A DNA stretch of 64,000 bases from the NCBI GenBank assembly GCA_963812135.1, contig CAWETU010000001.1, positions 2,240,001 to 2,304,000 on the forward strand, given 5' to 3'. This stretch comes from Vulcanimicrobiota bacterium. Its GTDB lineage: Bacteria; Vulcanimicrobiota; Vulcanimicrobiia; Eremiobacterales; Eremiobacteraceae. The notes under the pieces were generated by a model. That model was not told the origin of the DNA. It saw only the letters and a list, made by a program, of their open reading frames with translations, and did no database searches. Made by a program: the position numbers and the translations under genes. Shown here piece after piece: positions 1-64,000 of this stretch (positions within the stretch are counted from its first letter, which is position 1; every line of letters begins with the position of its first letter).

Positions 1-918
1 GGCGCCGCCGTCGTATAGCTTGATCACCGCTTGCAGCTCGCCCAGCATAAGCCCGGGATCTTTCTGGAGGATGTGCAGCGTATTGACGCCGGCCACCGCG
101 CGGTTCTGCGACATCATCTTCATCACGTCGAACTTGGGCACGGAGCGCAACTGCATGAGCACGCGCAACATATTACGCTTTGGTCCACTGACCAGATTTG
201 CGAAACCGAACGCGATCAACCGGCCGGCCGGCTTGAGCAGGCCGTAGTCTTTGCTCAGCGTGTCGCCGCCAAGCGCGTTGAGCGAGATGTCCACACCCGC
301 GCCCTTCGACAGCTGCTTCACTTCGGCGACGTAGTCTTTGGTCCGATAGTCGATGGGGTACGTGCAGCCATTCGCGCGGATAACATCGTGCTTCGCGGCG
401 GATGCGGTGCCAAACGTCACCACGTTTTGCACGGTCCGGCAAAGCTGCAACGCGGCGATGCCGACGCCGCCAGCCGCCATTTGGACGAGCACCGACTCGC
501 CGGCGCGCAGCGCACCGACATGGAACAGCATGTGATAGGCGGTGAGGTAGTTGACCGGCAGCGCGGCGCCTTCTTCGAACGACATCGAGTCGGGCATCGG
601 GAATGTCTGGCGCGCATCGACGCACACCAGCTCGCTATGCGCACCGAATTCGCAAAAGACCATCACGCGGCGGCCGATCAGATCTTGCGATGCGCCTTGG
701 CCGACCGCGTCGATCACGCCGGCGGCTTCGTAGCCGAGCACGCATGGAGTCGGGGGCGCGTCCGGATAGAGGCCTTGGCTTGCCATCAGCTCGGCGAAGT
801 TCACCCCGGCCGCGTGCACGCGCACGCGCACTTGGCCCGCCGCGGGCGCAGGGTCGGGCGATTCGCGCACTTGGAACGAGTCCGGTCCACCGTGGCCTGT
901 CAACCAAACGGCTCGCAT
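1..918 (-). CDS. VAT-1-like medium-chain dehydrogenase/quinone oxidoreductase (3' end outside window)
   Basis: Manual translation from ATG 918: MRAVWLTGHGGPDSFQVRESPDP...VRVHAAGVNFAELMASQGLYPDAP..PCVLGYEAAG, an MDR N-terminal motif; GGAG RBS; absent from the ORF track because it has no stop in the window. Confidence 0.85.
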   Translation of the reverse strand, partial: MRAVWLTGHGGPDSFQVRESPDPAPAAGQVRVRVHAAGVNFAELMASQGLYPDAPPTPCVLGYEAAGVIDAVGQGASQDLIGRRVMVFCEFGAHSELVCVDARQTFPMPDSMSFEEGAALPVNYLTAYHMLFHVGALRAGESVLVQMAAGGVGIAALQLCRTVQNVVTFGTASAAKHDVIRANGCTYPIDYRTKDYVAEVKQLSKGAGVDISLNALGGDTLSKDYGLLKPAGRLIAFGFANLVSGPKRNMLRVLMQLRSVPKFDVMKMMSQNRAVAGVNTLHILQKDPGLMLGELQAVIKLYDGGA

Positions 919-941
919 CTCGCGCTCCTGTCTGTCCTAGA

Positions 942-1925
942 TCAAAGGTTGACGCTGCTCATGTCGGCGTAGCGCTGGCCTGCGAACGCGCCGGGCGGAG
1001 CGATCTCGTCGATGCGCTTGAGGTCTTCCTTTGAGAGCGTGACGTCGGCGGCGGCGCAGTTCTCTTCTACACGGCTCCTGGTCCGCGAGCCCGGAATCGC
1101 CACGATGTCTTCCCCCTGATTGAGCAACCAGGCGAGGGCGAGCTGCGCGGGGGTTAGCGATTTCTCTTCTGCGATCTCGCCGAAATGGCTCACACGATCG
1201 ACGTTGCGCTCGAAATTCTCGTCGCTGAATCGAGGATAGCCCGAGCGGCGCACGTCGTCTGGGGCGAGCAGGGCCTTGTCGACGATCGTGCCCGTGAGCA
1301 GACCCTGCGCGAGCGGGCTGTACGCCACAAAGCCGACACCGAGCTCGCGGCACGCCGGTAGGATCTGGGCTTCGACGTCGCGCGCCGCCACCGAGTATTC
1401 GGTCTGCAGCGCAGTGATCGGATGAACGGCGTGCGCGCGCCGCAACGTCGCCGGCGATGCCTCGCTCAATCCGATGTAGCGCACCTTGCCCGCCTTGACG
1501 AGCTCGGCCATGGCGCCGACCGTGTCTTCGATCGGTGTGTTGCGGTCCAGGCGATGCTGGTAGTAGAGATCGATGTGGTCGGTTCCGAGGCGCTTCAACG
1601 ACGCATCGCAGGCCTCGTGGACGTACGCGGGCTTTCCATTGAGCCCGAGCCAGCGCCCATCAGGCGCGTGCTGATGCCCGAACTTGGTAGCGATGAAGAC
1701 TTTGTCGCGCTTGCCAGCGATGGCTCTGCCGACGAGCAGTTCGTTCTTGAACGGCCCGTACGTGTCGGCGGTGTCGAGCAGCGTGCAGCCGAGTTCGATG
1801 GCGCGATGGATCGTCGCGATGGATTCGTCGTCGTTCGCAGGTCCGTAGAACGCGGACATGCCCATGCAGCCGAGCCCCAACGCGGACACCAGCGGTCCGT
1901 TCTTTCCGAGCCGACGCTGTTGCAC
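942..1925 (-). CDS. Aldo/keto reductase
   Basis: [35 protein letters not shown] and YSPL motifs. Confidence 0.95.
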
Positions 1926-1940
1926 TCGATCGAACCTTTC

Positions 1941-2216
1941 TTAGCCTGTGAGCCGCCAGGTCTCCGCGGCGGGATCGGCGCTGAGCAGACCGATGTCGGT
2001 CAGGATATCGAACAGCTCGCGCGTACGCTTGCGATCGTGTTTATTCGGCATGCCCTGCCACAGCATCGCGACCTGCGCGACGGTGATCGGCGCGCCCGCT
2101 ACGAGCACATGCTTGACGATGAACGCCGGCGTGAAGCCGAGCTTCTCGATGCGCGCCAGCATCTCATCGCCTTGGCCGCTCGATTTCACGCGTTCGAGCA
2201 GTTCTTGTTCAGTCAT
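1941..2216 (-). CDS. Hypothetical protein (91 aa)
   Basis: Clean ORF co-directional with the AKR gene. Confidence 0.65.
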   Translation of the reverse strand: MTEQELLERVKSSGQGDEMLARIEKLGFTPAFIVKHVLVAGAPITVAQVAMLWQGMPNKHDRKRTRELFDILTDIGLLSADPAAETWRLTG

Positions 2217-2304
2217 ATCAATGAGAACGGAGCGGGCGATCGGTCATGCCGATCGCTGCCGCTCCGCTTCGTGTACGGCGAGTCCGCCGAATGCAACCTT
2301 GACG

Positions 2305-2745
2305 CTAGTTCGGCGACGTGAGGTTGGCGCACGCCATGTAGAGGTTGAGCTGGGCTGCCGATTTGTGGACGTTGACCGAGTTACCCGTGACCTGGACCTT
2401 GCTGAGCGGTGCGCTGACGAGCGTCACTGAGTGACCCGCGACCACATCGGTCAGCGGATAGATCACGGCGCCGGGATGGGCGCAATTGCCGGTGTGCACG
2501 TGGGCGGGCTCGATCGCGCCGTTGGGCTCGCCGGTGATGGCGATCGTGACGCGCGTCTTGTTGCCGACGGCCGCCATCGTGACTGTGCCTTGCTGGGCTG
2601 ACTTATTCATGGGGTTGAACTTGAACGAGGTGCCCACTTCTTTGGGGCCGTTCTCGCTCATCGGCGGGTTCGGGCCAGCAAGGGCGATGGCCGCCGAGCC
2701 CGCGATCACCGCGAACGCGAGCAGACCGTAGGAAAACTTACGCAT
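2305..2745 (-). CDS. Secreted CHRD-like/His-containing hypothetical protein
   Basis: Signal peptide; PAHVHTGNC...VNVH...CA motif; GAGGAG RBS. Confidence 0.75.
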   Translation of the reverse strand: MRKFSYGLLAFAVIAGSAAIALAGPNPPMSENGPKEVGTSFKFNPMNKSAQQGTVTMAAVGNKTRVTIAITGEPNGAIEPAHVHTGNCAHPGAVIYPLTDVVAGHSVTLVSAPLSKVQVTGNSVNVHKSAAQLNLYMACANLTSPN

Positions 2746-2951
2746 GGAATCTCCTCTTCTTATTGCAAAAAAAGTGCCGTCGCACAGACGTGAGCACGCG
2801 ACGTTGGACGCTCACCGATGATTCGTGCAGTCTCGGCGAGCGCCCTCGTCGACTGTCCCAAGCGGGGCGTTGAAACTTTCAGCAGCTCGCTTGGTAGTCA
2901 TACATGTGAACGCACTTGGGCGGCCGGAACGTTCCGGCAAAGGAGCAGATC

Positions 2952-3053
2952 ATGACCATCCGGGAAGGCACCATCGGACTTGAATTCCCGACGATTCTGA
3001 CCCCCGACGCACAGCCGGGCGGTTTTCAGGGGTGGGGCGTGCGGATCGGCTAA
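2952..3053 (+). CDS. Small peptide, 33 aa (MTIREGTIGLEFPTILTPDAQPGGFQGWGVRIG)
   Basis: AAGGAG RBS 6 nt before ATG, GC3-rich codons, intrinsic terminator overlapping the stop. Confidence 0.55.
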   Translation: MTIREGTIGLEFPTILTPDAQPGGFQGWGVRIG

Positions 3054-3072
3054 GCGACCCGCCTTTTTTTTC
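3041..3072 (+). terminator. Rho-independent terminator
   Basis: GCGGATCG-gctaag-CGACCCGC (one mismatch) followed by a T9 run. Confidence 0.7.
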
Positions 3073-3083
3073 GAGCCGACCTT

Positions 3084-4450
3084 TTAGCTTTCAAGCAGCC
3101 GTGCAACCGCGGCACGGCGGTAGGCGAAGATCTTACGCAGGTCCGCTCGCACCAGCGGCAGCGCGAGACCGCTCAACGGGGCAAGCGGCAACGAGTACGC
3201 GACGCGATCGCGGACAAGCGTACCACCCGGATCCGCCGTAAAACTATGTTCGTGACGCCACAGCTCATACGGGCCGCGCACCTGATGATCGACGAAGCGA
3301 ACGCCCGCCTGCCAGTCGCTGATCAGCGACTTCCACTTCATCCGAATCCCGTGGACCTTTAAGCGAGTACTCCATGACGGAACCCCGGCGCAAGTCGCCC
3401 GGGGTTTTTGCATCCATATGGAAGTCGACTTCGGACGGCGTGAGTCGCGCGAGGTTGCCTGGGTCTGCGAAGAAGGAAAATATTTTTTCGAGCGGCGCTT
3501 TGACGACAAGCTCGTCCTCGAATCGCTGGATGTTCGGCTCGCGTTTTTGACCGGGCGCGAGAATATCGAGCAAAGCTTGTTCGAGCAGCTCGTGTTTGAA
3601 TCGGAAACCGGCGGATAGCGCGCGATCGGGCAACACCAGTTGGCTCGCGAGCAGCGTCGAGGCGAACTCGCCTAAGACGGTGTAGAGCGCGATGCCCGGC
3701 GCGTACGCGAGCGCTGGGCGACGAAGCACGTCGCCGATCGCGTGGGCGAGCCGCGCACTGGTGGCGACGTCGGGAGAGACCGCGTTAAATGTTCCAGATA
3801 CGTCGTTGTCGAGCGCGTAGAGAAAGAGTGCGACGTCGTCGTCCAGATGGATCCACGGCATCCACTGCGATCCATTGCCGTACGGCCCGCCGGCGAAAAA
3901 CCTGAACGGCGGCAACATCTCGTCGAGCGCGCCGCCGTCGCGACCGAGCACGATTCCCTGGCGCAAGCAGGCGATACGCAGCCCGATGGACCGCGCGCGC
4001 TGCGCCTCGCGCTCCCAGTCGACGCAGACCTTGGCGAGGAAGTCACTGCCTGGCGGGCTGCTCTCGAGCAACGGCTCGTCTTTGCGATCGCCGTAGTAGC
4101 CGGACGCCGATGCGCAGACCAGGATCCGCGGCTTTCGCGCGGCTGGCTGCGATCGAGTCGACCACCGTCCGCGTGCCCAAGACGCGCGAGTCGTAGATCG
4201 CGCGCTTCTTCTTCTCCGTCCAGCGGCCCGCGACGGTTTCGCCGGCGAGATGGACGACGGCGTCGGTGCCCTCGAACGGCGACGGGTCGGGCGCGCCCAT
4301 CGGATCGAAGCGCGCGATCTGGACGCCCTCGTCGAACCGCGCGGCTTGCGGGTTGCGAGTCAACGCGGTCACCTGATCGCCGCGCGCCTGCAGCGCGCGC
4401 ACGATCGCGTGTCCGATGAATCCGCTGGCACCGCTGACGACGACTCTCAT
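3084..4450 (-). CDS. TIGR01777 family NAD-dependent epimerase fused to a C-terminal SRPBCC domain (two apparent frameshifts)
   Basis: MRVVVSGASGFIG, HLAGE..GRW, PWIHLDD, then FVDHQVRGPYELWRHEHSF across three frames. Confidence 0.85.
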
Positions 4451-4563
4451 CGCCCTGTGGTTCGTCAAGCCGCTTGACTGGCGCTCTTGGAGCACGATGG
4501 GAAGTCCGGGAGACTGAGACGAAGGCGGCAGCCAGCCTCGGGCCAACCATGGGAGACTTGCAC

Positions 4564-5064
4564 ATGATCGGGTATGTCGTCGCGGCATTAACATTCACGC
4601 TCGCGAGCAGCGCGTTTACTGACGGCGGCACGCTGCCGAAGTCGGCTGAATTCAACCATTACGGCTGCACCGGGCAGAACGCGGCGCCTGAGTTGCATTG
4701 GTCGGCAACGCCCGCCGGCACGAAGAGCTTCGCGCTAACGATGCACGATCCGGATGCCCAGGCGCCCGGCGGCTGGTGGCATTGGGTCATGTTCAACATT
4801 CCCGTCGGCGAGACCAAGATCGATACAAAGGTGCAGAGCATGGTGATCCCATGGGTCGAGGGCACGACGAGTTTCAAGACGCCGGGCTATGGCGGGCCGT
4901 GTCCGCCACCTGGCAAGCCGCATCATTACAACTTCACGCTCTATGCGTTGGATATTTCGACTGTCTCCGGAGCGACGGGCGCGACGACGGGGCCGGAGCT
5001 GGTGAAACTGATCGAAGGCCACGTGCTCGGCAAGACGGTCTTGACAGGCTTGTATGGCCGCTGA
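4564..5064 (+). CDS. YbhB/YbcL family (PEBP) protein
   Basis: DPDA..GWWHW and YGGPCPP..HHY motifs. Confidence 0.92.
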   Translation: MIGYVVAALTFTLASSAFTDGGTLPKSAEFNHYGCTGQNAAPELHWSATPAGTKSFALTMHDPDAQAPGGWWHWVMFNIPVGETKIDTKVQSMVIPWVEGTTSFKTPGYGGPCPPPGKPHHYNFTLYALDISTVSGATGATTGPELVKLIEGHVLGKTVLTGLYGR

Positions 5065-5082
5065 GTTGGGCGAGCCGACGTA

Positions 5083-5688
5083 GTGGCTAAGAAGACGCGC
5101 ATCTACACGCGCGGGGGCGATAAAGGCGAGACCGGTCTTGTAGGCGGGCAGCGTGTCGCCAAGGACTCGCTGCGCATCCGCGCGTTCGGCGACATCGACG
5201 AATGTTCGAGCGTCATCGGTCTGGCACGCCGCGCGCTACGCGATGGTGGTGAGGCTGTCGCCGTCAGCACGCTCGATCCGTGGCTCGCGTGGACGCAAGA
5301 TATGCTCTTCAATCTCGGCAGCGACTTGGCGACGCTGCCGGCCGAGCGGCGCGCGTCGATTCCAAAGGTCACGCAACGCGATGTCGATGCGCTCGAGTCG
5401 GCGATCGACGCTGCCGAGGATCGCCTGCCGGCGCTCGATGCGTTCATCCACCCGGGCGGTTCGCAGGCCGGCGCGTTCTTGCACCTCGCGCGCGCGGTGT
5501 GCCGGCGCGCCGAACGCGACATCGTCGAGCTTGGGCGCGCCGAAACGGTCGAGCCGCTCGTGCTTGCTTACGTCAACCGTCTATCGGATGCGCTCTTCGT
5601 GTGGGCGCGTTTGATCAACTATGAACGAGGTGCGGGCGAGCACCGTTGGGACCAGGGGGCGATCCCGCCCGACGCCGCCGGACTCTAA
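5083..5688 (+). CDS. pduO: PduO-type cob(I)alamin adenosyltransferase
   Basis: IYTRGGDKGET, G.IDE, RAVCRRAER, YVNRLSDALF. Confidence 0.92.
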   Translation: MAKKTRIYTRGGDKGETGLVGGQRVAKDSLRIRAFGDIDECSSVIGLARRALRDGGEAVAVSTLDPWLAWTQDMLFNLGSDLATLPAERRASIPKVTQRDVDALESAIDAAEDRLPALDAFIHPGGSQAGAFLHLARAVCRRAERDIVELGRAETVEPLVLAYVNRLSDALFVWARLINYERGAGEHRWDQGAIPPDAAGL

Positions 5689-6790
5689 GCACTCGCTCGA
5701 ATGCGGCGATGGTCTGCGACGCGGTGACGTCCCACGTCATCTGCGCCGCGCGCCGGCGGCCGAGCTCGCGCAGATTGTCCGCGAGTTCATCTTCCGAGAG
5801 CACGAGCGCGATCGCATTGGCGAGCGCGTCGACGTCGCCGCTCGGGAAGTAGAGCGCCGCGTCGCCGCCTGCTTCGGGAATGCCGGCTGCGTCCGAGGCG
5901 ATCACGGGCGCGCCGTAGGCCATGGCCTCCAGCACCGGTAGACCGAAGCCTTCATAACGCGACGGATAGACGACGGCCTTGGCGTGCGCATATAAAGATG
6001 CAAGCACGCTTTCCGAGACGTGCCCGAGATATCGGGTGGGCGTCTTCGGCTCGCTGACCGTGCGCTCGTCTTTGAGCGGCACTTCGCTGCCGCTGTGCTT
6101 GCCGGCGATGATCAACAATGGCGGTTCCGGGATTCGTGCGAGCGCTTCTTCGAGCAGGTCGAGGCCCTTGCGCGCTTCGTTCTCGCCGACGAACAGAATG
6201 AAGGGCTCGCCGAATGGCGGCGCGCTGGGCGCGACGCGTACGGGATCGACGCCCAGATGCACGACATCGATGCGGTCCGGCTCGATGTTGAGATACTTGG
6301 CGAGCTCGCCCTTGGAGAAATGTGAATCGGTGATGATTCTTTGGGCGGTCGCGGCGGCCACCCGGAACGGGCGCTGCTCGCGCTCGCGGACTTCTTGATT
6401 GTCAGGCGGCATCGCGAAGAGCGATGCGTCGTGCAACGTCGCGATGCCGATGCCCGGTGGGATCCAGCTCATGCCGTTCCACGGGAACCACACCATATCG
6501 AACGATTTGACGGTGACGCCGTTGCGATGGATCGCCGGTATCGGCAAACCGCCGAGCTCTTGACGGTATCTCGGCGCGTGCAGCAGCGGCGGCCATTCGG
6601 GGATGATCAGCGTCAGCGCGACTTGGTCGCGTCCGTAGGCGGACCAGGCTCTGAGCAGCGCGCGCGTGTAACGTCCGATGCCGCGATGATCACCGGGAAG
6701 ATTCCAGGCGTCGACGCCAATGTGGAGAGCCACGTGTTCACCACCTCGTGCGGAGGGTGCCAGCGTTCGAGCGGGCAATTCGGACGCCAT
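5615..6790 (-). CDS. Glycosyltransferase family 4
   Basis: GIGRY, SHFS, EARKG, PSRYEGFGLPVLEAM; exact ends uncertain. Confidence 0.9.
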   Translation of the reverse strand: MASELPARTLAPSARGGEHVALHIGVDAWNLPGDHRGIGRYTRALLRAWSAYGRDQVALTLIIPEWPPLLHAPRYRQELGGLPIPAIHRNGVTVKSFDMVWFPWNGMSWIPPGIGIATLHDASLFAMPPDNQEVREREQRPFRVAAATAQRIITDSHFSKGELAKYLNIEPDRIDVVHLGVDPVRVAPSAPPFGEPFILFVGENEARKGLDLLEEALARIPEPPLLIIAGKHSGSEVPLKDERTVSEPKTPTRYLGHVSESVLASLYAHAKAVVYPSRYEGFGLPVLEAMAYGAPVIASDAAGIPEAGGDAALYFPSGDVDALANAIALVLSEDELADNLRELGRRRAAQMTWDVTASQTIAAFERVLRVRRRRAGSPPGPNGARPHLVHS

Positions 6791-7679
6791 GACCGCCGCT
6801 CCCGGTGTCGTCGCTCACATGATCGTCGGGCGACGCATCGAGCCGTATCTGGCTGATGCGCTCGCGTCGATCGCGGGCGTCTGCGCGCACGCTGTGATCA
6901 ACGACAATTCGGGTGCGCAAGGCGGTCCCAATGATAGTATCATCGGCGCAAGCGCCTTCGCACAAGACGGACGCCTGACACACTTGCGCACCGAATTCGT
7001 CGATTTTTCCACCGCGCGAAACGCGTGCATCGAGGCGACCCCGTTGGAGTTTCGGGGCGGCTGGGCGTTGTATGCTGACGCAGACGAAGTCCACGGCCCC
7101 GAGCTGGGGGACATGACAAGGCTGTTGGACCGCCTGCCGGCCGATGTGGACAGCCTGGACGGCTACTCGCGCAACTTCATCGGGTCATTCGATTATTGGA
7201 ACACGATCCACCGGCGGCTGCGCTTTTTCCGCCTGACGGCGGGTCGGCGCTGGGTGGGTGAGGTGCACGAGCGTTTGGAGCCGCTCGGCCGGCGCGAAGT
7301 CGTGCCTGCAGTGGGGGAGCATTACGGCCACGTCTGCACGCCCGCGATGGAAGTCGAGCGCGAACGGCTTTATAAATCGTTGGGCCAGCCGGTCACGCTA
7401 TTGGATAAAGCTTCTTTAGAAGAGGTCACGCCAGCGGTGGTGTGGGGCGAGCAGCTCAAGGATGCGTTGCCGTTTCGCGGCGAGCATCCGGCTGAGGCCC
7501 GTGGGACTATCGCTCGGCTGCGCGAGCAGTGGGCCGATACGTTTGCCGCGGTCTCGCGCGAGGTCGCACGCCAGACGCTCGGCGATCGGTTGCGAAACAG
7601 TTTCCGCGCGGCGAATTACGGCCGGCTTCTTCTCTTTCGCCGCATTGAGGCGCGGCTTCGCTGGGACTACAGGCCGTAA
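6789..7679 (+). CDS. Glycosyltransferase family 2-like protein
   Basis: DFSTARN, DADE, WVGEVHE, HYGH motifs. Confidence 0.8.
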   Translation: MTAAPGVVAHMIVGRRIEPYLADALASIAGVCAHAVINDNSGAQGGPNDSIIGASAFAQDGRLTHLRTEFVDFSTARNACIEATPLEFRGGWALYADADEVHGPELGDMTRLLDRLPADVDSLDGYSRNFIGSFDYWNTIHRRLRFFRLTAGRRWVGEVHERLEPLGRREVVPAVGEHYGHVCTPAMEVERERLYKSLGQPVTLLDKASLEEVTPAVVWGEQLKDALPFRGEHPAEARGTIARLREQWADTFAAVSREVARQTLGDRLRNSFRAANYGRLLLFRRIEARLRWDYRP

Positions 7680-7684
7680 ATCAA

Positions 7685-7710
7685 GGAGCGGGCTTTTGAG
7701 AACCCGCTCC
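7685..7710. terminator. Hairpin between convergent genes
   Basis: GGAGCGGG-10nt-CCCGCTCC. Confidence 0.5.
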
Positions 7711-7738
7711 ATTGTCGCGTGGGCGTTCGGATGTAGGC

Positions 7739-8212
7739 TTAGTGGCCACGGTCCGATTCGAGCGCCTCTTCGATCTGCTCCCGGCCCTGTTGCAGGCGGC
7801 CGATCGCGTCCACGCGATGTCCGCCGTAGTCCGTGTTGTCGCGCTGGAGGACATCGATGACGTTATCGATGTCTTGGCGCACGTATGCCAGGTTGGCGTC
7901 GCTGCGATTGTAGTTGTTCGCTTCGAGGGAAGGCATCGGCGCCATCGCCGTGTTGTAGTCGTGATACTTATCGTAGGTGAGCGCGACGGTGATCTGGTTG
8001 CGGCTGTCTTGGAAGGCCTCGATGGCCTTCACGCGGTGGCCGTCGTAATCGCGGTTATCGCGCTGCAGCATGTCGATGTCGCGCTCGACGTGCGCGCGAG
8101 CCCAACGCAGACTGTTGTCGCTTTGTTGCGGCCAAACTCCGGCCAGCGAGATCGAGGGGATTAAGGCGCTTAGGATGAGCGCGGTCAGAGTGACTGTTAG
8201 GGGACGTTTCAT
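7739..8212 (-). CDS. Secreted protein with two internal DY(D/G)GHRVxAI repeats
   Basis: Signal peptide, GAGGAG RBS, duplicated ~45-aa helical unit. Confidence 0.8.
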   Translation of the reverse strand: MKRPLTVTLTALILSALIPSISLAGVWPQQSDNSLRWARAHVERDIDMLQRDNRDYDGHRVKAIEAFQDSRNQITVALTYDKYHDYNTAMAPMPSLEANNYNRSDANLAYVRQDIDNVIDVLQRDNTDYGGHRVDAIGRLQQGREQIEEALESDRGH

Positions 8213-8341
8213 CGGATCGACTCCTCTTGGCATGATGCGACCGGGCGATATCCGCCCGATTCTTATCCAAGAAACGGTCAAACGATCGTCAGACGTCGCG
8301 ACGCGCCGTGAGGAGTCGATGAACGGGGCATGAAGCGCGAC

Positions 8342-8896
8342 TTAGAGAGCGCTCTTCGGTTTGACGGGCTCGAAGACCGAAGCGACCCGAATCGTGAATC
8401 CCGGCAATGCGTCGTGCGTGAAGGTCTCATTGCGAGAGAAGCTTTGCACTCCCCGGACGTCGTGCGCTTCGAATGCGTGCCGGACTGGATCCACCAGCAC
8501 GACCAGCCTGGCACCGGCGGCAAGATAGACACGGATTTTGTCTTCGATATCGGCTCGGCGGTCGCCAGGCGATACGATCTCGATGGCGACGTCCGGCGCG
8601 AGATACGGAATTTGGGCCTGTTCGCCCTGATCATGACCAAGCCGATCAAATGACAAGAAGGCGACGTCGGGTACGAGGGGACGTGTGGCTTCGCCCGGCG
8701 GCGTGACCCGAAACTCCCACTCCGAGCCGACGCGTCCTGCGCCGGCGGTCTCGGCCCAGAAAAGCAACGCAGCGCCAAACCTGAGTTGCGCGCGGGCATG
8801 CTCCTCGCGCGGGCTCAACTTTTGAAGCGCACGCCCGTTGACCCACTCGGATGCGGGTTTTGTATCGGGCACTGTGATCTCGCGGACCGTCGACAT
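8342..8896 (-). CDS. Uma2 family endonuclease
   Basis: PDVAF, APDVAIEIVSP, K..VYLAAG; TATAAT upstream. Confidence 0.92.
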   Translation of the reverse strand: MSTVREITVPDTKPASEWVNGRALQKLSPREEHARAQLRFGAALLFWAETAGAGRVGSEWEFRVTPPGEATRPLVPDVAFLSFDRLGHDQGEQAQIPYLAPDVAIEIVSPGDRRADIEDKIRVYLAAGARLVVLVDPVRHAFEAHDVRGVQSFSRNETFTHDALPGFTIRVASVFEPVKPKSAL

Positions 8897-8942
8897 TGTG
8901 ATCCCCTCATGGGGGATTATATCACGCGCGATCGCTGACGCG

Positions 8943-9527
8943 TCAATGAGTGGTCGAATGGCCAGGGTGCTTGTCTTCAGCAGCCCACGGATCGCGCAAC
9001 GGCTCGCGCTTCACGCCGCTCGGGAACGTGCCGTGGGGATGCGCCGCGAGCCACGCCCGTGCGCGCATCGCAAGGAACTCGAAATCGTGATACTGCACGT
9101 CGCTGCGGCGACGGCGCATCACCGCGATCGCCGGCTCGAGATGCTCCCAATACGCCACGACAAGACGGCTGAACATGTCCATGAACGCGTCTTCAGTGAC
9201 GAGCTGATTTTTTACGAGCGTCCCCATCTCGTTGAACCAATTGCAGGCTTTGACTTCGAGATGCGTGCGCTCGTCGATGAAGCCTGGCGCTTCGAGCTCG
9301 TTACGATAGCCCGGGTCGCGCAGTTTGAATGGCAGCTCGCGCTGGACGTAGCGGAATGCTTCCTGCAGATCGTGACCGCGAAAATCGCGTTCGAGCGACA
9401 GCACCGCGTCGAGCTGGTTGGCAGCGCGCAGGTGGCGCAGTTGGATGATCGCGGCGACGGCCGTCGCCGCGATCACTACAAACGTGCCGATCGAGCCGAT
9501 GGCGGTGAGCCACTCGGGCGACATCAA
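8943..9527 (-). CDS. Membrane-anchored hypothetical protein (DUF4760-like)
   Basis: N-terminal TM, N.FNEMG.LVK, FEFL motif. Confidence 0.7.
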   Translation of the reverse strand: MMSPEWLTAIGSIGTFVVIAATAVAAIIQLRHLRAANQLDAVLSLERDFRGHDLQEAFRYVQRELPFKLRDPGYRNELEAPGFIDERTHLEVKACNWFNEMGTLVKNQLVTEDAFMDMFSRLVVAYWEHLEPAIAVMRRRRSDVQYHDFEFLAMRARAWLAAHPHGTFPSGVKREPLRDPWAAEDKHPGHSTTH

Positions 9528-9539
9528 CGCGATCGAGCG

Positions 9540-9812
9540 CTAATGGAAGAAGTACGGATCGAGAACGCTGACTTCCGAGATCGTATCGACCGGGAGCCCG
9601 TTACGTTCGGCGGCCTTGCGGATGGCGTCCGGACTCGGACCATCGTAGATGCAATAGGTCTTCTTGTGATCCGTGGAGACGTATGAATGGACCCAGGTCA
9701 CGCCAAGATCGCCGTTCTTGTCGACGACGCTCTTGCACGCCGCGGCGCCTTCGTTCGTGGCCGGGATGAAGAGCCCGTCCTTGAACGTCCGCTCGATCAC
9801 ATATCGAGGCAT
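9540..9812 (-). CDS. DUF4242 (SCO4226-like) protein
   Basis: MPRYVIER, WVHSYVS, KTYCIYDGP, GLPVD.ISEV. Confidence 0.9.
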   Translation of the reverse strand: MPRYVIERTFKDGLFIPATNEGAAACKSVVDKNGDLGVTWVHSYVSTDHKKTYCIYDGPSPDAIRKAAERNGLPVDTISEVSVLDPYFFH

Positions 9813-9952
9813 ACAAAACCCTCCAGCAATTTCGCGCCCGGAACGCACGCACGCATTCGCGGGCCATGTAAGGGTCAATTATATCGTGCGGCGCTCCGGC
9901 TTGCAAGCCAGGGCTAGGGCTCTGAGCGCGGCCAGCCGAACCGTCGCACTCG

Positions 9953-11944
9953 ATGCCACACAACACTCGGACCAAGGAGCGCCAGCCGAAAAAGACCCAG
10001 TCGCTGCCCACCGGCACGGTCACTTTTCTGTTCTCAGATATCGAAGGCAGCACTGAGCGTTGGGAAAAGCATCACGCGCCGATGAAGGCCGCGGTCGCGC
10101 GCCACGAACGTCTGATGCGAGATGCGATCGCCCGACATGATGGCCACGTCTTCAAGACCGTCGGCGATGCGTTTTGCGCCGCGTTCGCCACGGCGCCGAA
10201 CGCTGTGAACGCCGCGCTCGACGCGCAACGCGCGCTCAGCGCGGAAGATTTCTCGGCGGTCCACGGTTTGCGCGTCCGCATGGGTCTGCACACCGGCTAC
10301 GCGGAGGAACGCGACGCCGACTATTTCGGGCCGGCCGTCAACCGCGTCGCGCGGCTGGTGTCGATCGGCAACGGCGGCCAGATCCTGTTGTCCGGCGCAG
10401 CCTATGAATTAGTGCAGCACGACGCACCGCAGGAGATGCGCTTCTCAGACCTCGGCTCGCACCGGCTCAAAGACCTTGCCCAGCCCGAGCACGTGTGGCA
10501 AGTGACCGCGAAGGATATGCCGGACGAATTTGCGCGTCTCAATTCACTGGACACGCTGCCGAACAACCTGCCGGTTCAAGTTACGACCTTCCGCGGACGC
10601 GAGAAAGACCTAGAAGATCTGAAGGCACAGCTCGCCGAGCATCGATTGATCAGCCTCATCGGCGCCGGGGGCGTCGGCAAGACGCGACTGGCTGCCCAGC
10701 TCGGCGCGGAAGTGCTCGACCGATTTCCGGACGGTGTCTGGATCGCGGACCTCGCCTCGGTGACCGATGCCGGACTGGTGACGAGCGTGGTCGCCAAAAC
10801 GTTGGGCGTGAGCCAAGCGCAGGTGCGTCTGGTCGACGAGTCCATGACGCAATCCCTCAAACGTAAGCGGCTTCTTCTCGTGTTGGACAATTGCGAGCAC
10901 GTGCTTGAGGCGGCCGCTGCGCTCGCCGATTCCGTTCATCGGCAGTGCCCAGACGTGTGGATCCTCACCACCACGCGCCAAGCCATGGGGATAACCGGGG
11001 AAAAAGTGCTGCGACTCAGTTCGCTCGCAGTACCGGAGAAGATGGTCAGCCACGACGCAACCACCGCGCTGAGCTTCGGCGCGGTCGCGTTGTTCGCCGA
11101 TCGCGCGTCGCTTGTCGACCAAACATTTCGGCTCGGAGACGAAAACGCCTCAGCGGTATGCGATATCTGCCGCCGGCTCGATGGCATTCCGCTTGCGATC
11201 GAGCTCGCCGCCGCGCGCGTGAAGGGGATGAGCATCCCGACGCTCGCCAAGCGGCTCGACGAGCGCTTCAAGATCCTGACGGGCGGCAGCCGCACCGCGC
11301 TCCCGCGGCAGAAAACGTTGAGCGCCCTCTTCGATTGGAGCTACGACCTGCTTTCGCCGCAGGAGCGAACGCTATTCGCTCGCGCGGCGATTTTTGCCGG
11401 CGGCTTCACGCTTGACGCCGCGGCATCGGTGTGCGGCGGCGGGGAGATCGAATCCGCGGATGTGCTTGACCTGCTCGCGTCGCTGGCGGATAAGTCGCTG
11501 ATCCAGATCGACACGACCAGTGGACACGAGAGCCACCGCATGCTTGAATCCACTCGCCAGTACGCGCTCGAAAAACTCACCGCGAGTGCCGAGCACGAGT
11601 CACTTGCACGCCGGCACGCCGACTATTTCCGCGACGTCGCAAAGAAGGCTGAGGGCAGCTTCGGGTCGATGCCGCTGAGCGATTGGCTCGGGCGTCTCGA
11701 GCCGGATGTCGAGAACTTTCGCGCGGCGATGGATTGGGCACTCGTCAACGATCACGATGTGGCGCTTGGCGGCACGATCGCCGCTTCGTTGGAGATGTTG
11801 TGGTGGCACGGCGGCGTCGAGGCGGAGGGGTTCCGGTGGATCGATGCCGCGTTCCATAAGATCGACGAGAGCGAACACCCGGAGGTAGCGGCTGAACTGC
11901 GCCGGGCGCTCGGGCTTCTCATGTCGCGCGTGCTCTACTCCTAG
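9953..11944 (+). CDS. Class III adenylate/guanylate cyclase domain plus STAND NTPase regulator
   Basis: FLFSDIEGST, GDAF, GLHTG, GAGGVGKT, LDNCEH, LDGIPLAIELAA. Confidence 0.92.
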   Translation: MPHNTRTKERQPKKTQSLPTGTVTFLFSDIEGSTERWEKHHAPMKAAVARHERLMRDAIARHDGHVFKTVGDAFCAAFATAPNAVNAALDAQRALSAEDFSAVHGLRVRMGLHTGYAEERDADYFGPAVNRVARLVSIGNGGQILLSGAAYELVQHDAPQEMRFSDLGSHRLKDLAQPEHVWQVTAKDMPDEFARLNSLDTLPNNLPVQVTTFRGREKDLEDLKAQLAEHRLISLIGAGGVGKTRLAAQLGAEVLDRFPDGVWIADLASVTDAGLVTSVVAKTLGVSQAQVRLVDESMTQSLKRKRLLLVLDNCEHVLEAAAALADSVHRQCPDVWILTTTRQAMGITGEKVLRLSSLAVPEKMVSHDATTALSFGAVALFADRASLVDQTFRLGDENASAVCDICRRLDGIPLAIELAAARVKGMSIPTLAKRLDERFKILTGGSRTALPRQKTLSALFDWSYDLLSPQERTLFARAAIFAGGFTLDAAASVCGGGEIESADVLDLLASLADKSLIQIDTTSGHESHRMLESTRQYALEKLTASAEHESLARRHADYFRDVAKKAEGSFGSMPLSDWLGRLEPDVENFRAAMDWALVNDHDVALGGTIAASLEMLWWHGGVEAEGFRWIDAAFHKIDESEHPEVAAELRRALGLLMSRVLYS

Positions 11945-11971
11945 ATTTCAGCGAAGAAACGGAGGATCCCG

Positions 11972-12505
11972 ATGGATGCAGAGCGCTTGCGCGCGCTACA
12001 GGCGCCGATCAAAGATCACTATCGCGCAGATCCCGCGGCTGCGCTCATGACGCTCACGGCTAGCGGCAAGGTCGATGATCCCGAGGGGGTAAGCTGCAGT
12101 GTCGAGACGGGACGCGCGCTTGTGAAGGCCGGCCTCCATCCCGCGACCGGCGGCGACGGGTCGTTCGCGTGCTCGGGTGACATGTTGTTGCAGGCGCTCG
12201 TCGCGTGTGCCGGCGTGACGTTGCGTTCCGTCGCGACGGCGAAAGGCATTGCATTGCGCGGCGGCACGCTGCACGCCGAGGGCGATTTGGATTTTCGCGG
12301 CACGTTGGGGGTCGACCGCGATGCGCCCGTCGGATTCAAGAGTATTCGATTGCGCTTCGACCTTGACGCCGACGCGACGCCCGAGGAAATCGCGTCGTTG
12401 CAAAAACTGACGGAACGCTACTGCGTCGTCTACCAAACGCTTGCAAGCGGCGTCAAACCGGAGGTCGAGTTCCGCGTCGGTCCCCCGCTCGGTGCTTCGC
12501 ACTGA
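11972..12505 (+). CDS. OsmC family protein
   Basis: CSGDMLL.ALVACAG and TERYCVV motifs. Confidence 0.9.
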   Translation: MDAERLRALQAPIKDHYRADPAAALMTLTASGKVDDPEGVSCSVETGRALVKAGLHPATGGDGSFACSGDMLLQALVACAGVTLRSVATAKGIALRGGTLHAEGDLDFRGTLGVDRDAPVGFKSIRLRFDLDADATPEEIASLQKLTERYCVVYQTLASGVKPEVEFRVGPPLGASH

Positions 12506-13124
12506 CCGAACCGTCTTTTTCGGCGCTGGGGTGGACGCCGACGCGATAGCCGGCAGCCAGAACTGCAACGGTTGATCGAGGAGTCAGCACGTCTACCTCC
12601 CGATGCGCTGGGCGCGCGCGGCGTTCCGTGTATCGCGTGTCTGACCAAGCGAACAGCGTCTTTCCGCTGACCAGCCACGCTCGGCCATCTTCTACTATAT
12701 ATGTGCCGTCTGGAAGGTCGGCTAGTTCGGCACGATAGGTGCGTTTGACGCGCGGTCCGGTGAGCCGCTCGCTGTGAAGCTGTCGATCAATGAGATCGGC
12801 GTTCACGGGCTTGCCGTGGCAAAGTTCCCAGAGATCGGCGAACTTTCGATAGTCCGCATGCCGGCATTCGGCGCATGGCCGATGACCGGCGGCGAACGCC
12901 GTCGCCTCGTCGAGGAAGAAGAGTTCGGTGTAGGAGTGCGGCCGCATGACCACGCGGTGTCGGCCACGGAACTCGGTCACGCACGCGATCCAGCGCCGCA
13001 GCGCTGAATAGCGGACGAGCCGCCGTGCATCATCGTGCAGGATTCCCCGGTTCCCCATCACGAGGCCGCGCCCCGCGAGGGCGACGATGTCGCCGAACGG
13101 GGTGACGCGGTTTTGGAGCGGCAT
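12453..13124 (-). CDS. Conserved hypothetical protein (MPLQNRVTPFG...GHRPCAECR)
   Basis: Recognisable conserved motifs GNRG, ELFFLDEA, GHRPCAEC; 3' end uncertain. Confidence 0.8.
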   Translation of the reverse strand: MPLQNRVTPFGDIVALAGRGLVMGNRGILHDDARRLVRYSALRRWIACVTEFRGRHRVVMRPHSYTELFFLDEATAFAAGHRPCAECRHADYRKFADLWELCHGKPVNADLIDRQLHSERLTGPRVKRTYRAELADLPDGTYIVEDGRAWLVSGKTLFAWSDTRYTERRARPAHREVDVLTPRSTVAVLAAGYRVGVHPSAEKDGSVSAKHRAGDRRGTRPPV

Positions 13125-13242
13125 ACCAGATCGCTTCGAGGCGGCCGTTTGTCGCCACTTCTTGGCGCTGCCCGGGTGCGGGCGCCGCACGTGTCGAACT
13201 GCCGCGGCCTCCGCGAAGCGGTTCCGGTAGAGGAGGGCGATC

Positions 13243-14522
13243 TTGAAGAACCGGCCGGCGCTTACGTTCGTGCTTCCAGCTCATCGCGTGCGTCGCATTC
13301 GTGCTGACGGCCTGGACCGTTGCGAGCGCGGATCCACCGGCCTCGCTGACGATCCACATCCGCATGGAAGCCGTGATCCTTTCGGATAACGACGGCAGCA
13401 ACCCGAGCGGCGTGCTCAGCGGCGCGCAGCTCGAGCAATGGATCGACAACGCGAATCAATCGTTTAGCGTTTCAAATGCGAACATCGTCATCGACTTCGA
13501 TTCGAAGAAGGACCTCGCGCACGTGCGCAACAGCACGATCAACCATTTGAACCACAACCATGATTCCATCGCTGCTGCGCAGGCCGCCAACTACCCGAAC
13601 AAGATGGTCGTCTTCTTCCGCGCGTATGGGGCAGCCGGTTCGGGCGTCGGCGTGACCGGCAATGGGTATACCGCGTACAATGAGTACGCCCCTGAAGGCA
13701 GCAGCGGGTGCACGGGTCATACGCACTCGGCCTGCAGCGCGAGCTTTACCGTCATGCCGTCCGTGTATTGCGGAACGACGGTCAGGACCGACCGCATCAA
13801 GCCAAAGCAGCCCGACGGACCGCTGGGACCCGACAAGTCCGGGTGCGGCATCACGAATTACGGCGGCTGGTATGTCTACCAGAATTACGGCCAACTCACG
13901 CACGAAGTCGGCCACTACTTCGGTTTGCCGCACACGTTCCCGGGCACCAGCGACTTTCTGTCGACGCCCGCGCTGCTGCAATCGTGGTACGACGGCAACC
14001 CTCGCACCGGAACCGATGCGCTCGATCAGGATCTACGATGGCGATTCAGCCGATGGGCCGCTGATAAGCGACGGCACCAGTCTCACCAGCGGCTGGACCT
14101 TCACGGTGCCGGACACACCGCCGGATGCAAGCGCGTCATTGTTCGTGAATAACAACGTCAGCATGTGCGACACGCCCGATACGACGATCAAGGACAGCAG
14201 CGGCGCGAGCGTCGTGTTCCGCGGCGGCCGATACACGCTCCACGCCAAGTACGCCGGCAAGCCGGTCACGTTGACGTTTCATCCGGACAAGGGCGACGTG
14301 ATGAGCTACTTCTTGTGCAAGCGGCCGATGACGTTCAGCGACGGACAGGTGGCGACGATGCGCCACGTGCTGACGACCGACCCGCAGCGCAACTACCTCA
14401 TCTGCACCAATAGCGATGATAAGCCGCTGCGCCGGTACATGACGTGTCCGACGACGATCCCGCACATCGTCCATCGGAAACCGGTGCAACAGATGCCCGG
14501 CGGTCAGTACACCGCGTACTGA
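13243..14522 (+). CDS. Secreted metzincin (M43/pappalysin-like) zinc protease, frameshifted
   Basis: AGGAGG plus TTG start, HEVGHYFGLPHTF, downstream DVMSY Met-turn in another frame. Confidence 0.8.
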
Positions 14523-14602
14523 CCCCTTTATTTATGCTCAATTGCACCAGGAAGACGCGCGTGCGGAGGGAACGTTCGGGCGGCGCGCGCAAGGTCCCGT
14601 TC

Positions 14603-15031
14603 ATGGAACCTCTTGACCTCACTCAACATCCGCCACGCCGCGCCGGCGAGCGTCTCGACGGCCTTGTCATGCTGCCGCGCACGATCGACAAGCTGCGCGC
14701 CTCGCTACCCGGCGGCAAGATCGGTTCGTACAAGATCCCGGGCTTCAGCACGAAGTTACTCGAGCTGCTTGGCGTCTCAGAGGCGGACATGCTCGAAGCG
14801 GTGCGCACGGCATCGACCGACGACGATGTCGCCGCCTGGGTGCGCGCGCACAGCGATCCTTCGAAGTATCCGAAGATCAGCGAGCATTTCGAACGTCGCA
14901 CGGTCGCGGATCTGGCGGATCCTGAAGATTATCACCGCCGCTATCCGATCGCGAAGCGGCTCGGCCTGACCAGATTGATGGACGTGTTGGACGCAGACGA
15001 CGCAGAGAGTTTCGCGACGAAGAGTTCTTAG
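14603..15031 (+). CDS. DUF5069 family protein
   Basis: DLT..PPR...RL.GL..LPRTIDK.RA...G..G.Y. Confidence 0.8.
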   Translation: MEPLDLTQHPPRRAGERLDGLVMLPRTIDKLRASLPGGKIGSYKIPGFSTKLLELLGVSEADMLEAVRTASTDDDVAAWVRAHSDPSKYPKISEHFERRTVADLADPEDYHRRYPIAKRLGLTRLMDVLDADDAESFATKSS

Positions 15032-15300
15032 CCGGGGAGCTGGGCCAGCTTCGCGTCGATGCCGGCGCGAGTTAGGCCGCTGACCGCGAAGAGTTTTTCT
15101 TTCGATCGTGCACCGCGAACCAACGCGACCCGCGAGGGGGCGATGTCGAGGGCTTTCGCGAGCGCGTTGCGCACCGCTTCGTTCGCCTTGCCCTCAATCG
15201 CTCGCTCGCGGACGCGGATGACGAGATGAGAGCCATCCCAACTCAGTCCGGGTGACTTCGAACCAGGCTTTGCGACGACGGTGACCGTCATGTCGCTCAT
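15028..15300 (-). CDS. DUF167 (YggU) family protein
   Basis: V.AKPGS, EGKAN, G.RSKEK. Confidence 0.88.
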   Translation of the reverse strand: MSDMTVTVVAKPGSKSPGLSWDGSHLVIRVRERAIEGKANEAVRNALAKALDIAPSRVALVRGARSKEKLFAVSGLTRAGIDAKLAQLPG

Positions 15301-15361
15301 AGGAACTTCACGCCGTACAACGTACACCGCGTGAGAGCATGCGCACCTGTCTGGACCTCAC

Positions 15362-16782
15362 TTGATCAGATGGTTGTGGCTGGCGTCGGCGCTGTATGCG
15401 CTGGCCGCCGGCACGCTGGTGACGATCCATTGGATGCGCTGGCAGACCGGCGTGGACACGGGCGTCTACACGCAGGTCGTGCTCAACACGTTCAACGGGT
15501 TCCGCTCGACCTTCGAAAACGGGCCGCACTTCGCGGTGCACTTCTCCCCGCTGCTCGGCATCTTCTTCCCCTTGGTGGCTGTCACGCATTCTGGTCTGGC
15601 GCTGGAACTCGCGCAGGTCGCGCTCATCGCGTGCGTGCCGCTTGCGCTCTATGGCTTCGTTCTGCCTCACGTCGGCGAGGCGCTGGCGCTGCGCGTCGGC
15701 TTCATCGCGCTGCTGTATCCGCCGCTTGCCGCGATCGGCATCGGCGAATTTCATATCTTGGCATGTTTGCCGCTGCTCGTCATCGGCGCCCTGTGGGCGT
15801 TGGACCGAGGGCACGGCGCCTGGTTTGGGTTGTTCGCGGGCATGTTGTTGTTGGTGCGCGAGGACGTGCTCCTCGAATTGCTGGTCATCGGAGTGGTCGG
15901 TGGCATCGTCGCGTTACGCGCCTCGCATGGCGTGGGTTCGCTGTTCGCGTCGCCTGCGTCGCGCGGTTTGGTGGGCGCCGCGAGTATCGGGCTCGGCGTC
16001 GCGTCGGGCGCAATGGCCGGATTGTATTTCGGCGTCATCCAGCCGGCGTTCGGCCACTACGGTTGGTACCCGCTGCTCTACTATCGTTTCGGCATCACGC
16101 GCGGCTCGGTGGGCGCGCTCTCGCAGCCGCCGGTCGGCCCGCCACCGAACCCGAGCGCGTCATTGCCGCGACAGCTTTTCGAACGCTTCACGTACTTGCT
16201 CGAGGCGTTCGTGCCGCTGGCGCTGTTGCCGTTTCGCACATGGTGGTGGTTGCTTGCGGTGCCCGGCTTGACGATCGTCCTTGCGGCGACGAGCGCGTCG
16301 ATCTGGACCATGGGCTCGCAGTATGCGCTCTTGTGGGCGCCGTGGCTGCTCGTCGCGACTGCGGTCGCCGTGATCCACGTTCGCGCCACGCTGGGGGAGG
16401 CCGTGGCGCGCCGTTGGACGGGAGCTGCGATCGGCTTATGCCTTGTCTTTCTCGTCGCGATCAACCCGATGCATCTGCAATACTATTTCCGGCCGCCCTA
16501 TCACGATTTGGCTTCCGCACAGCGCGCGCTGGCGTGTGTGCCGAGAAGGGGCATCGTGTGGCGACGCACGACGAATGGTTCACCCACATCGCGGGCACCA
16601 ATCCGCTTGCCAACGGCAATGTCGTCACCGGCGTTGACTACCTCGTGTATGCCGACGACTATCCGGATGCGGCGTTCGAGCGCGAGGTCAAACCCAAGTT
16701 ACAAGCGGAGATCGCGGCCGGCCGCGTGCGCGTGTTGTGCTCGTTCGGGAGCGTGAAAGCGTATCAGAAAACGGTCGAATAA
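15362..16782 (+). CDS. DUF2079 family membrane protein (frameshift near 16560)
   Basis: DTGVYTQ, HFAVHFSP, EFH, RED motifs, many TM helices. Confidence 0.82.
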
Positions 16783-16795
16783 ATTCGACCGATAC
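16772..16795 (-). repeat. GTAG-type REP palindrome (GTAT variant)
   Basis: CGGTCGAATAAATTCGACCG+ATAC; contains the upstream gene's stop codon. Confidence 0.8.
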
Positions 16796-16812
16796 GGGCG
16801 TCGAGAAAATGC

Positions 16813-16843
16813 GAGAGCCGGCTGCGTGATGCAGCCGGCTCTC
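16813..16843. terminator. 13-bp perfect hairpin, probable bidirectional terminator
   Basis: GAGAGCCGGCTGC-gtgat-GCAGCCGGCTCTC between convergent ORFs. Confidence 0.75.
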
Positions 16844-16869
16844 AAGTATTTTATGTATGGATTACGTGG

Positions 16870-17019
16870 TTAGGGAAGCGCGTTGATCTCCGGTCGCTCG
16901 AAGACAAGCTTGGTCATCGAGACGATCGCGATGTAGTACGCGTGCATTTCGGCCCGCGTGAGCCGCTGCGTCGCGGCCGTTTGGCGTAGGTTCCCTTGGG
17001 TCAGGATCTGCTTTTTCAT
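16870..17019 (-). CDS. Small protein, 49 aa (MKKQILTQGNLRQTAATQRLTRAEMHAYYIAIVSMTKLVFERPEINALP)
   Basis: GGAGGTGG RBS, downstream terminator hairpin. Confidence 0.6.
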   Translation of the reverse strand: MKKQILTQGNLRQTAATQRLTRAEMHAYYIAIVSMTKLVFERPEINALP

Positions 17020-17117
17020 TGCCGCCACCTCCGTGGCCGTCATACTCTATATCGGTAAAACTAAGCGAGCAAGCACAACGTTACGGCTGCGCTGATGAAA
17101 GCCGCATTAGAGTCAGG

Positions 17118-17174
17118 AAAAAGAAAGAACCAGCGCTTTTACGCTGGTTCTGGTGCGGGTGCAGACCTGTCACT
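17118..17174 (-). ncRNA. Antisense sRNA, locus 1 (complementary to the tRNA-like RNA)
   Basis: TATAAT at 17179-17184; 24-nt complement of 17293-17316; GAACCAGCG/CGCTGGTTC stem plus U-tract. Confidence 0.7.
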
Positions 17175-17258
17175 TATGATTATACCGTCTCCTTCGTAGA
17201 GGATCGCAAGGGGCCGGCGTCAGACCTGTGCCGCCGCCCCCTTCCGCATAGCGGAGGC

Positions 17259-17326
17259 TGGAGGCGTCGGGAATCGAACCCGAATGCACGACGTGACAGG
17301 TCCGCACCCGCACCAGCGGCGCCCCC
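17259..17326 (-). ncRNA. 68-nt compact tRNA-like RNA (Ala acceptor stem, GUC anticodon), locus 1
   Basis: GGGGGCG/CGCCTCC-A acceptor, CCGC-TGGT-GCGG D arm, CTGTCAC loop, TCGGG-TTCGATT-CCCGA T arm; TTGACG-18-TATCTA upstream. Confidence 0.75.
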
Positions 17327-17443
17327 AACCGCGTTAGATATCACGACGGCACCCGCAACGTCAAGAAGCGTGGCGGATCTGGCGACTCGCGTTTTCATTT
17401 TGCTTTCACGCGAAGGCTGGCTTGGGTTGCTATCCTTGGTGCT

Positions 17444-18775
17444 GTGAAGCTCCTGAGAAATTCTGCCCTCGCGTTGCTGGCTTTCGTGGTCCTTGCAGGT
17501 TGCGCCGGCGGTGGCGGCGCCGGCCTTCCACCGCCCGGCCCGACCCCGACGCCTCCGGCTGCGTCAAAAATCAAATACGTCATCATCATTTTCCAAGAGA
17601 ACCGCACGCCGGACAACCTGTTCCACGGTCTGCCGGGTGCCGACATCGCGAACAGCGGCACGAATTCGATGGGCCAAGTCGTGCCGCTCATCCCTGTGGA
17701 CATCACCGCACCGTACGATCTGGACCATAGCCATAAGGGTTTTACGACCGAATACAACGGCGGCGCGATGAACGGCTGGGATCTGGTCGGCGTGAATTGT
17801 CCAAGCCACGCTTGCAATCCGCAAACCGCGTTTGGTTACGTGCCGCAGGCCGAAGTGCAACCGTACTTCACGATGGCTGAGCGCTTCACGTTCGCCGACC
17901 GGATGTTCCAGACCAATCAGGGCCCGAGCTTCCCCGCGCACCAGTTCATCATCTCGGGTACGTCGACCGATTCGGTGGGCAGCACGCTGCTGGCCGCCGA
18001 GAACCCGAACTACTTCGCCAATAACAAGCTCGATTGCGACGGCTCGACCCAGTCGCTGGTGAAGATGATCGATCCGTCGGGCAGCGAGGCGACGTCATTG
18101 CGGCCCTGCTTCGATCACCCGACGCTGTTCGACTCGCTCGATGCCAAGGGTATCACCTGGCGTTACTACGATTCGTTCAACGGCGGCCTGTGGTCCGCGC
18201 CAGACGCGATCGCGCACATCCGCAACGGCACCGACTGGAACAACGTCAGCCTGCCGAGCTCCAATATCCTGACCGACATCTCGAGCGGGCAGCTGCGCCA
18301 GGTCTCGTGGGTCATCCCGTCAGCCGCCGCTTCCGACCACGCGCTCTCAACCGATGGCAGCGGACCGGCGTGGGTGGCGTCGGTCGTCAACGCGGTCGGC
18401 CAAAGCCAGTACTGGTCTAACACCGCGATCTTCATCACGTGGGATGACTGGGGAGGTTGGTTCGACCACGTCCAGCCGCAGATGTTCAATTCATACGAGT
18501 TGAGTTTCCGGGTCCCGTTGATCGTGGTGTCGCCCTACGCGAAGCCTGCGTACGTGTCGCACGTGCAGCACGAGTACGGCAGCATCCTGAAATACGTCGA
18601 AGAGACGTATGGCCTGCCGTCGCTCGGCTACACGGATGCGCGCGCGGACGATCTTTCGGATTGCTTCAACTACAGCCAAACGCCGATCGTCTTCCAAATG
18701 ATCCCGGCGGACCGCAAGGCGGCGGACTTCATCCGCGCGCCGATGGTCAACGTGCCGCCCGACGACGATTTTTAG
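17444..18775 (+). CDS. Phosphoesterase/phospholipase C family lipoprotein
   Basis: LAGC lipobox, QENRTPDN, GPSFPAH, TWDDWGGWFDHV, FRVPLIVVSPY. Confidence 0.92.
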   Translation: MKLLRNSALALLAFVVLAGCAGGGGAGLPPPGPTPTPPAASKIKYVIIIFQENRTPDNLFHGLPGADIANSGTNSMGQVVPLIPVDITAPYDLDHSHKGFTTEYNGGAMNGWDLVGVNCPSHACNPQTAFGYVPQAEVQPYFTMAERFTFADRMFQTNQGPSFPAHQFIISGTSTDSVGSTLLAAENPNYFANNKLDCDGSTQSLVKMIDPSGSEATSLRPCFDHPTLFDSLDAKGITWRYYDSFNGGLWSAPDAIAHIRNGTDWNNVSLPSSNILTDISSGQLRQVSWVIPSAAASDHALSTDGSGPAWVASVVNAVGQSQYWSNTAIFITWDDWGGWFDHVQPQMFNSYELSFRVPLIVVSPYAKPAYVSHVQHEYGSILKYVEETYGLPSLGYTDARADDLSDCFNYSQTPIVFQMIPADRKAADFIRAPMVNVPPDDDF

Positions 18776-18799
18776 GGTCGAATGAATTCGACCGCTACA
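18775..18799 (-). repeat. GTAG-type REP palindrome
   Basis: GGGTCGAATGAATTCGACCG+CTACA between convergent genes. Confidence 0.85.
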
Positions 18800-19273
18800 T
18801 CAGGCCTTGTCGTAGGCCTCTTGCAGGCCCTTGATGTCGATCTTGTTCATTTCGAGCATGGCTTTCATAACCGCGCTCGATTTTTTTTCGTCGTCGTCTC
18901 CCATAAGTTCGCCCAACGCCGACGGGATGATCTGCCACGACAGGCCGAATTTGTCGGTCAGCCAGCCGCACTGACTCTTCTTGCCGCCCTCGGACAGCCG
19001 CTCCCACAAGTCATCCACCTCTGTCTGTGTCTTGCAGTCGACGAAGAACGAGAAGGCCGGCGTCAACTGGAAGTGCGGCCCGCCGTTGAGCGCCATGATT
19101 TCTTGACCCTCGAGCTCGAAGGTCACGAACATCACAGATCCTTCCGAGCCAGGCCCTTCGTTACCGTGGCGCGAGACGTTCAGGATCTTCGAGTTCTTGA
19201 AGATCGACGTGTAGAATTTCGCCGCTTCTTCTGCTTTGTCGTCGAACCATAAGAACGGTCTGATCTTTTTCAC
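18800..19273 (-). CDS. VOC family protein (PhnB/3-demethylubiquinone-9 3-methyltransferase-like)
   Basis: PFLWF..AEEAA.FY, LNGGP, CGWL.DKFGLSWQI; own RBS and GTG start. Confidence 0.9.
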   Translation of the reverse strand: MKKIRPFLWFDDKAEEAAKFYTSIFKNSKILNVSRHGNEGPGSEGSVMFVTFELEGQEIMALNGGPHFQLTPAFSFFVDCKTQTEVDDLWERLSEGGKKSQCGWLTDKFGLSWQIIPSALGELMGDDDEKKSSAVMKAMLEMNKIDIKGLQEAYDKA

Positions 19274-19301
19274 GGATGTGTCCTTTGCTTTTACGCTGGT
19301 G

Positions 19302-19771
19302 TTAGAGTGTTGGCAGCAGTTCCGCGAGACGTCGAGCTGCTGGTTCCAGCCCTCGCTCATCCCTTCGAGCATGTAGGCCGCTTCCGGCGCAGCCTTGACC
19401 GGGGTTGCCTGCATCGAAATCTTGGTCTTACCGTTTTGATCGGTGAACGTGACGGTGCTGAGCACTTCGAGCACGACGTTGCCCTTGTCGTCCTCGACGA
19501 AGTGGGTCATGACGAGCCGTTCAGGCTCGACGACTTCGTGATACACGCCGTGCATCGGATAGATCGTGCCTTCGGGACCCCGCATGTGGATGCGAAGCTT
19601 GCCGCCCTTGCGCGCATCCGACTCGACGAGCGGCGCCGTGAAATGCTTGGGACCCCACCAGCGCGTCATCATCTTCGGATCGGTCCATGCTTTGAACACG
19701 AGACTGCGCGGCGCGTCGAACACGCGCGTGATCGTCAAGGTTGCCGCGGCCGGGCTATTTTTTGCGTCCAC
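19302..19771 (-). CDS. SRPBCC (AHSA1-like) domain protein (1-nt indel near the 3' end)
   Basis: TRVFDAPRSLVFKAWTDP, WWGP, GW...LD; restoring the frame gives LDRLAELLPTL*. Confidence 0.85.
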
Positions 19772-20105
19772 GTTTCTTCTCTTTCCCCTGGAGCTCGATG
19801 AGGTAATCGTCGAGTCTCTCGAAGCTTTGGTCCCAAAAACGCCGATAGCGCTCCATCCACTGCGCCACTTCTTTCAGCGGCGCGGCATCGAGCTTGCGAG
19901 GGCGCCGCTGCGCATCGCGGCTACGGGTGACGAGGCCGGCGCGCTCCAGCACCTTGAGGTGCTTGGAAATGGCCGGCAGCGTCATGTCGAATGGTCGCGC
20001 CAACTCGGTCACCGATCGTTGACCCGAGGCGAGCCGCGCGAGGATGGCGCGCCGGGTGGGGTCGGCGAGCGCCGCAAGGGTGTTGCTGAGGCGGTCGGCT
20101 GTCAT
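19755..20105 (-). CDS. ArsR/SmtB family transcriptional regulator
   Basis: ALADPTRRAIL..L, ISKHLKVLERAGLV. Confidence 0.93.
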   Translation of the reverse strand: MTADRLSNTLAALADPTRRAILARLASGQRSVTELARPFDMTLPAISKHLKVLERAGLVTRSRDAQRRPRKLDAAPLKEVAQWMERYRRFWDQSFERLDDYLIELQGKEKKRGRKK

Positions 20106-20120
20106 TTCCTCTGTCTTTAT

Positions 20121-20152
20121 GAACCTGTTGGTTATGTAACCTTTTGGTATAT
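20121..20152. promoter_or_regulatory. Putative ArsR operator (tandem AACC-N4-GGT(T/A) dyads)
   Basis: GAACCTGTTGGTTATGTAACCTTTTGGTAT just upstream of arsR. Confidence 0.55.
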
Positions 20153-20237
20153 TACACCTGGACGATCGGGCTGTCAAGCGCGGAAGCCCCAAAATTGTGA
20201 CGGCTGTCCAGCCGGCTATTTGGGTATTATCCGTACG

Positions 20238-20732
20238 ATGAAATCCACGCGTCTTTTCTTGCCCGTCGTGCTGCTGCTGCTCATCGCGTCGCCTGCCGTC
20301 GCCGACCTCGGTATGGATCTGCGCTGCAAGACTGCGGGGACTTCGATGCAGGCGTTGACCAAGCAGTGCGGGGTCGCGGGCGGGACGATCGCGGGCGCTG
20401 ATGCCCGGCTGTGCGTCGAGGCGCATGCGTCTGAGCTTGCACAAACAGCGTCGGTGTGCGTCTACGCGGCGCAAAATCACTATGCCGCGGCCCACGATCT
20501 TTCGGGCTACGATGCGGATCGCGAGCTCATCGGCGGCGCGACGTTCTTGGGCATCGCCGCAGAGGCCAACGTCTACCTCGAGCGGCGCGACCTCGCAACC
20601 GCGCAGCTTAAGTCTGTCATCACAATGGCGACGCAAGTGGCGTCCGATCCCCTTGCCGCCAACCTCACAGGCATGGCGTATAGCGAGCAGGCGGTCGCAA
20701 ATAGCTTGTTGCATTCGCTTGCCGCGAGATAA
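20238..20732 (+). CDS. Secreted hypothetical protein
   Basis: MKSTRLFLPVVLLLLIASPAVA signal peptide, 4 Cys. Confidence 0.7.
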   Translation: MKSTRLFLPVVLLLLIASPAVADLGMDLRCKTAGTSMQALTKQCGVAGGTIAGADARLCVEAHASELAQTASVCVYAAQNHYAAAHDLSGYDADRELIGGATFLGIAAEANVYLERRDLATAQLKSVITMATQVASDPLAANLTGMAYSEQAVANSLLHSLAAR

Positions 20733-20762
20733 ATGTGATCAGGGCTGAAGTCTCGCGCATTT

Positions 20763-20819
20763 GAAAACAGGTCGACCGCGCCTTTCAGCGCGGTCGATTG
20801 CTAACACTGGACCGTCACC
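20763..20819 (-). ncRNA. Antisense sRNA, locus 2
   Basis: TTGCAG-17-TATAAT promoter (20847-20852/20824-20829); 13-nt exact complement of 20943-20955, extendable with G.U pairs; 10-bp terminator stem. Confidence 0.72.
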
Positions 20820-20906
20820 TTAAATTATACCGATTCCTGAAGCGAGCTGCAAGTGGGCAGCGTCTGGTCCGTGGTCGCTGCCCGCTCTCCGCTTTGTATC
20901 GGAGGC

Positions 20907-20974
20907 TGGAGGCAGCGGGACTCGAACCCGCGACACGCGGCTTGACGGTCCAGTGCCGGCACCTGCCCACCCCC
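20907..20974 (-). ncRNA. 68-nt compact tRNA-like RNA (Ala acceptor stem, GUC anticodon), locus 2
   Basis: GGGGGTG/TGCCTCC-A, GGC-AGGT-GCC, CC-GTC-AA loop, GCGGG-TTCGAGT-CCCGC. Confidence 0.75.
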
Positions 20975-21026
20975 AACCAACCGCCCCTATCACTGAAAGC
21001 GCTCTGGCCGTAAAGGTCTTGGGGCG

Positions 21027-22488
21027 TTAGGGCAGGTCGACGATATCGCGGACGACCTCGTCCTCGGCGTCGAAAAACGGCCCGGGGTCGCCGGTCGCGT
21101 CGCCCACCATGACGGCGAAGATGACGCGCCCGTGGTGCAAGGTGTCGGCATAGCCGGTGAGGACGATCGCGTGCTGCATGTAGCCGGACTTGCCGTGCAC
21201 GCGGCCGACCGCATCGGTACCAACCAGCCGACCCGCCAACGTGCCGTCCATGCCGGCCCGCGGCAGCGCGTCGATGAAGTCGTTGCCGTACGAACGTTTG
21301 GCCGTCGAGCGTAGAATGACGACGAGCGTGCGCGGCGTGATGCGATCGGCAGCGCACAAGCCCGAGCCGTCTTGAGCATCGAGCGAGTCCTTGTCGATGC
21401 CGAGCTCTTGCACGGCAAAACGCTGCTCGACCGTCGCGCCGCCGATGAAATTGCCGCGTTGGGATAGCTTGCGCACCGCGAGCATCTTGAGGATGTGCTC
21501 CGCGATGAAGTTATCGCTTTTGGGCAGCATGGTGCGCAGGATGTCGATAAGCGGCGGCGAGTCATGGATCCATACGAGCGTCCCGGTCGCGATCTGTGCT
21601 TTCGGGAGCGGGGTATCATCGATGACGTCAAGCGGCACGTTCGGCGGCGGCGGCCCGGCAGCGACAGTGCCGACGCGGATGCCCGCCGCGACGAGGACGC
21701 TGCGTAGCGTCTTGACCGCGAAATCGGCCGTATCTTCGACCGCGCAGTGCAGCGTGTCTTCCGAAGAGCCGACCGGCATGCGACCAACGATAAGTATTTG
21801 CGTCGTGCCGAGACGGCGCGAACACCGCGCCGGGTCTTCGTATGGTCCCGAGCCCATGGTGGCGCGCGACGCGATGGTGTAGCCGGCGCTCGGACTGAGC
21901 AGTCTTGCGGATACAAGGTCGCCGCTGCGCGCGCCGGGGCTGATGACGACGCCGACCGTGCCTTCGTCGACGGCGAGCGCTTGGATGGGCGCTTGATAAT
22001 AGAACGGGGTGCCATCCCAGGCCCAATCCGGGCCCCAGCGGCGTTGGTCGAACAGCGTCGTGTCGGCAAGCACCGTGCCGCTCACCTCGCGGATCCCCGC
22101 GCGCGTGACGGCCGCAGCGGCGTCGACGAGATCGTTGGACGTCAGCATCGGATCGCCGCCGCCGACCAGGATGAGGTCGCCGTGCAGCACGCCATTGTCG
22201 ATGGTGCCGCGCGCGCGCAGCGACGTCGTGAATCGGAACTGCGGACCGAGGACGTCGAGCGCCGTCGCGGAGAGCAGGACTTTGAAGCTCGACGCGGGCG
22301 TGAAGGTGTGGTCGGCCTGATACGAGGCGAGCACGTGGCCGGTTGCCGCTTCGAGCGCGAACACGCCGAGTTGTGCGTGATTCATCGGGGCACGACGCGC
22401 GATGGACTCGACGGTAGCCTGCAGCGAATCTGCGCGCACGCCGACCGGCGCGAGGAACGCGCCAGAAGACCAGCGCCGCGAGCGCCAT
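21027..22488 (-). CDS. dacB: D-alanyl-D-alanine carboxypeptidase/endopeptidase (PBP4, S13); frameshift in the signal region
   Basis: PASSFK, GGGDP, SDN, DGSGL, KSG motifs. Confidence 0.92.
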
Positions 22489-22502
22489 GCGCCGAATCGT
22501 CG

Positions 22503-23318
22503 TCAGGGCAGCACGCCGAACACCAGCGTTTGGCCCGGATATTCCGGCAGCGTGAGATGGAGCGAGTCATATTTGAGCGGCAGGACTTCGCCGCTTTGCG
22601 GATCGCGCATGTCGAACGGGCCGATCACCGTCCATTGCGCGGGCGAGAGAACGTCGAGATCGGTCCAGAGCCGGGTGAAATCTTTGCTCGCCGCGCGCAG
22701 CGATGTGATGAGGCCTTCGAAATCGCGGTCGCCGACGTATTCCGCGTACTCGGCGCGGAACGCCGCGACGAGCCGGCCCGCGTAGTCTTCCCAACGCGGA
22801 AATACGGTGCGCGCGTCTTTGTCGGTGAACAGCTTCCACAGCGCGTTGCGTTCGAGGCCGGGCGACGTGTGATCGAGCTTCTGCATCTTGCCGAAGCGAT
22901 CGTTCCACGCGAGGTAGTCGAAGCGCGAGTTGCGCAGATAGGCGTAGCCGTCTGTGAAGCGCTCGACGAGGTGGCGGACGCCGTCGTCCACCTCCATCTC
23001 CCACACGTGGGGCTGGTCGGTGTGCGGCCGGACGAGCTTTTGCAGGTATTCTATTTCGGAGGAGGTGAGGCGCAGCGCCGAGCCGATGCGTTCGAGCGTC
23101 TCCTCGCTGACGGCGATCGGGCGTCCTTGCTCGAGCCACGTGTACCACGTCAACCCGACGTCGGCGAGCAGCGCGACTTCTTCGCGGCGCAGACCTTTGA
23201 CGCGCCGTCGCACGCCTGACGGCAAGCCGAGGTCCGCGGGCGCAAGCCGTTCGCGCCGCGATCGAAGGAATGAGGCGATCTCAGCGTGACGGTCGCTGCG
23301 GGCTGGAACACCTGACAT
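22503..23318 (-). CDS. XRE HTH regulator with MmyB-like ligand-binding domain
   Basis: FLRSRRER, GLRREEVA.LA.V..WYTWLEQGR. Confidence 0.92.
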   Translation of the reverse strand: MSGVPARSDRHAEIASFLRSRRERLAPADLGLPSGVRRRVKGLRREEVALLADVGLTWYTWLEQGRPIAVSEETLERIGSALRLTSSEIEYLQKLVRPHTDQPHVWEMEVDDGVRHLVERFTDGYAYLRNSRFDYLAWNDRFGKMQKLDHTSPGLERNALWKLFTDKDARTVFPRWEDYAGRLVAAFRAEYAEYVGDRDFEGLITSLRAASKDFTRLWTDLDVLSPAQWTVIGPFDMRDPQSGEVLPLKYDSLHLTLPEYPGQTLVFGVLP

Positions 23319-23400
23319 CGTGGAAAGCGACTTCGACCGGTCGCTTCAGGTCCCTAGCCCATGACCGTAGGGACAGCGCGTGCGCGGGTGCGGGAATCGG

Positions 23401-23565
23401 CTATGCGATCACGTCCGTCCGGTCACTGGGGTCTGCTGGAACCGCCGGCGGTTCGAACAGCTCGTCAATCCGGCCGGCTTTGAGGCACTCGTCGCAAATA
23501 TGATGCGCCGTGCCGGGAACCAAAAACACTTCGCCGCTGGACTGACAGATATCACACCGTTGCAT
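23401..23565 (-). CDS. Small zinc-finger protein (54 aa)
   Basis: CDIC...ICDEC, GAGG RBS. Confidence 0.55.
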   Translation of the reverse strand: MQRCDICQSSGEVFLVPGTAHHICDECLKAGRIDELFEPPAVPADPSDRTDVIA

Positions 23566-23650
23566 AGTGGGCCTCAATTTTGCGCCCCGGTACGAGGGGC
23601 GGGTTATGTTTGTTTCGCGTCTGTGTACCGTGCCCTGCAAGCGTACAGCG

Positions 23651-24007
23651 ATGCGTAAGTATGTCGATATCTCGCAGCATCGTCTTAGAATGCTTGGGAA
23701 CAATGATATCGAACCATTTTGCCCCCCAGCAGGGCTTCCGGTCAAATCGGAGGCGGTGATGAGTCCTCTCGAAATATGCAATATCCTCGTCAGGCACGAT
23801 CCAATCCATATAGATGCCGGAGACGACACCTACTCGATCGAGTCGCGAGTTCTCGCTCGCAGGTTCTCGAAGAACACCAGCGTGGCGGATTGGCGGCGCG
23901 CGGTGCACGAGGATATGGAGTTTTGGTCGGACGACGAGGCGGCTGGCTCCGAAGAAAGCTATCAGTCGATCGCGCAAGAGCTCTGGAACGGTTTTCACCT
24001 CAATTGA
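23651..24007 (+). CDS. Hypothetical protein
   Basis: Acidic ORF ending before a hairpin. Confidence 0.5.
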   Translation: MRKYVDISQHRLRMLGNNDIEPFCPPAGLPVKSEAVMSPLEICNILVRHDPIHIDAGDDTYSIESRVLARRFSKNTSVADWRRAVHEDMEFWSDDEAAGSEESYQSIAQELWNGFHLN

Positions 24008-24026
24008 ACGCGCTCGGATAAGATAG

Positions 24027-24055
24027 CGGCCCCGCGCACGTCACGCGCGGGGCCG
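24027..24055. terminator. 11-bp hairpin between convergent ORFs
   Basis: CGGCCCCGCGC-acgtcac-GCGCGGGGCCG. Confidence 0.55.
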
Positions 24056-24080
24056 AGCGGAATTCCGACGAAGCGAATCG

Positions 24081-24806
24081 TTATCTGGAGATGCGCACGT
24101 CGCGGGTCGCGGTGCGCTTCGACGTCATGCCCGCGACGCGAAGTTCGAGCCCATCGTGATGCTCTTGACGCTACGGACTGCGACCTATGCGGGCCGGTGA
24201 CCGTGAACGTACGTCGTAGACGTTGTCGCGTCGGGTACCCACAAGGCGTCGCCGTGTAGAATGCCGCCGGCTGCGAGAAGCGAGCGCGAACTCGTTGAAG
24301 TCGCCGACATTGACCCTTGACAGTCCGCCGCGTAATTGGACGTTGAATTGGTTTGCTTGCGCGACCTGTTGGCGACGTAGAGATAAGGTCCCCTGGGTCA
24401 CGGGTCGACGTTTGGTGCCTCGTACTTGGGAACGATCGCACCGTCGGCGAGAATGGTCGCCGCCAGGACTTTGCATGCGGCGCCACGGTTTGATGGCATC
24501 TGACTCGGCGCCGGCGGGGAATTTGGCTGACGGCCGAGCCACGTCCATGTGCGCTCCCATCCGGGTTCAGCGCGTCGACGTGAAGCTTCAAGGTGGTCAC
24601 GGTGCCGTTGGCCACTGCTCTTTGCGCTTGAAATTGACCCACTGCGAAGGCCGGCAAACCGGCGGGCACCGGGGCGTGATGGTGCCTTTGAGCGTGTAGG
24701 TGAATTGGTCGCCGACCGCACGGGTCGCGGCGCTGGCTGGTGCAGCCATGCAAAGGAGGCCCAACGCAGCAAGGACGAGGTCGCGGATCCGGCGGTCGAG
24801 TGTCAT
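24081..24806 (-). pseudogene. Secreted hypothetical protein, multiply frameshifted
   Basis: GAGGAG RBS, signal peptide MTLDRRIRDLVLAALGLLCMAAPASA, then frame breaks. Confidence 0.5.
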
Positions 24807-24817
24807 ATCAATGCTCC

Positions 24818-25600
24818 TCAGTGAAGTCGGATGGCGGTGAGAAAAGACCGGCTTCTCGTTCGCCCGTAGATCGGATGTTGCCGAGCTCGGTCAAGGATCG
24901 TGATATCTCCTGCGATGCTCGGGCGCATCGAGAACGAACGGTACATCACCAGCTTGCCCGGTTCGAACGCCGATGCGGTCGTCGACGGCTGGCATGCGCT
25001 CGCGAGCACGCTTGCCGGATCCGGCGCTTTTGACGGCGCATTGTCGGGGTCTGGAAGATCCGTGACATACTCCACGATGTCGACCTCGTGGTTTCCCGCT
25101 TTGAACCAGCCGACTGGCTGCGCCGATTGAAGAGTGCCGCTCAGATGATAGTCGCGCACGTGCTGGTGCTCGATCGCCGTGGGCGTGAGCGTCGCGATAG
25201 GGCGTGCCGACGAGTTCGGAGACCGGCGCGGGCGTGGCGTGAACTGGTAACGGTCGTGATGCCGGGGTGACGCTTGCGACGGTATGATATCTGCGGCGGA
25301 ATCAAGGACGAGCGGGAGCCCTTGTCCGGTTTGATGATCGTGGCGTAGTGGCCGGCGTCACTCGCCGCCAGCCGCGCTAGTAGGCGATCTGGGTCATCGG
25401 CCGGCGCTCATCAATGCTCTGGATTGTGACGCGATCTGCCCCGGCGTGTTTCTGGGCGGCGTTGAAAGCCGTGCAGGCCGCCACCGACGCACTCGCTGCG
25501 AGGAATGAACCCACGCCGGATGGCGGCTGAGCAATCCCGTCAACAGTCCGGCCGCCATGCTCGGGGCGGCTGGACCGCTGTTGAAATGATAGGGCGGCAA
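24818..25600 (-). pseudogene. Fragmented hypothetical gene
   Basis: Protein-like 113-aa C-terminal piece; upstream frames broken. Confidence 0.35.
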
Positions 25601-25815
25601 TTTGGCGATCGGGTCGCGTGAGCGGCGAAGCTGTCCGGCGGTGGCGGCGTGCCCGATACGATGACCCTGGCGATAATATCGTAGGTTATGTCAAAATGAG
25701 GCGCCAAGGGAGGCGCTCAATGGCAGAGGTTTGCGACTACGCAGGCAAAGGTTGTGCAAAAACAAGTCACAATAGTTACAAGTCTCATGCGGACAGTCTA
25801 GCTGAATTTGCTACA

Positions 25816-26865
25816 TCATTTCGTGCATGCGAAGCTGATCCGGAAGTTCGGCGGATTGACGGTGTAATGGGGCCTCCCAACGCGTACGTTCTGCTTGGCA
25901 GCGTCGAATGGTACGATCAGTTTCGCCGGCTTGTCGTTGGGGTCGAGGGGGCCTTGGCGGAAGCGCTGCTGGTACGTGAACGAACTGCCCGGCGCGAAGG
26001 TGCGGTTCATCAACTGCCCCCAGTTCATCGACGAGCCAGCGCTGTTGGTCACCCCTATGGTGTTTCCGCTCGCCAGCGCGAGCTGCTGCTCGCTCGTGTT
26101 GGTGTCGCCTGGCGCGAGCGGACTACTCGTCACATTGACCCAGTCCTCCGTGATCATCCAGCCGACCTGCGGATTGCTGGGATTGTTGTCGTTGCCATAG
26201 TCGGGTCCGAACGCGGTGGCTCTGACCTTCCATATCCCGTTGGACATCCACTGGTTCAAGCAGCCCTCTTTGGCCGGGATCTCCGACGAACCACCTTGGG
26301 CCGCCGCCGTCGTCGCGCTCGCGGTGCAGTCGAGCTTGATCCGGAAGTCATATTTTTTGGTGGAGAATTGCGGCTGGAACCTGGCTTGCGATAGCTTTGC
26401 GTTGTCGAACGAGATGATCAGCGCCTTGGGCTTGTTGTTCGCATCCACCGCGCCCTTTGCCGATCGAAACATCTGCACGTATTGGAACTGGCCCGACGCG
26501 GGCAGGGCATGCGAGTCGATCACCGACTGCGACATTTGAGACGTATTGGTGTCGGTCGTGGAGAGCGAGGTGCCGTCGGTGAGCTGGAGCTGCTGCGGTT
26601 TGGTGAAGCTGTTACCGGGAGCGATGTTCTGAGTCGTGCCGTTGCGCCACACCTCGGTCACTTGCCAGCCGACCTGCTGGGCACCGTCCATGAGCGGTTC
26701 AACTTTGGTCGCCTGAACGCGCCAGACACCGTTGAACATCCATTGATTCATGCAGCCTTCGCTGGTCGTCGCGTCACCGGCGCTCGTCGAGCGCACGCTG
26801 ATCAACGCGATGAGGATTAGACCAGCCGCTAACGACAGCGCCGGCCGTACCAGGAAATGCCGCAT
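25816..26865 (-). CDS. Secreted protein with a tandemly duplicated domain
   Basis: Signal peptide; EGCMNQWMFNGVWRV and EGCLNQWMSNGIWKV units, each ending FRI...CT. Confidence 0.85.
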   Translation of the reverse strand: MRHFLVRPALSLAAGLILIALISVRSTSAGDATTSEGCMNQWMFNGVWRVQATKVEPLMDGAQQVGWQVTEVWRNGTTQNIAPGNSFTKPQQLQLTDGTSLSTTDTNTSQMSQSVIDSHALPASGQFQYVQMFRSAKGAVDANNKPKALIISFDNAKLSQARFQPQFSTKKYDFRIKLDCTASATTAAAQGGSSEIPAKEGCLNQWMSNGIWKVRATAFGPDYGNDNNPSNPQVGWMITEDWVNVTSSPLAPGDTNTSEQQLALASGNTIGVTNSAGSSMNWGQLMNRTFAPGSSFTYQQRFRQGPLDPNDKPAKLIVPFDAAKQNVRVGRPHYTVNPPNFRISFACTK

Positions 26866-26945
26866 GGGAACCTCCTCAGGGGCAAGTTGGCAGGATGGGC
26901 ATGAGTGTACCGTCCGCGCTTGCGAAAACCTCTTTGCCGCTTGCT

Positions 26946-26992
26946 CGGTCGAATAAATTCGACCGCTACGTCTCTCTTATTCGACCGCTACA
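26946..26992 (-). repeat. REP palindrome plus a second half-copy
   Basis: CGGTCGAATAAATTCGACCGCTAC then TTATTCGACCGCTACA. Confidence 0.85.
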
Positions 26993-27195
26993 TTTTACGA
27001 GAGCGTTCAAGCAGCAGTTCTCGCTCGCGGGCGTTCTTGGTGAGGGCTGCCGCGCGCTCGAACTCGGCACGCGCTTCTGCGTGGCGGCCGAGCTTTGCGA
27101 GCAGGTCGCCGCGCACGCTCGGCAAGAGATGATACGATTTGAGCGATGGCTCATCGGCCAACGCATCGACGATCTCAAGACCCGCTGCGGATGGC
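26988..27195 (-). pseudogene. C-terminal remnant of an ECF sigma factor (DUF6596/TPR-extended type)
   Basis: AAGLEIVDAL..EPSL.SYHLLPSVRGDLL.KLGR..EAR.EFERAA.LT.N.RER.LL; no sigma regions present. Confidence 0.7.
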
Positions 27196-27272
27196 CAAAT
27201 CGACACCAAGGGCATAGGTGCGTCCCGCTCGTATGACCTTATCTACCTTACGGCTTTAGAAGGACGTGCATA

Positions 27273-27551
27273 ATGGCTGATCCAGAGAAAGCGACCAAAG
27301 GGAGCGATTGTTTCGCCGAGTGCCGCCAGCTCCTCGATGATTGTATGTCGATGGCCCAGACCGATGCTGACAAAGCCGCGTGCGCAGCGGATTTCAAGAC
27401 TTGCGTCAGCTATTGTCCGGATCAGTTCGCCGAACGCGATTGCTATACCGCGTGCGCGACCGCCTACGACTCGTGCATGGCAACTGCCGGCAGCGATGCC
27501 GAGAAGGCCGCGTGCGCGGTGAAGTATCAGAATTGTCTCGCCAACTGTTGA
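27273..27551 (+). CDS. Cys-rich small protein, two CX3CX6CX12CX6CX3C repeats
   Basis: AAGGA RBS, 12 Cys in two identically spaced units. Confidence 0.8.
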   Translation: MADPEKATKGSDCFAECRQLLDDCMSMAQTDADKAACAADFKTCVSYCPDQFAERDCYTACATAYDSCMATAGSDAEKAACAVKYQNCLANC

Positions 27552-27576
27552 CGGTCGAATAAATTCGACCGCTACA
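27552..27576 (-). repeat. GTAG-type REP palindrome
   Basis: Consensus copy; its GTAG supplies the TAG stop of the TPM gene. Confidence 0.88.
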
Positions 27577-28006
27577 AGGGCAATCTGGGGCGCGGATAGT
27601 GCTCTGCGAGAACTTGGCCGACTTCGGTCACGCCGTGGACGATGCCGATGGTGAGGTCGCCGGTCTTTATCTGATCGGCGATCTCGTTGGCGATTCGATC
27701 CCAAAACGCTTGGCCGACTTTTTGATGGATGCCCGAACCGCCGAGCACGCGCAGCGAGCGCTGCGACGGCACGACGAATAACAGCACGCCGTTCTCGTCC
27801 ATCGGATGCGAGGAGCGTAAGCGCGCGAACGCGTGATTCGCGTAGCGATGGTGGTGGCCGAACAAACGCGGCGCCAGCGTGACGTAGATCTTGCCGGTGG
27901 TCTCCTTCTCCGCGGCCGTGATGGCGTCGCTGATCCGCTTGGCGTCCACTTGGCGAGCCAGCGGATGGCGCGTCCGGTCAGCAGGATCGTGCGGCAGGTT
28001 CACCAT
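27572..28006 (-). CDS. TPM domain protein
   Basis: AI.AAEK.TTG.I, NGVLLFV, GI..KVG..FW. Confidence 0.88.
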   Translation of the reverse strand: MVNLPHDPADRTRHPLARQVDAKRISDAITAAEKETTGKIYVTLAPRLFGHHHRYANHAFARLRSSHPMDENGVLLFVVPSQRSLRVLGGSGIHQKVGQAFWDRIANEIADQIKTGDLTIGIVHGVTEVGQVLAEHYPRPRLPL

Positions 28007-28815
28007 GATGCCGATGCTCCGCCGCCGCCGCCCATGCCGCCGCCACCCGAGAAGCCGCCGCCACCGCCGCCGCCGAAATCGCTGTCGCCCGAACTGCCGC
28101 CGCTAAAGCCGCCGACCCCGCCCCACCAACCCGGGCCGTAACCACCCGAGCCGATCGTGTAGCCGCGTCGCGCGGCGTATGTCGCGCTGCGGATAAAGGT
28201 GACGATCATGAAGATCATGACCATGATGAACACGACGAACGGTGCGACGACCCAGAAGGTTGGAGGGACGCCTGAGGTTTGGGTTTCACCGGTCTGCTCC
28301 GGCGTGGCACCGCCGATCGCGGCGATGAGGGCGTTGACGCCCGCGGTCACGGCGCCGTCGACGTCGCCTTCCTTTAGATGGGTGGCGATGATGGTGCGCG
28401 CGATCTGCGAGGCGCGCGCGTCGGTGAGCTGGCCCTCGAGTCCGTAGCCGACTTCGATGCGGATCTTGTGGTCGCGCATGAAGATGAACAGCGCGAGCCC
28501 GTCGTCGAGTCCCTTGCGACCGACTTTCCAATTGGTGAAGGCGTGGATCGTCCAGTCCTCGAGCGGCGTATCGCCGGTGGTCTGGGCGATGTACACGATG
28601 AACTGATGGCCCGAGGTGCGATAGTATTCGGCGAGTTGCGCGTTGATCGCGTCGCGCGTCGTCGGCGAGAGCGCACCCGCGGCGTCGGTGACCCATTGGG
28701 TGGGCATCGGCGGGATGGGTTCTTCGGCGGCGCGCGCTTGTTGAACGCCCAGCGCGAGCGAGACGAACAGTGCGAGCGACGCGAACAACGCGCCGCGCGC
28801 GGTCAGGCGCAACAA
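28000..28815 (-). CDS. TPM domain protein (YgcG-like) with Gly-rich tail
   Basis: VTD.AG.LS, W.VGRKG.D.G, RIEVGYGLEG, GGGGASASW. Confidence 0.92.
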   Translation of the reverse strand: MLRLTARGALFASLALFVSLALGVQQARAAEEPIPPMPTQWVTDAAGALSPTTRDAINAQLAEYYRTSGHQFIVYIAQTTGDTPLEDWTIHAFTNWKVGRKGLDDGLALFIFMRDHKIRIEVGYGLEGQLTDARASQIARTIIATHLKEGDVDGAVTAGVNALIAAIGGATPEQTGETQTSGVPPTFWVVAPFVVFIMVMIFMIVTFIRSATYAARRGYTIGSGGYGPGWWGGVGGFSGGSSGDSDFGGGGGGGFSGGGGMGGGGGASASW

Positions 28816-28816
28816 A

Positions 28817-29422
28817 CTAGAAGTTGACCTGTGGCGCAGTCTGCGCGCCGGGCTGCGACTTGAAGTATTCCCTCGGTTTGAATTTGTCGCCGAACATGCC
28901 GGCGACGAGCACGGTGGGGAATTGTTGGCGCGTGGTGTTGAACGTCTGGGCGACCTGATTGTAGCGGTTGCGCTCGACCGCGATGCGGTTCTCCGTGCCC
29001 TCCAGCTGGGATTGCAGCTCGAGGAAATTCTCGTTGGCCTTGAGCTGGGGATAGTTCTCGACCACCGCGAGCAGGTGCGTGAGCGCGCCGCTCAGGCTGT
29101 CCTGCGCGGCTTGGAATTTGGCGAACGCGGCGGGATCGGTCGGCAGGTTCGAGGCGTTGACGTTGAGCTGGCCGACCTTGGCGCGCGCTTCGGCGACCTG
29201 CGTGTACGTGCTCTTCTCGAAATTCGCGACGCCTTTGACGGTCGCCACCAAGTTCGGGATGAGGTCGGCGCGCCGCTGGTAGACGTTTTCGACTTGCGCC
29301 CACTGCGCATCGACGGCTTGGCTCAGCGACACGAGATTGTTGTACGTGCTCGCCAAAAAGAGGCCGACGACGGCGATGATGAGCACGATGGCGATCAGAC
29401 AGCCTAGTAGACCGCGACTCAT
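28817..29422 (-). CDS. lemA: LemA family protein
   Basis: YQRRADLIPNLV, ENYPQLKA, LEGTENRIAVER. Confidence 0.95.
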   Translation of the reverse strand: MSRGLLGCLIAIVLIIAVVGLFLASTYNNLVSLSQAVDAQWAQVENVYQRRADLIPNLVATVKGVANFEKSTYTQVAEARAKVGQLNVNASNLPTDPAAFAKFQAAQDSLSGALTHLLAVVENYPQLKANENFLELQSQLEGTENRIAVERNRYNQVAQTFNTTRQQFPTVLVAGMFGDKFKPREYFKSQPGAQTAPQVNF

Positions 29423-29493
29423 CCTTGTCCCCCTTAAGGTCAGCTCGCGCGATGTAGGGGTCAGGTTCCGTCGGGGCTTCGAACTCCCCTCGG

Positions 29494-29544
29494 AAAAGAA
29501 GAAACCAGCCTCGTTTGGCTGGTTCCAGCGCTGGCTCGTCAAGC
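29494..29544 (-). ncRNA. Orphan antisense-family sRNA, locus 3
   Basis: TATAAT 29551-29556; 5' GCTTGACGAGCCAGCGCTGG; AACCAGCC/GGCTGGTT stem plus TCTTCTTTT, resembling the locus 1 terminator. Confidence 0.62.
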
Positions 29545-29770
29545 AAAGCCATTATAGCGCCCGTGTTTGTTGGCAATAGGGTGTGAGGAGAGAAGGTCAA
29601 GGTGAGCTTGTCGTCACCTGGATAGAGATTCCGGCAGACGAGCCGGTCGTCAGCGTTGAATGCTTACTGTCTGGCCCAGCTTTGTCGACACGCTACGCTC
29701 TTGCGGAGAGCGTTGTGTTTTGGCTTTTTCATTGTGCTGATATTGTAGCGCTGGAGCGGATTTGGTCAAT

Positions 29771-29795
29771 CGGTCGAACAAATTCGACCGCTACA
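29771..29795 (-). repeat. GTAG-type REP palindrome
   Basis: CGGTCGAACAAATTCGACCGCTACA. Confidence 0.85.
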
Positions 29796-29806
29796 GATGA
29801 GCGGGA

Positions 29807-30055
29807 TCAGCGCTTGCTGCGGCTTTGGCTCGTGCGCGGCGCGGACCCGGACGGACCGCGGCTGGGCTGTGCGCATGCTTTCTGAAGGCTCGCCGGTTCG
29901 TACTCGAGGTAATAGTCAATCGCATCGCGGGTAAGGCGAGCGACTTCTTGGCGCGTTGCGCGAGCGACCGCGATTGCCACCTCGGGTCTGACGACGGCGG
30001 CATAGCCGGTTCGAGTTTTCTGGATACTAAATCGGAAGCCGCGGTGCTCTATCAT
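29807..30055 (-). CDS. HicB-like antitoxin (short)
   Basis: Overlaps hicA; GYAA..PE..VA.ATRQEV.....DAI.YYLE. Confidence 0.65.
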   Translation of the reverse strand: MIEHRGFRFSIQKTRTGYAAVVRPEVAIAVARATRQEVARLTRDAIDYYLEYEPASLQKACAQPSRGPSGSAPRTSQSRSKR

Positions 30056-30249
30056 AGACGTTCAATCCCCATGGTTCGGAAAATAGATTTCAGCAGACCA
30101 ATCGGCTGTTCCCGGTCGTCATTGCCGGCCAAGACGACGACTCCGCTCCGCTTCGGATGTTTCCATATTTGGTGGCTGCCGCGTTGTCGAGCGACATACC
30201 ACCCGTTCTTGAGCAGACGCGCGCGAATCTCTCGGTTTTTGGGCGGCAT
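30052..30249 (-). CDS. hicA: HicA family toxin
   Basis: L.KNGW...RQRGSH.IWKHP, IG.LKSI. Confidence 0.88.
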   Translation of the reverse strand: MPPKNREIRARLLKNGWYVARQRGSHQIWKHPKRSGVVVLAGNDDREQPIGLLKSIFRTMGIERL

Positions 30250-30295
30250 GACCGGCGAATCACGCGCGGCAACCGTTTCGTCTAGCCTAGTCTGA

Positions 30296-30319
30296 CGGTC
30301 GAATAAATTCGACCGCTAC
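30296..30319 (-). repeat. GTAG-type REP palindrome
   Basis: Consensus copy next to a stop codon. Confidence 0.88.
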
Positions 30320-33300
30320 TCATGGCGTGGAGAAGCGGACGACTTGCGACGAGCTGCGCGTCCCGTCGGTCACCACGATCTTCACTTGGTGCTTGCGTAC
30401 GTGTGGTTCGAGCAAGACGTCGAACGACTTGGCGTTCGTTTCGAAGACGCGGTCGATCCACGTCTTGCCGTTGTCGGACGAGTACAGGACGACGATAGCG
30501 TCGTGGCGCTGTTCGGTTGTGACCGTCCACGTGACGTGGACGGTTCCATTATGCGGTTGGACGGTATTCGGTCGAATCAATTCGACCGCTACATGGACGG
30601 TTGGTGCGCTGCGCGCTGAGTTGCTGGCTTGCGAGCACCGCGCTGCCCGGGCCGACGACGTCCACGCGCGCAAGCGTTGCGTCGCGGGATTCGATAACCG
30701 AACGCGATGAGGTTGCGATCTTCCTTTGTGACGGGCAAGCGCCACAGCGGATTGAACTGAAACGTCAAGGGGTATGCCGAAAGCGTCGTAGGCGACGATG
30801 TCGTAGTCAGCTGGCTTCCGGCTGTGAGATCCGCGTGACCGTCAGCGTATAGAACGCGCCGAAGACCGCGGTGTTCAGCTTGTTGTACCGGAACTGCACG
30901 CCGCGGACCAACAAGACCGGCGGATCGAGCGGTTGGGTCAACGTGTTGAGCAAGTGCCAGTACGTGCACTCGGTGATCCACTTCTCGGGATCCACCGGGC
31001 CGGCGGGGTTGGCGACCGCCATCGGCCAGTTAGCTGGGATCGCGGTGTTGGGCGACGGCCCTTTGCCAGACGCGCCCATGAGCGGGAACGACTTATCCTT
31101 GCGCACGCGCGCGGCCAGCACGCTGGCGGTCGTGAGGCGCTCGCCGTTAGCGATGAGATCCTGTTTGTTGTGGTAGTCAAGGTCGCACTCGGCCAGCATT
31201 TCAGGCGAGCTCCAACTCGCCACCGGGATGCTGTGGGTTAATTCGTGCCCGACGGTCTGGAAGTTCATGAATTCCGGGATGAGGATAAGCTTGGTCGTGA
31301 CCGTGATGCCAAGCGAATCCGGCGGCGCGATCGCGAAGTAGTCGTGATCGCTGAGCACGGCGACCGTGCGGCCTGCGCCGTCGATGATGCCGCTGGTGGT
31401 CAGCTGGTCGGTGATGGCGGCCTCGAGTTTTTCGCGCTCGTGGATGAGTCTGTTCGCGGTGACGGTCGCATCGCTCACGTTCGCGAGGTGCTTCGCAAGG
31501 AAGCCAAGGATCGCATCGGTCTTGTCTTGCGACAGATCTTTATTATGGAAATCGAATAGCTCGCGGATGACGGTCGGCAAGTCCCACGGCTTGAGCGGAT
31601 AGAAATCGGGGACGTACTTGTGAGTGTCTTGCGCGATGGCGATCGTGCGCTATCGTGAGATCGCGTTTGGTCGCCGGCGTGAAGAACGACGAATCGTACG
31701 ACAGCAGTAGCGGGATGTAGCGGATGGTAGGCCCGTGCGTGACCTCGGCGTGGCCGTCGACGATGACCTTGGCGTCGTCGATCGGCGCGCCTTGGTCGTC
31801 GATGAGCTGGTCGACGATGCGGTAGTCGGTGTCGGGCAAGAATGTGAAGGTCGAATTCGCAGGCACGCCGGTCGGCGCTGGAAGTTTGACTTTCACGTGC
31901 TGCCACGAACCGGCAGGTGGGCGAATGGGGATATTGTCGAGCACGTCGCTCGTGAAGATCGTCTTTTGGACGGTGCCGGATTCGCCGGTGAAGCGCATCC
32001 GCACGGGCACTTTTTCCGTGCAGTCCGTATATATCTCGATGACGATCGTGTCGCGGCTGCTGATCTGGCGGATGTCGCCGCGTTCACTGACGTACCAATT
32101 CACGCCGAACAGCACTGCCGGCTTGTCCGTGACCATATTGAGCGGGGCGATGTAGTGCGGCACGCTATCGTACACGCGCGTCAAGTGCGGCGGCGGCTTG
32201 TTCTTCCATGTGTCGTCGTCTTGCCATACGGCTTGCTCGGGCTCGAACCAGCCATCTCAAGGTTTGATCTCGCACGGCGTGGGAGTCGGCGTCGGCGACG
32301 GAGTGGACGTCGGTGAGGGATATGCCGAGGGCGGCGGCGTCGGAACCGTTGTCGACGTCGGATATGGTGACGGCGTATTGCGACCTTCCGTGCCTCCTAA
32401 CGGCGGCGGCGGGGTCTCGCGGCCGGTCGTGTGATCGCCGTTCTTCGGTTTTGGTGTCGGCGTGGGCGTTGGTGTTGGAGTCGGCGTGGCCGGGCGACTG
32501 GTCGTCTTATACGGATACTCGGTGGGCGAGGGCGGCGTGAGTTTTTCGACCGTACTTCCGCTGTCTTCAGGATGGTGCACTTCGAGATCGGTGCTGACAT
32601 TGAGCGCGCCTGGCCGCACGGCGCGGATCAGCACTTCGGCGAGGCCGTCCTTGACGGGCACCGTCGCAGTTGTTGCACCATCCGCCATGGTCGCCGCACC
32701 GCCCGTATTGAAGATGACGACGGCAGCGTCTTGCGGGCGAATGCCGACGATGTGCACCTTCACCGGCGCGGTCTGACCGGTCTTGAGCGGCGGCAGCGGA
32801 TCAAACGTCATGCGCACGATGCTCGTCGGCATGTCGTTGCTGTGTTGACTACCCGATTGGAAGCTCGTGCGATAGAAACCGGGCTGCGTTCCATCGTGCA
32901 ATTTGCCGACCAGCGCACGGTCGGATGAGGCGAGCGTGTCGACGTTGCGGTCTGAACCGTCGAGCAGCATCTTCATCTTGCTCGGGTCGCCGCCGCGGGT
33001 GAGCACTTGGATGAGGCCCTTGCCATGCCGCCTTCTTCGTATGCCGAGTAACCTTCGGTGATCGCGGGCCCATTGGGCGGCACGTTCGTCAGCGCGGTTC
33101 CGCCGGGCAGGTGCACGGGTCCGTCGGTGACGTGGCACTGCGAACCGGTGTCGGGCTGGCTGTCTTTGTTGAAGTGCTTGAAGACCTCAAGGCCGACGAG
33201 TCCGGCGATGGCGGGCACGAGGAAATGGAAGTGGCCGTCTTTATCGGTGATGCTATGCCAGAATTTCTTGTGGCCTTGGGCGTCCACGCTGCCGACGATA

Positions 33301-33566
33301 AAGGCTTGAGGACCACCGCCACCCTGCTCGTCTTGCACGGTGCCGGTGACTTCCGAGCGATTGCCCGAAACCGCGGGGAAGTAGACGCCCGAGTCGGTGC
33401 CGGTGCCGTCGCCCGGTGCGGGTTTGGTCTGCGTGTAGCTCGGGTTGGCGTCGAGCGGCGCGTCGTTGGATTCGGCCGCGGTGGCGGGCGCGTCATGCTG
33501 ATAGCTTGCAAGCGCGATAACCGCGCTGGCCACTGCGAGCATAAACACCGCAATGAATTGCCGCAT
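30320..33566 (-). CDS. Large (~1080 aa) secreted multidomain protein with Pro/Thr linker and HExxH motif; several frameshifts
   Basis: Signal MRQFIAVFML, PTPTPT linker, VGHELTH, C-terminal YSSDNGKTW; five consecutive overlapping ORF pieces. Confidence 0.65.
30569..30593 (-). repeat. REP palindrome inside coding sequence
   Basis: CGGTCGAATCAATTCGACCGCTACA, read in frame as VAVELIRP. Confidence 0.8.
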
Positions 33567-33656
33567 TTTGTGTGTGCGGCGTTGAATGGGGGCCGGAGAG
33601 TCTCCTCTCCGGCCTCTTGGGTGTGACCGTTGCGCGGCGTGTGCCATCGCGGCGTA

Positions 33657-34343
33657 CTAGCGGCCGGGCTCAGTCTGGGGCTGGGGGTTGACCTGGACCG
33701 GTTGGTCGCTGCCGTTGTGGTGCGCCAGTCCGAAGATCAGCGCCGCGGCGCCGAGGATCGGGAGGAGCAGTTTCATTTTATGCGGCGCGTCGTTGACCGC
33801 GACCCAACCTTTGGCAGGATCCCATTTGTCGTGTTCTTTGGTCGTGTTCTTGCCGTCGAAGTTCGTGCGGGTCGCGTCGCCGCCCGTCAGATCGCCTTGG
33901 CCATCTGGTTGGGAGTACTGCTGCGTGCTGTCCGACGATTTCGAGGTGTTGCCGTCGTTGGTCTGATCGTGCGAGACGACCGTCGAGGTGCCGTCATCGT
34001 TGTTGGTCGTGGTGACTTCGGCTGAGGTCAGGTGCAGGACTTGCTGGTTCGGCAACTTGCCTTTCTTGGTGATGCAGCGTTTGCGCTTGATGGTCTGTAC
34101 GACTTGTCCGGTCTTCAGGCTCGTGAATACGGTCGTGCTTTCCGTGCAGGTCGTGATGCTGCCATCGGGGTTCACGGTGTCGGTGGAGCTGCCTGACGCT
34201 GCGATCGAGTTGCCGTTGCCGTTGTCGGGCGTCGAGGCGGTCCAGTTACCCGCGGCGGCGGGGGCGGCGCTGATGAGCTGGATCATCGGGGCTGCGAGGA
34301 TCAGCGCAAGGGAGAGTGAGATCGCCTTGTGTGCGTAATTCAT
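33657..34343 (-). CDS. Thr/Ser-rich exported protein with C-terminal hydrophobic segment
   Basis: Signal peptide, Thr-rich beta repeats, LLLPILGAAALIFGL. Confidence 0.75.
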   Translation of the reverse strand: MNYAHKAISLSLALILAAPMIQLISAAPAAAGNWTASTPDNGNGNSIAASGSSTDTVNPDGSITTCTESTTVFTSLKTGQVVQTIKRKRCITKKGKLPNQQVLHLTSAEVTTTNNDDGTSTVVSHDQTNDGNTSKSSDSTQQYSQPDGQGDLTGGDATRTNFDGKNTTKEHDKWDPAKGWVAVNDAPHKMKLLLPILGAAALIFGLAHHNGSDQPVQVNPQPQTEPGR

Positions 34344-34510
34344 CTTGATAACATTTTTCAAGAGCGGCCGGGTTTCTTATGCCGGCCGGCGCCCGAACAA
34401 CCGGGCAAATGGCTCAAGGGTAGCGATTTGGGGCATTGGCTAAATCCGGGGGGCTACGGAGAAAAATGCTTTTCGTAGGCGTCCCGGAACGTGAGCCATC
34501 GAGCTTCTTT

Positions 34511-35125
34511 ATGGGCCCTGTCTATCGGCGTTTGCTCTTGTCGGTGCTGCTCGTTCTGTTGGCCGGGCCTGCCTCTGCGTTTAGTTCTGCGCCCCCACTG
34601 CCTCCGCAGAATGATGCGCTTGGTGCGTGGCTGCCTCGATCTCAAGAGGCGGATCTGTGGAACCACAAGCGCGCGTCTGAGACCAGAATCGACGACTCGT
34701 TCACGTACGCTCCCCGCGATTGGTTCGGCGGGCCGGCAGACGGCCGGACATTTCGCTTTGGCAACGCGGGGTCGTCAAGTGCGAGCGTCGTCTACGACGC
34801 TCACTCCAAAACCGCGTTCTACGATGTCGGTTGTTGCTCGTGGCATTCGACGCTGCTCGTCAGTGGTGTGGCGGCACCACCCCAAGCCGTGCCTGCTCGC
34901 GACCTAGGAGCCGCGGGGACCAAAGCTGGTGCGCGGTTGGGAGAATCGCCGAGCACAGTGCGCGGCATCTATGGCGCCGCTTCTCCTATTCAAATGAAGG
35001 ACAAGCCCGGATATACCGAGCTGGTATATTTCAAACCACAGAATCCGACACAGTGCTATTGGTACGACTACTTCATATTTCTCGATGACAAGCTTGTGAG
35101 CATCGAGCTAGCCCACGGGTGTTGA
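34511..35125 (+). CDS. Secreted hypothetical protein
   Basis: Signal peptide RRLLLSVLLVLLAGPASA. Confidence 0.7.
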   Translation: MGPVYRRLLLSVLLVLLAGPASAFSSAPPLPPQNDALGAWLPRSQEADLWNHKRASETRIDDSFTYAPRDWFGGPADGRTFRFGNAGSSSASVVYDAHSKTAFYDVGCCSWHSTLLVSGVAAPPQAVPARDLGAAGTKAGARLGESPSTVRGIYGAASPIQMKDKPGYTELVYFKPQNPTQCYWYDYFIFLDDKLVSIELAHGC

Positions 35126-35157
35126 AGCAGGCCAGGACCACGCTCTGCCGGCAGAAA

Positions 35158-36234
35158 ATGATACATATTGTGAAGCCGCTGATAGGCTCCATTCTCGCCG
35201 TTTTTATCGTGGCAGTTGCGCTGCTGTCCCCGTGTGCGGCGAGCCAAGCGGGTGGAACGCCGCCGACCATGCACGTCGCTCCCACGCCGCACCCGACTCC
35301 GCGTCCGACTCCCAAGCCTGTGTTGCCAGCGCCAAGGGCTCTGCACTACACGACGAATCCCGACACGTGCGTTCATGAAGGCGACGGTCCAAGCCAGTGC
35401 TCATGGTTGACGCACGGCAAGGCAATCGATGTGTATTGGGACTGGAGATGCAGCGACATGCCCTGCGCCCTCGAGGGCTTCCATCTGAGGTTGGCTGGCG
35501 GGGGCCGCTCCGGTGGTCCTGGGAGAGTCGTTGGGATCTCAAGTGCACACTTCATCGTCCAAGACGAGCCAAAAGGCGGCTGGCACGCGGTATGTTACGT
35601 CGTGACTGCGTACCCATTGTCGCGCCTCGCCGCTGCCGAATCCAAGCCGAGTCCGAAGATCTGCATCCATGAGACGTCCAAGACCGTGACCATCAAGGCG
35701 GATAAGGCGCGCGGTTACACCGGCAATATTGGAATCTGTACAGCGACAACAATCCACAAGTGCAGACCTTCCCGGCGATCGGGTTCAGACTTAATCGTCG
35801 GCGATACATTCTTCGAGAGCAACCAAAGCCAGACGAACTCGTTCCAGCGCGCCGCCTACGCGTTCGATCTCTCAGCGATCGCCGGCAACAGCCTGTTCGG
35901 TGGAAGCTTCGCGTACACCGGGCCCGGGCAATCCCACCCGCAGTTGCGCGGATCTCCATCGTGCTCCGAGCGACTGGGCGAGCAAGTCCTGGGTCGTCGC
36001 TGGGGGCGGTCCGCTGCCCGGAAAGTTCGCGAGGATGGATCAACGGTATCGTGGCCCATCAATAAGCTCGTGGAGAGTTGGAACCGGTCAACGCCGTTCG
36101 TGCTGCTCCTCGAAGAAGTCAACGGAGTCGGTTATGCCGAGTACATCAAGAGCAGCGTCGTGCCGTATACGTTCTCGTGTCAAGCGGTCATCATCAACCC
36201 AAGGCTGCTGCTGAGGGTCGGCGTGACAGAATAA
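35158..36234 (+). CDS. Secreted Cys-containing hypothetical protein (possible internal frame slips)
   Basis: Signal peptide, PTP linker, CYVVTAY...ES.PS FN3-like end. Confidence 0.6.
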   Translation: MIHIVKPLIGSILAVFIVAVALLSPCAASQAGGTPPTMHVAPTPHPTPRPTPKPVLPAPRALHYTTNPDTCVHEGDGPSQCSWLTHGKAIDVYWDWRCSDMPCALEGFHLRLAGGGRSGGPGRVVGISSAHFIVQDEPKGGWHAVCYVVTAYPLSRLAAAESKPSPKICIHETSKTVTIKADKARGYTGNIGICTATTIHKCRPSRRSGSDLIVGDTFFESNQSQTNSFQRAAYAFDLSAIAGNSLFGGSFAYTGPGQSHPQLRGSPSCSERLGEQVLGRRWGRSAARKVREDGSTVSWPINKLVESWNRSTPFVLLLEEVNGVGYAEYIKSSVVPYTFSCQAVIINPRLLLRVGVTE

Positions 36235-36256
36235 CCGGTTCTGGGTGGCGCCGGCG

Positions 36257-38997
36257 TCAGGCTGTGGCGGAGCGTGCCATGTGGGCGATCAGCTCGGCGC
36301 GTGACGCCAACCCGAGTTTGTTGAGGATCGCTGAGGCGTGCGTTTCGACTGTACGCTCGCCGACCGTCAGCGCTCTGAGGCGACGATTGGATTTGCCTTG
36401 CGCGATGAGCTGTGCCGACCTCGAGCTCGCGGGGACTCAAGCCTTGCGGGCCAGATGCCCTTGGTCTTCCGCGCCGGCGGGCTGAGGTCTCGAGGCGCTG
36501 CGCGTCTCTTTTGTCGCCTATCTTCTTATAGAGCTCGAGCGCCTTGTCGCGTTCGCCGGCGGTTTCGAGCGCCTGGGCTTCGTATAGATGCCAGCCGAGA
36601 TCGTGGAATTGCGCGGCGGCGCGCTCGCCGAGCGCGCGTGCGTCTTGGGGTTTGTTCTTCTCTTTGCGCGAGCCGAGCGTCGAAGAGCGTCAGATAGGCG
36701 CGCGCATCGTGCTCTTTTTCGTGCTTGAGCGTTCCGGCGCGTTTGAGCAGCTCGCGCGCGCGTTTGACTTGGGCCTGGTCGCCGTGCACCGCGATGTGGA
36801 CGAAGATGACGTTGTCGGTCTGCTTGTCCGCAAGGGCGTCGAGCGCGGTCAGGGCCCGATCGATGATGCCGTGCGCGTCGTCAAAGCGCCCGCGCGCTAC
36901 GGCGTAGTCGATATAGGCGCAGGCCGCGTACGGCACGGCGCTCTCGTCGAGTCCTTCGACAAGTTCGAAGAAATCGCGACGCGCGCGTGCGTTCGACGAG
37001 TTTCGTCGTCGAGCGTGAGCAGGCCGACCGCGATGCCGATGCGCGCAGCGACGACATCGAATTTTTGGCAGGTCGATCTCCATGGCGAGCGCTTGGGTGA
37101 CGAGCTCGCGCGCGCGCTCGAGGTCGCCGAAACGATAGCAGGTGAGCGCGTATTGCAAGCAGGCAGAAACCGGCGGAGACGCTGCGCAGCCGATGCGTCT
37201 CTGATGAGCTCGCGCGCTTGTTCGAAGAGCTCGAGCGTTTGGTGGCGGGCGCGCAGTTTGCCGAGATTGACGGCGACGTTGCCCAGCGCCCGCACGGACG
37301 CCTTCGATGTCGCCGGCGGCTTGCGCGATGTCAGGGCTGCGCGTTCGCAGTTATCGACGCGCCGATCTGCATCGCCCGCGGTCACTGAGCGCGATGGCGA
37401 GGAACTGATAGCAAGCGCGACTGCTTCAGGCCGCGGGCCGCTCGCCTGTGTAGAGCTCTGCCAGCGCGAGATGTTCGAGCGCGCCGGTGGCGTCGTCTTG
37501 GAAGACGCGCAGACCGGCGAGGCTCACGTGCGCGTTGAAGATGCAGCACGTCATCGGGATCGGTGGCGGCGCCGAGCGCGCGTTCGAAGAGCTCTTTCGC
37601 GCCAGCTACATCGCCGGTGTTGAACGCGAGATGGCCCGCTATCTAATGATAGAGCGCCGAGACGTACCGGGATCGCCGGAGCGCTCGTGATGAGGAGCGA
37701 TTGCACGTCGAACGCATCGCGCGCCTTGGCGGCCGAGCCCCGTGATGCAAGGCGAGCGCGAACTTGCGGAACAGCTCGCTTCTGCCCGCATCGTCTGACC
37801 GTGGCGCGTCGAGCGCGCGCTCGTAGGACTGCGCCGCGAACGCATGGGCGAAGAGGGCTTCCGCCTCGTCGCCGGCGCGCTCATCGTAGGCGGCGGCTTT
37901 CGCAGGCTCGCCGGCGTTGCGCCAATGGTACGAGAGTTCGGTCGCGCTCGAGCCCGGTCTGCGCTGCGAGCGCCGTGGCGATCTTGGCGTGCAGCGCGCT
38001 GCGTTGCGCGCCAGCAGCTCATTGTAGATGGCATCGCGCGTTAACACGTGGCCGGAATGTGAAGACGGGCTGCTCGGCGGGTTCTTCGACGATCAACTGC
38101 TGATCGCGAGCGCGTTTGAGGGCCTCGAGGACTTGCTCGCTCGGCCGCTCGGCGATCGCGGCAGCGAACGCGACCGAGAAATGACGCCCGATGACTGCGG
38201 CGCGCTCGAGGACGGCGCGCGTCTCTACGTCGCACTGCCGGAAGCGCTCGAGGACGATCTGCTCGACTGAAGAGGGAACGTCGCCGCGCGCGAGGCTGAC
38301 CGCAGCTTGCGTCGAGCAGCGTCCGCAACAGCTCTTCGGCGAAGAGGGGATTGCCTTCGGCCCTGCCTCTGACCGCATCGGCGACGCCGGACGAGCCAGG
38401 CCGGCTCTCGAGGACGTCATGGATCAGCGTTTGGATGTCGGCGTCGTCGATCGGAGGCAGCTCGAGCCGCGCCACTGACGGATCTCTGCCGAGTTTGGCG
38501 AGCACCGCGCCCAGCGCTTCGCCGCGTCGCGCGTCTTCAGCCCGCAGCGTCGCGAGCATCAACACGCGCGATCGCCCGATCGAGGTGGCGACGTGCGCGA
38601 AGAGCTCGAGCGAATCGTTGTCTGCCCACTGGAGATCCTCGACGACGACGATGACCGGCTGGCTCGCTGCGGCGTCGACAATCGTCTTGACGATGGTCTC
38701 GAACTGTGCCCATTTGTCGGCTTGCGGCGCGAATTCGTGACCCGTGAGCTCGCGATAGATGGCGCGGAACGGCACGTACGGGATCTGAAGATGTTGGAAG
38801 CACTGGCCGATGGCGACGCGGCTTTGCGTGGCATCGCGAATCAGCTGCGCGACGAGCCGGCTCTTGCCGATGCCGGCATCGCCCACGATAAGCACAGTCG
38901 AGCCGCGGCCTTGGGCCGCGGCTTCGTTGCGTTCGCGCAGGTCGGCGAGTTCTTGACGCCGGCCCGCAAAACGCTCAAAGACGATCGGAGTTACCAC
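36257..38997 (-). CDS. LuxR-family STAND regulator (AAA ATPase-TPR-HTH), multiply frameshifted
   Basis: GDAGIGKS, EDLQWAD, EGNPLFAEE, C-terminal SPRELEV...ERTVETH...KLG. Confidence 0.85.
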
Positions 38998-39056
38998 GGT
39001 CGCCTCAACCCGGCGTGGATTTCACCCTTGCTCGGTACGCGACGCAAGTTGAGAAG

Positions 39057-40652
39057 CTAGAGCCTGGAGCGCACGAGGCCGGCCAATATCGAGGCGATGG
39101 CGTCGGGGCTGCCCGGATCGTGCAGCGTCACGGCGATCTGTACGAGGTTGCCGTGTTGGAGGACGAACCGCTCACCGCATGTCCCCGGCCTTGATTCCGT
39201 ACTGCAAGACCCAGCTGGCTGTTCGCCCGATTTTTCAAGAGCGGCCGCATACGATTGCGGCCACACCACGACGGTGACGACCGTGTACAGCATGTCATTG
39301 AAGTCTTTGAGCGTGATCGCGTAGTAGCAGGCCGAGCCTCCGCCATGCAGCACGACAGGACTACCAACGGCGCCGCTCACCTCTCCCGTACTGAGCAAGG
39401 CGTTGCACGACTTGTTGACGACAGGCGGGCTGCTTGACGGTGAAGGTGACGGCGTCGGCTGCAACTTGCAATATGAGTCCAACGAAATTCCAGTGAGCCT
39501 GATCTTCGCGCCGCTTTTCCCGCCGGACATCGACACGTAGGCTATCCCTGGTGCGGCGCGCGTTGTGGGCGGCGGGTTGCCGGTGCTGCCGGCCGGACAT
39601 TTGCAGCCCTGCGGCAGCGTGCAAAAGTAGCCGTTGAGCGCGCCGCCCGCGATTTCGTCGCGATTCGCGAAGCTGACGTGTCCGTGCAGCGACGAGGTGA
39701 CGATCTGGACGATATCGGCTTCGAGCTTCGCGAGGAAGATCTCGTTCGTGTATGCTGCGGCCGCAAACGGCCCCTTTGAGATCCCGTTGCTCACCGTATA
39801 CAGTTTGAGCTCGTCGATCGTCTTCGTGATGCCTGGCCCATCCGAATCCCAACCCGTCGGATCGAGCGACGGGTCCCTGACGCGAGAGCGAGCGTAGCTC
39901 GATGCCCAGCGGATCTCGAAGTTGTCGGGATCCCCGGCGATGGCGAGCGCGTATGCTGCGGCATTGTCGCCCTTCTTGAGCATACCGTCGAAGAGAGGCC
40001 ATGGATTGATGCCGACATACTTCATCTCGGCATAGAAGCCGAGCGCGTCAGGGCCGCGGTCAAAGAGCGGCTTGCCCGGTTCCGTGAAATAATCGGCCCA
40101 ATAGCCAGCGCCGGAGATGTTGGTGCCTGCAAGCGTTGCCCCCACCCACTCGGCTTGGCCTTCGAGGAGCCAACCCGGGGCGTTGTGATAGGACGTCCCC
40201 GTCGCGAAGTCGTCGAGTTGGAAGCAATGGAAATCTTCGTGGCCCGCGATCTCTAGCTGTTCCTGGGCTGGCGCGGCCTGCCCGCTTGGGTTGATGTAAA
40301 TGACGCATTTCACAGGCTTGCCCGAGCGCTGCCCTGTCGCGTCTGGATAGTCCGTGTAAGCCTGGGCCGCCCCCTGTTGCTGCGTCGCATTGATAACGAC
40401 GATGACCGGCAGCGCGGAGTTGCGCCCCATGTTCGCGGCGATCTGAGCTCGTGCGGAACTGATGAGCTCTTCCCAATGCGTCTGCGTGGCATTGGCTTCG
40501 CTCGGGCGAGCGCCGTAGCACATCACTACCAATAGCGTCGCGGCCGTCGCAAGAGCGCGAACCGCTACGCCAGCAACGGAGACAGCTGTGCTCGTCATAC
40601 CCATGGCCCCTTCAATGAGAGTTGGCGATGAAAGGCTTGCGCATGTAGGCAC
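39057..40652 (-). CDS. Secreted putative zinc metalloprotease (gluzincin-like)
   Basis: GHEDFHCFQ...WLLEGQAEW; start uncertain. Confidence 0.75.
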   Translation of the reverse strand: MPTCASLSSPTLIEGAMGMTSTAVSVAGVAVRALATAATLLVVMCYGARPSEANATQTHWEELISSARAQIAANMGRNSALPVIVVINATQQQGAAQAYTDYPDATGQRSGKPVKCVIYINPSGQAAPAQEQLEIAGHEDFHCFQLDDFATGTSYHNAPGWLLEGQAEWVGATLAGTNISGAGYWADYFTEPGKPLFDRGPDALGFYAEMKYVGINPWPLFDGMLKKGDNAAAYALAIAGDPDNFEIRWASSYARSRVRDPSLDPTGWDSDGPGITKTIDELKLYTVSNGISKGPFAAAAYTNEIFLAKLEADIVQIVTSSLHGHVSFANRDEIAGGALNGYFCTLPQGCKCPAGSTGNPPPTTRAAPGIAYVSMSGGKSGAKIRLTGISLDSYCKLQPTPSPSPSSSPPVVNKSCNALLSTGEVSGAVGSPVVLHGGGSACYYAITLKDFNDMLYTVVTVVVWPQSYAAALEKSGEQPAGSCSTESRPGTCGERFVLQHGNLVQIAVTLHDPGSPDAIASILAGLVRSRL

Positions 40653-40678
40653 CCAAAAGTAGGCGCTGCGAGCACACG

Positions 40679-40888
40679 CTATTTCTTGGCTTTGGAGCGC
40701 CTGCGTGGGCGCAATCCGTCATCGGTCAGGTCGATGCTTGTCCGCAGCTCGTGCAGTTGTGCGGGTCGAAGGCGTACTTCGAGAAACGTGTCTTTGGATT
40801 CGAGCAGCAGACGGGCGAGACGCCGGTTCGCGATGGCGGCGGCGTGGAACGATCCGCGTCGAAACGCAACGACAAGTCTTTTCATCAT
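40679..40888 (-). CDS. Small basic hypothetical protein
   Basis: AAGGAG RBS, last gene of the TA/HNH run. Confidence 0.5.
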   Translation of the reverse strand: MMKRLVVAFRRGSFHAAAIANRRLARLLLESKDTFLEVRLRPAQLHELRTSIDLTDDGLRPRRRSKAKK

Positions 40889-40895
40889 TGCTCCT

Positions 40896-41207
40896 TCACA
40901 GGCGCAGCTCCGCGACCAGCCGAGATACTTTCTGCAGGTGCGCCGGATCTGGCGCAGCGCGCGCGTTTCTGCTTTGATTGCAAAGTTTGTGGGCTAGGCG
41001 CAAGTTGTCGAGCTCTCCCCTCCGGCCACCTTGACTGACGGGTACGATATGGTCGACGGTTGGGGCACATGGATGACTCTGTCTTTTCTGGCCCTTCAAA
41101 CCCTCGTATGGCGCGTCGAAATACATCGGCAGACGGCAAATCTGACAGTTCCGTCCGTCGCGCTTGACCAAGGTCCGGATGATGGCGTGGAGCGTGACCT
41201 TGCTCAT
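40896..41207 (-). CDS. HNH endonuclease
   Basis: RDG..CQIC, TVDHIVP.SQGG...NL.LAH..CN. Confidence 0.9.
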   Translation of the reverse strand: MSKVTLHAIIRTLVKRDGRNCQICRLPMYFDAPYEGLKGQKRQSHPCAPTVDHIVPVSQGGRRGELDNLRLAHKLCNQSRNARAAPDPAHLQKVSRLVAELRL

Positions 41208-41216
41208 TCTGAGCTT

Positions 41217-41558
41217 TTACAAGAACAGGGAAACCGGCACCTTGAAGAATTTCGCAAAGCTCTTAGCCGCGTTCACACCGATCTTCCGTTTGCCCGCGAG
41301 CATCTGACTCGCGGTGCCTTTCGACTTGATGATCGCACCCAGCTCTGAGACCGTCAGGCCGCGCGCTTGCATCAGCTCCCGCAGAATATCAGCGGGCGCC
41401 GCCTGTTCGGGCCACGGATAATGCTCCTCCTCGTACTTTTCGATCAGCGTGGCGATCAGATCGAGATACGCCTCTAGCGCGGGCGTCAAGGTTCGCGCCG
41501 CGAGGAGATCTCGAGCCTCGGCGAGCGCCTTCTTGTGCTCATGCTCTGTGCGGATCAT
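41217..41558 (-). CDS. HigA-like HTH antitoxin
   Basis: IRTE.E...AL, L..LIEKYEEEH, LM..RGL...EL, GKRKI. Confidence 0.85.
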   Translation of the reverse strand: MIRTEHEHKKALAEARDLLAARTLTPALEAYLDLIATLIEKYEEEHYPWPEQAAPADILRELMQARGLTVSELGAIIKSKGTASQMLAGKRKIGVNAAKSFAKFFKVPVSLFL

Positions 41559-41570
41559 AGCAACCTGCTA

Positions 41571-41921
41571 CTAGTCCTTTTTTCGTGGCGCATGCACGCC
41601 GCCTACCGCCCGCGTTACGAGTTGAGGCGCCCATTCAATGACACGCAACAGATTACGTGCAAGCTGATCGGGTTTTGACCGTCCTTGTTCCCACTGCTGA
41701 ATGGTTCGTTGGCTAAGGCGGAACCGCCGCGCAAATTCGCTTTGCGACAAGCCGAGCCTACGGCGAATCGCCTTCACATTCGGCGGTCGCGGGTTAAACG
41801 GCCGATGGAAATGGAGCTCCTCCAGCTTTATGCCCAGCGCCGCACGCTCTTCCGCCGCAAGCCGCGCTATGGTGGCCTCGTCGTGGGACTTGATGAGCTC
41901 CCAGTTAATTCTCCCCTTCAT
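41571..41921 (-). CDS. XRE HTH antitoxin-like protein
   Basis: VKAIRRRLGLSQSEFA...TIQQWEQGR..PD. Confidence 0.85.
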   Translation of the reverse strand: MKGRINWELIKSHDEATIARLAAEERAALGIKLEELHFHRPFNPRPPNVKAIRRRLGLSQSEFARRFRLSQRTIQQWEQGRSKPDQLARNLLRVIEWAPQLVTRAVGGVHAPRKKD

Positions 41922-42219
41922 CTCGATACCCCATATGTCGAGCATATTCGTCGATCTCTGATCGCTCGGACTTCCACGCGGTGATGATTCGTTTGCGATC
42001 GCCTCTCATCGTATAGACAGCAGTGATGAACAAATCGCCCGTACACCCGATCGCTTTCATCTGCTCTTCGCCGTCGGCGCGATAACGGATCCAAGCATCG
42101 ACATAGTTCTCCCCCTCGAACATCTCCGCGACGACGTGAAAATCGAAACCATGCCGCGCGAAGATTTCCTCGCTCTTGTCCAGGTCCCATTCAAAATGTT
42201 CGTCGATATAATCGGGCAC
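41905..42219 (-). CDS. BrnT family toxin
   Basis: FEWD..K....HG.DF, GEE...AIG, VYT.RG...RIITA. Confidence 0.85.
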   Translation of the reverse strand: MPDYIDEHFEWDLDKSEEIFARHGFDFHVVAEMFEGENYVDAWIRYRADGEEQMKAIGCTGDLFITAVYTMRGDRKRIITAWKSERSEIDEYARHMGYRDEGEN

Positions 42220-42302
42220 GGCGACCGTCCAAGAGAATCCAGCTATACGTTTTACAACGTACTACGTTGGAAGCGTACAGCGCTTAACATGCACGCTGCG
42301 CT

Positions 42303-42327
42303 CGGTCGAATGAATTCGACCGCTACA
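42303..42327 (-). repeat. GTAG-type REP palindrome
   Basis: CGGTCGAATGAATTCGACCGCTACA. Confidence 0.85.
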
Positions 42328-42493
42328 GTGCGACCGAACGCATGTTCGGTATCACGCCGACCGCTCCGACCGTCAAGAGCCGCGTGGAGTTGTACGATCC
42401 AGCTGGCAAGACCGTGCGTAGCAGCCGCCTCGTCGCTCGGCGATCGCGTAACGGTGAGTGGCCGGCCATGAACGGGTTCATGAGCGCCGGCTT

Positions 42494-42518
42494 GGGTCGA
42501 GTAAACTCGACCGCTACA
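42494..42518 (-). repeat. GTAG-type REP palindrome with a compensatory pair
   Basis: GGTCGAG-TAAA-CTCGACC (A:T changed to G:C). Confidence 0.85.
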
Positions 42519-42602
42519 GACTTCTTGCTCCGGCTGTTATTCGGGAGTGACAAAGCGGCGCGAACTCAAGAAGGGCTGAGCCGCATGGGCAGATCCATTC
42601 CG

Positions 42603-42658
42603 AAAAAAAGCGAGACCACCGCACTTTTGCGGTGGTCTCGGCGAGTCCGTCAAACCAC
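42603..42658 (-). ncRNA. Antisense-family sRNA, locus 4
   Basis: TTGAGC-17-TATACT with extended TG; GTGGTTTGACGGACTCGCC; 12-bp stem plus T7. Confidence 0.68.
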
Positions 42659-42736
42659 GCCGTTAGTATAGCATAGCCTTCCGATAAGCTCAAACTTCGG
42701 GGCGCCGAGTTTGCTGCCACGCGCCCCTCAAGCATT

Positions 42737-42763
42737 TCGCCCGCCCACCAGGGACTTGCCCCC
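42737..42763 (-). pseudogene. 5' remnant of the tRNA-like RNA, locus 4
   Basis: TTGGTT-GGGGGCA-AGT-CCC-TGGT-GGG-CGGGCGA, then no anticodon loop or T arm; TTGACA upstream. Confidence 0.55.
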
Positions 42764-42845
42764 AACCAAGCCTGTTGTCACGCTGCGCCGAGCCGGTGTC
42801 AAGACACAACGGGAATGCGCTTGGCAACGGTGTAGGACTACGAGC

Positions 42846-43667
42846 ATGATGAAGACCGAAAAATCTCAACCTGTCGCGTTGATCTCGGGCGCGTCGTCCG
42901 GCATCGGAGCGGCGATCGCGACGGCGCTTGCCGAGCACGGCTACCGCGTGTTCGGCACGGCCCGCGATCCTGGCAAATCGCCGAAACTGCCCGGCGTCGA
43001 AATGTTAGCGCTCGACGTCCGAAACCCAACGTCGGTGCAAGACTGCGTCAGAGCCGTGCTCGAGCGCGCTGGACAGATCGACGTCCTGGTCAACAACGCA
43101 GGCGTCGCCTTCGTCGGCGCAGCCGAAGAGTGCAGCGATGCCGAGATCGCCGCTCAATTCGAGGTCAATTTCTACGGCGTCGTGCGCATGACGCGAGCCG
43201 TGCTTCCGAGCATGCGCGAGCGGCGACGCGGCCACATCATCAACATGAGTTCGCTGGCGGCGAGAACCGCCACGCCGTTCCAGGGCGTCTACCCGGCGAC
43301 GAAGGCCGCGGTCGAGGGTTATTCAGAAGCGCTGCTGCATGAAGTGTGGCCGTTCGGCATTCACGTCTCGGTCATCGAGCCTGGCTTCATCCACACCGGC
43401 CTGGCCGAGCATAGCGAGCGAGCTGCCGCGCCCATCGCGGCCTACGATCGCTGGCGCGAGGCGGCAGCTCTGTCGATCCAGCATCAGATTGATACTTCGC
43501 CGCCTCCGTCTGTGGTGGCCAAATCCGTGCTTGACGTGCTGGCGTCGAAGTCACCGCGCTTTCGCTACCCGAGTGGGAACGCTAGGTCTGTGCTTTGGGC
43601 ACGAGCGTGGGTTCCCGAGCCGCTCTTTTATAGGGTCTTCCGCCGCCGATTTGGATTGGCGACATGA
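42846..43667 (+). CDS. Short-chain dehydrogenase/reductase
   Basis: SGASSGIG, NNAG, YPATK, EPG. Confidence 0.93.
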   Translation: MMKTEKSQPVALISGASSGIGAAIATALAEHGYRVFGTARDPGKSPKLPGVEMLALDVRNPTSVQDCVRAVLERAGQIDVLVNNAGVAFVGAAEECSDAEIAAQFEVNFYGVVRMTRAVLPSMRERRRGHIINMSSLAARTATPFQGVYPATKAAVEGYSEALLHEVWPFGIHVSVIEPGFIHTGLAEHSERAAAPIAAYDRWREAAALSIQHQIDTSPPPSVVAKSVLDVLASKSPRFRYPSGNARSVLWARAWVPEPLFYRVFRRRFGLAT

Positions 43668-44089
43668 CCTGCATCGAATAGCGCAACAACTCCCAACTCT
43701 TGGCCTTGGGGCGCTTGCGCCGCGGACGCGATGCTCACGAGATCCGCGCCGAAGCCGAACAGGAAACCGCAGGTGAACGCGTCGGCGACGCTGATCGCGC
43801 GGTAGCGCCCGCGGATGGCGATCATGTACAGGATCGGTGCGGCGACGATCGCGTGGGCGAGGATGAACGAGAGGACGTTGACCGTGACCTGTGTGCTGGT
43901 CTGATCCTGACCGCGCCAGCCGTACGGGTTGACGAAGATGCCGGTCACCGCGATGGCCAGCGGCCCGTAGATCATGCCGGCGGCGAGGAATCCGAGAAGG
44001 GTCCTCGTGCTCAGCGTGACGCGCAGGCCGACGATTCTGATGAAGACGTACGTCCAGGCGACGACGAGAGCAAGCCACAAAACCGACAT
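43628..44089 (-). pseudogene. Truncated duplicate of the membrane protein N-terminus at 46838
   Basis: Near-identical to 46476-46861, then diverges. Confidence 0.7.
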
Positions 44090-44111
44090 GACCGACCTTC
44101 CTTAAGGAACG
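43727..44111. repeat. ~385-bp direct repeat, copy 1
   Basis: Matches 46476-46861 with only about 3 differences seen. Confidence 0.92.
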
Positions 44112-44117
44112 CATCGA

Positions 44118-44492
44118 TTAGAGAGCGATCAGGCGCGCGTCGTCCGCGCCGAGCGGTCTGTCGAATGGCGCCGATTTGGGCGCCTGCGGCGGGCCAGGAT
44201 CGGGTGCGCTGGTTGCGGCACCGCCGTTCGGCGGTGGTCCGCCGTTCGGCCCAGCTTCGTCGTCGTCTTCGTCGCCGAGCGGAACGCTCCCAGGTCGGGC
44301 GCGCCGAAGGATCTTGGCACCAATGAAGACGCCGGCCCCGATGGCGAGGAGCGCGGTCGCGCGGGTGGCGTTGTCCGGGATGGCCGAGCAGTCGTCGGGG
44401 CTGGCGCAATCGCCCGCGCGCGCGGGAGCGTAGAACAGCGTTATGGCGGCAAGGCAGCCTGCGATCGCGAGGACAGGGCGCATCACGCGCAT
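44118..44492 (-). CDS. Small exported/membrane protein
   Basis: AAGGAG RBS, signal peptide, CASPDDC, TM, Pro-rich tail. Confidence 0.65.
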   Translation of the reverse strand: MRVMRPVLAIAGCLAAITLFYAPARAGDCASPDDCSAIPDNATRATALLAIGAGVFIGAKILRRARPGSVPLGDEDDDEAGPNGGPPPNGGAATSAPDPGPPQAPKSAPFDRPLGADDARLIAL

Positions 44493-44511
44493 CTTCGACG
44501 CTCCTTCTGAT

Positions 44512-45150
44512 TCACAACGGCCGGGCGTAGCGCTGGCAGATGATGCCAAGCACGGCGCCGTAGAACAGATGCCCGATCATGCTGATGAGCACGAAACCGA
44601 CGGGGTTGTTGATCTTGATGAACAGCGGGAACAGGCCGAGCATGCACAATTCCATGAAGACGCCGTAGCCGACGCCGAACCACCACGAGCGGTTGCCGAA
44701 CAGCAAGACGTACATGATCGCGAACGACAGCCCGTTCCAATAGTGATAGAGCCAACCGGCAAGCACCGCGAGCGGTGTGCCGATCGGCAAGCCCGTGATC
44801 CATGACCCGAACATCAGAATGGGCACGAATCCGTTGTAGCCGAACGGATGCGAGCTCTGGATGATGAGGCGCACGCCATCGTAGACGACCGTCGCCGCGA
44901 GGCCCGCCACGCAACCGACCGCAAGCGCGTTGGTGAACCAGGTCGCCGAGAGCCTGCGCGCCAGCACCGCGAGCGCGACCAACGCGAGCAGCGTCGGCAC
45001 CGCGAAGAACTGCAGCGTGAAGTTCATCGGCACGTGCAACACGACGTGGCCGACCAGCGCGGCCAGCGACATGCTCGCGAAGATCCAGGCGGCGATGCGC
45101 ACGGGCCAGCGGCCGCCGGCTTCGAATGCGTCGAGACGCGGCGTCACGCA
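44512..45150 (-). CDS. Multi-pass membrane protein
   Basis: About 6 TM helices, YHYWNG, GHLFYG; start approximate. Confidence 0.65.
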   Translation of the reverse strand, partial: CVTPRLDAFEAGGRWPVRIAAWIFASMSLAALVGHVVLHVPMNFTLQFFAVPTLLALVALAVLARRLSATWFTNALAVGCVAGLAATVVYDGVRLIIQSSHPFGYNGFVPILMFGSWITGLPIGTPLAVLAGWLYHYWNGLSFAIMYVLLFGNRSWWFGVGYGVFMELCMLGLFPLFIKINNPVGFVLISMIGHLFYGAVLGIICQRYARPL

Positions 45151-45154
45151 CGTG

Positions 45155-46838
45155 TCACTGCGGAGCGGCCGGGAACATGCGGCGCGCGAGCAGGCGCAAG
45201 ACATAGACGAGCACGGCGATGGCGATGAGCAGCACGAACACCGCCACGCTGGCCAGAATGTCGAGCAGGTTCTGCACGTTGAAGCCGAGTGCGGGGAACC
45301 ATGCCGCGGCGACGTGGGCGTGCAGATTCGCGCGCAGCCAGTCGAAGAACGCAGCGCCCAGCATGACGGCAAAGGCGGCCAGCCCGACGATGAAGAGGTT
45401 GGTCTTGACGCGTGCGACCGGCCCGAGGAATGGCTGCGGTGTTTCGCCCGGCCGTGGCGGTGCCGGCGTGGTCGCAGCGCATCCGAGCAGCGCGAAGACG
45501 AGGACGAAACTCGCGACGTCGAGCGCGATCGGCGCGAGCAGGCCGCTAGTGAGCGTGCTCATGCGCGCGTCGACGCCGAAGACCAGCACGAGCAGCGCGA
45601 TGCCAAGCCCGACTTGCAGGGCGAGGGTCGTATCCGATCCGTTCAGACCAGCATCGGTGGTACGTGCGGCCGCCGGGCTGCCGGCGCGCATGACGAAGCG
45701 CCACGCCACGACGAGCAGCAGCGCGAATTCGGCAAGCGTGATGCCGTTGAGCCCCGCGGGCACCGACTGCAAGCCGGGCAGCGTGATGATAACGGCGCGC
45801 AGCGCCGGTATCTTCGGCAGGATGATGACGACGATGACCGCGAGCGCCCACCACGCGATCACCGGCAGTCCAGCCCGCGAGGGCAGTACGCCAGGTCGCG
45901 ACGGCCGGGTCGGACTGCGACGGGCGCAGACGGGGATGGCGACTGCGGCAGGCGGCGCGTTGGCGCCCGATGTCGCCATCTCGGCGCGCGGAGCAGCGCG
46001 CGCCGTTTGTCGCGGAACTCCGCGCCAAGGCGGGCGAAATCGTCGAACTTGCGTTGCACGAGCGCATCTCCCAGCGCCGAGCAGCTCGACAAAGGGCGAC
46101 GAAATGTCTGCGCTCGCCTCAAGTTTCGCGCTGGCGCCGGATCCAGCCGGTCTCCGCCCACTGCAGCGCGATCAATGCGAGCAGGGCGACCCATGCGGTC
46201 GCAGCGCCGTGGAAGACCAGCGCGCTGAAGCGCGTCGCGGTATCGGACTGCGACACGAGCATGGCGTGTTCGAAGGACCACCACAAGACGGCGGCCGCGG
46301 CTGCCAGATATGCAAGCGGCAGCTGGCGCGAAAAGCGCGCGACGGCGACGAAGAGCATCGCCGTGAGGCCGGTCCAATACGCATAGCCGGCCAGCGTCAC
46401 GCCGGCTGACGACACGACGAACGGCGGCACGATCGAAAAACCCGTTGGGATATCGCTCGATTGCGCGACGGTGAGCGCGACGCTCACGAGATCCGCGCCG
46501 AAGCCGAACAGGAAACCGCAGGTGAACGCGTCGGCGACGCTGATCGCGCGGTAGCGCCCGCGGATGGCGATCATGTACAGGATCGGTGCGGCGACGATCG
46601 CGTGGGCGAGGATGAACGAGAGGACGTTGACCGTGACCTGTGTGCTGGCCTGATCCTGACCGCGCCAGCCGTACGGGTTGACGAAGATGCCGGTCACCGC
46701 GATGGCCAGCGGCCCGTAGATCATGCCGGCGGCGAGGAATCCGAGAAGGGTCCTCGTGCTCAGCGTGACGCGCAGGCCGACGATTCTGATGAAGACGTAC
46801 GTCCAGGCGACGACGAGAGCAAGCCACAAAACCGACAT
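45155..46838 (-). CDS. Multi-pass membrane protein, probably one gene with a frameshift near 46100
   Basis: Two consecutive hydrophobic ORF pieces; GGAAGG RBS before ATG 46838. Confidence 0.55.
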
Positions 46839-46861
46839 GACCGACCTTCCTTTAAGGAACG
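46476..46861. repeat. ~385-bp direct repeat, copy 2
   Basis: Matches 43727-44111. Confidence 0.92.
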
Positions 46862-47181
46862 TCGCGAGCGGGCGATTTGCTGTCGGGAGCGGGGTTCGGT
46901 CTGTTTCGCCTGCATTCCGCCCGGGTGTGTCGGCCCGGGCTATTCCTTTGGCTTTTGCGCGCTTTCGACGCTGTTGATCCGCGCACGCACCCATTAAAAA
47001 GGGCACTGCGTTCTCTCGCTCAGTTCGAACGCGGCGCACGACCGCTGACGCCAATTAGCCGCTGAGTCGATCCAGCACCGATCGACACGCCCCCTGCGCC
47101 TTCCGTAGTGGCCGTGTCAGTCCTCGACGCGCTGCGGTCCAGATCACGGCACTTTCGTTACCCGGCGGGAGCGCGTGGCTG

Positions 47182-47259
47182 GTGCTTTGGGCGCGAGCGT
47201 GGGTTCCCGAGCCGCTCTGCTGTCGGGTCTTCCGACGCCGATTCAACCTTGCCACATGA
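47182..47259 (+). repeat. Diverged copy of the SDR gene 3' end
   Basis: GTGCTTTGGGCxCGAGCGTGGGTTCCCGAGCCGCTCT...GGGTCTTCCGxCGCCGATT...ACATGA shared with 43590-43667. Confidence 0.75.
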
Positions 47260-47348
47260 GCGGGTATGAGGAATGAGCCTGGTCTAGCTATTGGCAAACT
47301 CGAAACATGAGGATGAGAGCCGTGCACGCGCCTCAAGCTGCCCGTAGG

Positions 47349-48059
47349 TTATGAACAGAGGGTATTCCAAAACGATACCCCGCACGTTCTCGCTAAGGTT
47401 GAATACATAGCATGATCAAGCCAGATTGAGACCCTCTCTATTTTCTTGGAATATGCAATGACGTCGCTCTTGGTCAACGGGTCTGCCCGCTTATGGGTCA
47501 CGGCAGCCCGCGTATCAGATATCGAGCGCATAAATAACTCGCTGTTGAACTGCAATTTTTGGTCGAGAAACTGCTTTAGGTCATTAAACCCGATCCTCAC
47601 AAAAAGTGCCTTTAGATTATCAAGGCTGGGATACTTTCGTTTCCCGATGACCACTTCAGAATCGATGTGCGGTGGTAGCTGCGCGTTATCGTCAAGAAGA
47701 GTTCTATCAAGCCTCCGGATACCAGCTGCCTCGACAAGCTTTCTCTCGTTCAAAGAATAGGCGTAATGACGATAAGCCTCCAGATTCTGTTGATGAAACA
47801 ACCAGCTGCGGGTCTGGTCCGATACTGAGGATACCGTAAGGGCTTGAGTTATCATCTCACGGACCCAGTCAGACACTAGCGACGTGACGTATTCTTCGAG
47901 CGCAGAGTGCATTTGAACGACAACGCCTTGTAGCGCGGCTTGACGGATCTGGCTCTCTGAAGACAGCCTCAAGGTTTTAGTAGCCGCTTTAGCGACAACC
48001 GTTAGCGCACTCAAGCGATCTTGACATTCTCGCCTGGCCCGACTCATTTTGTAACTCAA
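47349..48059 (-). CDS. HEPN domain protein (MAE_28990/RiboL-PSP-like)
   Basis: H.ALEEYV and R-x4-H (RAAVTH); directly after DUF262. Confidence 0.72.
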   Translation of the reverse strand: MSYKMSRARRECQDRLSALTVVAKAATKTLRLSSESQIRQAALQGVVVQMHSALEEYVTSLVSDWVREMITQALTVSSVSDQTRSWLFHQQNLEAYRHYAYSLNERKLVEAAGIRRLDRTLLDDNAQLPPHIDSEVVIGKRKYPSLDNLKALFVRIGFNDLKQFLDQKLQFNSELFMRSISDTRAAVTHKRADPLTKSDVIAYSKKIERVSIWLDHAMYSTLARTCGVSFWNTLCS

Positions 48060-48073
48060 TATCGTCGATGCAC

Positions 48074-49188
48074 TTAGAGGGTTTCCAGAAATTGGCGAAA
48101 CCGATCTATTCGGCCACGGACTGCTTTCTCATCACTCGTCGCTCTCGAAATAAAACTCTTAAAGTCAGCATCAGCCGTCAGTAGTCTCCGCAACTTCTGC
48201 TGGAACTGATTAGGATCGTAGCTGCGCAGTCTTTCCCGGTCATTGTACAGGGCGATACCTACCATCTCCGCGTCGAAGAGAGCGGAATTGATTATCTTGC
48301 TGATATGGCCTAGACTGTCTATCGTTCTGAAGGCTAATGGTCCGAACAGGCTCGCACATATCTCAGCTACGTCTAGGAGTTCAGATACTCCATTGCCCTA
48401 GAAGGTTTTCAGTCGATTGATCGATGTCGTAAGACAAAATCGTTCAAAAAAACGTCGAGGGGTTTCTTATACAATTGCGCCTCGTAACGAAAAGCCCAGA
48501 ATCGCAGCACGGCTCCGAGGATCTCGTCCGATGATATCGGCCTTGTTTCGCAATGTGACGCCAATGGGTCGACGCTGCCAATCTTATCAACTTCGCGGAT
48601 CAACCTGCCGTAGTAGATTCCGTGTCGAAGCTCTTGCGCGGTGAGTTGCGCGGCGCCACTGTTTATTCGCTCGAATACATCAAACTTTATCTGCGGATGC
48701 GTTTCCTTCTTGATCGAGATAAAGCGTAGAGGTCTAGTAAGGATTTGTCGCTGGAATCGCGCATCCAAGTACAAACTTATTACCATTTAGGTCGGGATAA
48801 GTACGCAAACGTTCAAGCGCAAATTGGTTTTTGACAAACTTGTATATGCTAAGCAGCCTCTGATTGCCATCGATGACCGTGAGCTTGTTGTCTTGTTCCT
48901 CGTTCAGATATATTGCCGGAATAGGGCACTGGATCACAAGAGATTCGATGAGTCTCGATGCCTGCTCAACGGTCCATACGTAGCGGCGCTGGAAAGAAGG
49001 AACGTAGATATCACCGCGGTCGAGCGCTTCTACAATTGTGCTGACCGTAAAGTCAAAGGAATCGGTTACTAGCCTACGCTGATCCTTGGGAACATCAGTT
49101 CTTCAGGCTCGACATCTTTTGAGGATTCGGGGAAGAGCAAATCCGCCAGGTAAGCTTGGTTCCGACGTTCCTCTGTTTCCGCAGACAT
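48074..49188 (-). CDS. DUF262 (ParB-like/GmrS) domain protein, frameshifted
   Basis: PSFQRRYVW, SRLIES....PIP, IDGNQRL, FERINSG...L..QELR. Confidence 0.88.
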
Positions 49189-49265
49189 GACACCAACCTT
49201 TAAATGACATCTCGTTATGGGGCCGCGTGGTTACACTTCCGTCCTTCGAGCCTTCTCGTCCGCAA

Positions 49266-50151
49266 TCAACCCGCGCGTAAGAGTGGCGCATCTCTTACGC
49301 GGCCTTGGTTAAGTGCAGAACGACGAGAATCGCACGCGTGTAGACTCCCGGCTCCGTCTCCTTGATCGACCGGAATATGTTCCGCCAAAGCGCTAGGGCT
49401 CACAATCTTGGGAGTTGGTTTCGGACTCTCATCCAATATCCACAGGTAGATTGCGTAATTTGAAACGCTCAGCGCTGTTTCCCACTCGTGGCGCGTAAGC
49501 CAGAAGCGCGCTGAGTCCTCCAGGGTCGTAGTGGTCTTTACTTCAATGCAAAAGAAAGCATTGTCGTTAGCGGACTTTACTGAGGCGACGTCATATCCCG
49601 CGAGGTTTGTTTCGAGACCGATCCCACCTGGGATCATATCCCGTACGATCGCGTTCGTATTCAATGGTTAGTCTCTCACCCGCACGACCGATGCTAGTGA
49701 GATAAGTGTCGCGCAACCCGCGGACGCTGTTTCCCATTCTATCCCACCACTCGACGGTCTCCGCATCGTAGTTGTCGACGGATCCGCGTCCTTCAGGCAC
49801 TGCTTGACATCGGTCCCGATATAGTCCACCGTCTCTTTGCGCCCGCGAGGAATGAGTTGAGTCCACGGTGGCCGCTCCAGCTCAATTAGGTCGGTCAACT
49901 GCGCTCGGAGGGCACTTTGGGGATGGGGCTCCATCGAAATCCTTCGATCCCTTTCGGTAATTACAAGTCTTCCTTCCGCATCAAGTTTCACCCACTGGCC
50001 CCGTTGTGCAGCGTCAAGTATATGGGTTGATTTTGCGACCGCAAATCGGCTAAAGTGCTGCTCGAAATCGGCGGATTTGAGGTCGTTCCTGCTGATGAAA
50101 CCTAGAAGCTCCTGTACAGAGTAAAGTACACCAGACAGAGAAGGGATTCAC
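49266..50151 (-). CDS. DUF3883 (NOV C-terminal PD-(D/E)xK) domain protein, frameshifted
   Basis: IGRAGE.L..EYE, GYDV.S, IEVKTT, F.LTR.EW; GTG overlaps the helicase stop. Confidence 0.8.
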
Positions 50152-51929
50152 GCTGACTTCAAGTCACTCAATACGGCTTGGGCATCGTCGGGGGAAAAAT
50201 CGTCGGAATCAATGTCGACTAGTTCTGCGTCGATTTGGAGAGATCGATCGTTCAGAATGGACGCCATTTTGTCGACCTTCATGCGCAGGCGCCGATCGAC
50301 ATTCTGGTCGATCGAGTTCTCGCATTCTAGTATCTCGACTTCAGTGACAGCACCTAGGGGTAAACCGATGCGATGTATCCGGTGCTCGGATTGAAGATAT
50401 TGTGCCGCGTTATAACTTCGGTCAACATAAATTGCGTTATGGCAGACGGTATGCAGACTGATACTTTCACTCGCGGCCGCCGGATTAGCGACAAGAACGA
50501 ATGCCCGGCTGTCGTCGTGGAAACGCTTGATCTTGCGCTCCCGCGTGTTCTCGTCTTCCTCGCTCCCAGCATCGACCCCGCCATGGATGTAGTCGGCGCC
50601 TAGATCGCTAAGCCTTTGCGACAGCAATTCGACGTTTCCAACGAACCCTGACCAGATAATCGACTTCTTCCCCAAGCGGGCAAGTTCGCGGGCACGTTTA
50701 CAGGCAAAGGCGATCTTGGGGCTATCGCCCTCCTTTAGCGCGTTTGACAGTACATTCGATGTGGGTAGGTTCAGCTCACTGGAGAGCAGAGCTGGATTCG
50801 ATACTACTTGGAGCAGCTTCATGACGTGGCGCCCCAACGACCTCAGTGCGGTTCGATCCGGTGATGCGAGAAATCGTTCCCCTTGTCGGACCGCTTCAGT
50901 GCGCATTAGCTCATAGAGATGCCGCTGCTCTGGGTTCATCGACATTTGCCGAATAGTTCGGATTGGATCCGGAAGGTTGAGCTCAGCAAGAGTGGTGCGA
51001 ACGTACAGTGGCTGTATCAACTCTGTGACGTTTGCCTCATCAATTCTCGCCTCTGGATACAAAAAACTCAGCTGAGGGACCAAGTCCCCAACGGAATTCG
51101 GCAGAGGCGTCCCTGTCATGATCAACTTAGCCGAAGGCAAATGGCTTAAGTTCAGGACGACACTAGCGGTCTTTCCATCCAAACCTCGTTTAATTCGATG
51201 ACTCTCGTCGAGAAACATGAACGTAGGGTGCTCGTCCATGAATTCCGCAACATTTTCCCACACATTTTCACGTGCTAGTTGCTGGTACGTTATCAACATT
51301 ACATCTGGCTCGAGTTTAATTAGGCTCCGAATCGCTCTATGACCCTCTGTTAGCCTCGTTACGCGAGGTCCCTTGCCAAGGCATATTTCAATCTGCTCTT
51401 CCCAAACAGCAAATGCGTTCTTTGGGGCCACAACTAGAAGGCGAGAGTTTGGTGCGCGCTTGATTGAATAATATGCCAACGCTTCGGTCGTTTTTCCCGC
51501 GCCAGGAACAGAGAATGTGGCGCCAGCACTCAGTGAAGCTAACCGCGCCACATTACGCGCCTGATAGTCCTTAAGCTCCCGACGGAAGTTGCAGCGGCGA
51601 AGCATGGCTTCAAGTTCTGCCGGATCGACGGGTGCTGTGGCTCTGGCTTTGGTTAGTGAGCCCTCGCGTTCAAGCGCCGTCCGCAGCCTATCGCCGGTTT
51701 CGTCATCGACGTCGAGCGAGAGGTTGTGAACTTGTAAAATCCCACGAAGTTTGCCTCTGCAGGAGAGAAAGGACCACCAAGGCATTGACAACCGGGTATC
51801 AGACTCGGCGACGCACTCGTCCGAATGATCACGACGGTCCCGCCAAATGTCAAGCCATACTGACGTCGGGGAATCGAGGTATAGGACGGCGCGGCGGTGC
51901 TTGCTATCGTAACGTAAGTGGAGTTGCAC
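50148..51929 (-). CDS. SNF2-family DEAD/DEAH helicase
   Basis: LKDYQ, PGAGKT, LDESH, MTGTP.PN, SESISL, QSEHRIHRIG. Confidence 0.92.
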   Translation of the reverse strand: MQLHLRYDSKHRRAVLYLDSPTSVWLDIWRDRRDHSDECVAESDTRLSMPWWSFLSCRGKLRGILQVHNLSLDVDDETGDRLRTALEREGSLTKARATAPVDPAELEAMLRRCNFRRELKDYQARNVARLASLSAGATFSVPGAGKTTEALAYYSIKRAPNSRLLVVAPKNAFAVWEEQIEICLGKGPRVTRLTEGHRAIRSLIKLEPDVMLITYQQLARENVWENVAEFMDEHPTFMFLDESHRIKRGLDGKTASVVLNLSHLPSAKLIMTGTPLPNSVGDLVPQLSFLYPEARIDEANVTELIQPLYVRTTLAELNLPDPIRTIRQMSMNPEQRHLYELMRTEAVRQGERFLASPDRTALRSLGRHVMKLLQVVSNPALLSSELNLPTSNVLSNALKEGDSPKIAFACKRARELARLGKKSIIWSGFVGNVELLSQRLSDLGADYIHGGVDAGSEEDENTRERKIKRFHDDSRAFVLVANPAAASESISLHTVCHNAIYVDRSYNAAQYLQSEHRIHRIGLPLGAVTEVEILECENSIDQNVDRRLRMKVDKMASILNDRSLQIDAELVDIDSDDFSPDDAQAVLSDLKSA

Positions 51930-53171
51930 TACTTGGCCCAGTCTCGCAATCGCACAGCATTCCGATCAATCTCATCGAGCTGGTCTCTGACGCCTAGTTT
52001 CTCGGAACCGTCTGTAATGCCGCCGACGGCCGCTGCCAACGATGCGTTGGCCCGCTTTATCTGAGTGAGCACGAAGTCGCTGCGTTTCTTATCCTTTTCC
52101 AAACCCTTTCGGGTAGCGATCGTTTCGCGAACCAAAGAACGTATCTCGTCCTTGCGTTCCTCTGGGTAGCTATCAAGATTTCCAACGTAAATTGGTGCTT
52201 CAGCTTCACCCAACAGCTCGCCACCGGAACCCTTGTCTACTCCTTTGTCGTCCTTTTGCGTCAAGTCCGGTGCAACCGCATCACTTACTGGAGCGATGTA
52301 CTTCGCGACGTCGGCCACGTCTTGGTACACGCGGCCACCTTCTGGTTTGTCTATGAGCAGATAGGCTAATTCTTTGTAAAGAGATACGTTAGAAACAGGC
52401 ACCTTCTTTCGGTTTGCGCCGATCTGTCGAAATGCAAATTCGTCGTCGTCTACGGTACCGTACTGTTCGGTCTTACCGCGGTTCTTTAGATACTCTTCGG
52501 CGTAGCCGAGCATATCTAGGTACTCGCGTATCTCCGCCTCCTTGCGATTGTAGAGCGCGGCCAGTTTTTTATCATCAAACTTGTGCTCCTGTTGTCGTTC
52601 TCTCAACATGATTGCAAAAGATGTCCATGAATAGTCAGCCCGTATGTCTCGATCGATTTGTAGGCGCGCCTCGAGCTCGTCCAGCGACCGCTCATCGCAC
52701 GGAGGCAAGAGGACCGCTTGCACGTTGGCAAAGTTGGCGAAGGTATTTGGATCCTTTTCATGAGCTCGCGCATCGCGCAAAGACGCCTGTTGCCGTTGAG
52801 CACAAACCCATCGCAGGAGAGGATCAGGGGCTGCTCTTGCTTGTTCTTGCTAAAAAACTCCCGCAGACCTCGAGCCTTTGTCTAGGAGCCCATCCAATAT
52901 CTTATGCTGTACAGCCTGGGCACTTTCTGACTCCAAGTCTTTTGAAAAGAAGTCTTTCGGCAGGTCCTGATGAGTTGCGAGATATTCGCGCTGTGGCGCG
53001 CGCGTTCGGCCATTGGATAACCGATATTTCGGCATGTCAATGGGAACTGAGTAGATCGAGGAGATGCTGCAATTGGCCCTGAAAACTTACAGGGAAAGTT
53101 GGGCCGGGAGCGCTGCTCTTCAATTCGTCTAGCAAGTGCCGCCGTCGCGGCAGCGCCCATCCTAATGTCAT
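51929..53171 (-). CDS. ParB/Srx-like N-terminal domain protein, frameshifted
   Basis: YRLSNGRT and LNGNRRLCAMREL; ATGA overlap with the REase stop. Confidence 0.68.
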
Positions 53172-53637
53172 TTCTTGGCCTCCACACCCAGAACCAACAG
53201 TGGTAGTGTCACAATTTCGCGGAATAGGTCTAGTTCGCTAACAAGTCGTTCGTATTGCGCTAGGTTCTTGCCCAGTCGAACGGCCGTCCGTCTCTTCATA
53301 ACAAGAAATATGGCACCCCGCATCCCGCGTCGAAGATAGCAATATTGAAGCTTGAGTAGATCGGCATAGAGGCGGCTCATATTCCCCATTTGACGCATAG
53401 CCCGATGGAGTCCTTGAGGCTCGGAATCGTAACTTGCGAAATGGGATCAACTCGGACGCGGCTCGGCCAACCTCTGCGGTACAGCGCTGATAGTATTCCA
53501 CTTCTTAGCAATGGCGGCGTCAGCTCCCGGTCGGCCAGCGTCAGTGACTCCACGGCTTGAACAACCTCAACGACCAGACTTTGTGGGATAGCTTCAACCC
53601 CACCGCTGTGACTATGTGTGTCCAGTGTAAAATTCAT
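53168..53637 (-). CDS. BglII/BstYI-like type II restriction endonuclease, frameshifted
   Basis: L..RGW...IGLC.QMGNMSRLYADLLKLQY. Confidence 0.72.
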
Positions 53638-53996
53638 TCGGTTGCTTGTTCAAGCTAACAAACGCTAGACTGGGCGCTAAACCAGACTGTTACTATGCGT
53701 TAACCCCGGGGCAATCAAAATGGCCCTTAAGGAGTATATCGGCCCTTCTGACCCACCTCTTGCGAGCCCAGGGACCACCCGTCACGTCGGCGGCGACCCA
53801 TTGAGTAGCCCGCCAGGTGCTCGACACCCAATCCTCAGCTTGGGATTCGGTAGCGCCCGCAAGATGGCTTCTTTTCGACTTTTCGACCGCCCCTAGCGGC
53901 CAGCAGTCTTGCGAAAAGCTAGGATTGAAACGTAATTGTTTTCGGCACCTTAGCGCGTGGGGCACCACACACAGTCTTGCACTTACGGCTGAAGTG

Positions 53997-54988
53997 CTAG
54001 CCCCCGAAGAGATTTAATGAACGGTCAGCTTCCAACCGATCTGACAGAGCCTGCCACTCAGGTGGTACCAGAGACATCTTTGACTTAGCCGGATCCTGAA
54101 TCGGCTTGTCGGGTCTGTATCGTGCCACGCCTCGAAGGGCTTCCTTTAGACGCCTCTTTGCTTCGAGAACGTATTCGCTAACAATTTCAGCGCCCCAAAA
54201 TTGTCTATCGTTCAGCAATGCGGCGACGCCCGTTGTACCGACTCCTGCAAAGGATCGAACACGAGATCGCCAGGTTTTGATAGAGCCCGCACGAGCCTAG
54301 AAACCAAGACTATGGGAAACTGACATGGGTGAACCGTCTTCTCGACGTGGCCTGCCTTGACGTTCGGAATGTCCCAGACATCTTCTGGGTTCTTCCCCAA
54401 AGGATTCCCCGAAAGCTTTCCCTTGTTGGGACCTTTGTAGTGCGTCTTTCCCGGATATTTGGCCGGTATCCGAACTCCATCCAAGTTGAAGTGGTATTTG
54501 TCTGTCTTTGTATACCACATAATTGTTTCGTAGCGGCCACTAAACCGTCGTTTGGCGTGCAATCCGTGGCCAAACCGCCACACTATGCGATTCCGCAGCT
54601 GAACTCCGAGTCGCTTGAAGATGGGAGACAACTCAATGTCCAATGGGAATATCTCCCCTTGATCAATGAAGTTGCCAGTTTGCCAACAAATGCTACCCGT
54701 GGGTTTCAGTCGTGACACAATTTTTTCGAGGATAGATTCCTGCCACTGCAGGTATTTTGCAAGCTCTCTTTTCGTCTCGTAGGCTTTCCCGATGTTGTAT
54801 GGCGGGGAGGTGACGACAAGATCAAATATCTCACACGGGGGCAGCTGGTCAAGAAAGGCGCCTGCGTCCCCCTGCCACAGTAAGAGGCCCGGCAATCTTG
54901 CAGGCAGATTTGCTTTGATGATTTGAAGCGAGCGGCGATCTCTCGCTCGGTAACAAAATCGAACGCGACTGCCCGCAACCTCGCCCAA
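53997..54988 (-). CDS. Site-specific DNA methyltransferase (N4-C/N6-A, beta class), frameshifted
   Basis: VTSPPYN first, then HPCQFP and DPF.G.GTT. Confidence 0.92.
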
Positions 54989-55380
54989 CCTTTCTCGTGC
55001 CCACCAACTGGTGGGCCAAACACACGTTCGAGTGTGGCGTTAATTGTCTTTCTTTGCTAGCCCATGTTGTGGTCGGCCTTGTGGACCGTTTGTGAACAAG
55101 TCGAAAATGTCGTTGAGGAACGACAAACTTCTGTGCATTAGACGGAAACGAACGTTGGCCGGTGGGGCGCTCGAGGACGACACGCAGAACGCTAGCCTAG
55201 CAAAACTCGGGGCATCTCGAGCCCCTCAGCGGACCAGCCCAAGCCGTCTCTATCCTTGTCAAAGGCAGTCCGGCCGACGGCCAGCTCCGAGAACTCTTCC
55301 AGGCAGCTATACCTTCACAGTGGCCGCGCTTCGGCCGCCTCCAGAGTTTAGACTGGTCTTAGACTCCTAGGAAATCCAGC

Positions 55381-57255
55381 TCAAGAACTACCGGTAGCAA
55401 GACGACTTCGCACAAACTCTTCGGTTTCAACGTCCATGAAGTACACATAGCATCCCTTCATGCCGCGGGTGAGCAGTACTCGATACGTATTGCGGACATA
55501 ATGAACGAAGCTTTCCTTGGCTCGCTTGGCGACAACGGAGTCCTGAGAATACTCTTTCCGCCCGACCCATTCTCCGGTTACTTTGGAGTAAGCAAGGTGT
55601 TTTCCGAATATCACACCGACGTAGTCGAACTCGAAACCTTGGGCGGTGTAGATGCAGCCAATTTGAGAGAATCCGTTGGGGTCGGCGGCCCAAAACGAGG
55701 ACTTAGGGATGTCCCTCGCTAGCCGCCCGGCTTCAGGCCTCGCGTTCCAGGGCCGGTGAAATGTTCCAATCGTGACGTCGTCGACTAGCATACCGTCCGG
55801 CTTCGGATCAGACCATGGCCAGCAAAACCCGGCGACAAGACGGCCAGTAAAGCCCTCACTCACCCGAGCCTCGATCGCCGCGGCAAGCTCCTCAGGACTC
55901 TCAAGTATGCGGAAGTCAAAAGCATCTGAGGTTTCAAAGCACTCATCACTCGTTTCCCTGATTCCGAGTATGTTATCGACCCATGAAACGAAAGCTTCGG
56001 AGCCAGCACACCTAAACTGCGTATGAAGTTCTTCCTCCACCAGAGTGGCGTTGGCGCTTTCTGCTGCGTTCCTGACGAGATCCAACTGCCTATCTCTCCG
56101 GGGCGCACCACTTGATGGTCATGGATCAAGAATACCGCTACCTTCGCCGCATCGACGATCTCATTGATTTGGTAACGATCGGATCGATCGGACTTGGGCG
56201 TGAACCGGTCGTTGCTTGACTCTCTGATCCGGTGGGCCTCATCACAGATGACTACATCGAGTGCGTTATCTTCGGCATGTACGAAGCTATTGAAGTACTT
56301 GAACTGACTGGCTGCACGCCTCCCAACCTCGCGGCGCAGGTTCTCGGTGAACGCTCTGGAGCCAGTTGCGTGCTGTACAACAAAGCTCTCCTTTGCGAGC
56401 GTGGCCATGACGTTAACGGCGATGAGTGACTTTCCCGTTCCCGGGCCGCCCTTCACAAGAACTACCGCTTTCTTCGGACTATGGTAGCCCTTCCGAGCAT
56501 GACCGAGGATCGTATTATAGACCACGATTGCTCATCGAGGAGCGTATAAATGTTGTTCCTTGTATTACCTCAGCGACATGATCGAGTAACTTCTTGCTAG
56601 CCCGATACTTGCTCTGCAGCACCCGCTGTAGAACTTCATCCCCGCCGTCTTTGCTTACGCGGTCGCGGAGATACGAGGCAAGCTCCTCAGCTTGATTTCC
56701 CGCGAACATCGGACAGTCCGATAGCACCGCCTCGAATTTCTTGGCATGTAGCGGTGATTGTGGATCGGCTAAGATTATGGAGATAACTGCACGCTGAAAG
56801 GCCCACTGGCTATCCGACTCATGTAGACGGTCTGGCTGTCTATGAGGTATTGCCGATAGTGGCTCGCCTGAACTGAGGGATGAAGTCATTGGATCTCGAC
56901 CTCCGAGATACGTGATTACACACTCCTCGACATCTGAGGCTTCGGCCTTATCCCATTGCTTCAGCTCGATGATTACTGCGTTGTCGCGTCGTTGCGAATC
57001 GCGGCCTGTCAATAGGCAATCAAGACGTGCCGACGACAACGGCAGCTGAAGTTCAAGAATGATACCGTTATTCGTAAGTCGAGCGAATTGTAGATGGACG
57101 GAGAGTGCGGCTAACGAGTTGCGCCATGACCGCATTTCTGAGACCGAGGGAAGGTAGCCGAAGAGTCGTTGGAAGTTGAACTGTAGCTTATCGGCGAGCG
57201 TATGGCGCGCAGCATCGTCAAAGAACTGCTGAGTATTGCCTACGTAAAGCTGCAT
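55381..57255 (-). CDS. DUF2075 (Schlafen group 3-like) nuclease-helicase, frameshifted
   Basis: IIELKQW, GGPGTGKS, DEAHR, QFRC.GS, YTAQGFEFDY, NTYRVLLTRGMKG. Confidence 0.9.
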
Positions 57256-57274
57256 ATTGTCCCGTGCGGATCGA

Positions 57275-58341
57275 TCAAGCTGTTTCGTCGCTCCATTCGA
57301 ATCGCATGAGGCGCTCGTCGACCGCGACGTTCTTCGCCCACGCGTGCTCTCTTAAGAATAGCCTCGGCGAATTGGCGCGCCATCTGCGCCGCTTCCGGCG
57401 GTTCGATGATCTTCGCGTCGCCGCCGAAGCTGAGCGCCCAGGCGACGACCTCGCGCGGGTCGGTCACTTTGAACGCGATCTGAAGCGAGCCGTCGGGCAG
57501 CTCTTTGACCGACTCTTCTGCCGGCCAGCGGCGCGCCAGTACGTCGGCGACCCGTCGCGGCGCGATCTTCACCACGACCTTGCGCGGTTTGCCGGAGGTC
57601 GCGAAAATGCCAAACGAGTGGCGCAGGGTATCGTCGAGTTTTCGTTCTGCGTCGTATCCTTTGGCCGTCACTTCGTCGAGCACGGTCGGGTCGCTCATCC
57701 GGTCCAGGGCGAAGAACTTCGGGCGCTCTCCTCCTTCTTCGACGCCCCAGACGTAGATGCGACCGTTGTTATCGAACAGATCGTAGGGCACGATGTGACG
57801 CGCTGACACTGTACCGTCGGATGATTTCTTGTAGGTGAAGCCGAGGATGCGCCGTTCTTGGATGGCGCGTTCGCAGGCGGAGAGGTTCTCGTAGAATGCG
57901 GCGTTGACGCGCGGCTGCGGCTGCCACACGGGGAGCCGCTCCTTGACCGCTGGATCCATGCCGGCCAGCTGCGATTCCCATTGTTCGAATTGGGGGCCGA
58001 GCGTTTCCATGAACGGCGATCCCATGCGCAGCAGATCGATCCGCAGGCGGACCAGGATCTCGCGTTTGCGCGGATCCATCTGGCGTGCTCGGCCGAGGGT
58101 CCAGCCTTTTGGCACGGTGTGCATTTTCGTCTTTGGGTTGTAGTGGAGCGCGGCATCCCCACGCCGCGAGCTCTTTCTTGTAGCGCTTCCACGTGCTGTC
58201 GCTGAGGTGGTTTCTCCGAGGATTCTGTGCCGCTTGCTGCTTGGTGATCTGGCGGTCTACGTTCAGCCTGATCAGGAGATGACGGATCCCCGAGGCTTTG
58301 GCTCTGGCCTTGGCGGTGGCGTCGGTGTTGAGGTTTTTCAT
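57275..58341 (-). CDS. HTH-WYL-WCX transcriptional regulator, frameshifted
   Basis: F.Y......R...PY.L, F.LDRM, W.LSFG..A.IIEP. Confidence 0.88.
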
Positions 58342-58482
58342 CGTTTGTTTTGTTGGCTTTTGACCTGGGCCAGATTCTGACCCGGTCATTTCCCGGCCGA
58401 ATTACGAGCGCCACCGCCTCACGATACAATTGGGTTTGTGAGATGGGGGACTTCGTCTGGTTCGGTTCTGCGGAGGTGAACG

Positions 58483-59028
58483 GTGAACATTCCAACTTCT
58501 CGAGATCTTCTTCACCCGATGTTGCAGGTCGCTCGTGAACACCCGCGCGTGTCCGAGGGCGAGCTGCATCACTTTTTGGCTTTTGAGTTTGGCTTGTACG
58601 AGGGTGGGCCGGCGGTGGGTGGGCCGGGCGATCTGCGTCGTTTTGCCTGCCGGGTGCGGGTCGCGCGACGCGCGTTGTTGCGCCATGGTTTGCTGGTGAG
58701 CGGCGGCGGCGATGCGTTGATTTTGACGCCGCAAGGCGAGGCGTATCTGACGACTGGTTGGCTGCGCACTGGTTCTGGTGGTGCTGAGCGTGCTGGTTTG
58801 TCCGAGGCGCGCGAGGTGCCGGTCACGGCGGGCCGGGCTCTGAGGCGTCGGACTCGCCTGAGCCGGCTGAGGATCACGATTCCGAGGTCGACCTCAAGGC
58901 GCTGCTCGACGAGGCCAAGTTCGAGAGCCTCGAGCTGGGCGATGGCTGGTATCAGGTCGCCTTCGCAGGCCGAGTTGCGTTCGTGGGATGTCATCGTCCA
59001 CGCCACGGGCGGCTGGCTCTTCTCATGA
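58483..59028 (+). CDS. Mrr N-terminal-like winged-helix protein
   Basis: IPT...L.HP.L, F..RV..AR..L...GLL, LTPQG; no Mrr catalytic domain. Confidence 0.6.
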   Translation: MNIPTSRDLLHPMLQVAREHPRVSEGELHHFLAFEFGLYEGGPAVGGPGDLRRFACRVRVARRALLRHGLLVSGGGDALILTPQGEAYLTTGWLRTGSGGAERAGLSEAREVPVTAGRALRRRTRLSRLRITIPRSTSRRCSTRPSSRASSWAMAGIRSPSQAELRSWDVIVHATGGWLFS

Positions 59029-59318
59029 GTACCCACGTGATGCGGCTGCCGAAGGCGCGGGCCGCGCGAGCTCTGGTGCTCGATCTCATGGCGCGGCTGA
59101 ACTGCAAGGTGCCGGCGGCGAAGTTCTCCGCCACGCCGCGCGACGGGGTGGTGCTCGAGCTTGCGTATCGCACCGAACACGTCGATGCCGAAGTGCTCGG
59201 CAACTTGATCCGCACGCTCTTGCATGTCGCCGAAAGCGAGTACCCGGCGCTGGCGCGGGTCGTCGTCGACGACCGAGCACTCCGACGCCTGGATGCCGCG
59301 TTCAAGAGGTCTGCGTGA
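59025..59318 (+). CDS. Hypothetical protein
   Basis: ATGA overlap, GC3-rich. Confidence 0.45.
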   Translation: MSTHVMRLPKARAARALVLDLMARLNCKVPAAKFSATPRDGVVLELAYRTEHVDAEVLGNLIRTLLHVAESEYPALARVVVDDRALRRLDAAFKRSA

Positions 59319-59664
59319 TGGTACTCGCGTGCTCAATGCTCTTGCGGCGCGCTTTGTCGAAGATCGCTTGACCTTCACGCCGCATGCGCTCGTGCGCTAT
59401 ATCGAGCGGTACCTGGATGCGACGCAGCGTGCGCGACCTTCGGCGAACCGGCTTCCGATGCGCAGATCTTGCGGCGCTTACAGCCTCGATTTTCTGGTGA
59501 GCTCGCGCGAGTTCACGGAGCAGTTCGAGCGAGTTTATGATGGTCGATCGTGTCAGTGCCGCAACGTGACGAGCGGGTTATCGTATCGTCTGCATCTCGG
59601 TCCCGTCCGGATCGTGGTGTGCTGCGGCATCTGCATAACCACGTTACCCGCCGGTTGCGACTGA
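59318..59664 (+). CDS. Hypothetical protein (TPHALVRYIER), frameshifted
   Basis: Translational coupling at both ends. Confidence 0.4.
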
Positions 59665-60466
59665 TGGTCGCCGTGGAGCGCCCGCTGGGGCATCCGCTCG
59701 GGCGCCGTTTAAAATCGTTTGTGTGGGCGTATGGCCTTGCGCCCCAGTTCGCGCCCCAGGCGTGGCGACTCGGCGGCCTTTTCACCGTTGCGGTGGTCAC
59801 GTACGCGGTCTACCTGTGGTCTCCGTTGGTCGGCTGGCTCGCGTTATCGGTCGCAGGCTTGGTGGTACCCGCGCTGGGAGGGCTGCCTCAGTCTGTCTCG
59901 ATGATGTTCGTGGTTGTCGTGTGTGCGCTTGCGACGGTTGGCGTGGTGCTGTGGCTCTGCCAGCTGCTGCCGGCGACATCTGCGTCCTTTGGTTTTGTGA
60001 AGCCCCGACTTCCACAGCTTCTCCACGCGGCCGCGGCGTGGGCGGTCACCTGTGGGCCTCGTGGGCCGTCCCTATCAGAGTCGATCCAAACGATGCGGCA
60101 TACCAAGCTTCCGCAGCGGTCTTCTATTCGCACCACAGAGGGGTCGTCGACTACCTGAGCGATGTCATCGACTCTTCTGTGGCGACTCCGATCGTCGAAG
60201 AGACGATGTTCCGCGGGCTTCTCTTCGCCGCGCTGGCGCAGTGGCTGCCTGCCTGGCTCGCCGCTCTGATCAGCAGCCTGGCATTCGCGTTATGGCATCA
60301 AGAACCGTACCGAATCATCCCTCTGACCATCATGGGCCTGGGGCTTGCCTACATCTACTATCGCAGCGGCACGTTGTGGGCACCGATCGCGGCCCACGCC
60401 TTGAACAACTGGCTGGCCCTGACCTTACGTTCCTATGGTACAACTTCGGACACTAGACGGCAATAG
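59664..60466 (+). CDS. CPBP (CAAX/Abi) intramembrane metalloprotease, frameshifted
   Basis: EETMFRG, FALWH, HALNN. Confidence 0.85.
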
Positions 60467-60501
60467 TCCTAACATATCCTAGACGGAAAGTGGAAGCCAA
60501 G

Positions 60502-60717
60502 ATGAATGCCTATCCAATTATTCTCGAACGCGCCGACGATGGCGGCTACAGTGCTGTCGTTCCCGACTTGCCAGGGCTGTTGCTGGCAGCGGACACGCGC
60601 GAGGAACTACTCGCCCGGGCCCCGGGAGCTATCGCCGACTATCTGGATGCGCTGCGAGAACAAAATCTGCCAGTGCCAAGCCCCGGAGAGGTCGAGATAG
60701 TCCGTATTAAGGGATGA
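60502..60717 (+). CDS. HicB family antitoxin (no adjacent HicA)
   Basis: YPIILE...GYSAVVPDLPG....DT.EE......AI..YL. Confidence 0.85.
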   Translation: MNAYPIILERADDGGYSAVVPDLPGLLLAADTREELLARAPGAIADYLDALREQNLPVPSPGEVEIVRIKG

Positions 60718-60786
60718 GCCGTCCCCCGCATTCATTGGGGGAAACCTGAGCGGGCACTCGTTAGAACCTGCTAGAATCGTCTTTTC

Positions 60787-61961
60787 GTGCGGTCTTCGAA
60801 CCTATTTACTCTAGGGCGATTTTCGTTCGAGGTGGCCGGTCGGGCGCTAACGAGTCCATCCATTCGGAAAGCCCGCGCCATGCTCGCGTGCTTAATCATG
60901 CATCGCGGCAGCGATGTCGCGCGCGAGCGGCTCATCGAGACGTTTTGGCCCGAGGTCGACGCGGAACGCGCACGTGACAGCCTCAAGACCACACTGTGGG
61001 CGATTCGCCGGACGCTGCGCTCCGCGCAACTTGACCCAGACGAGTTTGTGACAAGCACCAAAGCGGTGGTTCGGTGGGAGGCTAACACCGCCTTGGATGC
61101 TCAGCGTTTCTTGGACCTTGTCGCGGCAGATGATCCGCAAAGCCAGGTCGAAGCACGTCAGCTTTATCGCGGCGATTTTCTCGAAGGAGATTACGACGAG
61201 TGGGCGAGCGCGCAACGCGAGCGACTCGCCGAAGCGTATGAGCGCTTGCTAGGTCGGATCGTGCGTGACTCTAAAGATGTCGCCACCGCGCAAAATATCA
61301 TCGATCGCAATCCGTATGACGAAGAGGCATATGCAACTCTGATCGATGCAGAAATCGGCGCGGGCAAGCCGTTGAGCGCCCGAACATATTACGAGCGCTG
61401 CGTTGCAGCTTTGCGGGGAACTCGGCAGCCAACCATCCGCTGCATTTAACTTACGATTTGCCACTCTCTTGATTTCGATGCCTCCGGTCTCCGATAAGCG
61501 TCGATCTGCCATTCAGCGGACGTGAAGACGAACTTTCCATCTTGAAGCGTTCGTTCGTTGCGGCGGACGGAGAACGCGAGCGATCGGCCGTGCTCGTCCA
61601 CGGTGAGGCGGGGATTGGAAAGTCGGCTTTATTACGAAGAGCGCAGACCTTGGCTGCCGCAGCCGGATTCCGCGTCCTCGCGGCGTCCGGACTCGACGAA
61701 GATCCCCGGATGTTCGGCCCCTGGCCGTCGGTGTATGGGATGCTGACAGGTGGCGATTTCGACGCGTTCGCGCAGGGCAACCCGACCAACACCGCATCTG
61801 CCGTTGCCGTCGCAATCAACGCAAGCCTCGTCATGCCCACGGCGCTGTTCGTCGACGACGCCCATGCGTTGCGCGGCGAAGCCCTGGATATCTTCGCAGA
61901 GCTTGTCACACGTTTAGTCCCCAACACGTTGTGGGACACTAGAGGCAATAGTTTCGCGTAG
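60787..61961 (+). pseudogene. SARP/BTAD activator plus AAA ATPase, frameshifted and truncated
   Basis: LYRGDFLEG, P.DE.A, GEAGIGKS, VDDAH, then ends. Confidence 0.75.
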
Positions 61962-61990
61962 ACGATTCTGCCTGCTCGCGTGATACGGCA

Positions 61991-62656
61991 CTAAGCGGAG
62001 CGCCGAGAGCCGCCATCCCTCGACTGGTTCGTTGAGAAAGCACAGGGCGAAGACGAGCAGGCCAACCGTTCCGGCAATGTCCAGAGCGTGATGGAAGAGA
62101 CCTCGCGAAATGTACCAACCGGGAATGGTAGCAACAATGACAGGTTGTGATAACTGAAACCTGTGTCGGATAGGCAATAGATGAAGAACGCCCAGGTCAA
62201 CAGGCTCGGCCTGAGCAACACCAGCGCGGCTCCCAGCACGATAAAGAAAAGCGCAAAGACCAAAACGAGCACCCGAAAGACAGCGTCAAAGCGCCCACGA
62301 TGTTCTGAGATCGACGTGAGGGTTACGGTGCGTCTGACGCCTTCGTGTATCAACCCAAGGGTCACGCGCTGAGAAGCGTGCAGCGTGAATGGTGTAATCC
62401 CCACCATGTGTCTGAACTGCACCGGCGTGGATCGGAGATCGATGATATCGCCAACTTGTATCCCTGCCCTCGCCGCCGGCGAGCCATCGCCAACATACGT
62501 GACTTTAGTGTCGCCGTCTACCGCATAACCGAAAACGCCTATTGGTGCCCACACTCGCTGGATCGCGAGCCCGCCAGCGACAAAAACAAGCAGTGATAAC
62601 GCCACTACCACAAACGTCCGCAGCGCAGCCGTGCGAGATATGCTAGGTGTAAGCAT
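61991..62656 (-). pseudogene. PDZ-containing membrane protein N-terminal part, truncated paralogue of the next gene
   Basis: GSPAARAGIQVGD, LVLLRPS.LTW.FF.YCL shared with the next gene. Confidence 0.65.
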
Positions 62657-64000
62657 GTCGCTGCAAGTCAACGGTCCTGAGGGGAGAGGCCGTGAGCGCT
62701 ACGTAGACGCTACTTGCTGCGTCAACAATTCTCCTGAGGCTTGCGGTCTCTTGAGGATCTAACATTGCACCGCTTTCGTACGCGCCGTACAGCACGAACG
62801 CGACAACTTCGCGATTTTGACGTAGCGATAAACCGATCGCGGGTTGTGCCAACCCGGCCGGCAAGTCGGATCCCGACCGCGGACCGTCCCCTAGCTTAAC
62901 GGCGCCGCGCGCGCCGAGCATTCTCGCAGCGAGGGGATCACCTGGAAGCAGATGCCAGGCAGTGCCCGCCTGGCCAGCCGACTGCTGCTTCCCGCACGAA
63001 GCCACCGTCGGCGAGCCGCGCGAACAGCGCGGCCGACGCCAATCCGAAAGCCTTGGCGGCATCGTCGACGATAAGGTGGGGTCAGTTCCGAGAGCGACGT
63101 AACCCGGTAAATGGCCGCGAGAATGCGATCGCACTCGTTCTGCGCTCGATGCCGGTGTCGAAAGAATATGAAATTGACGGTATTGTTGACCGTCTGTTGA
63201 GCGGACTTCATGACGAATCCGAGGGCGAGCGCGGCGGCGATATATGCGGCCATTTCGAAGCGGCTTTGTGCGAGCTTCTTGGTCATCAGCCAGTCGATGG
63301 CTGCGAACACCGCGATTACCAGCGCAATGAGAACTCCGTACACGAGCGATTGACCTACGACGAAACTGACATCGATCACGCGATGTTTTACCACCGCATA
63401 CGCGAACGTCAAGGGAACGATGATTACCACCAAAGTGGCAGCCGCATTGGACACCCAGACAAGTGCCGGCGAACCCCAGAAGCGGAAGACGTAGAGTACC
63501 AGTTCCATCAACAAGAAAAGACAGAATCCGACTACGATCCAACGCATCCGTTGCTTGGCCGTATCCTGAGCTCGAATGTAGGTGTCTATCAATAAGAAGC
63601 CTACGACGATCGATCCTACAATTTGCGCTGCCAGCGAGATCTTCATCAAGAGCTCGCCCGGAGGCCCGCCCTGGAACATCCACTGATAGAACCAATACAG
63701 GTTATAAGCTACTAGTACGATGATAAACGCCGGCGTAAGCCGCAAGGCCGTCAAGCGCCAGCCGCGTATCGGCTCGTTCAAGAACGTCAGTGAAAATAGC
63801 ACGAGGCCGATCCAACCCACGGCAAAGCTGATGGCGTAGTACGTGCCCATCACGAACGGCCCCGGAGATGGCAATGAGTATGCGACGACCTCCCCGCCAC
63901 CCGGAGCGTAACTAAGGCAATAGAGGAAGAAACCCCATGTCGTTAGACTCGGTCTAAGTAGGACCAGCGCCCCACCAAGAAACACCATCAGCGCAGACGC
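62643..64000 (-). CDS. Multi-TM sensor-like membrane protein with GAF-like tail (5' end outside window, frameshift near 63070)
   Basis: QRMRW, PL.FAYAV.KHR.ID, LYG...GA.LDP.E. Confidence 0.75.

What the first reader, a model, noticed from the sequence alone, without database searches (positions are those of the whole stretch)
17118..42802. Candidate all-RNA toxin-antitoxin family: compact Ala/Asp chimeric tRNA-like RNA plus a dedicated anti-anticodon sRNA, four loci
Seen in sequence: four minus-strand intergenic loci (17118-17364, 20763-21014, 29494-29556, 42603-42802) share parts of one layout. The full layout is promoter > GGTT-GGGGG... tRNA-like RNA > short hairpin > GC hairpin whose loop is complementary to the anticodon arm > second sigma70-like promoter (TATAAT/TATACT) > ~55-nt sRNA starting with a TGAC-containing segment complementary to the GUC anticodon arm > intrinsic terminator with a 6-nt loop. 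The sequences are diverged, yet each sRNA matches its own neighbour. Every sRNA is intact, while the tRNA-like part is intact in 2 loci, deleted in 1 and absent in 1. Established: G3.U70 and A73 are the AlaRS identity elements, and AlaRS ignores the anticodon. RNA-only TA pairs (CreTA) and non-cognate 'allo-tRNAs' are described, but I do not recognise this architecture. Inference: a toxic tRNA mimic neutralised by an antisense RNA.
Basis: partly seen in the sequence, partly recalled or inferred. Interest (0 to 1): 0.95.

Follow-up and report, generated by a model that had tools for sequence, protein, structure and literature searches.

The report
Alanine-type tRNA mimic with antisense partner
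Soil bacteria of one little-known phylum carry small two-gene RNA modules, a tRNA look-alike built to accept alanine plus a dedicated small RNA that pairs with it, and the way these modules decay suggests the small RNA is an antidote to a harmful tRNA mimic.

Summary
Two complete units (17364-17116, 21014-20763, minus strand) and two partial ones (29576-29494, 42802-42603) are present. A covariance model of the tRNA-like part found 57 intact copies in two sister families of the phylum Vulcanimicrobiota and none in 71 genomes of 19 other families. All 57 keep G1-C72, G3.U70 and A73, which are the alanine identity set, and none encodes CCA. Fifty-five have a 7-nt anticodon-like loop, mostly GUC or GAU. 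Each is followed by a TAnnnT promoter and a terminated RNA of about 55 nt. The 5' 21-33 nt of that RNA co-vary as antisense to the D-arm, anticodon-stem and loop. On 25 units, 21 pairs are 89.9% paired against 29-37% in slid controls. Rfam and ARAGORN give no call in the window, and I found no description in the searchable literature. The decay is one-sided. Of 41 examined sRNA genes, 19 have a deleted or broken tRNA-like partner, while 0 of 57 intact tRNA-likes lacks its sRNA. My best reading, at about 0.5, is an RNA-only toxin/antidote pair. Toxicity, charging and expression are untested.

The parts
17339..17364 (-). Unit 1, promoter-like region P1: TTGACG (17364-17359), 14-nt spacer, GTGATA box (17344-17339), about 9 nt before the leader
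   Evidence: Read. An NGNGA-type box 8-20 nt upstream of G1 is present in 54 of 57 units, and a -35-like box in 49 of 57. The generic sigma-70 scan does not call it.
17259..17330 (-). Unit 1, tRNA-like RNA: leader GGUU (17330-17327), then a 68-nt body 17326-17259. The acceptor is GGGGGCG/CGCCUCC with G3.U70, A73 is at 17259, the anticodon-like GUC is at 17297-17295, and the T-loop is UUCGAUU.
   Evidence: Model R1 scores 84.2 bits. The minimum-energy fold is a four-arm cloverleaf of -33.8 kcal/mol. ARAGORN gives no call. The Rfam tmRNA model scores 27.5 bits, below its gathering score of 47.
17211..17256 (-). Unit 1, short hairpin (17256-17242) and GC hairpin (17240-17211). The loop ACAGGUC (17229-17223) of the GC hairpin is antisense to the anticodon arm.
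   Evidence: Loop-to-anticodon-arm pairing: 9 pairs, 88.9% of cells paired, 8 of 9 pairs with changes on both sides, on 25 units.
17116..17209 (-). Unit 1, sRNA gene: TTGCGA (17209-17204), TATAAT (17184-17179), guide 17173-17150, terminator 17151-17126 plus a U tract
   Evidence: terminator of 11 pairs. The sRNA fold has z -4.35. TAnnnT lies upstream of the guide in 55 of 57 units.
20904..21014 (-). Unit 2, P1 (TTTACG 21014-21009, GTGATA 20993-20988) and tRNA-like RNA (leader 20978-20975, body 20974-20907, anticodon-like loop CCGUCAA)
   Evidence: R1 scores 83.6 bits; read. Its own minimum-energy fold is not a cloverleaf. The cloverleaf rests on covariation.
20763..20903 (-). Unit 2, short hairpin (about 20904-20887), GC hairpin (20883-20855), P2 (TTGCAG 20852-20847, TATAAT 20829-20824), and sRNA with guide 20818-20805 and terminator 20797-20772
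   Evidence: A 13-nt perfect complement to its own tRNA-like RNA, extending to 28 nt with mismatches.
29494..29576 (-). Locus 3, orphan sRNA gene: TTGCCA (29576-29571), TATAAT (29556-29551), guide UUGACGAGCCAGCGCUGGAACC, terminator 29526-29501. There is no tRNA-like gene.
   Evidence: (no R1 hit). No partner anywhere in the genome. The region upstream of the orthologous LemA gene in 5 genomes of the genus lacks it.
42603..42802 (-). Locus 4, decayed unit. P1 (TTGACA 42802-42797), leader and 5' acceptor GGTTGGGGGC (42767-42758) are kept. The tRNA body and T-arm are lost. The sRNA gene is intact (TATACT 42670-42665, terminator 42642-42610).
   Evidence: no R1 hit; sRNA fold z -5.37.

Best explanation
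Each unit is a pair of RNA genes.

Shown or directly read:
- A weak, non-consensus promoter (-35 TTGAC/TTTAC, -10 region GTGAT/GGGAT) precedes a compact tRNA-like RNA.
- That RNA keeps the acceptor/T-arm half of a tRNA or tmRNA, with G1-C72, G3.U70 and A73.
- It also has a mini D-arm with the GG of the D-loop, an 8-bp anticodon-like stem with one bulge, and a 7-nt loop.
- Downstream, a consensus-type promoter (TTGCA, 17 nt, TAnnnT) drives a terminated RNA of about 55 nt.
- The 5' end of that RNA is antisense to the tRNA-like RNA from its D-loop to its anticodon loop.

Inferred:
- The tRNA-like RNA is trimmed like a CCA-less tRNA precursor, receives CCA and is charged with alanine by AlaRS, which ignores the anticodon.
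- The sRNA is made in excess. It starts pairing at the anticodon loop, unzips the D-arm and anticodon stem into a 21-33-bp duplex and so inactivates or destabilises its own partner only.
- When free, the tRNA-like RNA harms the cell, so the pair behaves as an RNA-RNA toxin/antidote module.

Speculative:
- The harm comes from alanine inserted at Asp, Ile or Val codons, or from blocking the ribosomal A site or tRNA-handling enzymes.
- P1 may answer to an alternative, stress-type sigma factor.
For: 1. Family and structure. There are 57 intact copies in two families. For the cloverleaf, 92.2% of 1242 cells are paired against 43-57% in slid controls, and 17 of 22 pairs change on both sides.

2. Alanine identity is under selection. 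G3.U70 is kept in 57 of 57 and A73 in 57 of 57. Meanwhile acceptor pairs 5-7 change on both sides in 23, 24 and 28 sequences. It is established that G3:U70 suffices for AlaRS (passages of PMC11415595).

3. tRNA tertiary signatures. The T-loop is UUCGAUU in 43 of 57 and the D-loop UGGU in 35 of 57. The loop is 7 nt in 55 of 57, with G34 in 52 of 55 and A37 in 52 of 55. ARAGORN calls four f2 copies as tRNA-Ile, -Val, -Asp and -Arg.

4. Pairing with the sRNA. There are 21 pairs, 89.9% of 516 cells are paired against 29-37% in slid controls, 18 of 21 pairs change on both sides, and 0 of 500 shuffles reach any measure. The cognate ungapped score is 38.7 against 20.7 for non-cognates in f1, and 31.3 against 20.8 in f2. 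The orthologous units in G000 and G042 differ by compensatory changes.

5. The sRNA is its own gene. TAnnnT lies before the guide in 55 of 57 units. T, A and T of the -10 box and the G of TTG are invariant in 25 of 25 f1 units. Orphan sRNA genes keep this promoter.

6. One-sided decay. Of 41 examined f2 sRNA loci, 22 have an intact tRNA-like RNA. Ten have none and 9 have a truncated or disrupted one. None of the 57 intact tRNA-likes lacks the downstream sRNA gene. The one copy seen without an sRNA (L050) has a mutated acceptor stem. The window's loci 3 and 4 fit the same pattern.

7. Selfish-element-like distribution. In f1, 13 of 32 genomes carry 1-4 copies, at mostly non-syntenic sites. There are tandem arrays with different guides, and one cluster lies beside an integrase and a type II antitoxin gene.
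Against: There is no expression, processing, charging or toxicity data.

The generic scan calls no sigma-70 promoter at units 1 and 2.

The folding energies of the two window tRNA-likes are not better than shuffles (z -1.39 and -0.02), and the minimum-energy fold of unit 2 is not a cloverleaf.

ARAGORN calls none of the 8 f1 units tested. Rfam tRNA and tmRNA scores are below gathering.

Position 33 is C or G in 18 of 55 loops. The long bulged anticodon stem and the missing variable loop depart from decoding tRNAs, so ribosomal use is uncertain.

The cognate partner ranks first in only 34 of 57 units. The rest are mostly near-identical orthologues, but this shows cross-pairing is possible.

The decay asymmetry could also arise if the sRNA has a second, useful target. 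No terminator separates the tRNA-like RNA from the sRNA, so part of the 'never without sRNA' pattern could reflect the need for a terminator in cis.
Confidence: 0.5

Rival explanations
1. A useful, switchable special-purpose alanyl-tRNA-like RNA. Examples would be programmed mistranslation under stress, a tmRNA-like rescue helper, or an alanine donor for cell-wall or lipid aminoacylation. The sRNA would be an ordinary off-switch and there would be no addiction.
For: The same conserved alanine identity and tRNA tertiary signatures apply. The acceptor stem of unit 1 is identical to that of the genome's own tmRNA. Sub-threshold tmRNA hits of 23-31 bits were found. P1 is a distinct, non-consensus promoter that could be stress-dependent. 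Encoded mistranslating tRNAs are known (passages of PMC11415595).
Against: The distribution is patchy and non-syntenic, with many copies of different guides. Nineteen of 41 sRNA genes outlive their tRNA-like partner, and never the reverse. A non-ribosomal donor would not need a conserved 7-nt anticodon-like loop. No tag reading frame is present.
Confidence: 0.2
2. The sRNA is the real regulator of other mRNAs, and the tRNA-like RNA is its sponge or decoy.
For: Orphan sRNA genes persist with intact promoters. The guide of locus 3 has a 15-nt perfect complement inside a minus-strand ORF at 26030-26044 (E 0.038). tRNA-linked sponges are known (3'ETS of leuZ, recalled).
Against: Nearly every guide position varies freely and co-varies with the neighbouring tRNA-like RNA; 18 of 21 pairs change on both sides. 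No conserved external target is therefore possible across units. The only strong genomic match of the unit 1 guide is its own partner. A sponge would not need G3.U70 and A73 in 57 of 57 copies.
Confidence: 0.1
3. One structured transcript. The tRNA-like part would be a processing handle (RNase P/Z) or a folding domain, and the 'sRNA' would merely be the 3' strand of a long-range helix.
For: There is no terminator between the two parts, and in f2 only about 20 nt separate A73 from the -35 box of P2. P1 transcripts must therefore run into the sRNA.
Against: The -35/-10 boxes are conserved exactly before the guide. Nineteen loci keep promoter plus sRNA without the upstream part. A handle need not be complementary to its cargo.
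Confidence: 0.08
4. A cis leader or attenuator of the downstream gene that the tRNA-like RNA opens in trans, because the pairing overlaps the AACC 5' foot of the terminator.
For: All four window sRNAs lie upstream of same-strand ORFs. The GGUU:AACC pairing overlaps the terminator stem in most f1 units.
Against: In f2 arrays the next thing downstream is another unit. Some units face a convergent gene or a tRNA gene. The ORF downstream of unit 1 has its own promoter-like and ribosome-binding sequences. The orthologous LemA genes lack the element.
Confidence: 0.04
5. Relics of integration at tRNA or tmRNA genes (duplicated att sites), or a tRNA-derived miniature mobile element without RNA function.
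For: One G045 unit lies 96 nt from an integrase gene. The T-arm and 3' acceptor resemble tmRNA.
Against: Both acceptor strands are present and co-vary. Compensatory changes occur in four helices and in the intermolecular helix. No flanking direct repeats were needed to explain any copy. There was no match in phage, plasmid or viral collections.
Confidence: 0.03

Closest known systems
Type I toxin-antitoxin loci in repeated, cognate-specific copies (ibs/sib, ldr/rdl, hok/sok; recalled, no call)
   Same: A small antisense RNA from a strong promoter neutralises the product of a weakly expressed neighbouring gene by extended base-pairing that starts at a loop. There are several diverged copies per genome, each antisense RNA fits its own partner, and orphan antitoxins are common.
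   Different: The target there is an mRNA for a small toxic peptide, transcribed from the opposite strand. Here both genes lie on the same strand, no conserved ORF exists, and the target is a tRNA-like RNA.
Type VIII (RNA toxin, RNA antitoxin) systems: CreTA (PMC8501985, search listing and start of abstract only); SdsR/RyeA (recalled)
   Same: Both partners are RNAs, and the toxin interferes with the tRNA/translation economy.
   Different: CreT sequesters a rare tRNA through a mini-ORF, and CreA needs Cascade to repress transcription. Here no Cas is involved, the effector is itself tRNA-shaped, and control is by direct RNA-RNA pairing.
Irregular and mis-identity tRNAs: allo-tRNAs and polycistronic irregular tRNAs (PMC5389517, passages and section 16 read); encoded mistranslating tRNAs (PMC11415595, passages)
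   Same: These are tRNA genes whose acceptor identity and anticodon disagree. They come from soil bacteria, often lie near toxin-antitoxin genes, sometimes form polycistrons, and some variants killed E. coli. Alanine identity through G3:U70 is independent of the anticodon.
   Different: Allo-tRNAs have 8/4 or 9/3 acceptor/T stems and a long variable arm. These RNAs are 7/5 with no variable loop and an 8-bp anticodon stem. The words 'antisense' and 'complementary' occur 0 times in that paper's main text. Its supplements were not seen.
tRNA-like domain of tmRNA (Rfam RF00023, RF04321)
   Same: They share the G3.U70 acceptor, A73, the T-arm sequence and a reduced D-arm. The acceptor of unit 1 equals that of the genome's own tmRNA.
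   Different: There is no mRNA-like domain, no tag frame and no pseudoknots. Scores of 23-31 bits fall below the gathering score of 47. The genome has a normal tmRNA elsewhere.

Membership tests
tRNA (Rfam RF00005; ARAGORN) | Scores at or above the curated threshold, or is called by a tRNA finder | tested here: not met
   Window: 0 ARAGORN genes and 0 Rfam gathering hits. Eight f1 loci: no unit is called, and the best RF00005 score is 26.7 against a gathering score of 29. Four f2 units in 3 of 10 loci are called tRNA-Ile, -Val, -Asp or -Arg, so part of the family sits at the edge of the definition.
tRNA (Rfam RF00005; ARAGORN) | Four-arm cloverleaf with a 7-bp acceptor, a 5-bp T-stem, T-loop UUCRANY and D-loop GG | tested here: met
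   The cloverleaf has 92.2% of cells paired. The T-loop is UUCGAUU in 43 of 57 and the D-loop UGGU in 35 of 57. However, the D-stem has 2-4 bp, the anticodon stem has 8 bp plus a bulge, and there is no variable loop.
Alanine-accepting RNAs (AlaRS substrates) | G3:U70 wobble pair and A73 | tested here: met
   G3.U70 in 57 of 57 and A73 in 57 of 57. Actual charging is not testable with these tools.
tmRNA (RF00023 / RF04321) | mRNA-like domain with a resume codon and tag peptide, plus pseudoknots | tested here: not met
   ARAGORN finds no tmRNA in the units. Only the tRNA-like ends align, at 23-31 bits against a gathering score of 47. A candidate frame in the unit 1 sRNA is not conserved in other units (read).
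Allo-tRNA (8/4 or 9/3) | Acceptor stem of 8 or 9 bp with a T-stem of 4 or 3 bp, and a long variable arm | tested here: not met
   The arrangement is 7 + 5 bp with co-varying pairs, and 0-1 nt lie between the anticodon stem and the T-stem.
Toxin-antitoxin system (RNA antitoxin acting by antisense pairing; types I and VIII) | The antitoxin RNA is complementary to the toxin transcript, specifically for its own partner | tested here: met
Toxin-antitoxin system (RNA antitoxin acting by antisense pairing; types I and VIII) | The toxin arrests growth when the antitoxin is absent, and the antitoxin rescues | not testable with these tools
   There is only indirect evidence from one-sided decay: 19 of 41 against 0 of 57.
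Toxin-antitoxin system (RNA antitoxin acting by antisense pairing; types I and VIII) | Both genes are transcribed, with a labile antitoxin in excess | tested here: inconclusive
   Conserved promoter boxes and terminators are present. No RNA data are available.

The most novel reading that the evidence does not exclude
A new class of RNA-only toxin-antitoxin or abortive-infection module whose toxin is a genuine mischarging tRNA. It would be alanylated through G3:U70/A73 while carrying an Asp, Ile, Val or other anticodon, so that it rewrites those codons to alanine when released. It would be held silent by a dedicated, co-evolving anti-anticodon sRNA. Earlier unverified notes of this scan describe mis-identity tRNAs with antisense partners in Thermoleophilia and elsewhere. 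This may therefore be one instance of a general, overlooked way in which bacteria keep dangerous tRNAs.
Probability: 0.3. Interest if true: 0.95.

Novelty: categorically new. Interest (0 to 1): 0.88.

Why it matters
If the reading is right, a tRNA itself can serve as a poison, and base-pairing to its anticodon arm can serve as the antidote.

That would add a mechanism to toxin-antitoxin biology. It would explain why mis-identity tRNA genes survive in genomes and sit near toxin-antitoxin loci. It would also offer a compact set of naturally orthogonal RNA-RNA switches for controlling tRNA activity.

Even if toxicity fails, this remains a conserved family of two co-evolving non-coding RNA genes with more than 57 members that has no Rfam model. 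It comes from a phylum that has almost no experimental RNA biology.

Tried and rejected

2. Scan of genome contigs with a degenerate tRNA-like pattern. Of the 80 loci fetched, one was a true unit (L118, 58.2 bits). That contig's title supplies the phylum name Vulcanimicrobiota. Distribution outside that phylum therefore remains untested.

3. Exact-pattern scans of viral contigs found 0 matches for the f1 pattern and 0 for the f2 pattern. blastn of unit 1 against phages and plasmids found no match. The patterns are narrow, so this is weak evidence of absence.

4. RNAduplex energies for cognate against non-cognate pairs. One search timed out. The energies allowed huge internal loops and did not discriminate, so I replaced them with ungapped scoring.

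5. Peptide-coding reading of the sRNA as a leaderless, non-stop mini-ORF starting at NUGAC. An NTG start is present in only some f1 units, and no frame is conserved in f2 (read). Rejected.

6. Reverse polarity, with the sRNA as toxin acting on real tRNA anticodon loops and the tRNA-like RNA as decoy. Rejected because orphan sRNA genes are common.

7. Island-insertion origin of loci 3 and 4. A genome of the same genus without units (G005) has the two flanks on one contig about 12-16 kb apart, so there was no recent insertion between them.

8. PADLOC and NCBIfam scans on 26 ORFs between 24 and 47 kb. They found only an HTH/MqsA-like antitoxin and weak hits. No defence system could be tied to the units.

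9. Literature. Full-text searches found no tRNA-like/antisense-sRNA pair. Two searches failed on a term format.

Full report
**What is in the window**

- A -35-like TTGACG or TTTACG box comes first, followed by a GTGATA box about 9 nt before GGUU.
- A 68-nt RNA follows (17326-17259 and 20974-20907). Its ends form a 7-bp acceptor stem with G3.U70, followed by A73 and no CCA.
- It has a canonical T-arm, a mini D-arm, and a long anticodon-like stem closing a 7-nt loop (CUGUCAC and CCGUCAA).
- A short hairpin follows, then a GC hairpin whose loop repeats the antisense of the anticodon arm.
- TTGCnn, then a 19-nt (unit 1) or 17-nt (unit 2) spacer, then TATAAT comes next.
- Last is an RNA of about 55 nt that starts with the antisense of the anticodon loop and ends in an intrinsic terminator.

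Locus 3 (29576-29494) is only promoter plus sRNA. Locus 4 (42802-42603) keeps the first promoter, GGTTGGGGGC and a complete sRNA gene, but has lost the tRNA body.

ARAGORN and Rfam at gathering thresholds report nothing in the window. With relaxed thresholds the tRNA-like parts touch the tmRNA, permuted-tmRNA and tRNA models below their cut-offs. The genome has an ordinary tmRNA, tRNA-Asp and three tRNA-Ala genes elsewhere. The acceptor stem of unit 1 equals that of the tmRNA.

**A conserved family**

BLAST in 41 related genomes found full units in other genomes of the genus and family.

I built a covariance model from 8 copies. Their cloverleaf has 91.1% of cells paired. The model found 25 copies at 48 bits or more in 13 of 32 genomes of family f1.

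In an even sample of 151 genomes of the phylum, it matched only in f1 (3 of 8, besides G000) and its sister family f2 (24 of 71). It matched in 0 of 71 genomes of 19 other families.

The one true unit among 80 loci of a public-contig scan lies on a contig titled as a Vulcanimicrobiota MAG.

In f2 the units lack the two hairpins and often stand in tandem arrays about 310 nt apart. ARAGORN calls four of them tRNA-Ile(GAU), -Val(GAC), -Asp(GUC) and -Arg(GCG).

**What is conserved in the tRNA-like RNA**

These figures come from the 57 copies at 47.9 bits or more.

- G1-C72 in 57 of 57, G3.U70 in 57 of 57 and A73 in 57 of 57.
- The lower acceptor pairs change on both sides in 23-28 sequences.
- No copy encodes CCA.
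- The T-loop is UUCGAUU in 43 and the D-loop UGGU in 35.
- The anticodon-like loop is 7 nt in 55, with G34 in 52 and A37 in 52 of those 55. Position 33 is U in 37, C in 17 and G in 1.
- The triplet is GUC in 18 of 25 f1 copies and GAU in 20 of 30 f2 copies. Other triplets are GAC, GAG, GCG, GUA, GCC, CUC, ACC and UGA.

A wobble pair kept in every copy, while its neighbours co-vary, is what selection for AlaRS recognition would produce. G3:U70 is the established alanine determinant, and AlaRS ignores the anticodon (passages of PMC11415595). Charging itself is inferred.

**The sRNA and its pairing**

I used an alignment of 25 complete f1 units.

- The 21 proposed pairs join the tRNA-like RNA, from the GGUU of the D-loop through the 5' strand of the anticodon stem to A37, to the 5' end of the sRNA.
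- They are paired in 89.9% of 516 cells, against 29-37% when the partner is slid by 1-3 columns.
- Eighteen of the 21 pairs change on both sides, in 102 cells.
- No shuffle of 500 reaches any measure.

The loop of the GC hairpin pairs with 9 nt of the same arm. There 88.9% of cells are paired and 8 of 9 pairs change on both sides.

Ungapped complementarity between each tRNA-like RNA and its own downstream region averages 38.7 in f1, against 20.7 (sd 5.5) for other units. In f2 the figures are 31.3 against 20.8 (sd 3.9). The cognate ranks first in 17 of 25 and 17 of 32 units, and the rest are mostly near-identical orthologues. Within arrays, cognate scores average 33.3 and neighbours 22.8.

In f2 the pairing runs, with one internal loop, from acceptor position 6 to the anticodon loop.

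A TAnnnT box lies just upstream of the guide in 55 of 57 units. The T, A and T of the -10 box and the TTG of the -35 box are invariant or nearly so in f1. By contrast, the box before the tRNA-like gene is GTGAT/GGGAT-like in 54 of 57 and is not of the TAnnnT type. From memory it resembles stress-sigma -10 boxes. This was not tested.

**How units decay**

I searched f2 genomes with an sRNA gene (101 genomes, 29 with a match).

I took the 49 same-strand rows down to E about 2e-6 and dropped 8 of them:

- two at contig ends;
- two matching only the terminator end of the query (one inspected, one not);
- three not fetched;
- one in an unpublished genome.

Of the remaining 41, 22 have an intact tRNA-like RNA (44.7 bits or more) just upstream. 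Ten have none within 230 nt.

Nine have a remnant. The defects are a deleted 5' half, a deleted T-arm and 3' strand, an internal deletion fusing the two acceptor ends, a T-arm interrupted by a repeat element, or a replaced 5' acceptor strand. These orphans keep their promoter and terminator.

The model search for the tRNA-like RNA does not look at the sRNA. All 57 of its hits are followed by the sRNA gene. One (L174:1189) has only weak complementarity.

The single copy seen without an sRNA (L050) is syntenic with an intact unit in another genome, and its acceptor stem is mutated. The window's loci 3 and 4 are orphans of the same kind. The locus 3 sRNA is absent upstream of the orthologous LemA gene in five genomes of the genus.

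**Interpretation**

The shown facts are these:

- two co-evolving RNA genes;
- alanine identity elements under selection;
- tRNA-like tertiary signatures;
- a separate, better promoter for the antisense RNA;
- cognate specificity;
- a patchy, multi-copy distribution;
- loss of the tRNA-like partner first.

They fit an RNA-RNA toxin/antidote pair best. The logic is that of repeated type I loci, but the toxin is a tRNA-like RNA rather than a peptide.

Pairing would leave the acceptor/T minihelix intact. It would destroy the L-shape and the anticodon arm, and it would create a duplex long enough for RNase III (inferred).

How the free RNA would harm is open. One option is alanine inserted at Asp, Ile or Val codons. 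The frequent C33 and the 8-bp bulged stem may limit this. Another is occupation of the ribosomal A site, EF-Tu, AlaRS or processing enzymes.

The rivals are a useful switchable tRNA-like RNA, an sRNA with a sponge, one long structured transcript, a leader/attenuator, and att-site relics. Each is weighed in its own section. The guide's free variation, the universal identity set and the orphan sRNA genes argue against most of them.

**Relation to what is known**

I found no description of a tRNA-like gene with a dedicated antisense sRNA gene in five full-text searches.

The allo-tRNA paper reports irregular, mis-identity tRNAs near toxin-antitoxin loci and in polycistrons, and some variants were lethal in E. 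coli. I read passages and section 16 of it; its supplements were not seen. Its main text does not contain 'antisense' or 'complementary'. The present RNAs are 7/5, not 8/4 or 9/3.

Earlier unverified notes of this scan describe tRNA/antisense pairs in Thermoleophilia and for a Ser-type tRNA with a Trp anticodon. I did not test them. If they are real, the principle is wider than this phylum.

**Limits**

- No transcript data could be read.
- The generic promoter scan calls none of the four promoters of units 1 and 2.
- Single-sequence folding is not significant for the two window copies.
- Genomes outside the phylum were not searched with the model.
- The phage, plasmid and viral searches were narrow.
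- Genomes G010, G013 and G183 are unpublished. They count only in denominators.

Noticed in passing
window 48000-57000: GC content drops to 0.51-0.57 against 0.60-0.67 elsewhere. This may be a foreign island. It was not annotated.
   Followed up: no
window 41574-42219 (-): A BrnT-family toxin ORF (41908-42219) overlaps an HTH/MqsA-like antitoxin ORF (41574-41945), just downstream of locus 4. An HNH ORF lies at 40899-41207 and an AAA_16 ATPase ORF at 38044-38997.
   Followed up: partly
window 42300-42328: A palindromic sequence of about 28 nt (GGTCGAAT..ATTCGACC core) recurs at 94-100% identity at many sites in G000, G001, G005 and G006. It looks like a REP-like element.
   Followed up: no
L212, L229, L210, L217 (family f2 loci): Short repeat elements sit inside or replace the tRNA-like gene in several decayed units. 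In L212 and L229 the element is of the type ...CCTGAGCTTGTCGAAG...; in L210 it is ...GTCATCCCGAGCGTAG.... They may be agents of the disruption.
   Followed up: no
L047 (G045:C1:322000-334000): Three units lie within 6 kb. One is 96 nt from a divergent tyrosine-integrase gene (4823-5797), and an Xre/MbcA/ParS-type antitoxin ORF lies at 6706-7116.
   Followed up: partly
window 16870-17043 (-): An ORF of 49-57 aa lies downstream of unit 1, with its own promoter-like and ribosome-binding sequences. It is about 92% identical, intergenic region included, to the stretch downstream of the orthologous unit in G042, which belongs to another genus.
   Followed up: no
window 26030-26044: A 15-nt perfect complement to the guide of the orphan locus 3 sRNA lies inside the minus-strand ORF 25819-26865 (E 0.038). 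It may be chance.
   Followed up: no
L051 (G011:C11:247902-247977): A more diverged unit scores only 37.9 bits but still has G3.U70, A73 and a matching downstream guide. The 48-bit cut-off therefore undercounts the family.
   Followed up: partly
L173, L175 (family f2): In several f2 genomes the unit arrays lie convergent to a radical-SAM gene. This is probably plain synteny.
   Followed up: no

What the first reader, a model, noticed from the sequence alone, without database searches (positions are those of the whole stretch)
17118..17241. Locus 1: sRNA with 24-nt complementarity, plus a second cis copy of the blocking sequence
Seen: the sRNA 5' end GUGACAGGUCUGCACCCGCACCAG pairs with all of 17293-17316 (D loop through anticodon); the single difference gives a G.U pair. 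The trailer hairpin (17210-17241) repeats ACAGGTCTG in its loop and also contains GGGGGCG, identical to the 5' acceptor strand. Inference: the precursor is auto-inhibited in cis, as in type I TA mRNAs, and the sRNA blocks the mature form. Caveat: the sRNA -35/-10 spacing here is 19 nt.
Basis: partly seen in the sequence, partly recalled or inferred. Interest (0 to 1): 0.8.

Follow-up and report, generated by a model that had tools for sequence, protein, structure and literature searches.

The report
tRNA-like RNA with dedicated antisense sRNA
Two neighbouring small RNA genes form a matched pair, a tRNA-shaped RNA carrying the alanine charging mark and a short RNA that can pair with its anticodon arm, and the same undescribed pair recurs in many uncultured bacteria.

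Summary
17150-17173 and 17293-17316 are a 24-nt inverted repeat with 23 of 24 matches, and the one difference gives a G.U pair. No such match appeared in 100 shuffles.

The target is not an ordinary tRNA: ARAGORN finds none and Rfam gives only sub-threshold tmRNA hits. It is a 68-nt cloverleaf with a G3.U70 acceptor stem identical to the genome's own tmRNA, a mini D arm, a long anticodon-like arm and a canonical T arm.

A second, orthogonal copy lies at 20764-20978. The same module recurs in Eremiobacterota and in MAGs labelled Planctomycetaceae, Gammaproteobacteria and Patescibacteria.

- **Independent gene:** the sRNA has its own near-consensus promoter and terminator.
- **Orientation:** it sits in tandem, convergent or divergent positions, so it acts in trans.
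- **Specificity:** the pairing covaries between copies.
- **Trailer hairpin:** the copy of the seed in its loop is conserved in the GC-rich clade. The GGGGGCG match is not.

Function is inferred, not shown. The sRNA probably neutralises an alanine-accepting tRNA mimic, in a toxin-antitoxin-like way. I found no expression data for either RNA and no description in eight literature searches. An earlier scan note (e1-3840268) describes a possibly related RNA in another genome.

The parts
17335..17364 (-). Promoter-like region of the tRNA-like gene: -35-like hexamer at 17359-17364, and a TG-extended weak -10 at 17335-17343
   Evidence: Read. A GTGA box at this place occurs in 22 of 25 GC-type members by eye. 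Not reported by the strict scan.
17255..17330 (-). tRNA-like RNA 1 with its 4-nt leader and 4-nt trailer, which pair to extend the acceptor stem. The tRNA-like body is 17259-17326 (G1 at 17326, discriminator A at 17259).
   Evidence: Covariance model R1 scores 80.2 bits. The MFE is a cloverleaf, -41.8 kcal/mol, ensemble frequency 0.475, z -3.5. Covariation. Rfam tmRNA 27.5 bits against a cut-off of 47. ARAGORN finds none.
17293..17316 (-). Target of the sRNA inside tRNA-like RNA 1: D-arm loop and 3' strand, 5' strand of the anticodon-like stem, and the loop
17243..17255 (-). Trailer hairpin 1 (5 bp)
   Evidence: Present, with compensatory changes by eye, in GC-type members.
17209..17242 (-). 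Trailer hairpin 2. Its loop (17221-17229) repeats 9 nt of the sRNA seed and is complementary to the anticodon-like stem and loop.
   Evidence: Family test.
17179..17209 (-). sRNA 1 promoter: -35 at 17204-17209, 19-nt spacer, consensus -10 at 17179-17184
   Evidence: Not reported by the scan, which allows spacers of 16-18 only.
17118..17173 (-). sRNA 1, about 56 nt: 24-nt seed at 17150-17173, then a terminator hairpin at 17126-17151 and a U run
   Evidence: The transcription start is predicted, not observed.
20903..20978 (-). tRNA-like RNA 2, a paralogue. The sRNA 2 target is about 20943-20955.
   Evidence: R1 scores 81.5 bits. Sequence, alignment.
20855..20883 (-). Trailer hairpin 2 of locus 2. 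The loop copy of the seed is interrupted by one A.A mismatch.
20764..20852 (-). sRNA 2 gene: -35 at 20847-20852, 17-nt spacer, -10 at 20824-20829, seed from about 20818, terminator to about 20764

Best explanation
Locus 1 is one copy of a self-contained two-gene RNA module.

Gene 1 makes a 68-nt tRNA-shaped RNA. Its acceptor stem carries the alanine identity set (G3.U70, A73) and equals that of the cell's own tmRNA. It also has a normal T arm, a 3-4-bp D arm with a UGGU loop, and a long anticodon-like arm. In locus 1 the 7-nt loop of that arm equals the anticodon loop of the genome's tRNA-Asp.

Gene 2 sits about 85 nt downstream and has its own strong promoter. It makes a 56-nt sRNA that is only a 24-nt single-stranded 5' seed plus a terminator. 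The seed is complementary to the D arm, the 5' half of the anticodon-like stem and the loop. Pairing, predicted at -55 kcal/mol, would unfold the cloverleaf apart from the T arm.

**Shown:** the fold, the pairing and its covariation, the separate promoter and terminator, the trans arrangement in relatives, orthogonality of the two copies in this genome, and presence/absence of the module at one chromosomal site.

**Inferred:** the sRNA is a dedicated antidote that keeps the tRNA mimic inactive. The mimic is harmful or tightly rationed when free, most simply because AlaRS can charge it. The module then behaves like an RNA-RNA toxin-antitoxin pair with a weak promoter for the stable structured RNA and a strong one for the antidote. 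In the GC-rich clade, the seed copy in the trailer hairpin loop gives the unprocessed precursor a first, cis-acting mask.
For: **Fold**
- On 35 sequences, 92.5% of cells are paired, against 44-57% when partners are slid.
- 17 of 27 pairs show compensatory changes, and 0 of 500 shuffles reach the observed values.
- The locus 1 MFE is the cloverleaf.
- The acceptor stem is identical to the own tmRNA, and the loop is identical to the own tRNA-Asp.

**Pairing**
- 14 of 15 elements found with a pattern that did not include the sRNA have a downstream complement of 16-26 pairs.
- In a sample found by the covariance model alone, 26 of 28 tRNA-like hits have a partner of at least 13 pairs at +36 to +84. 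None of 9 ordinary tRNA genes does.
- Cognate duplexes average -47.4 kcal/mol and non-cognate -25.0. 32 of 35 tRNA-like RNAs pair best with their own sRNA.
- Within this genome: -55.3 and -38.2 for cognate pairs, -28.6 and -26.8 for crossed pairs.

**Separate gene**
- Promoter statistics.
- Opposite-strand partners with their own -10 and terminator in 8 loci.

**Cis mask**
- The hairpin 2 loop complement averages 7.56 nt for cognate pairs and 6.31 for non-cognate. 0 of 5000 permutations reach this.

**Accessory unit**
- A congeneric genome has the same flanking genes without the module.
- 10 of 32 genomes of the family carry it.
- Tandem arrays of three modules occur in a relative.

**Enzymes in this genome**
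- RNase III, Hfq and a CCA-adding-type nucleotidyltransferase are encoded.
- 27 of 47 tRNA genes lack an encoded CCA.

**Established knowledge**
- AlaRS reads G3:U70 and ignores the anticodon (abstract of PMC10543346).
Against: - No transcript evidence exists for either RNA. The only RNA contigs laid cover 16870-17121.
- The locus 1 sRNA promoter has a 19-nt spacer, found in 2 of 35 members against 17 nt in 24 of 35. The strict promoter scan finds nothing here.
- No terminator follows the tRNA-like gene. Read-through would give one RNA folding into the long-range duplex at -115.4 kcal/mol.
- The cognate-energy statistic is partly circular, because members were chosen for having at least 15 pairs.
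- 10 of 19 further tRNA-like hits have no partner within the roughly 350-400 nt of flank held.
- The discriminator base is paired with the leader, and no RNase Z equivalog passes its cut-off. Maturation to a chargeable 3' end is therefore uncertain.
- Only 17 of 35 members fold to a 7-nt loop. Position 33 is U in 10 and C in 7 of these. AT-rich members have 8-nt loops.
- Toxicity, charging and instability of the sRNA are all untested.
Confidence: 0.55

Rival explanations
1. One transcript only. The whole 17118-17330 region is a single structured RNA, and the repeat is an intramolecular stem, for instance an RNase III processing stem of a tRNA-like precursor.
For: Trailer hairpin 2 is not followed by a U run. 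The 219-nt read-through RNA folds with the 24-bp duplex at -115.4 kcal/mol, z -6.2. AT-rich members have only 7-36 nt between the tRNA-like gene and the sRNA promoter.
Against: The -35/-10 pair is conserved in front of the complement (30 of 35). The sRNA lies on the opposite strand in 8 loci.
Confidence: 0.1
2. The roles are reversed. The sRNA regulates mRNAs elsewhere, and the tRNA-like RNA and its trailer act as a sponge or decoy that titrates it, like the 3' external transcribed spacer of a tRNA precursor (recalled example: 3'ETS-leuZ).
For: Sponges made from tRNA precursors are known (recalled). The trailer hairpin carries a seed copy, which shows that seed-like sequences are reused.
Against: Seeds differ between paralogues and orthologues while the pairing is kept. 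The sRNA contains nothing beyond seed and terminator. A complementarity of 20-26 nt is far longer than usual for trans targets. The trailer copy has the same sense as the sRNA, so it cannot sponge it.
Confidence: 0.1
3. The tRNA-like RNA is a useful, non-toxic alanine carrier or ribosome-rescue competitor, and the sRNA simply tunes its supply. It could be a tmRNA-like domain without a message, or a donor for cell-wall or lipid alanylation.
For: Acceptor stem identical to the tmRNA, and the best Rfam hits are tmRNA models. tmRNA reduced to the tRNA-like domain is known in jakobid mitochondria (recalled).
Against: Several orthogonal copies and tandem arrays with different loops, and patchy presence, fit a selfish or defence-like module better. 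There is no conserved neighbouring protein gene.
Confidence: 0.15
4. A decayed tRNA or tmRNA fragment left by integrative elements, with the complementarity arising by chance.
For: The genome does have a tRNA-Ala 3' half repeated 6.8 kb away.
Against: 0 expected matches in shuffles. Compensatory changes in all four helices. Conserved promoters and terminators across phyla.
Confidence: 0.02

Closest known systems
tRNA-like domain of tmRNA (SsrA), and message-less mitochondrial tmRNA of jakobids (the latter recalled)
   Same: G3.U70 acceptor stem identical to the own tmRNA, A73, and a T arm. Best Rfam hits are RF00023 and RF04321.
   Different: No mRNA-like part, tag frame or pseudoknots. It has a D arm and a long anticodon-like arm. 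It scores 27.5 bits against a cut-off of 47. The genome has a normal tmRNA elsewhere.
tRNA-Ala, and mistranslating tRNAs (tRNA-Ala anticodon variants in yeast, PMC10543346; bacterial tRNAProX, PMC10404621; abstracts read)
   Same: Alanine identity elements combined with non-alanine anticodon-like triplets. GUC occurs in 13 of 17 clear 7-nt loops.
   Different: Non-canonical cloverleaf without linker nucleotides or a variable loop. ARAGORN of 35 at default settings. It is paired with an antisense sRNA instead of a synthetase gene. Decoding is untested.
Type I toxin-antitoxin loci (hok/sok type; recalled)
   Same: An adjacent short antisense RNA with a strong promoter, 5'-end or loop seed pairing, a cis element in the target that masks the same site, multiple orthogonal copies, and patchy distribution.
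   Different: No toxin reading frame. Selection acts on RNA pairs. The sRNA is encoded in trans beside the target, not overlapping it.
Type VIII RNA-RNA toxin-antitoxin systems (CreTA, SdsR/RyeA; recalled, and named in reviews listed)
   Same: Both partners would be RNAs, and there is a link to tRNA function.
   Different: CreT sequesters a tRNA and CreA acts through Cascade. Here the presumed toxin is itself tRNA-shaped, and the antidote acts by direct pairing.
allo-tRNAs and irregular tRNAs of soil bacteria (PMC5389517; passages read)
   Same: Non-canonical tRNA-like genes in soil metagenomes. Some were toxic in E. coli and were discussed with toxin-antitoxin loci.
   Different: Those have 8/4 or 9/3 acceptor/T geometry and neighbouring protein toxin-antitoxin genes. 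No cognate sRNA is described in the passages I read.

Membership tests
canonical tRNA | Detected by a tRNA finder | tested here: not met
   ARAGORN finds 0 genes in the window. It of 35 family members at default settings and 18 of 35 in mitochondrial mode.
canonical tRNA | Four-helix cloverleaf with a T loop and the D-loop GG | tested here: met
   The D arm is only 3-4 bp with a 4-nt loop, and there are no nucleotides 8, 9 or 26 and no variable loop.
canonical tRNA | 7-nt anticodon loop with U33 and a purine at 37 | tested here: inconclusive
   17 of 35 have 7-nt loops. Among these A37 is 17 of 17, and position 33 is U in 10 and C in 7. AT-rich members have 8-nt loops.
canonical tRNA | Processed 5' and 3' ends, CCA, and aminoacylation | not testable with these tools
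   CCA is not encoded. A CCA-adding-type enzyme is present. No RNase Z equivalog passes its cut-off.
tmRNA | Alanine-type acceptor stem and T arm | tested here: met
tmRNA | mRNA-like region with a tag reading frame and pseudoknots; Rfam gathering score | tested here: not met
   Only 36 nt lie between the acceptor strand and the T arm. 27.5 bits against a cut-off of 47.
type I toxin-antitoxin | Small toxic protein encoded by the target RNA | tested here: not met
   Helices are kept by compensatory changes. ORFs over the element match each other only where the DNA is conserved. No dedicated coding test was run.
type I toxin-antitoxin | Adjacent antisense RNA gene with its own promoter that pairs with the target | tested here: met
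   (sequence level only)
type I / type VIII toxin-antitoxin | Growth arrest by one partner, rescue by the other, and a labile antidote | not testable with these tools
sRNA sponge derived from a tRNA precursor | The spacer pairs with an sRNA that has other targets | not tested
   No genome-wide target search was run. The trailer copy has the same sense as the sRNA.

The most novel reading that the evidence does not exclude
The tRNA-like RNA is matured, receives CCA and is charged with alanine through G3.U70. It then reads the codons of its anticodon-like triplet: GUC (Asp) in locus 1, and GAU, GAC, GCG or GUA in other copies. Each module would then be an sRNA-gated alanine mistranslator. When the short antidote RNA is lost, alanine goes in at Asp, Ile, Val, Arg or Tyr codons. 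That would make it either an RNA-only addiction or abortive-infection toxin, or a switchable stress response.
Probability: 0.15. Interest if true: 0.95.

Novelty: categorically new. Interest (0 to 1): 0.82.

Why it matters
If the reading holds, this is a widespread RNA-only gene pair in which a bacterial sRNA is dedicated to a tRNA-shaped RNA rather than to an mRNA. I found no such class in Rfam 15 or in eight full-text searches.

It offers a natural set of orthogonal RNA-RNA pairs. It also gives a directly testable case for regulated tRNA mimicry or alanine mistranslation. It may be a new type of RNA-RNA toxin-antitoxin or defence module in Eremiobacterota, candidate phyla radiation bacteria and others.

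Even under the most cautious reading, it adds a well-supported structured RNA family with a defined partner.

Tried and rejected
**Searches that found no family or led nowhere**
- ARAGORN and Rfam at gathering thresholds: nothing.
- A first gapped pattern for further copies in the window: 0 matches, because its spacing was wrong.
- A viral-contig scan gave 2 matches, neither a member. They look like message-less tmRNA domains. The module is therefore not obviously phage-borne.
- Earlier-findings look-ups by place and by sequence returned nothing.

**Expression**
- 24 runs were listed.
- The 3 RNA runs and 1 DNA run laid gave one short contig each, from relatives (90-99% alike), covering only 16870-17149. 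These correspond to the 57-aa ORF, its upstream region and the sRNA terminator.
- They say nothing about either small RNA or about habitat.

**Neighbouring genes**
- An all-against-all comparison of flanking ORFs in 14 loci found no protein consistently linked to the module.
- Pfam, NCBIfam and PADLOC scans of neighbours gave only ordinary families.

**Readings rejected**
- The GGGGGCG in the trailer as a second acceptor strand, or as a permuted-tmRNA arrangement suggested by the RF04321 hit. It is not conserved.
- An integrase att scar.

**Steps that failed**
Their loop statistics are therefore missing, and G3.U70 in them was read by eye.

Full report
**Observation**

On the minus strand, 17400 to 17100 holds the following in order:
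- a promoter-like region;
- a 4-nt leader;
- a 68-nt tRNA-like body (17326 to 17259);
- two trailer hairpins;
- a -35 hexamer, a 19-nt spacer and a consensus -10;
- a stretch whose first 24 nt (17173 to 17150) are complementary to 17316-17293;
- an 11-bp terminator hairpin with a U run.

The repeat finder gives the two arms as 24 nt and 96% complementary. A search with up to 3 mismatches finds only these two sites, against 0 in 100 shuffles. The single difference gives G.U. The terminator is reported by the consensus scan. No promoter is reported under its 16-18-nt spacer rule.

**What the target is**

ARAGORN finds no tRNA in the window and Rfam nothing at gathering scores. With permissive thresholds the best hits are tmRNA (27.5 bits, cut-off 47) and permuted tmRNA (29.3 bits). 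Both match only the acceptor stem and T arm.

The genome has a normal tmRNA elsewhere (149 bits, tag ANSEYALAA) and 47 tRNA genes. The acceptor stem of locus 1 equals that of this tmRNA, including G3.U70 and A73. Its 7-nt loop equals the anticodon loop of the genome's tRNA-Asp.

Alone, the 76-nt RNA folds into a cloverleaf at -41.8 kcal/mol, ensemble frequency 0.475, with 0 of 200 shuffles as stable. The cloverleaf consists of:
- an 11-bp closing stem, made of 7 acceptor pairs plus 4 leader-trailer pairs;
- a 4-bp D arm with a UGGU loop;
- an anticodon-like arm of 4-5 bp, a 1x2 internal loop, 3 bp and a 7-nt loop;
- a 5-bp T arm.

**A family**

A second copy lies at 20764-20978 with the same order of parts but different seed letters. 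These are the only two copies in the 2.79-Mb genome.

A pattern covering only the T arm and trailer matched 10 of 32 genomes of the same family. That tally includes the unpublished genome G031, as a non-match. Of the 15 elements in those loci, 14 have the full tRNA-like gene and a downstream complement of 16-26 pairs. One (L024) lacks the 5' half.

One scan each of the genome and metagenome collections gave 42 and 75 loci. Record titles place the GC-rich members in Eremiobacterota/Vulcanimicrobiota.

Of 98 distinct pattern matches, 37 had at least 15 complementary pairs downstream preceded by a -10-like hexamer. After dropping one low-complexity hit (L050) and one with an identical central region, 35 remained.

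**Fold, tested on the family**

On the 35-sequence alignment, the hand-drawn cloverleaf pairs 92.5% of cells, against 44-57% when partners are slid. 17 of 27 pairs have compensatory changes, and 0 of 500 shuffles reach any measure. Columns fixed by my search pattern cannot vary and add nothing. The D arm, the anticodon-like arm and the outer T-stem pairs carry the signal.

**Pairing, tested on the family**

Cognate duplexes average -47.4 kcal/mol and non-cognate -25.0. 32 of 35 tRNA-like RNAs pair best with their own sRNA. The two copies in this genome are orthogonal: -55.3 and -38.2 for own pairs, -28.6 and -26.8 for crossed pairs. This set was chosen for complementarity, so the contrast is partly built in.

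A less circular test uses a covariance model of the tRNA-like RNA alone, run on a sample of 151 genomes of the phylum. Of the 37 best hits in the fetched loci, I read 9 as ordinary tRNA genes (7 Asp, 2 Ala) and 28 as tRNA-like RNAs.
- 26 of the 28 have a partner of at least 13 pairs at +36 to +84.
- None of the 9 ordinary tRNAs exceeds 12 pairs.
- All 28 keep G3.U70 by eye. The model still detects the tRNA-Asp genes that lack it.
- One relative has three modules in tandem with different seeds.

**Is the sRNA a gene of its own?**

- 30 of 35 members have at least 9 of 12 consensus matches in front of the complement.
- The spacer is 17 nt in 24, the -10 is TATAAT in 20, and pairing starts 1-9 nt after the -10 in 34 of 35.
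- Shuffled windows give a mean of 2.8 and a maximum of 8.
- Locus 1 is one of only two members with a 19-nt spacer. Its orthologue L020 has 17.

The partner lies on the opposite strand, convergent or divergent, in 8 further loci, each with its own -10 and terminator. These include MAGs labelled Gammaproteobacteria, Planctomycetaceae and Patescibacteria. A ninth has 11 pairs. Ten tRNA-like hits had no partner in the flanks held. This rules out a purely intramolecular stem for the family.

In locus 1 no terminator separates the genes. A read-through RNA would fold into the 24-bp duplex at -115.4 kcal/mol.

**The cis copy**

GC-type members carry two trailer hairpins. The loop of the second is complementary to the cognate anticodon-like stem and loop.
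- The mean run is 7.56 nt for cognate pairs and 6.31 for non-cognate.
- 15 of 25 members have 8 nt or more.
- 0 of 5000 permutations reach the mean. Two hairpins were mis-extracted.

AT-rich members lack these hairpins. The GGGGGCG heptamer in the locus 1 stem is not shared.

**Context**

Neighbouring genes are ordinary and not conserved between loci.

In a congeneric genome (81% complete), the small ORF and the phosphoesterase gene that flank locus 1 are adjacent without the roughly 290-nt module. The model finds nothing in 11 syntenic loci with filters off.

The genome encodes RNase III, Hfq and a CCA-adding-type enzyme, but no RNase Z equivalog above its cut-off. 27 of 47 tRNA genes lack an encoded CCA.

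**Mechanism**

Shown by the sequence:
- a tRNA-shaped RNA with alanine identity marks;
- a dedicated trans sRNA that would open its D and anticodon-like arms;
- a weak, non-consensus promoter for the first and a strong one for the second.

Inferred:
- the sRNA is an antidote;
- the free tRNA mimic is harmful or rationed;
- the trailer loop masks the precursor.

AlaRS reads G3:U70 and not the anticodon, and tRNA-Ala anticodon variants misincorporate alanine and slow growth in yeast (abstract of PMC10543346). That makes charging plausible. Among the 17 clear 7-nt loops, the triplets are GUC in 13, GCG in 2, GUA in 1 and GCC in 1.

The anticodon-like arm has about as many stacked layers as the D stem plus anticodon stem of a normal tRNA. 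This is my own inference, and it means an L shape is conceivable.

Against decoding: C at position 33 in 7 of 17, 8-nt loops in AT-rich members, and the paired discriminator base.

**Literature and earlier notes**

Eight full-text searches listed nothing describing such a pair. I saw listings only, with three exceptions:
- passages of PMC5389517;
- the abstract of PMC10404621;
- the abstract of PMC10543346.

Subscription journals are not covered.

It looks related. I did not test it.

**Verdict**

The module appears to be an undescribed, widespread RNA pair.

Noticed in passing
window 16870-17043 (-): A 57-aa ORF with no Pfam, NCBIfam or PADLOC family, lying just downstream of sRNA 1. It also sits beside the module in the orthologous locus L020 and upstream of the module in L017 (66% identity). 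Short metatranscriptome contigs from relatives cover it and about 78 nt upstream.
   Followed up: partly
own genome C1:150957-151032 and C1:157750-157797 (L004, L007): tRNA-Ala(CGC) with its 3' half repeated 6.8 kb downstream. This is the usual mark of an island integrated at a tRNA gene.
   Followed up: no
L161:1400-2200 (-), L163: Tandem arrays of 3-5 variant modules, period about 300 nt, in class-level relatives. Each has a 5-bp D stem, and an sRNA with a second box complementary to the acceptor/D junction. ARAGORN calls some of them tRNA-Ile or tRNA-Val.
   Followed up: partly
L082 (= L204, a viral contig) and L123: tRNA-like RNAs of about 69 nt that begin like a tmRNA, with the UUCGAC box, and end with its T arm and acceptor strand, with only a hairpin in between. 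They are candidate message-less tmRNA domains.
   Followed up: no
window about 16770-16800: A hairpin of about 26 nt, also scored as a terminator at 16791-16772, recurs at 90-100% identity at dozens of places in this genome and its congeners. It looks like a dispersed REP-like element.
   Followed up: no
window 9953-11944 (+): A 663-aa protein joining an adenylate/guanylate cyclase domain to an NB-ARC/STAND NTPase, with weak PADLOC hits to Pycsar cyclases.
   Followed up: no
L024: A module copy that keeps the T arm, trailer hairpins, promoter and sRNA but lacks the 5' half of the tRNA-like gene. It may be a decayed locus with an orphan antidote.
   Followed up: no

What the first reader, a model, noticed from the sequence alone, without database searches (positions are those of the whole stretch)
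17259..17326. Locus 1: 68-nt cloverleaf with Ala acceptor stem and canonical tRNA-Asp anticodon loop
Seen: GGGGGCG|CCGC-TGGT-GCGG|GTGCGGAC-CTGTCAC-GTCGTGCAT|TCGGG-TTCGATT-CCCGA|CGCCTCC-A. It has G3.U70, A73, loop CU-GUC-AC, a GG-containing 4-nt D loop and a canonical T loop. It lacks the 8/9 linker and variable loop (a perfect four-way junction), has an extended ~8-bp anticodon stem and no encoded CCA. Inference: after trimming and CCA addition it could be alanylated and insert Ala at GAC/GAU codons, or act as a decoy for AlaRS, EF-Tu or anticodon nucleases.
Basis: partly seen in the sequence, partly recalled or inferred. Interest (0 to 1): 0.88.

Follow-up and report, generated by a model that had tools for sequence, protein, structure and literature searches.

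The report
Alanine-type tRNA mimic plus antisense RNA
The cloverleaf is real, but it is probably not an aspartate-reading tRNA: it is the first half of a small, apparently undescribed two-RNA gene module of Eremiobacteria, in which an alanine-type tRNA look-alike lies next to a short RNA built to pair with it and unfold it.

Summary
The 68-nt cloverleaf exists as described, on the minus strand at 17259-17326. ARAGORN does not call it, and no Rfam family reaches threshold. The best hit is tmRNA, ends only, at 27.5 bits against a cut-off of 47.

It is one of 54 aligned homologues, found in 36 of 151 sampled genomes of the phylum and only in two families of one class. The cloverleaf covaries strongly: 91% of cells are paired, against 42-55% in slid controls.

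The bacterial alanine identity set is fixed:
- G3.U70 in 54/54
- G2-C71 in 54/54
- A73 in 54/54
- G4-C69 in 48/54

The anticodon position is not fixed. It is GTC in 13/16 units of the window's family, but mostly GAT or GAC elsewhere. Position 33 is C in 16/52.

Every unit is a module: tRNA-like domain, internal sigma-70 promoter (50 of 52 units), then a terminator-ended small RNA. The 5' 12-24 nt of that RNA are complementary to the D arm and anticodon arm of its own domain. The two segments co-vary locus by locus, with 17 G.U wobbles against 3 other mismatches. A second copy lies at 20764-21014.

Best reading: an alanine-identity tRNA mimic controlled by a cognate antisense RNA. Its cellular role is unknown. 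Decoding of Asp codons is not supported. It appears to be new.

The parts
17339..17364 (-). Locus 1 upstream promoter-like motif P1: TTGACG at 17359-17364, a 14-nt gap (17345-17358), then GTGATA at 17339-17344. It ends 12 nt before G1 (17326).
   Evidence: Coordinates. Across 54 units, G[TG]GA lies at -25..-10 in 49, and TTG at -50..-30 in 38. The -10 part is not a canonical TAnnnT, so the promoter status is inferred.
17259..17326 (-). Locus 1 tRNA-like domain (TLD), 68 nt: acceptor stem with G3.U70 and A73, mini D arm, elongated anticodon-like arm with loop CTGTCAC, and a canonical T arm.
   Evidence: The Rfam tmRNA match covers the ends only, 27.5 bits against a cut-off of 47. ARAGORN finds none.
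17293..17316 (-). Segment a of locus 1: D arm, 5' strand and loop of the anticodon-like arm. It is the target of the small RNA.
   Evidence: 24-nt gapless complement to 17150-17173 with one G.U; coordinates.
17240..17257 (-). Hairpin H1 directly after A73 (CCTCCGC-TAT-GCGGAAGG, with a bulged A).
   Evidence: Present in all units of the window's family, with compensating variants such as CCCCGGG...CCCGGAGG (read by eye); coordinates.
17210..17240 (-). Hairpin H2. Its loop (17220-17230, CACAGGTCTGA) repeats the 5' end of the small RNA and is complementary to the TLD loop region.
   Evidence: A 9-nt complement in locus 1, and 6-11 nt in 13 of 16 units of the family. Cognate discrimination is weak, mean 7.9 against 6.6 nt.
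17179..17209 (-). Internal sigma-70 promoter P2: TTGCGA (17204-17209), a 19-nt spacer, TATAAT (17179-17184).
   Evidence: All 18 units of the family have TTGCxx (TTGAAA in one), a spacer of 17 nt (19 nt in locus 1) and TAnnnT. 32 of 34 units of the sister family have the same, with TGn before the -10 in 31 of the 32.
17118..17173 (-). Anti-TLD small RNA of locus 1: segment c (17150-17173, complementary to a) running into an intrinsic terminator (stem 17126-17151, T tract to 17118).
   Evidence: The complementarity starts 5-8 nt after the -10 hexamer in 16 of 18 units. Terminator. Cofold with the TLD gains -22.7 kcal/mol over the separate folds.
20988..21014 (-). Locus 2 upstream motif P1 (TTTACG at 21009-21014, GTGATA at 20988-20993), directly after the stop codon of a D-Ala-D-Ala carboxypeptidase gene (21027-22439, minus strand).
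20907..20974 (-). Locus 2 TLD, 68 nt: acceptor GGGGGTG/TGCCTCC with G3.U70 and A73, loop CCGTCAA.
   Evidence: (88.5 bits with model R1).
20824..20905 (-). Locus 2 H1 (20885-20905), H2 (20855-20883, loop 20863-20873) and promoter P2 (TTGCAG 20847-20852, TATAAT 20824-20829, 17-nt spacer).
   Evidence: The H2 loop complement is interrupted in this locus, with a longest run of only 4 nt.
20764..20817 (-). Locus 2 anti-TLD small RNA: segment c (20805-20817, a 13-nt perfect complement of 20943-20955) and terminator (stem 20772-20797).
   Evidence: cofold gain -15.3 kcal/mol.

Best explanation
The cloverleaf is gene 1 of a compact, roughly 215-nt, RNA-only two-gene module. Gene 1 has its own conserved upstream motif. 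It gives a tRNA-like RNA whose acceptor stem and T arm are those of tRNA-Ala or tmRNA: G1-C72, G2-C71, invariant G3.U70, G4-C69, A73, T loop TTCGATT, and GG in a 4-nt D loop. Its lower half is non-canonical. Gene 2 starts about 85 nt further downstream (TLD end 17259, segment c start 17173 in locus 1), at a near-consensus sigma-70 promoter inside the module. It gives a terminator-ended small RNA of about 50-60 nt. The 5' 12-24 nt of that RNA are complementary to the D arm, the 5' strand and the 7-nt loop of its own TLD. Proposed mechanism: the free 5' end of the small RNA nucleates on the exposed loop, zips through the arm and the D arm, and unfolds the cloverleaf. This would titrate, inactivate or mark for duplex cleavage an RNA that otherwise presents an alanine-identity acceptor end to the tRNA machinery (AlaRS, CCA-adding enzyme, EF-Tu, RNase P). 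In the window's family, an extra hairpin (H2) carries the same sequence as the small RNA's 5' end in its loop and may mask the TLD loop in cis. Shown: the conserved fold, the fixed alanine identity positions, the internal promoter, locus-specific RNA-level complementarity, multi-copy and tandem arrangement, and restriction to one class. Inferred: transcription start sites, processing, CCA addition, alanylation, the direction of control, and the cellular role.
For: Fold and identity set. 54 homologues show 91.0% paired cells against 42-55% in slid controls. G3.U70 is 54/54, G2-C71 54/54, G1-C72 53/54 and A73 54/54, while acceptor pairs 5-7 show 17-26 double changes. The bacterial Ala identity set was read in PMC9976931.

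Internal promoter. It is present in 18/18 units and 32/34 units, with spacing kept and spacer sequence free.

Complementarity.
- In the window's family the cognate duplex averages -46.0 kcal/mol against -28.4 (sd 8.0) for non-cognate pairs. The cognate is the best partner in 15/18 units.
- In the sister family the figures are -49.0 against -35.5 (sd 7.7), with the cognate best in 17/32.
- Within the gapless matches there are 332 Watson-Crick pairs, 17 G.U or U.G, and only 3 other mismatches. This places the constraint on RNA of this strand.
- The two loci of this genome are orthogonal: cross pairs score -28 and -25, against -55 and -38 for cognate pairs.
- Each small RNA's best partner among the genome's 47 tRNAs and its tmRNA is far weaker than its own TLD: -36.0 against -55.5, and -26.1 against -34.3.
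- Cofold gains are -22.7 and -15.3 kcal/mol.

Other points. Terminators were found at both loci. Tandem arrays of 3-4 units occur in relatives. The genome has a separate genuine tmRNA and full sets of tRNA-Ala and tRNA-Asp, so the element is an extra.
Against: - No expression data: no RNA run was listed. Transcripts, ends, CCA addition and charging are all unverified.
- No terminator separates gene 1 from gene 2, so promoter-1 transcripts should also carry segment c in cis.
- The upstream motif of gene 1 lacks a canonical -10 element.
- The bases flanking the TLD can extend the acceptor helix by three pairs: -1:73 U-A in 51/54, -2:74 paired in 50/54, and -3:75 G-C or G.U in 52/54. No real tRNA of this genome has all three (0/47, with register caveats). 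This might hinder RNase P-type maturation, or mean the RNA is not trimmed to a tRNA-like end.
- No RNase Z equivalog scores above its cut-off in the genome.
- The H2-loop pairing discriminates cognates poorly and is interrupted in locus 2.
- In the sister family the cognate ranks first in only 17/32 units, partly because orthologues share sequence.
- The cellular function of the TLD is unknown. No FemAB or aminoacyl-lipid synthase domain, second AlaRS or second SmpB was found in this genome.
Confidence: 0.55

Rival explanations
1. One reading: after trimming and CCA addition the RNA is a working tRNA, charged with Ala, that reads Asp GAC/GAU codons and deliberately mistranslates them. The small RNA could then be its safety lock.
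For: The alanine identity set is fixed. The loop has 7 nt in 52/54 units, with G at the first anticodon position in most and A at position 37 in 50/52. Locus 1's loop CTGTCAC equals the loop of the genome's own tRNA-Asp. AlaRS does not use the anticodon (table in PMC9976931).
Against: The anticodon-position triplet differs between lineages and paralogues: GTC, GAT, GAC, GTA, GCG, TGA, CAC. Position 33 is C in 16/52. The arm has 8-9 layers with an internal loop, there is no 8/9 linker or variable loop, and the D loop has only 4-5 nt. ARAGORN and the Rfam tRNA model do not accept it. The loop's sequence is already explained by pairing with the small RNA.
Confidence: 0.12
2. One long structured RNA. 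The promoter-1 transcript is the functional unit, and segment c pairs with segment a in cis. The RNA would be a switch between a cloverleaf and a long helix, or a substrate for duplex-specific processing. The internal promoter only adds extra copies of the 3' part.
For: No terminator lies between the TLD and promoter 2. The minimum-energy fold of the full 211-213 nt uses the long a:c helix.
Against: The internal promoter is kept in 50 of 52 units, with the complementarity starting at the expected +1. That is hard to explain if a separate small RNA had no role. The cloverleaf pairs that the long helix would break covary strongly.
Confidence: 0.15
3. The small RNA is the effector, regulating other transcripts, and the tRNA-like RNA is merely its stable sponge or decoy.
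For: tRNA-shaped RNAs are stable. The a/c pairing would titrate either partner equally.
Against: Segments a and c drift together freely between loci, which argues against outside targets. Mere stability would not require invariant G3.U70, G2-C71 and A73. In the sister family, most of what is conserved in the small RNA is either complementary to the TLD or part of the terminator (read by eye).
Confidence: 0.1
4. It is a decayed or split tmRNA: a pseudogene, an integration-site remnant, or a two-piece (permuted) tmRNA.
For: Rfam tmRNA matches the two ends (27.5 bits) and permuted tmRNA matches the T arm plus a downstream GGGGGCG (29.3 bits). Both are below the cut-off of 47. Locus 1's acceptor stem equals that of the genome's tmRNA.
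Against: A genuine tmRNA with tag ANSEYALAA lies elsewhere in the genome (149.3 bits). The element has no tag frame and no pseudoknots. The downstream GGGGGCG is absent from locus 2. 54 copies kept under purifying and compensatory selection are not remnants. No integrase lies beside either locus.
Confidence: 0.03

Closest known systems
tRNA-like domain of tmRNA (Rfam RF00023)
   Same: Both have an acceptor stem with G3.U70, discriminator A, and a T arm GGGTTCGATTCCC. Locus 1's acceptor stem is identical to that of the genome's own tmRNA. tmRNA is processed by RNase P, alanylated and bound by EF-Tu (abstracts of PMC3985003 and PMC3929946, seen in the listing).
   Different: The element has no mRNA-like domain, tag frame or pseudoknots. 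It has real D and anticodon-like arms where tmRNA has SmpB (that SmpB occupies this place is recalled). It occurs in several copies per genome, has a dedicated antisense RNA, and scores 27.5 bits against a cut-off of 47.
tRNA-Ala, alanine minihelices, and tRNAs that mistranslate because AlaRS ignores the anticodon
   Same: The full bacterial acceptor-stem identity set A73, G2-C71, G3.U70, G4-C69 is present (for the set, for the counts). Minihelices with this set are charged by AlaRS (reference list of PMC9976931; abstract of PMC11392972, in the listing).
   Different: The element is not detected as a tRNA, its core is non-canonical, its anticodon is not conserved, and it is paired with an antisense gene.
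Tandemly repeated type I toxin-antitoxin loci such as Ldr/Rdl and Ibs/Sib (recalled, not read here), and RNA-toxin modules such as CreT/CreA (abstract of PMC8501985, listing)
   Same: These are short modules in several copies or tandem arrays. Each has its own cognate small antisense RNA from a strong promoter, specificity co-varies within each copy, and distribution among close relatives is patchy.
   Different: No conserved toxin reading frame was seen here. The two RNAs are on the same strand in tandem rather than overlapping or divergent. Toxicity of the TLD is untested. CreA works through Cascade, not through pairing with the toxin RNA.
Non-translating pseudo-tRNAs and tRNA-like small RNAs: Bacillus cereus tRNA-Other (abstract of PMC3399842, listing), mascRNA (Rfam RF01684), and bacterial Y RNA YrlA (recalled)
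   Same: All have a cloverleaf-like shape with a tRNA elbow but no role in decoding. mascRNA gives a weak sub-threshold match to sister-family units (20-22 bits against a cut-off of 42.5).
   Different: None of these has a fixed alanine identity set together with a neighbouring cognate antisense RNA. No Rfam family reaches its cut-off.

Membership tests
Canonical elongator tRNA (tRNA-Asp or tRNA-Ala) | Recognised by tRNA gene finders or the tRNA covariance model | tested here: not met
   ARAGORN finds 0 genes in the window. Rfam finds nothing at gathering threshold. In the E-value scan the best clan member is tmRNA at 27.5 bits, and lower-scoring clan members, if any, were suppressed by the scan.
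Canonical elongator tRNA (tRNA-Asp or tRNA-Ala) | Two-nucleotide 8/9 linker, variable loop, 5-bp anticodon stem, U33 | tested here: not met
   There is no linker and no variable loop. The arm is 4-5 bp, an internal loop, then 3 bp. Position 33 is T in 35, C in 16 and G in 1 of 52.
Canonical elongator tRNA (tRNA-Asp or tRNA-Ala) | Anticodon conserved among orthologues | tested here: not met
   GTC in 13/16 units of the window's family. Elsewhere GAT 23, GAC 5, GTC 3, and others, out of 36.
Alanine-accepting RNAs (substrates of bacterial AlaRS) | A73, G2-C71, G3.U70, G4-C69 | tested here: met
   54/54, 54/54, 54/54 and 48/54 (plus 3 G.U and 2 A-U at 4:69). The identity set comes from PMC9976931.
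Alanine-accepting RNAs (substrates of bacterial AlaRS) | Free 3' end N73-CCA and actual charging | not testable with these tools
   CCA is not encoded in 0 of 54 units. One CCA-type nucleotidyltransferase gene is present. No RNase Z scores above its cut-off. Possible leader-trailer pairing exists. No RNA reads were available.
tmRNA (RF00023) | mRNA-like domain with tag frame and pseudoknots; score at or above gathering | tested here: not met
   The model's 326 internal positions are replaced by 31 nt, and the score is 27.5 against 47. The real tmRNA is elsewhere.
Two-piece (permuted) tmRNA (RF04321) | 5' acceptor strand encoded downstream of the 3' acceptor strand, followed by a coding piece | tested here: not met
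   29.3 bits against 47. The downstream GGGGGCG of locus 1 has no counterpart in locus 2. No stop-terminated frame is shared by the two loci (read by eye).
Type I toxin-antitoxin | Small toxin reading frame in the target RNA | tested here: inconclusive
   Inspection showed no conserved start codon or frame, and the region is under RNA-structure covariation. No formal coding-potential test was run.
Type I toxin-antitoxin | Cognate antisense RNA with about 18-24 nt of complementarity and its own promoter | tested here: met
Leader or attenuator RNAs released by a tRNA or small RNA (T-box-like, small transcription-activating RNA-like) | A co-oriented gene downstream of the terminator whose expression read-through would control | tested here: not met
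   Downstream of locus 2's terminator no Pfam-supported co-oriented gene was found. The long minus-strand ORF there (19755-20714) has only a C-terminal ArsR domain, and the overlapping plus-strand ORF 19566-20732 has no Pfam match. 10 sister-family loci face a convergent rlmN. In that family segment c does not overlap the terminator stem.
Bacterial Y RNA (YrlA) and other Rfam tRNA-like RNAs | Match to the family model | tested here: not met
   No such match at E up to 10 around locus 1, or at E up to 1 in a sister-family array.

The most novel reading that the evidence does not exclude
An RNA-only toxin-antitoxin-like or regulated-mistranslation system. Once freed from its antisense RNA and charged with alanine, the tRNA mimic enters the ribosome. 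It does so either through its anticodon-like loop, placing Ala at Asp codons in this family and at Ile or Val codons in the sister family, or as a tag-less tmRNA-like A-site ligand. This perturbs translation. The cognate small RNA is the locus-specific antidote, which would explain the orthogonal, multi-copy, tandem and patchily distributed modules.
Probability: 0.2. Interest if true: 0.92.

Novelty: categorically new. Interest (0 to 1): 0.8.

Why it matters
If the reading holds, Eremiobacteria carry a family of RNAs that present a complete alanine acceptor identity outside the normal tRNA and tmRNA genes. This phylum is uncultured, abundant in soil and peat, and was formerly called WPS-2. Each such RNA is wired to its own programmable antisense RNA.

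That would be a new way for a cell to use, or police, tRNA mimicry. It offers natural sets of orthogonal RNA-RNA pairs. It also makes a long-standing question directly testable: can bacteria deploy alanine-charged non-canonical tRNAs for regulated mistranslation, for ribosome interference, or for non-ribosomal alanine transfer?

At the least, it is a well-supported new structured RNA family, with 54 members and strong covariation, that is missing from Rfam.

Tried and rejected
- **RNA runs.** One search with window 16500-21500, kind rna, listed no RNA holder.
- **Anti-termination of a downstream gene by the TLD.** In the window's family segment c overlaps the 5' strand of the terminator. I rejected this as a general model because no supported co-oriented gene follows locus 2, 10 sister-family loci face a convergent rlmN, and in that family segment c stops before the terminator stem.
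- **Tag-peptide reading of the downstream part, as in a two-piece tmRNA.** Frames and stops are not shared between loci 1 and 2, and the loop 'TAA' of the sister-family terminator varies (AGTAAT, AGCAAT, AGAAAT).
- **Non-ribosomal use of Ala-tRNA.** No FemAB and no LPG_synthase_C domain was found in the genome. This covers two families only and does not exclude other transferases.
- **A dedicated second AlaRS or SmpB.** One of each was found.
- **Hairpin-loop extraction by minimum-energy folding for H2.** Small pairs formed inside the loop, so one search failed as a measure. One search replaced it.
- **Neighbour clustering from six-frame ORFs.** It was dominated by spurious GC-rich ORFs that overlap the units themselves. 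Only the rlmN cluster was usable.
- **Exact-pattern scans.** The genome-contig scan returned 108 loci. Outside Eremiobacterota/Vulcanimicrobiota records they were mostly Akkermansia tmRNA or tRNA-Ala 3' ends and chance matches. The pattern fits only trailers of the window's family, so other phyla were not searched for the sister-family form. The viral-contig scan gave 1 locus with no model match.
- **Literature searches that found no description of such a module.** 'tRNA-like' + 'Eremiobacterota' gave 0 papers. The others were 'tRNA-like', anti-terminator, small RNA and related terms; 'tmRNA-like', 'tRNA-like domain' and related terms; 'tRNA-like', 'G3 U70', alanylation, 'tRNA mimic'; and RNA toxin, type VIII, tRNA. 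Subscription journals are not covered.
- **Earlier findings of this scan.** The look-up had nothing near this place.
Full report
**1. The observation**

- a 7-bp acceptor stem GGGGGCG/CGCCTCC with G3.U70
- discriminator A, followed by GCC rather than CCA
- a 4-bp D stem with loop TGGT
- the loop CTGTCAC on an elongated, slightly irregular arm (4 bp, a 1x2 internal loop, 3 bp)
- a canonical T arm

The element is on the minus strand. ViennaRNA returns the cloverleaf as the minimum-energy fold, -33.8 kcal/mol.

Gene finders do not accept it. ARAGORN finds no tRNA or tmRNA in the window, and Rfam finds nothing at gathering threshold. In a permissive scan the best match is tmRNA at 27.5 bits against a cut-off of 47. 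That match uses only the two ends of the model, with 326 internal positions replaced by 31 nt. Permuted tmRNA scores 29.3 bits against 47.

**2. It is an extra, not the cell's tmRNA or a normal tRNA**

The genome is 2.79 Mb in 6 contigs at 64% G+C. It has a genuine tmRNA (149.3 bits, tag ANSEYALAA) and 47 tRNA genes, including tRNA-Asp(GTC) and three tRNA-Ala. The weak tmRNA-model hits elsewhere are ordinary tRNAs, with three exceptions:
- this element
- a paralogue at window 20907-20974, minus strand
- a 3' fragment of tRNA-Ala(CGC) at G000:C1:157764-157797, which looks like an attachment-site duplicate and is unrelated

**3. The cloverleaf is the head of a larger unit**

The two window loci align over about 215 nt. 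The order of parts is:
- an upstream motif (TTGACG or TTTACG, a 14-15-nt gap, then GTGATA)
- the 68-nt tRNA-like domain (TLD)
- a hairpin H1 directly after A73
- a GC-rich hairpin H2
- a promoter (TTGCGA or TTGCAG, then 19 or 17 nt, then TATAAT)
- a stretch (segment c) complementary to the D arm, 5' strand and loop of the TLD's anticodon-like arm (segment a)
- an intrinsic terminator

Segments a and c differ between the two loci, but each pair matches: 24 nt with one G.U in locus 1, and 13 nt perfect in locus 2.

**4. Relatives**

A pattern taken from the T arm, acceptor and H1 junction hit 12 of 32 genomes of the same family and none with the reversed control pattern. This gave 18 units, two of them with degenerate 5' halves (L019 and the second unit of L009).

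A degenerate exact pattern over one genome per GTDB species gave 108 loci. The full architecture appeared only in records labelled Eremiobacterota or Vulcanimicrobiota, or in records identical in coordinates to loci already found in the family. The rest were mainly Akkermansia tmRNA or tRNA-Ala 3' ends and chance matches. That scan also turned up a simpler form of the module in other Eremiobacteria.

I built a covariance model (R1) from 21 TLDs, leaving out the two degenerate units and one degenerate simple-form unit. A search with it of 151 genomes drawn evenly from the phylum gave 38 genomes at E <= 1e-4. The two hits in a third family are ordinary tRNA-Asp genes of about 41 bits, and one 40-bit hit in G002 is an ordinary tRNA. 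That leaves 36 of 151 genomes, all in the window's family (G000 plus 3 of 8) and a sister family of the same class (32 of 71).

In G000 the model hits only the two window loci. Copy number in the sample is 1-5 per genome. Tandem arrays occur, with four units about 310 nt apart in G098 and three in G145. One IMG/VR scan gave a single locus with no model match.

Other phyla were searched only with the exact pattern, which fits the window's family alone. 'Restricted to this class' therefore means 'not found elsewhere in what was searched'.

**5. The fold is under selection and the alanine identity set is frozen**

On the MAFFT alignment of 21 TLDs, the cloverleaf has 91.9% of cells paired, against 41-54% when partners are slid. 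17 of 23 pairs show compensatory changes, and no shuffle of 500 reaches the observed values.

On 54 TLDs aligned to the model, the figures are 91.0% against 42-55%, with 19 of 23 pairs compensatory. I gave the search 45 loci, leaving out duplicates, degenerate units and non-family loci. That alignment leans towards the model structure.

Within the acceptor stem:
- pairs 5, 6 and 7 change on both sides in 17, 18 and 26 sequences
- G1-C72 is 53/54
- G2-C71 is 54/54
- G3.U70 is 54/54
- G4-C69 is 48/54, plus 3 G.U and 2 A-U
- the discriminator is A in 54/54

These are the acceptor-stem determinants listed for bacterial alanine identity: A73, G2-C71, G3.U70 and G4-C69, with no anticodon determinant (table passage of PMC9976931). 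The same paper names G34, U35, C36 and G73 for AspRS. The TLD has A73.

The T loop is TTCGATT in 45/54, and the D loop is TGGT in 32/54.

None of the 54 is followed by CCA; the next bases are GCC in 40, ACC in 7, and others in 7. That is not unusual here. At most 20 of 47 ARAGORN calls end in CCA, and some of those are acceptor-plus-discriminator rather than a tail. The genome has one CCA-type nucleotidyltransferase gene.

**6. The anticodon is not conserved**

All 16 units of the window's family have 7-nt loops, and 36 of the 38 other units do. The triplet at the anticodon position is:
- in the window's family: GTC in 13/16, and GTA, GAT and GCG once each
- in the other units with 7-nt loops (36): GAT 23, GAC 5, GTC 3, TGA 2, and GCG, GCC and CAC once each

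Position 33 is T in 35, C in 16 and G in 1. Position 37 is A in 50 of 52. So the loop is anticodon-loop-like, but it does not specify aspartate across the family.

**7. The internal promoter and the small RNA**

All 18 units of the window's family have TTGCxx (TTGAAA in one), a spacer of 17 nt (19 in locus 1), and TAnnnT. Spacer sequences are unrelated.

In the sister family I examined 34 units, the 36 matches minus the two weakest. Of these, 32 have TTGxxx, 16-18 nt (17 in 28 of the 32), and TAnnnT, with TGn before the -10 in 31 of the 32.

The complementarity to the TLD begins 5-8 nt after the -10 hexamer in 16 of the 18 units of the window's family. That is where transcription should start. 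I infer a primary small RNA of about 50-60 nt, consisting of segment c plus the terminator hairpin and its T tract.

**8. Segments a and c co-vary, at the RNA level**

In the window's family:
- Cognate TLD and small-RNA duplexes average -46.0 kcal/mol. Non-cognate pairs average -28.4 (sd 8.0).
- The cognate is the best partner in 15 of 18 units, second in 2, and third in 1, which is locus 2.

In the sister family the figures are -49.0 against -35.5 (sd 7.7), with the cognate first in 17 of 32. Many of the rest are orthologues that share sequence.

Inside the gapless matches of 12-24 nt there are 332 Watson-Crick pairs and 17 G.U or U.G, one of which lies in the spurious match of the degenerate unit L019. 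There is only one A.C, one A.G and one U.U. DNA-level inverted repeats, or transcription of the other strand, would give A.C as often as G.U.

In this genome the two pairs are orthogonal: -55 and -38 for cognate pairs, -28 and -25 for crossed pairs. Neither small RNA has a comparable partner among the genome's tRNAs and tmRNA; the best are -36.0 and -26.1, against -55.5 and -34.3 for their own TLDs.

Cofolding predicts a net gain of -22.7 kcal/mol (locus 1) and -15.3 kcal/mol (locus 2) for the heteroduplex over the separate folds.

**9. Hairpin H2**

H2 is present in the window's family only. Its loop carries the same sequence as the 5' end of the small RNA. The H2 region has 6-11 contiguous complementary bases to the TLD loop region in 13 of 16 units. 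Cognates are barely better than non-cognates (7.9 against 6.6 nt), and locus 2 has an interrupted match. I treat an intramolecular loop-loop contact that masks the TLD loop as a hypothesis only.

**10. Context**

Locus 1 lies between a 49-codon ORF (16870-17019, minus strand, with its own promoter-like site) and a divergent phosphoesterase gene. Locus 2 follows the stop of a D-Ala-D-Ala carboxypeptidase gene, and no Pfam-supported co-oriented gene follows its terminator.

In 10 sister-family loci the unit or array faces the 3' end of a convergent rlmN. I recognised no integrase, reverse transcriptase or conserved co-oriented protein gene next to the units. The modules therefore look like free-standing RNA genes at stable chromosomal sites, with patchy presence: 12/32 genomes in the family and 32/71 in the sister family.

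**11. What speaks against a simple tRNA-like life cycle**

- The three bases before G1 (G-Y-T) can pair with A73-R74-C75. The -1:73 pair is U-A in 51/54, -2:74 is paired in 50/54, and -3:75 is G-C in 50 and G.U in 2 of 54.
- No real tRNA of the genome shows all three pairs (0/47). My register assignment there is imperfect.
- Both sides are conserved, so by my reckoning true covariation at -2:74 is not significant. The G at -3 could simply be the transcription start.
- If the pairs do form, they may slow RNase P-type maturation.
- No RNase Z equivalog scores above its cut-off.
- No RNA run could be listed.

So ends, CCA addition and charging remain inferences.

**12. Comparison with what is known**

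The element works most like a tmRNA-type or tRNA-Ala-type acceptor module, but it fails membership of tRNA, tmRNA and permuted tmRNA (see the membership table).

The module's genetics resemble repeated type I toxin-antitoxin loci (recalled), but no toxin frame was seen. The shared traits are short size, multiple copies, tandem arrangement, a strong promoter for a cognate antisense RNA, and co-varying specificity.

RNA-toxin modules (CreT/CreA; abstract of PMC8501985) and non-translating pseudo-tRNAs (B. cereus tRNA-Other; abstract of PMC3399842) are conceptual neighbours.

Five full-text searches found no description of a tRNA-like RNA with a dedicated neighbouring antisense RNA, or of any such RNA in Eremiobacterota. 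No Rfam family reaches threshold on three further loci. Sister-family TLDs give only weak tRNA-Sec hits (19-23.5 bits against 47) and mascRNA hits (20-22 bits against 42.5).

**13. Verdict**

The best-supported account is a new RNA-only module in which an alanine-identity tRNA mimic is governed by a cognate antisense small RNA. What the mimic does in the cell is open. Possible roles are a decoy or competitor for tRNA-handling proteins, ribosome interference, regulated mistranslation, or alanine donation. The boldest reading that is not excluded is an RNA toxin-antidote or regulated-mistranslation system.

Noticed in passing
G000:C1:150957-157797 (loci L002 and L005; outside the window): A 3' fragment of tRNA-Ala(CGC), about 46 nt ending in CCA, is repeated 6.8 kb downstream of the intact gene. 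This is the usual signature of an element integrated into the tRNA gene.
   Followed up: no
L138, L140, L145, L146, L147, L150, L153, L155, L158, L163 (sister-family loci): The module, or a tandem array of 2-4 modules, lies tail-to-tail with rlmN. RlmN is the dual-specificity methyltransferase that makes m2A in 23S rRNA and at tRNA position 37 (function recalled). A at position 37 is kept in 50 of 52 TLD loops. This may be mere synteny.
   Followed up: partly
window 17327-17329 with 17256-17258, and the same positions in 54 homologues: The three bases before G1 (G-Y-T) can pair with A73-R74-C75, extending the acceptor helix to 10 bp. No real tRNA of the genome has this. It remains unexplained, and it bears on whether and how the RNA is matured.
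   Followed up: partly
window 16870-17110, minus strand: The roughly 100 nt after locus 1's terminator, and the start of a 49-codon ORF (MKKQILTQGN...), are almost identical in a 2.8-kb contig of a genome assigned to another genus (L015). This is either an unusually conserved leader plus small gene, or a mis-binned contig.
   Followed up: no
window 16812-16844: A perfect 14-bp hairpin reads as a terminator on both strands, between the DUF2079 gene and the small ORF. It gives a sub-threshold Rfam hit to ctRNA_pGA1 (28.9 bits against 45), most likely only because of its shape.
   Followed up: no
L145 (G098:C3:689502-690522) and other sister-family units: The terminator hairpin of the small RNA (GAGGCGCCGCAGTAATGCGGCGCCTC) is nearly identical between paralogues and between genera, while the targeting part varies. 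This is more conservation than a terminator needs. It could be a protein-binding site or the result of gene conversion.
   Followed up: no
L026-L104, Akkermansia records: In many Akkermansia MAGs, tmRNA and tRNA-Ala genes lack an encoded CCA. They are followed at once by GCCTCCG-T6-CGGAG, a terminator-like hairpin.
   Followed up: no
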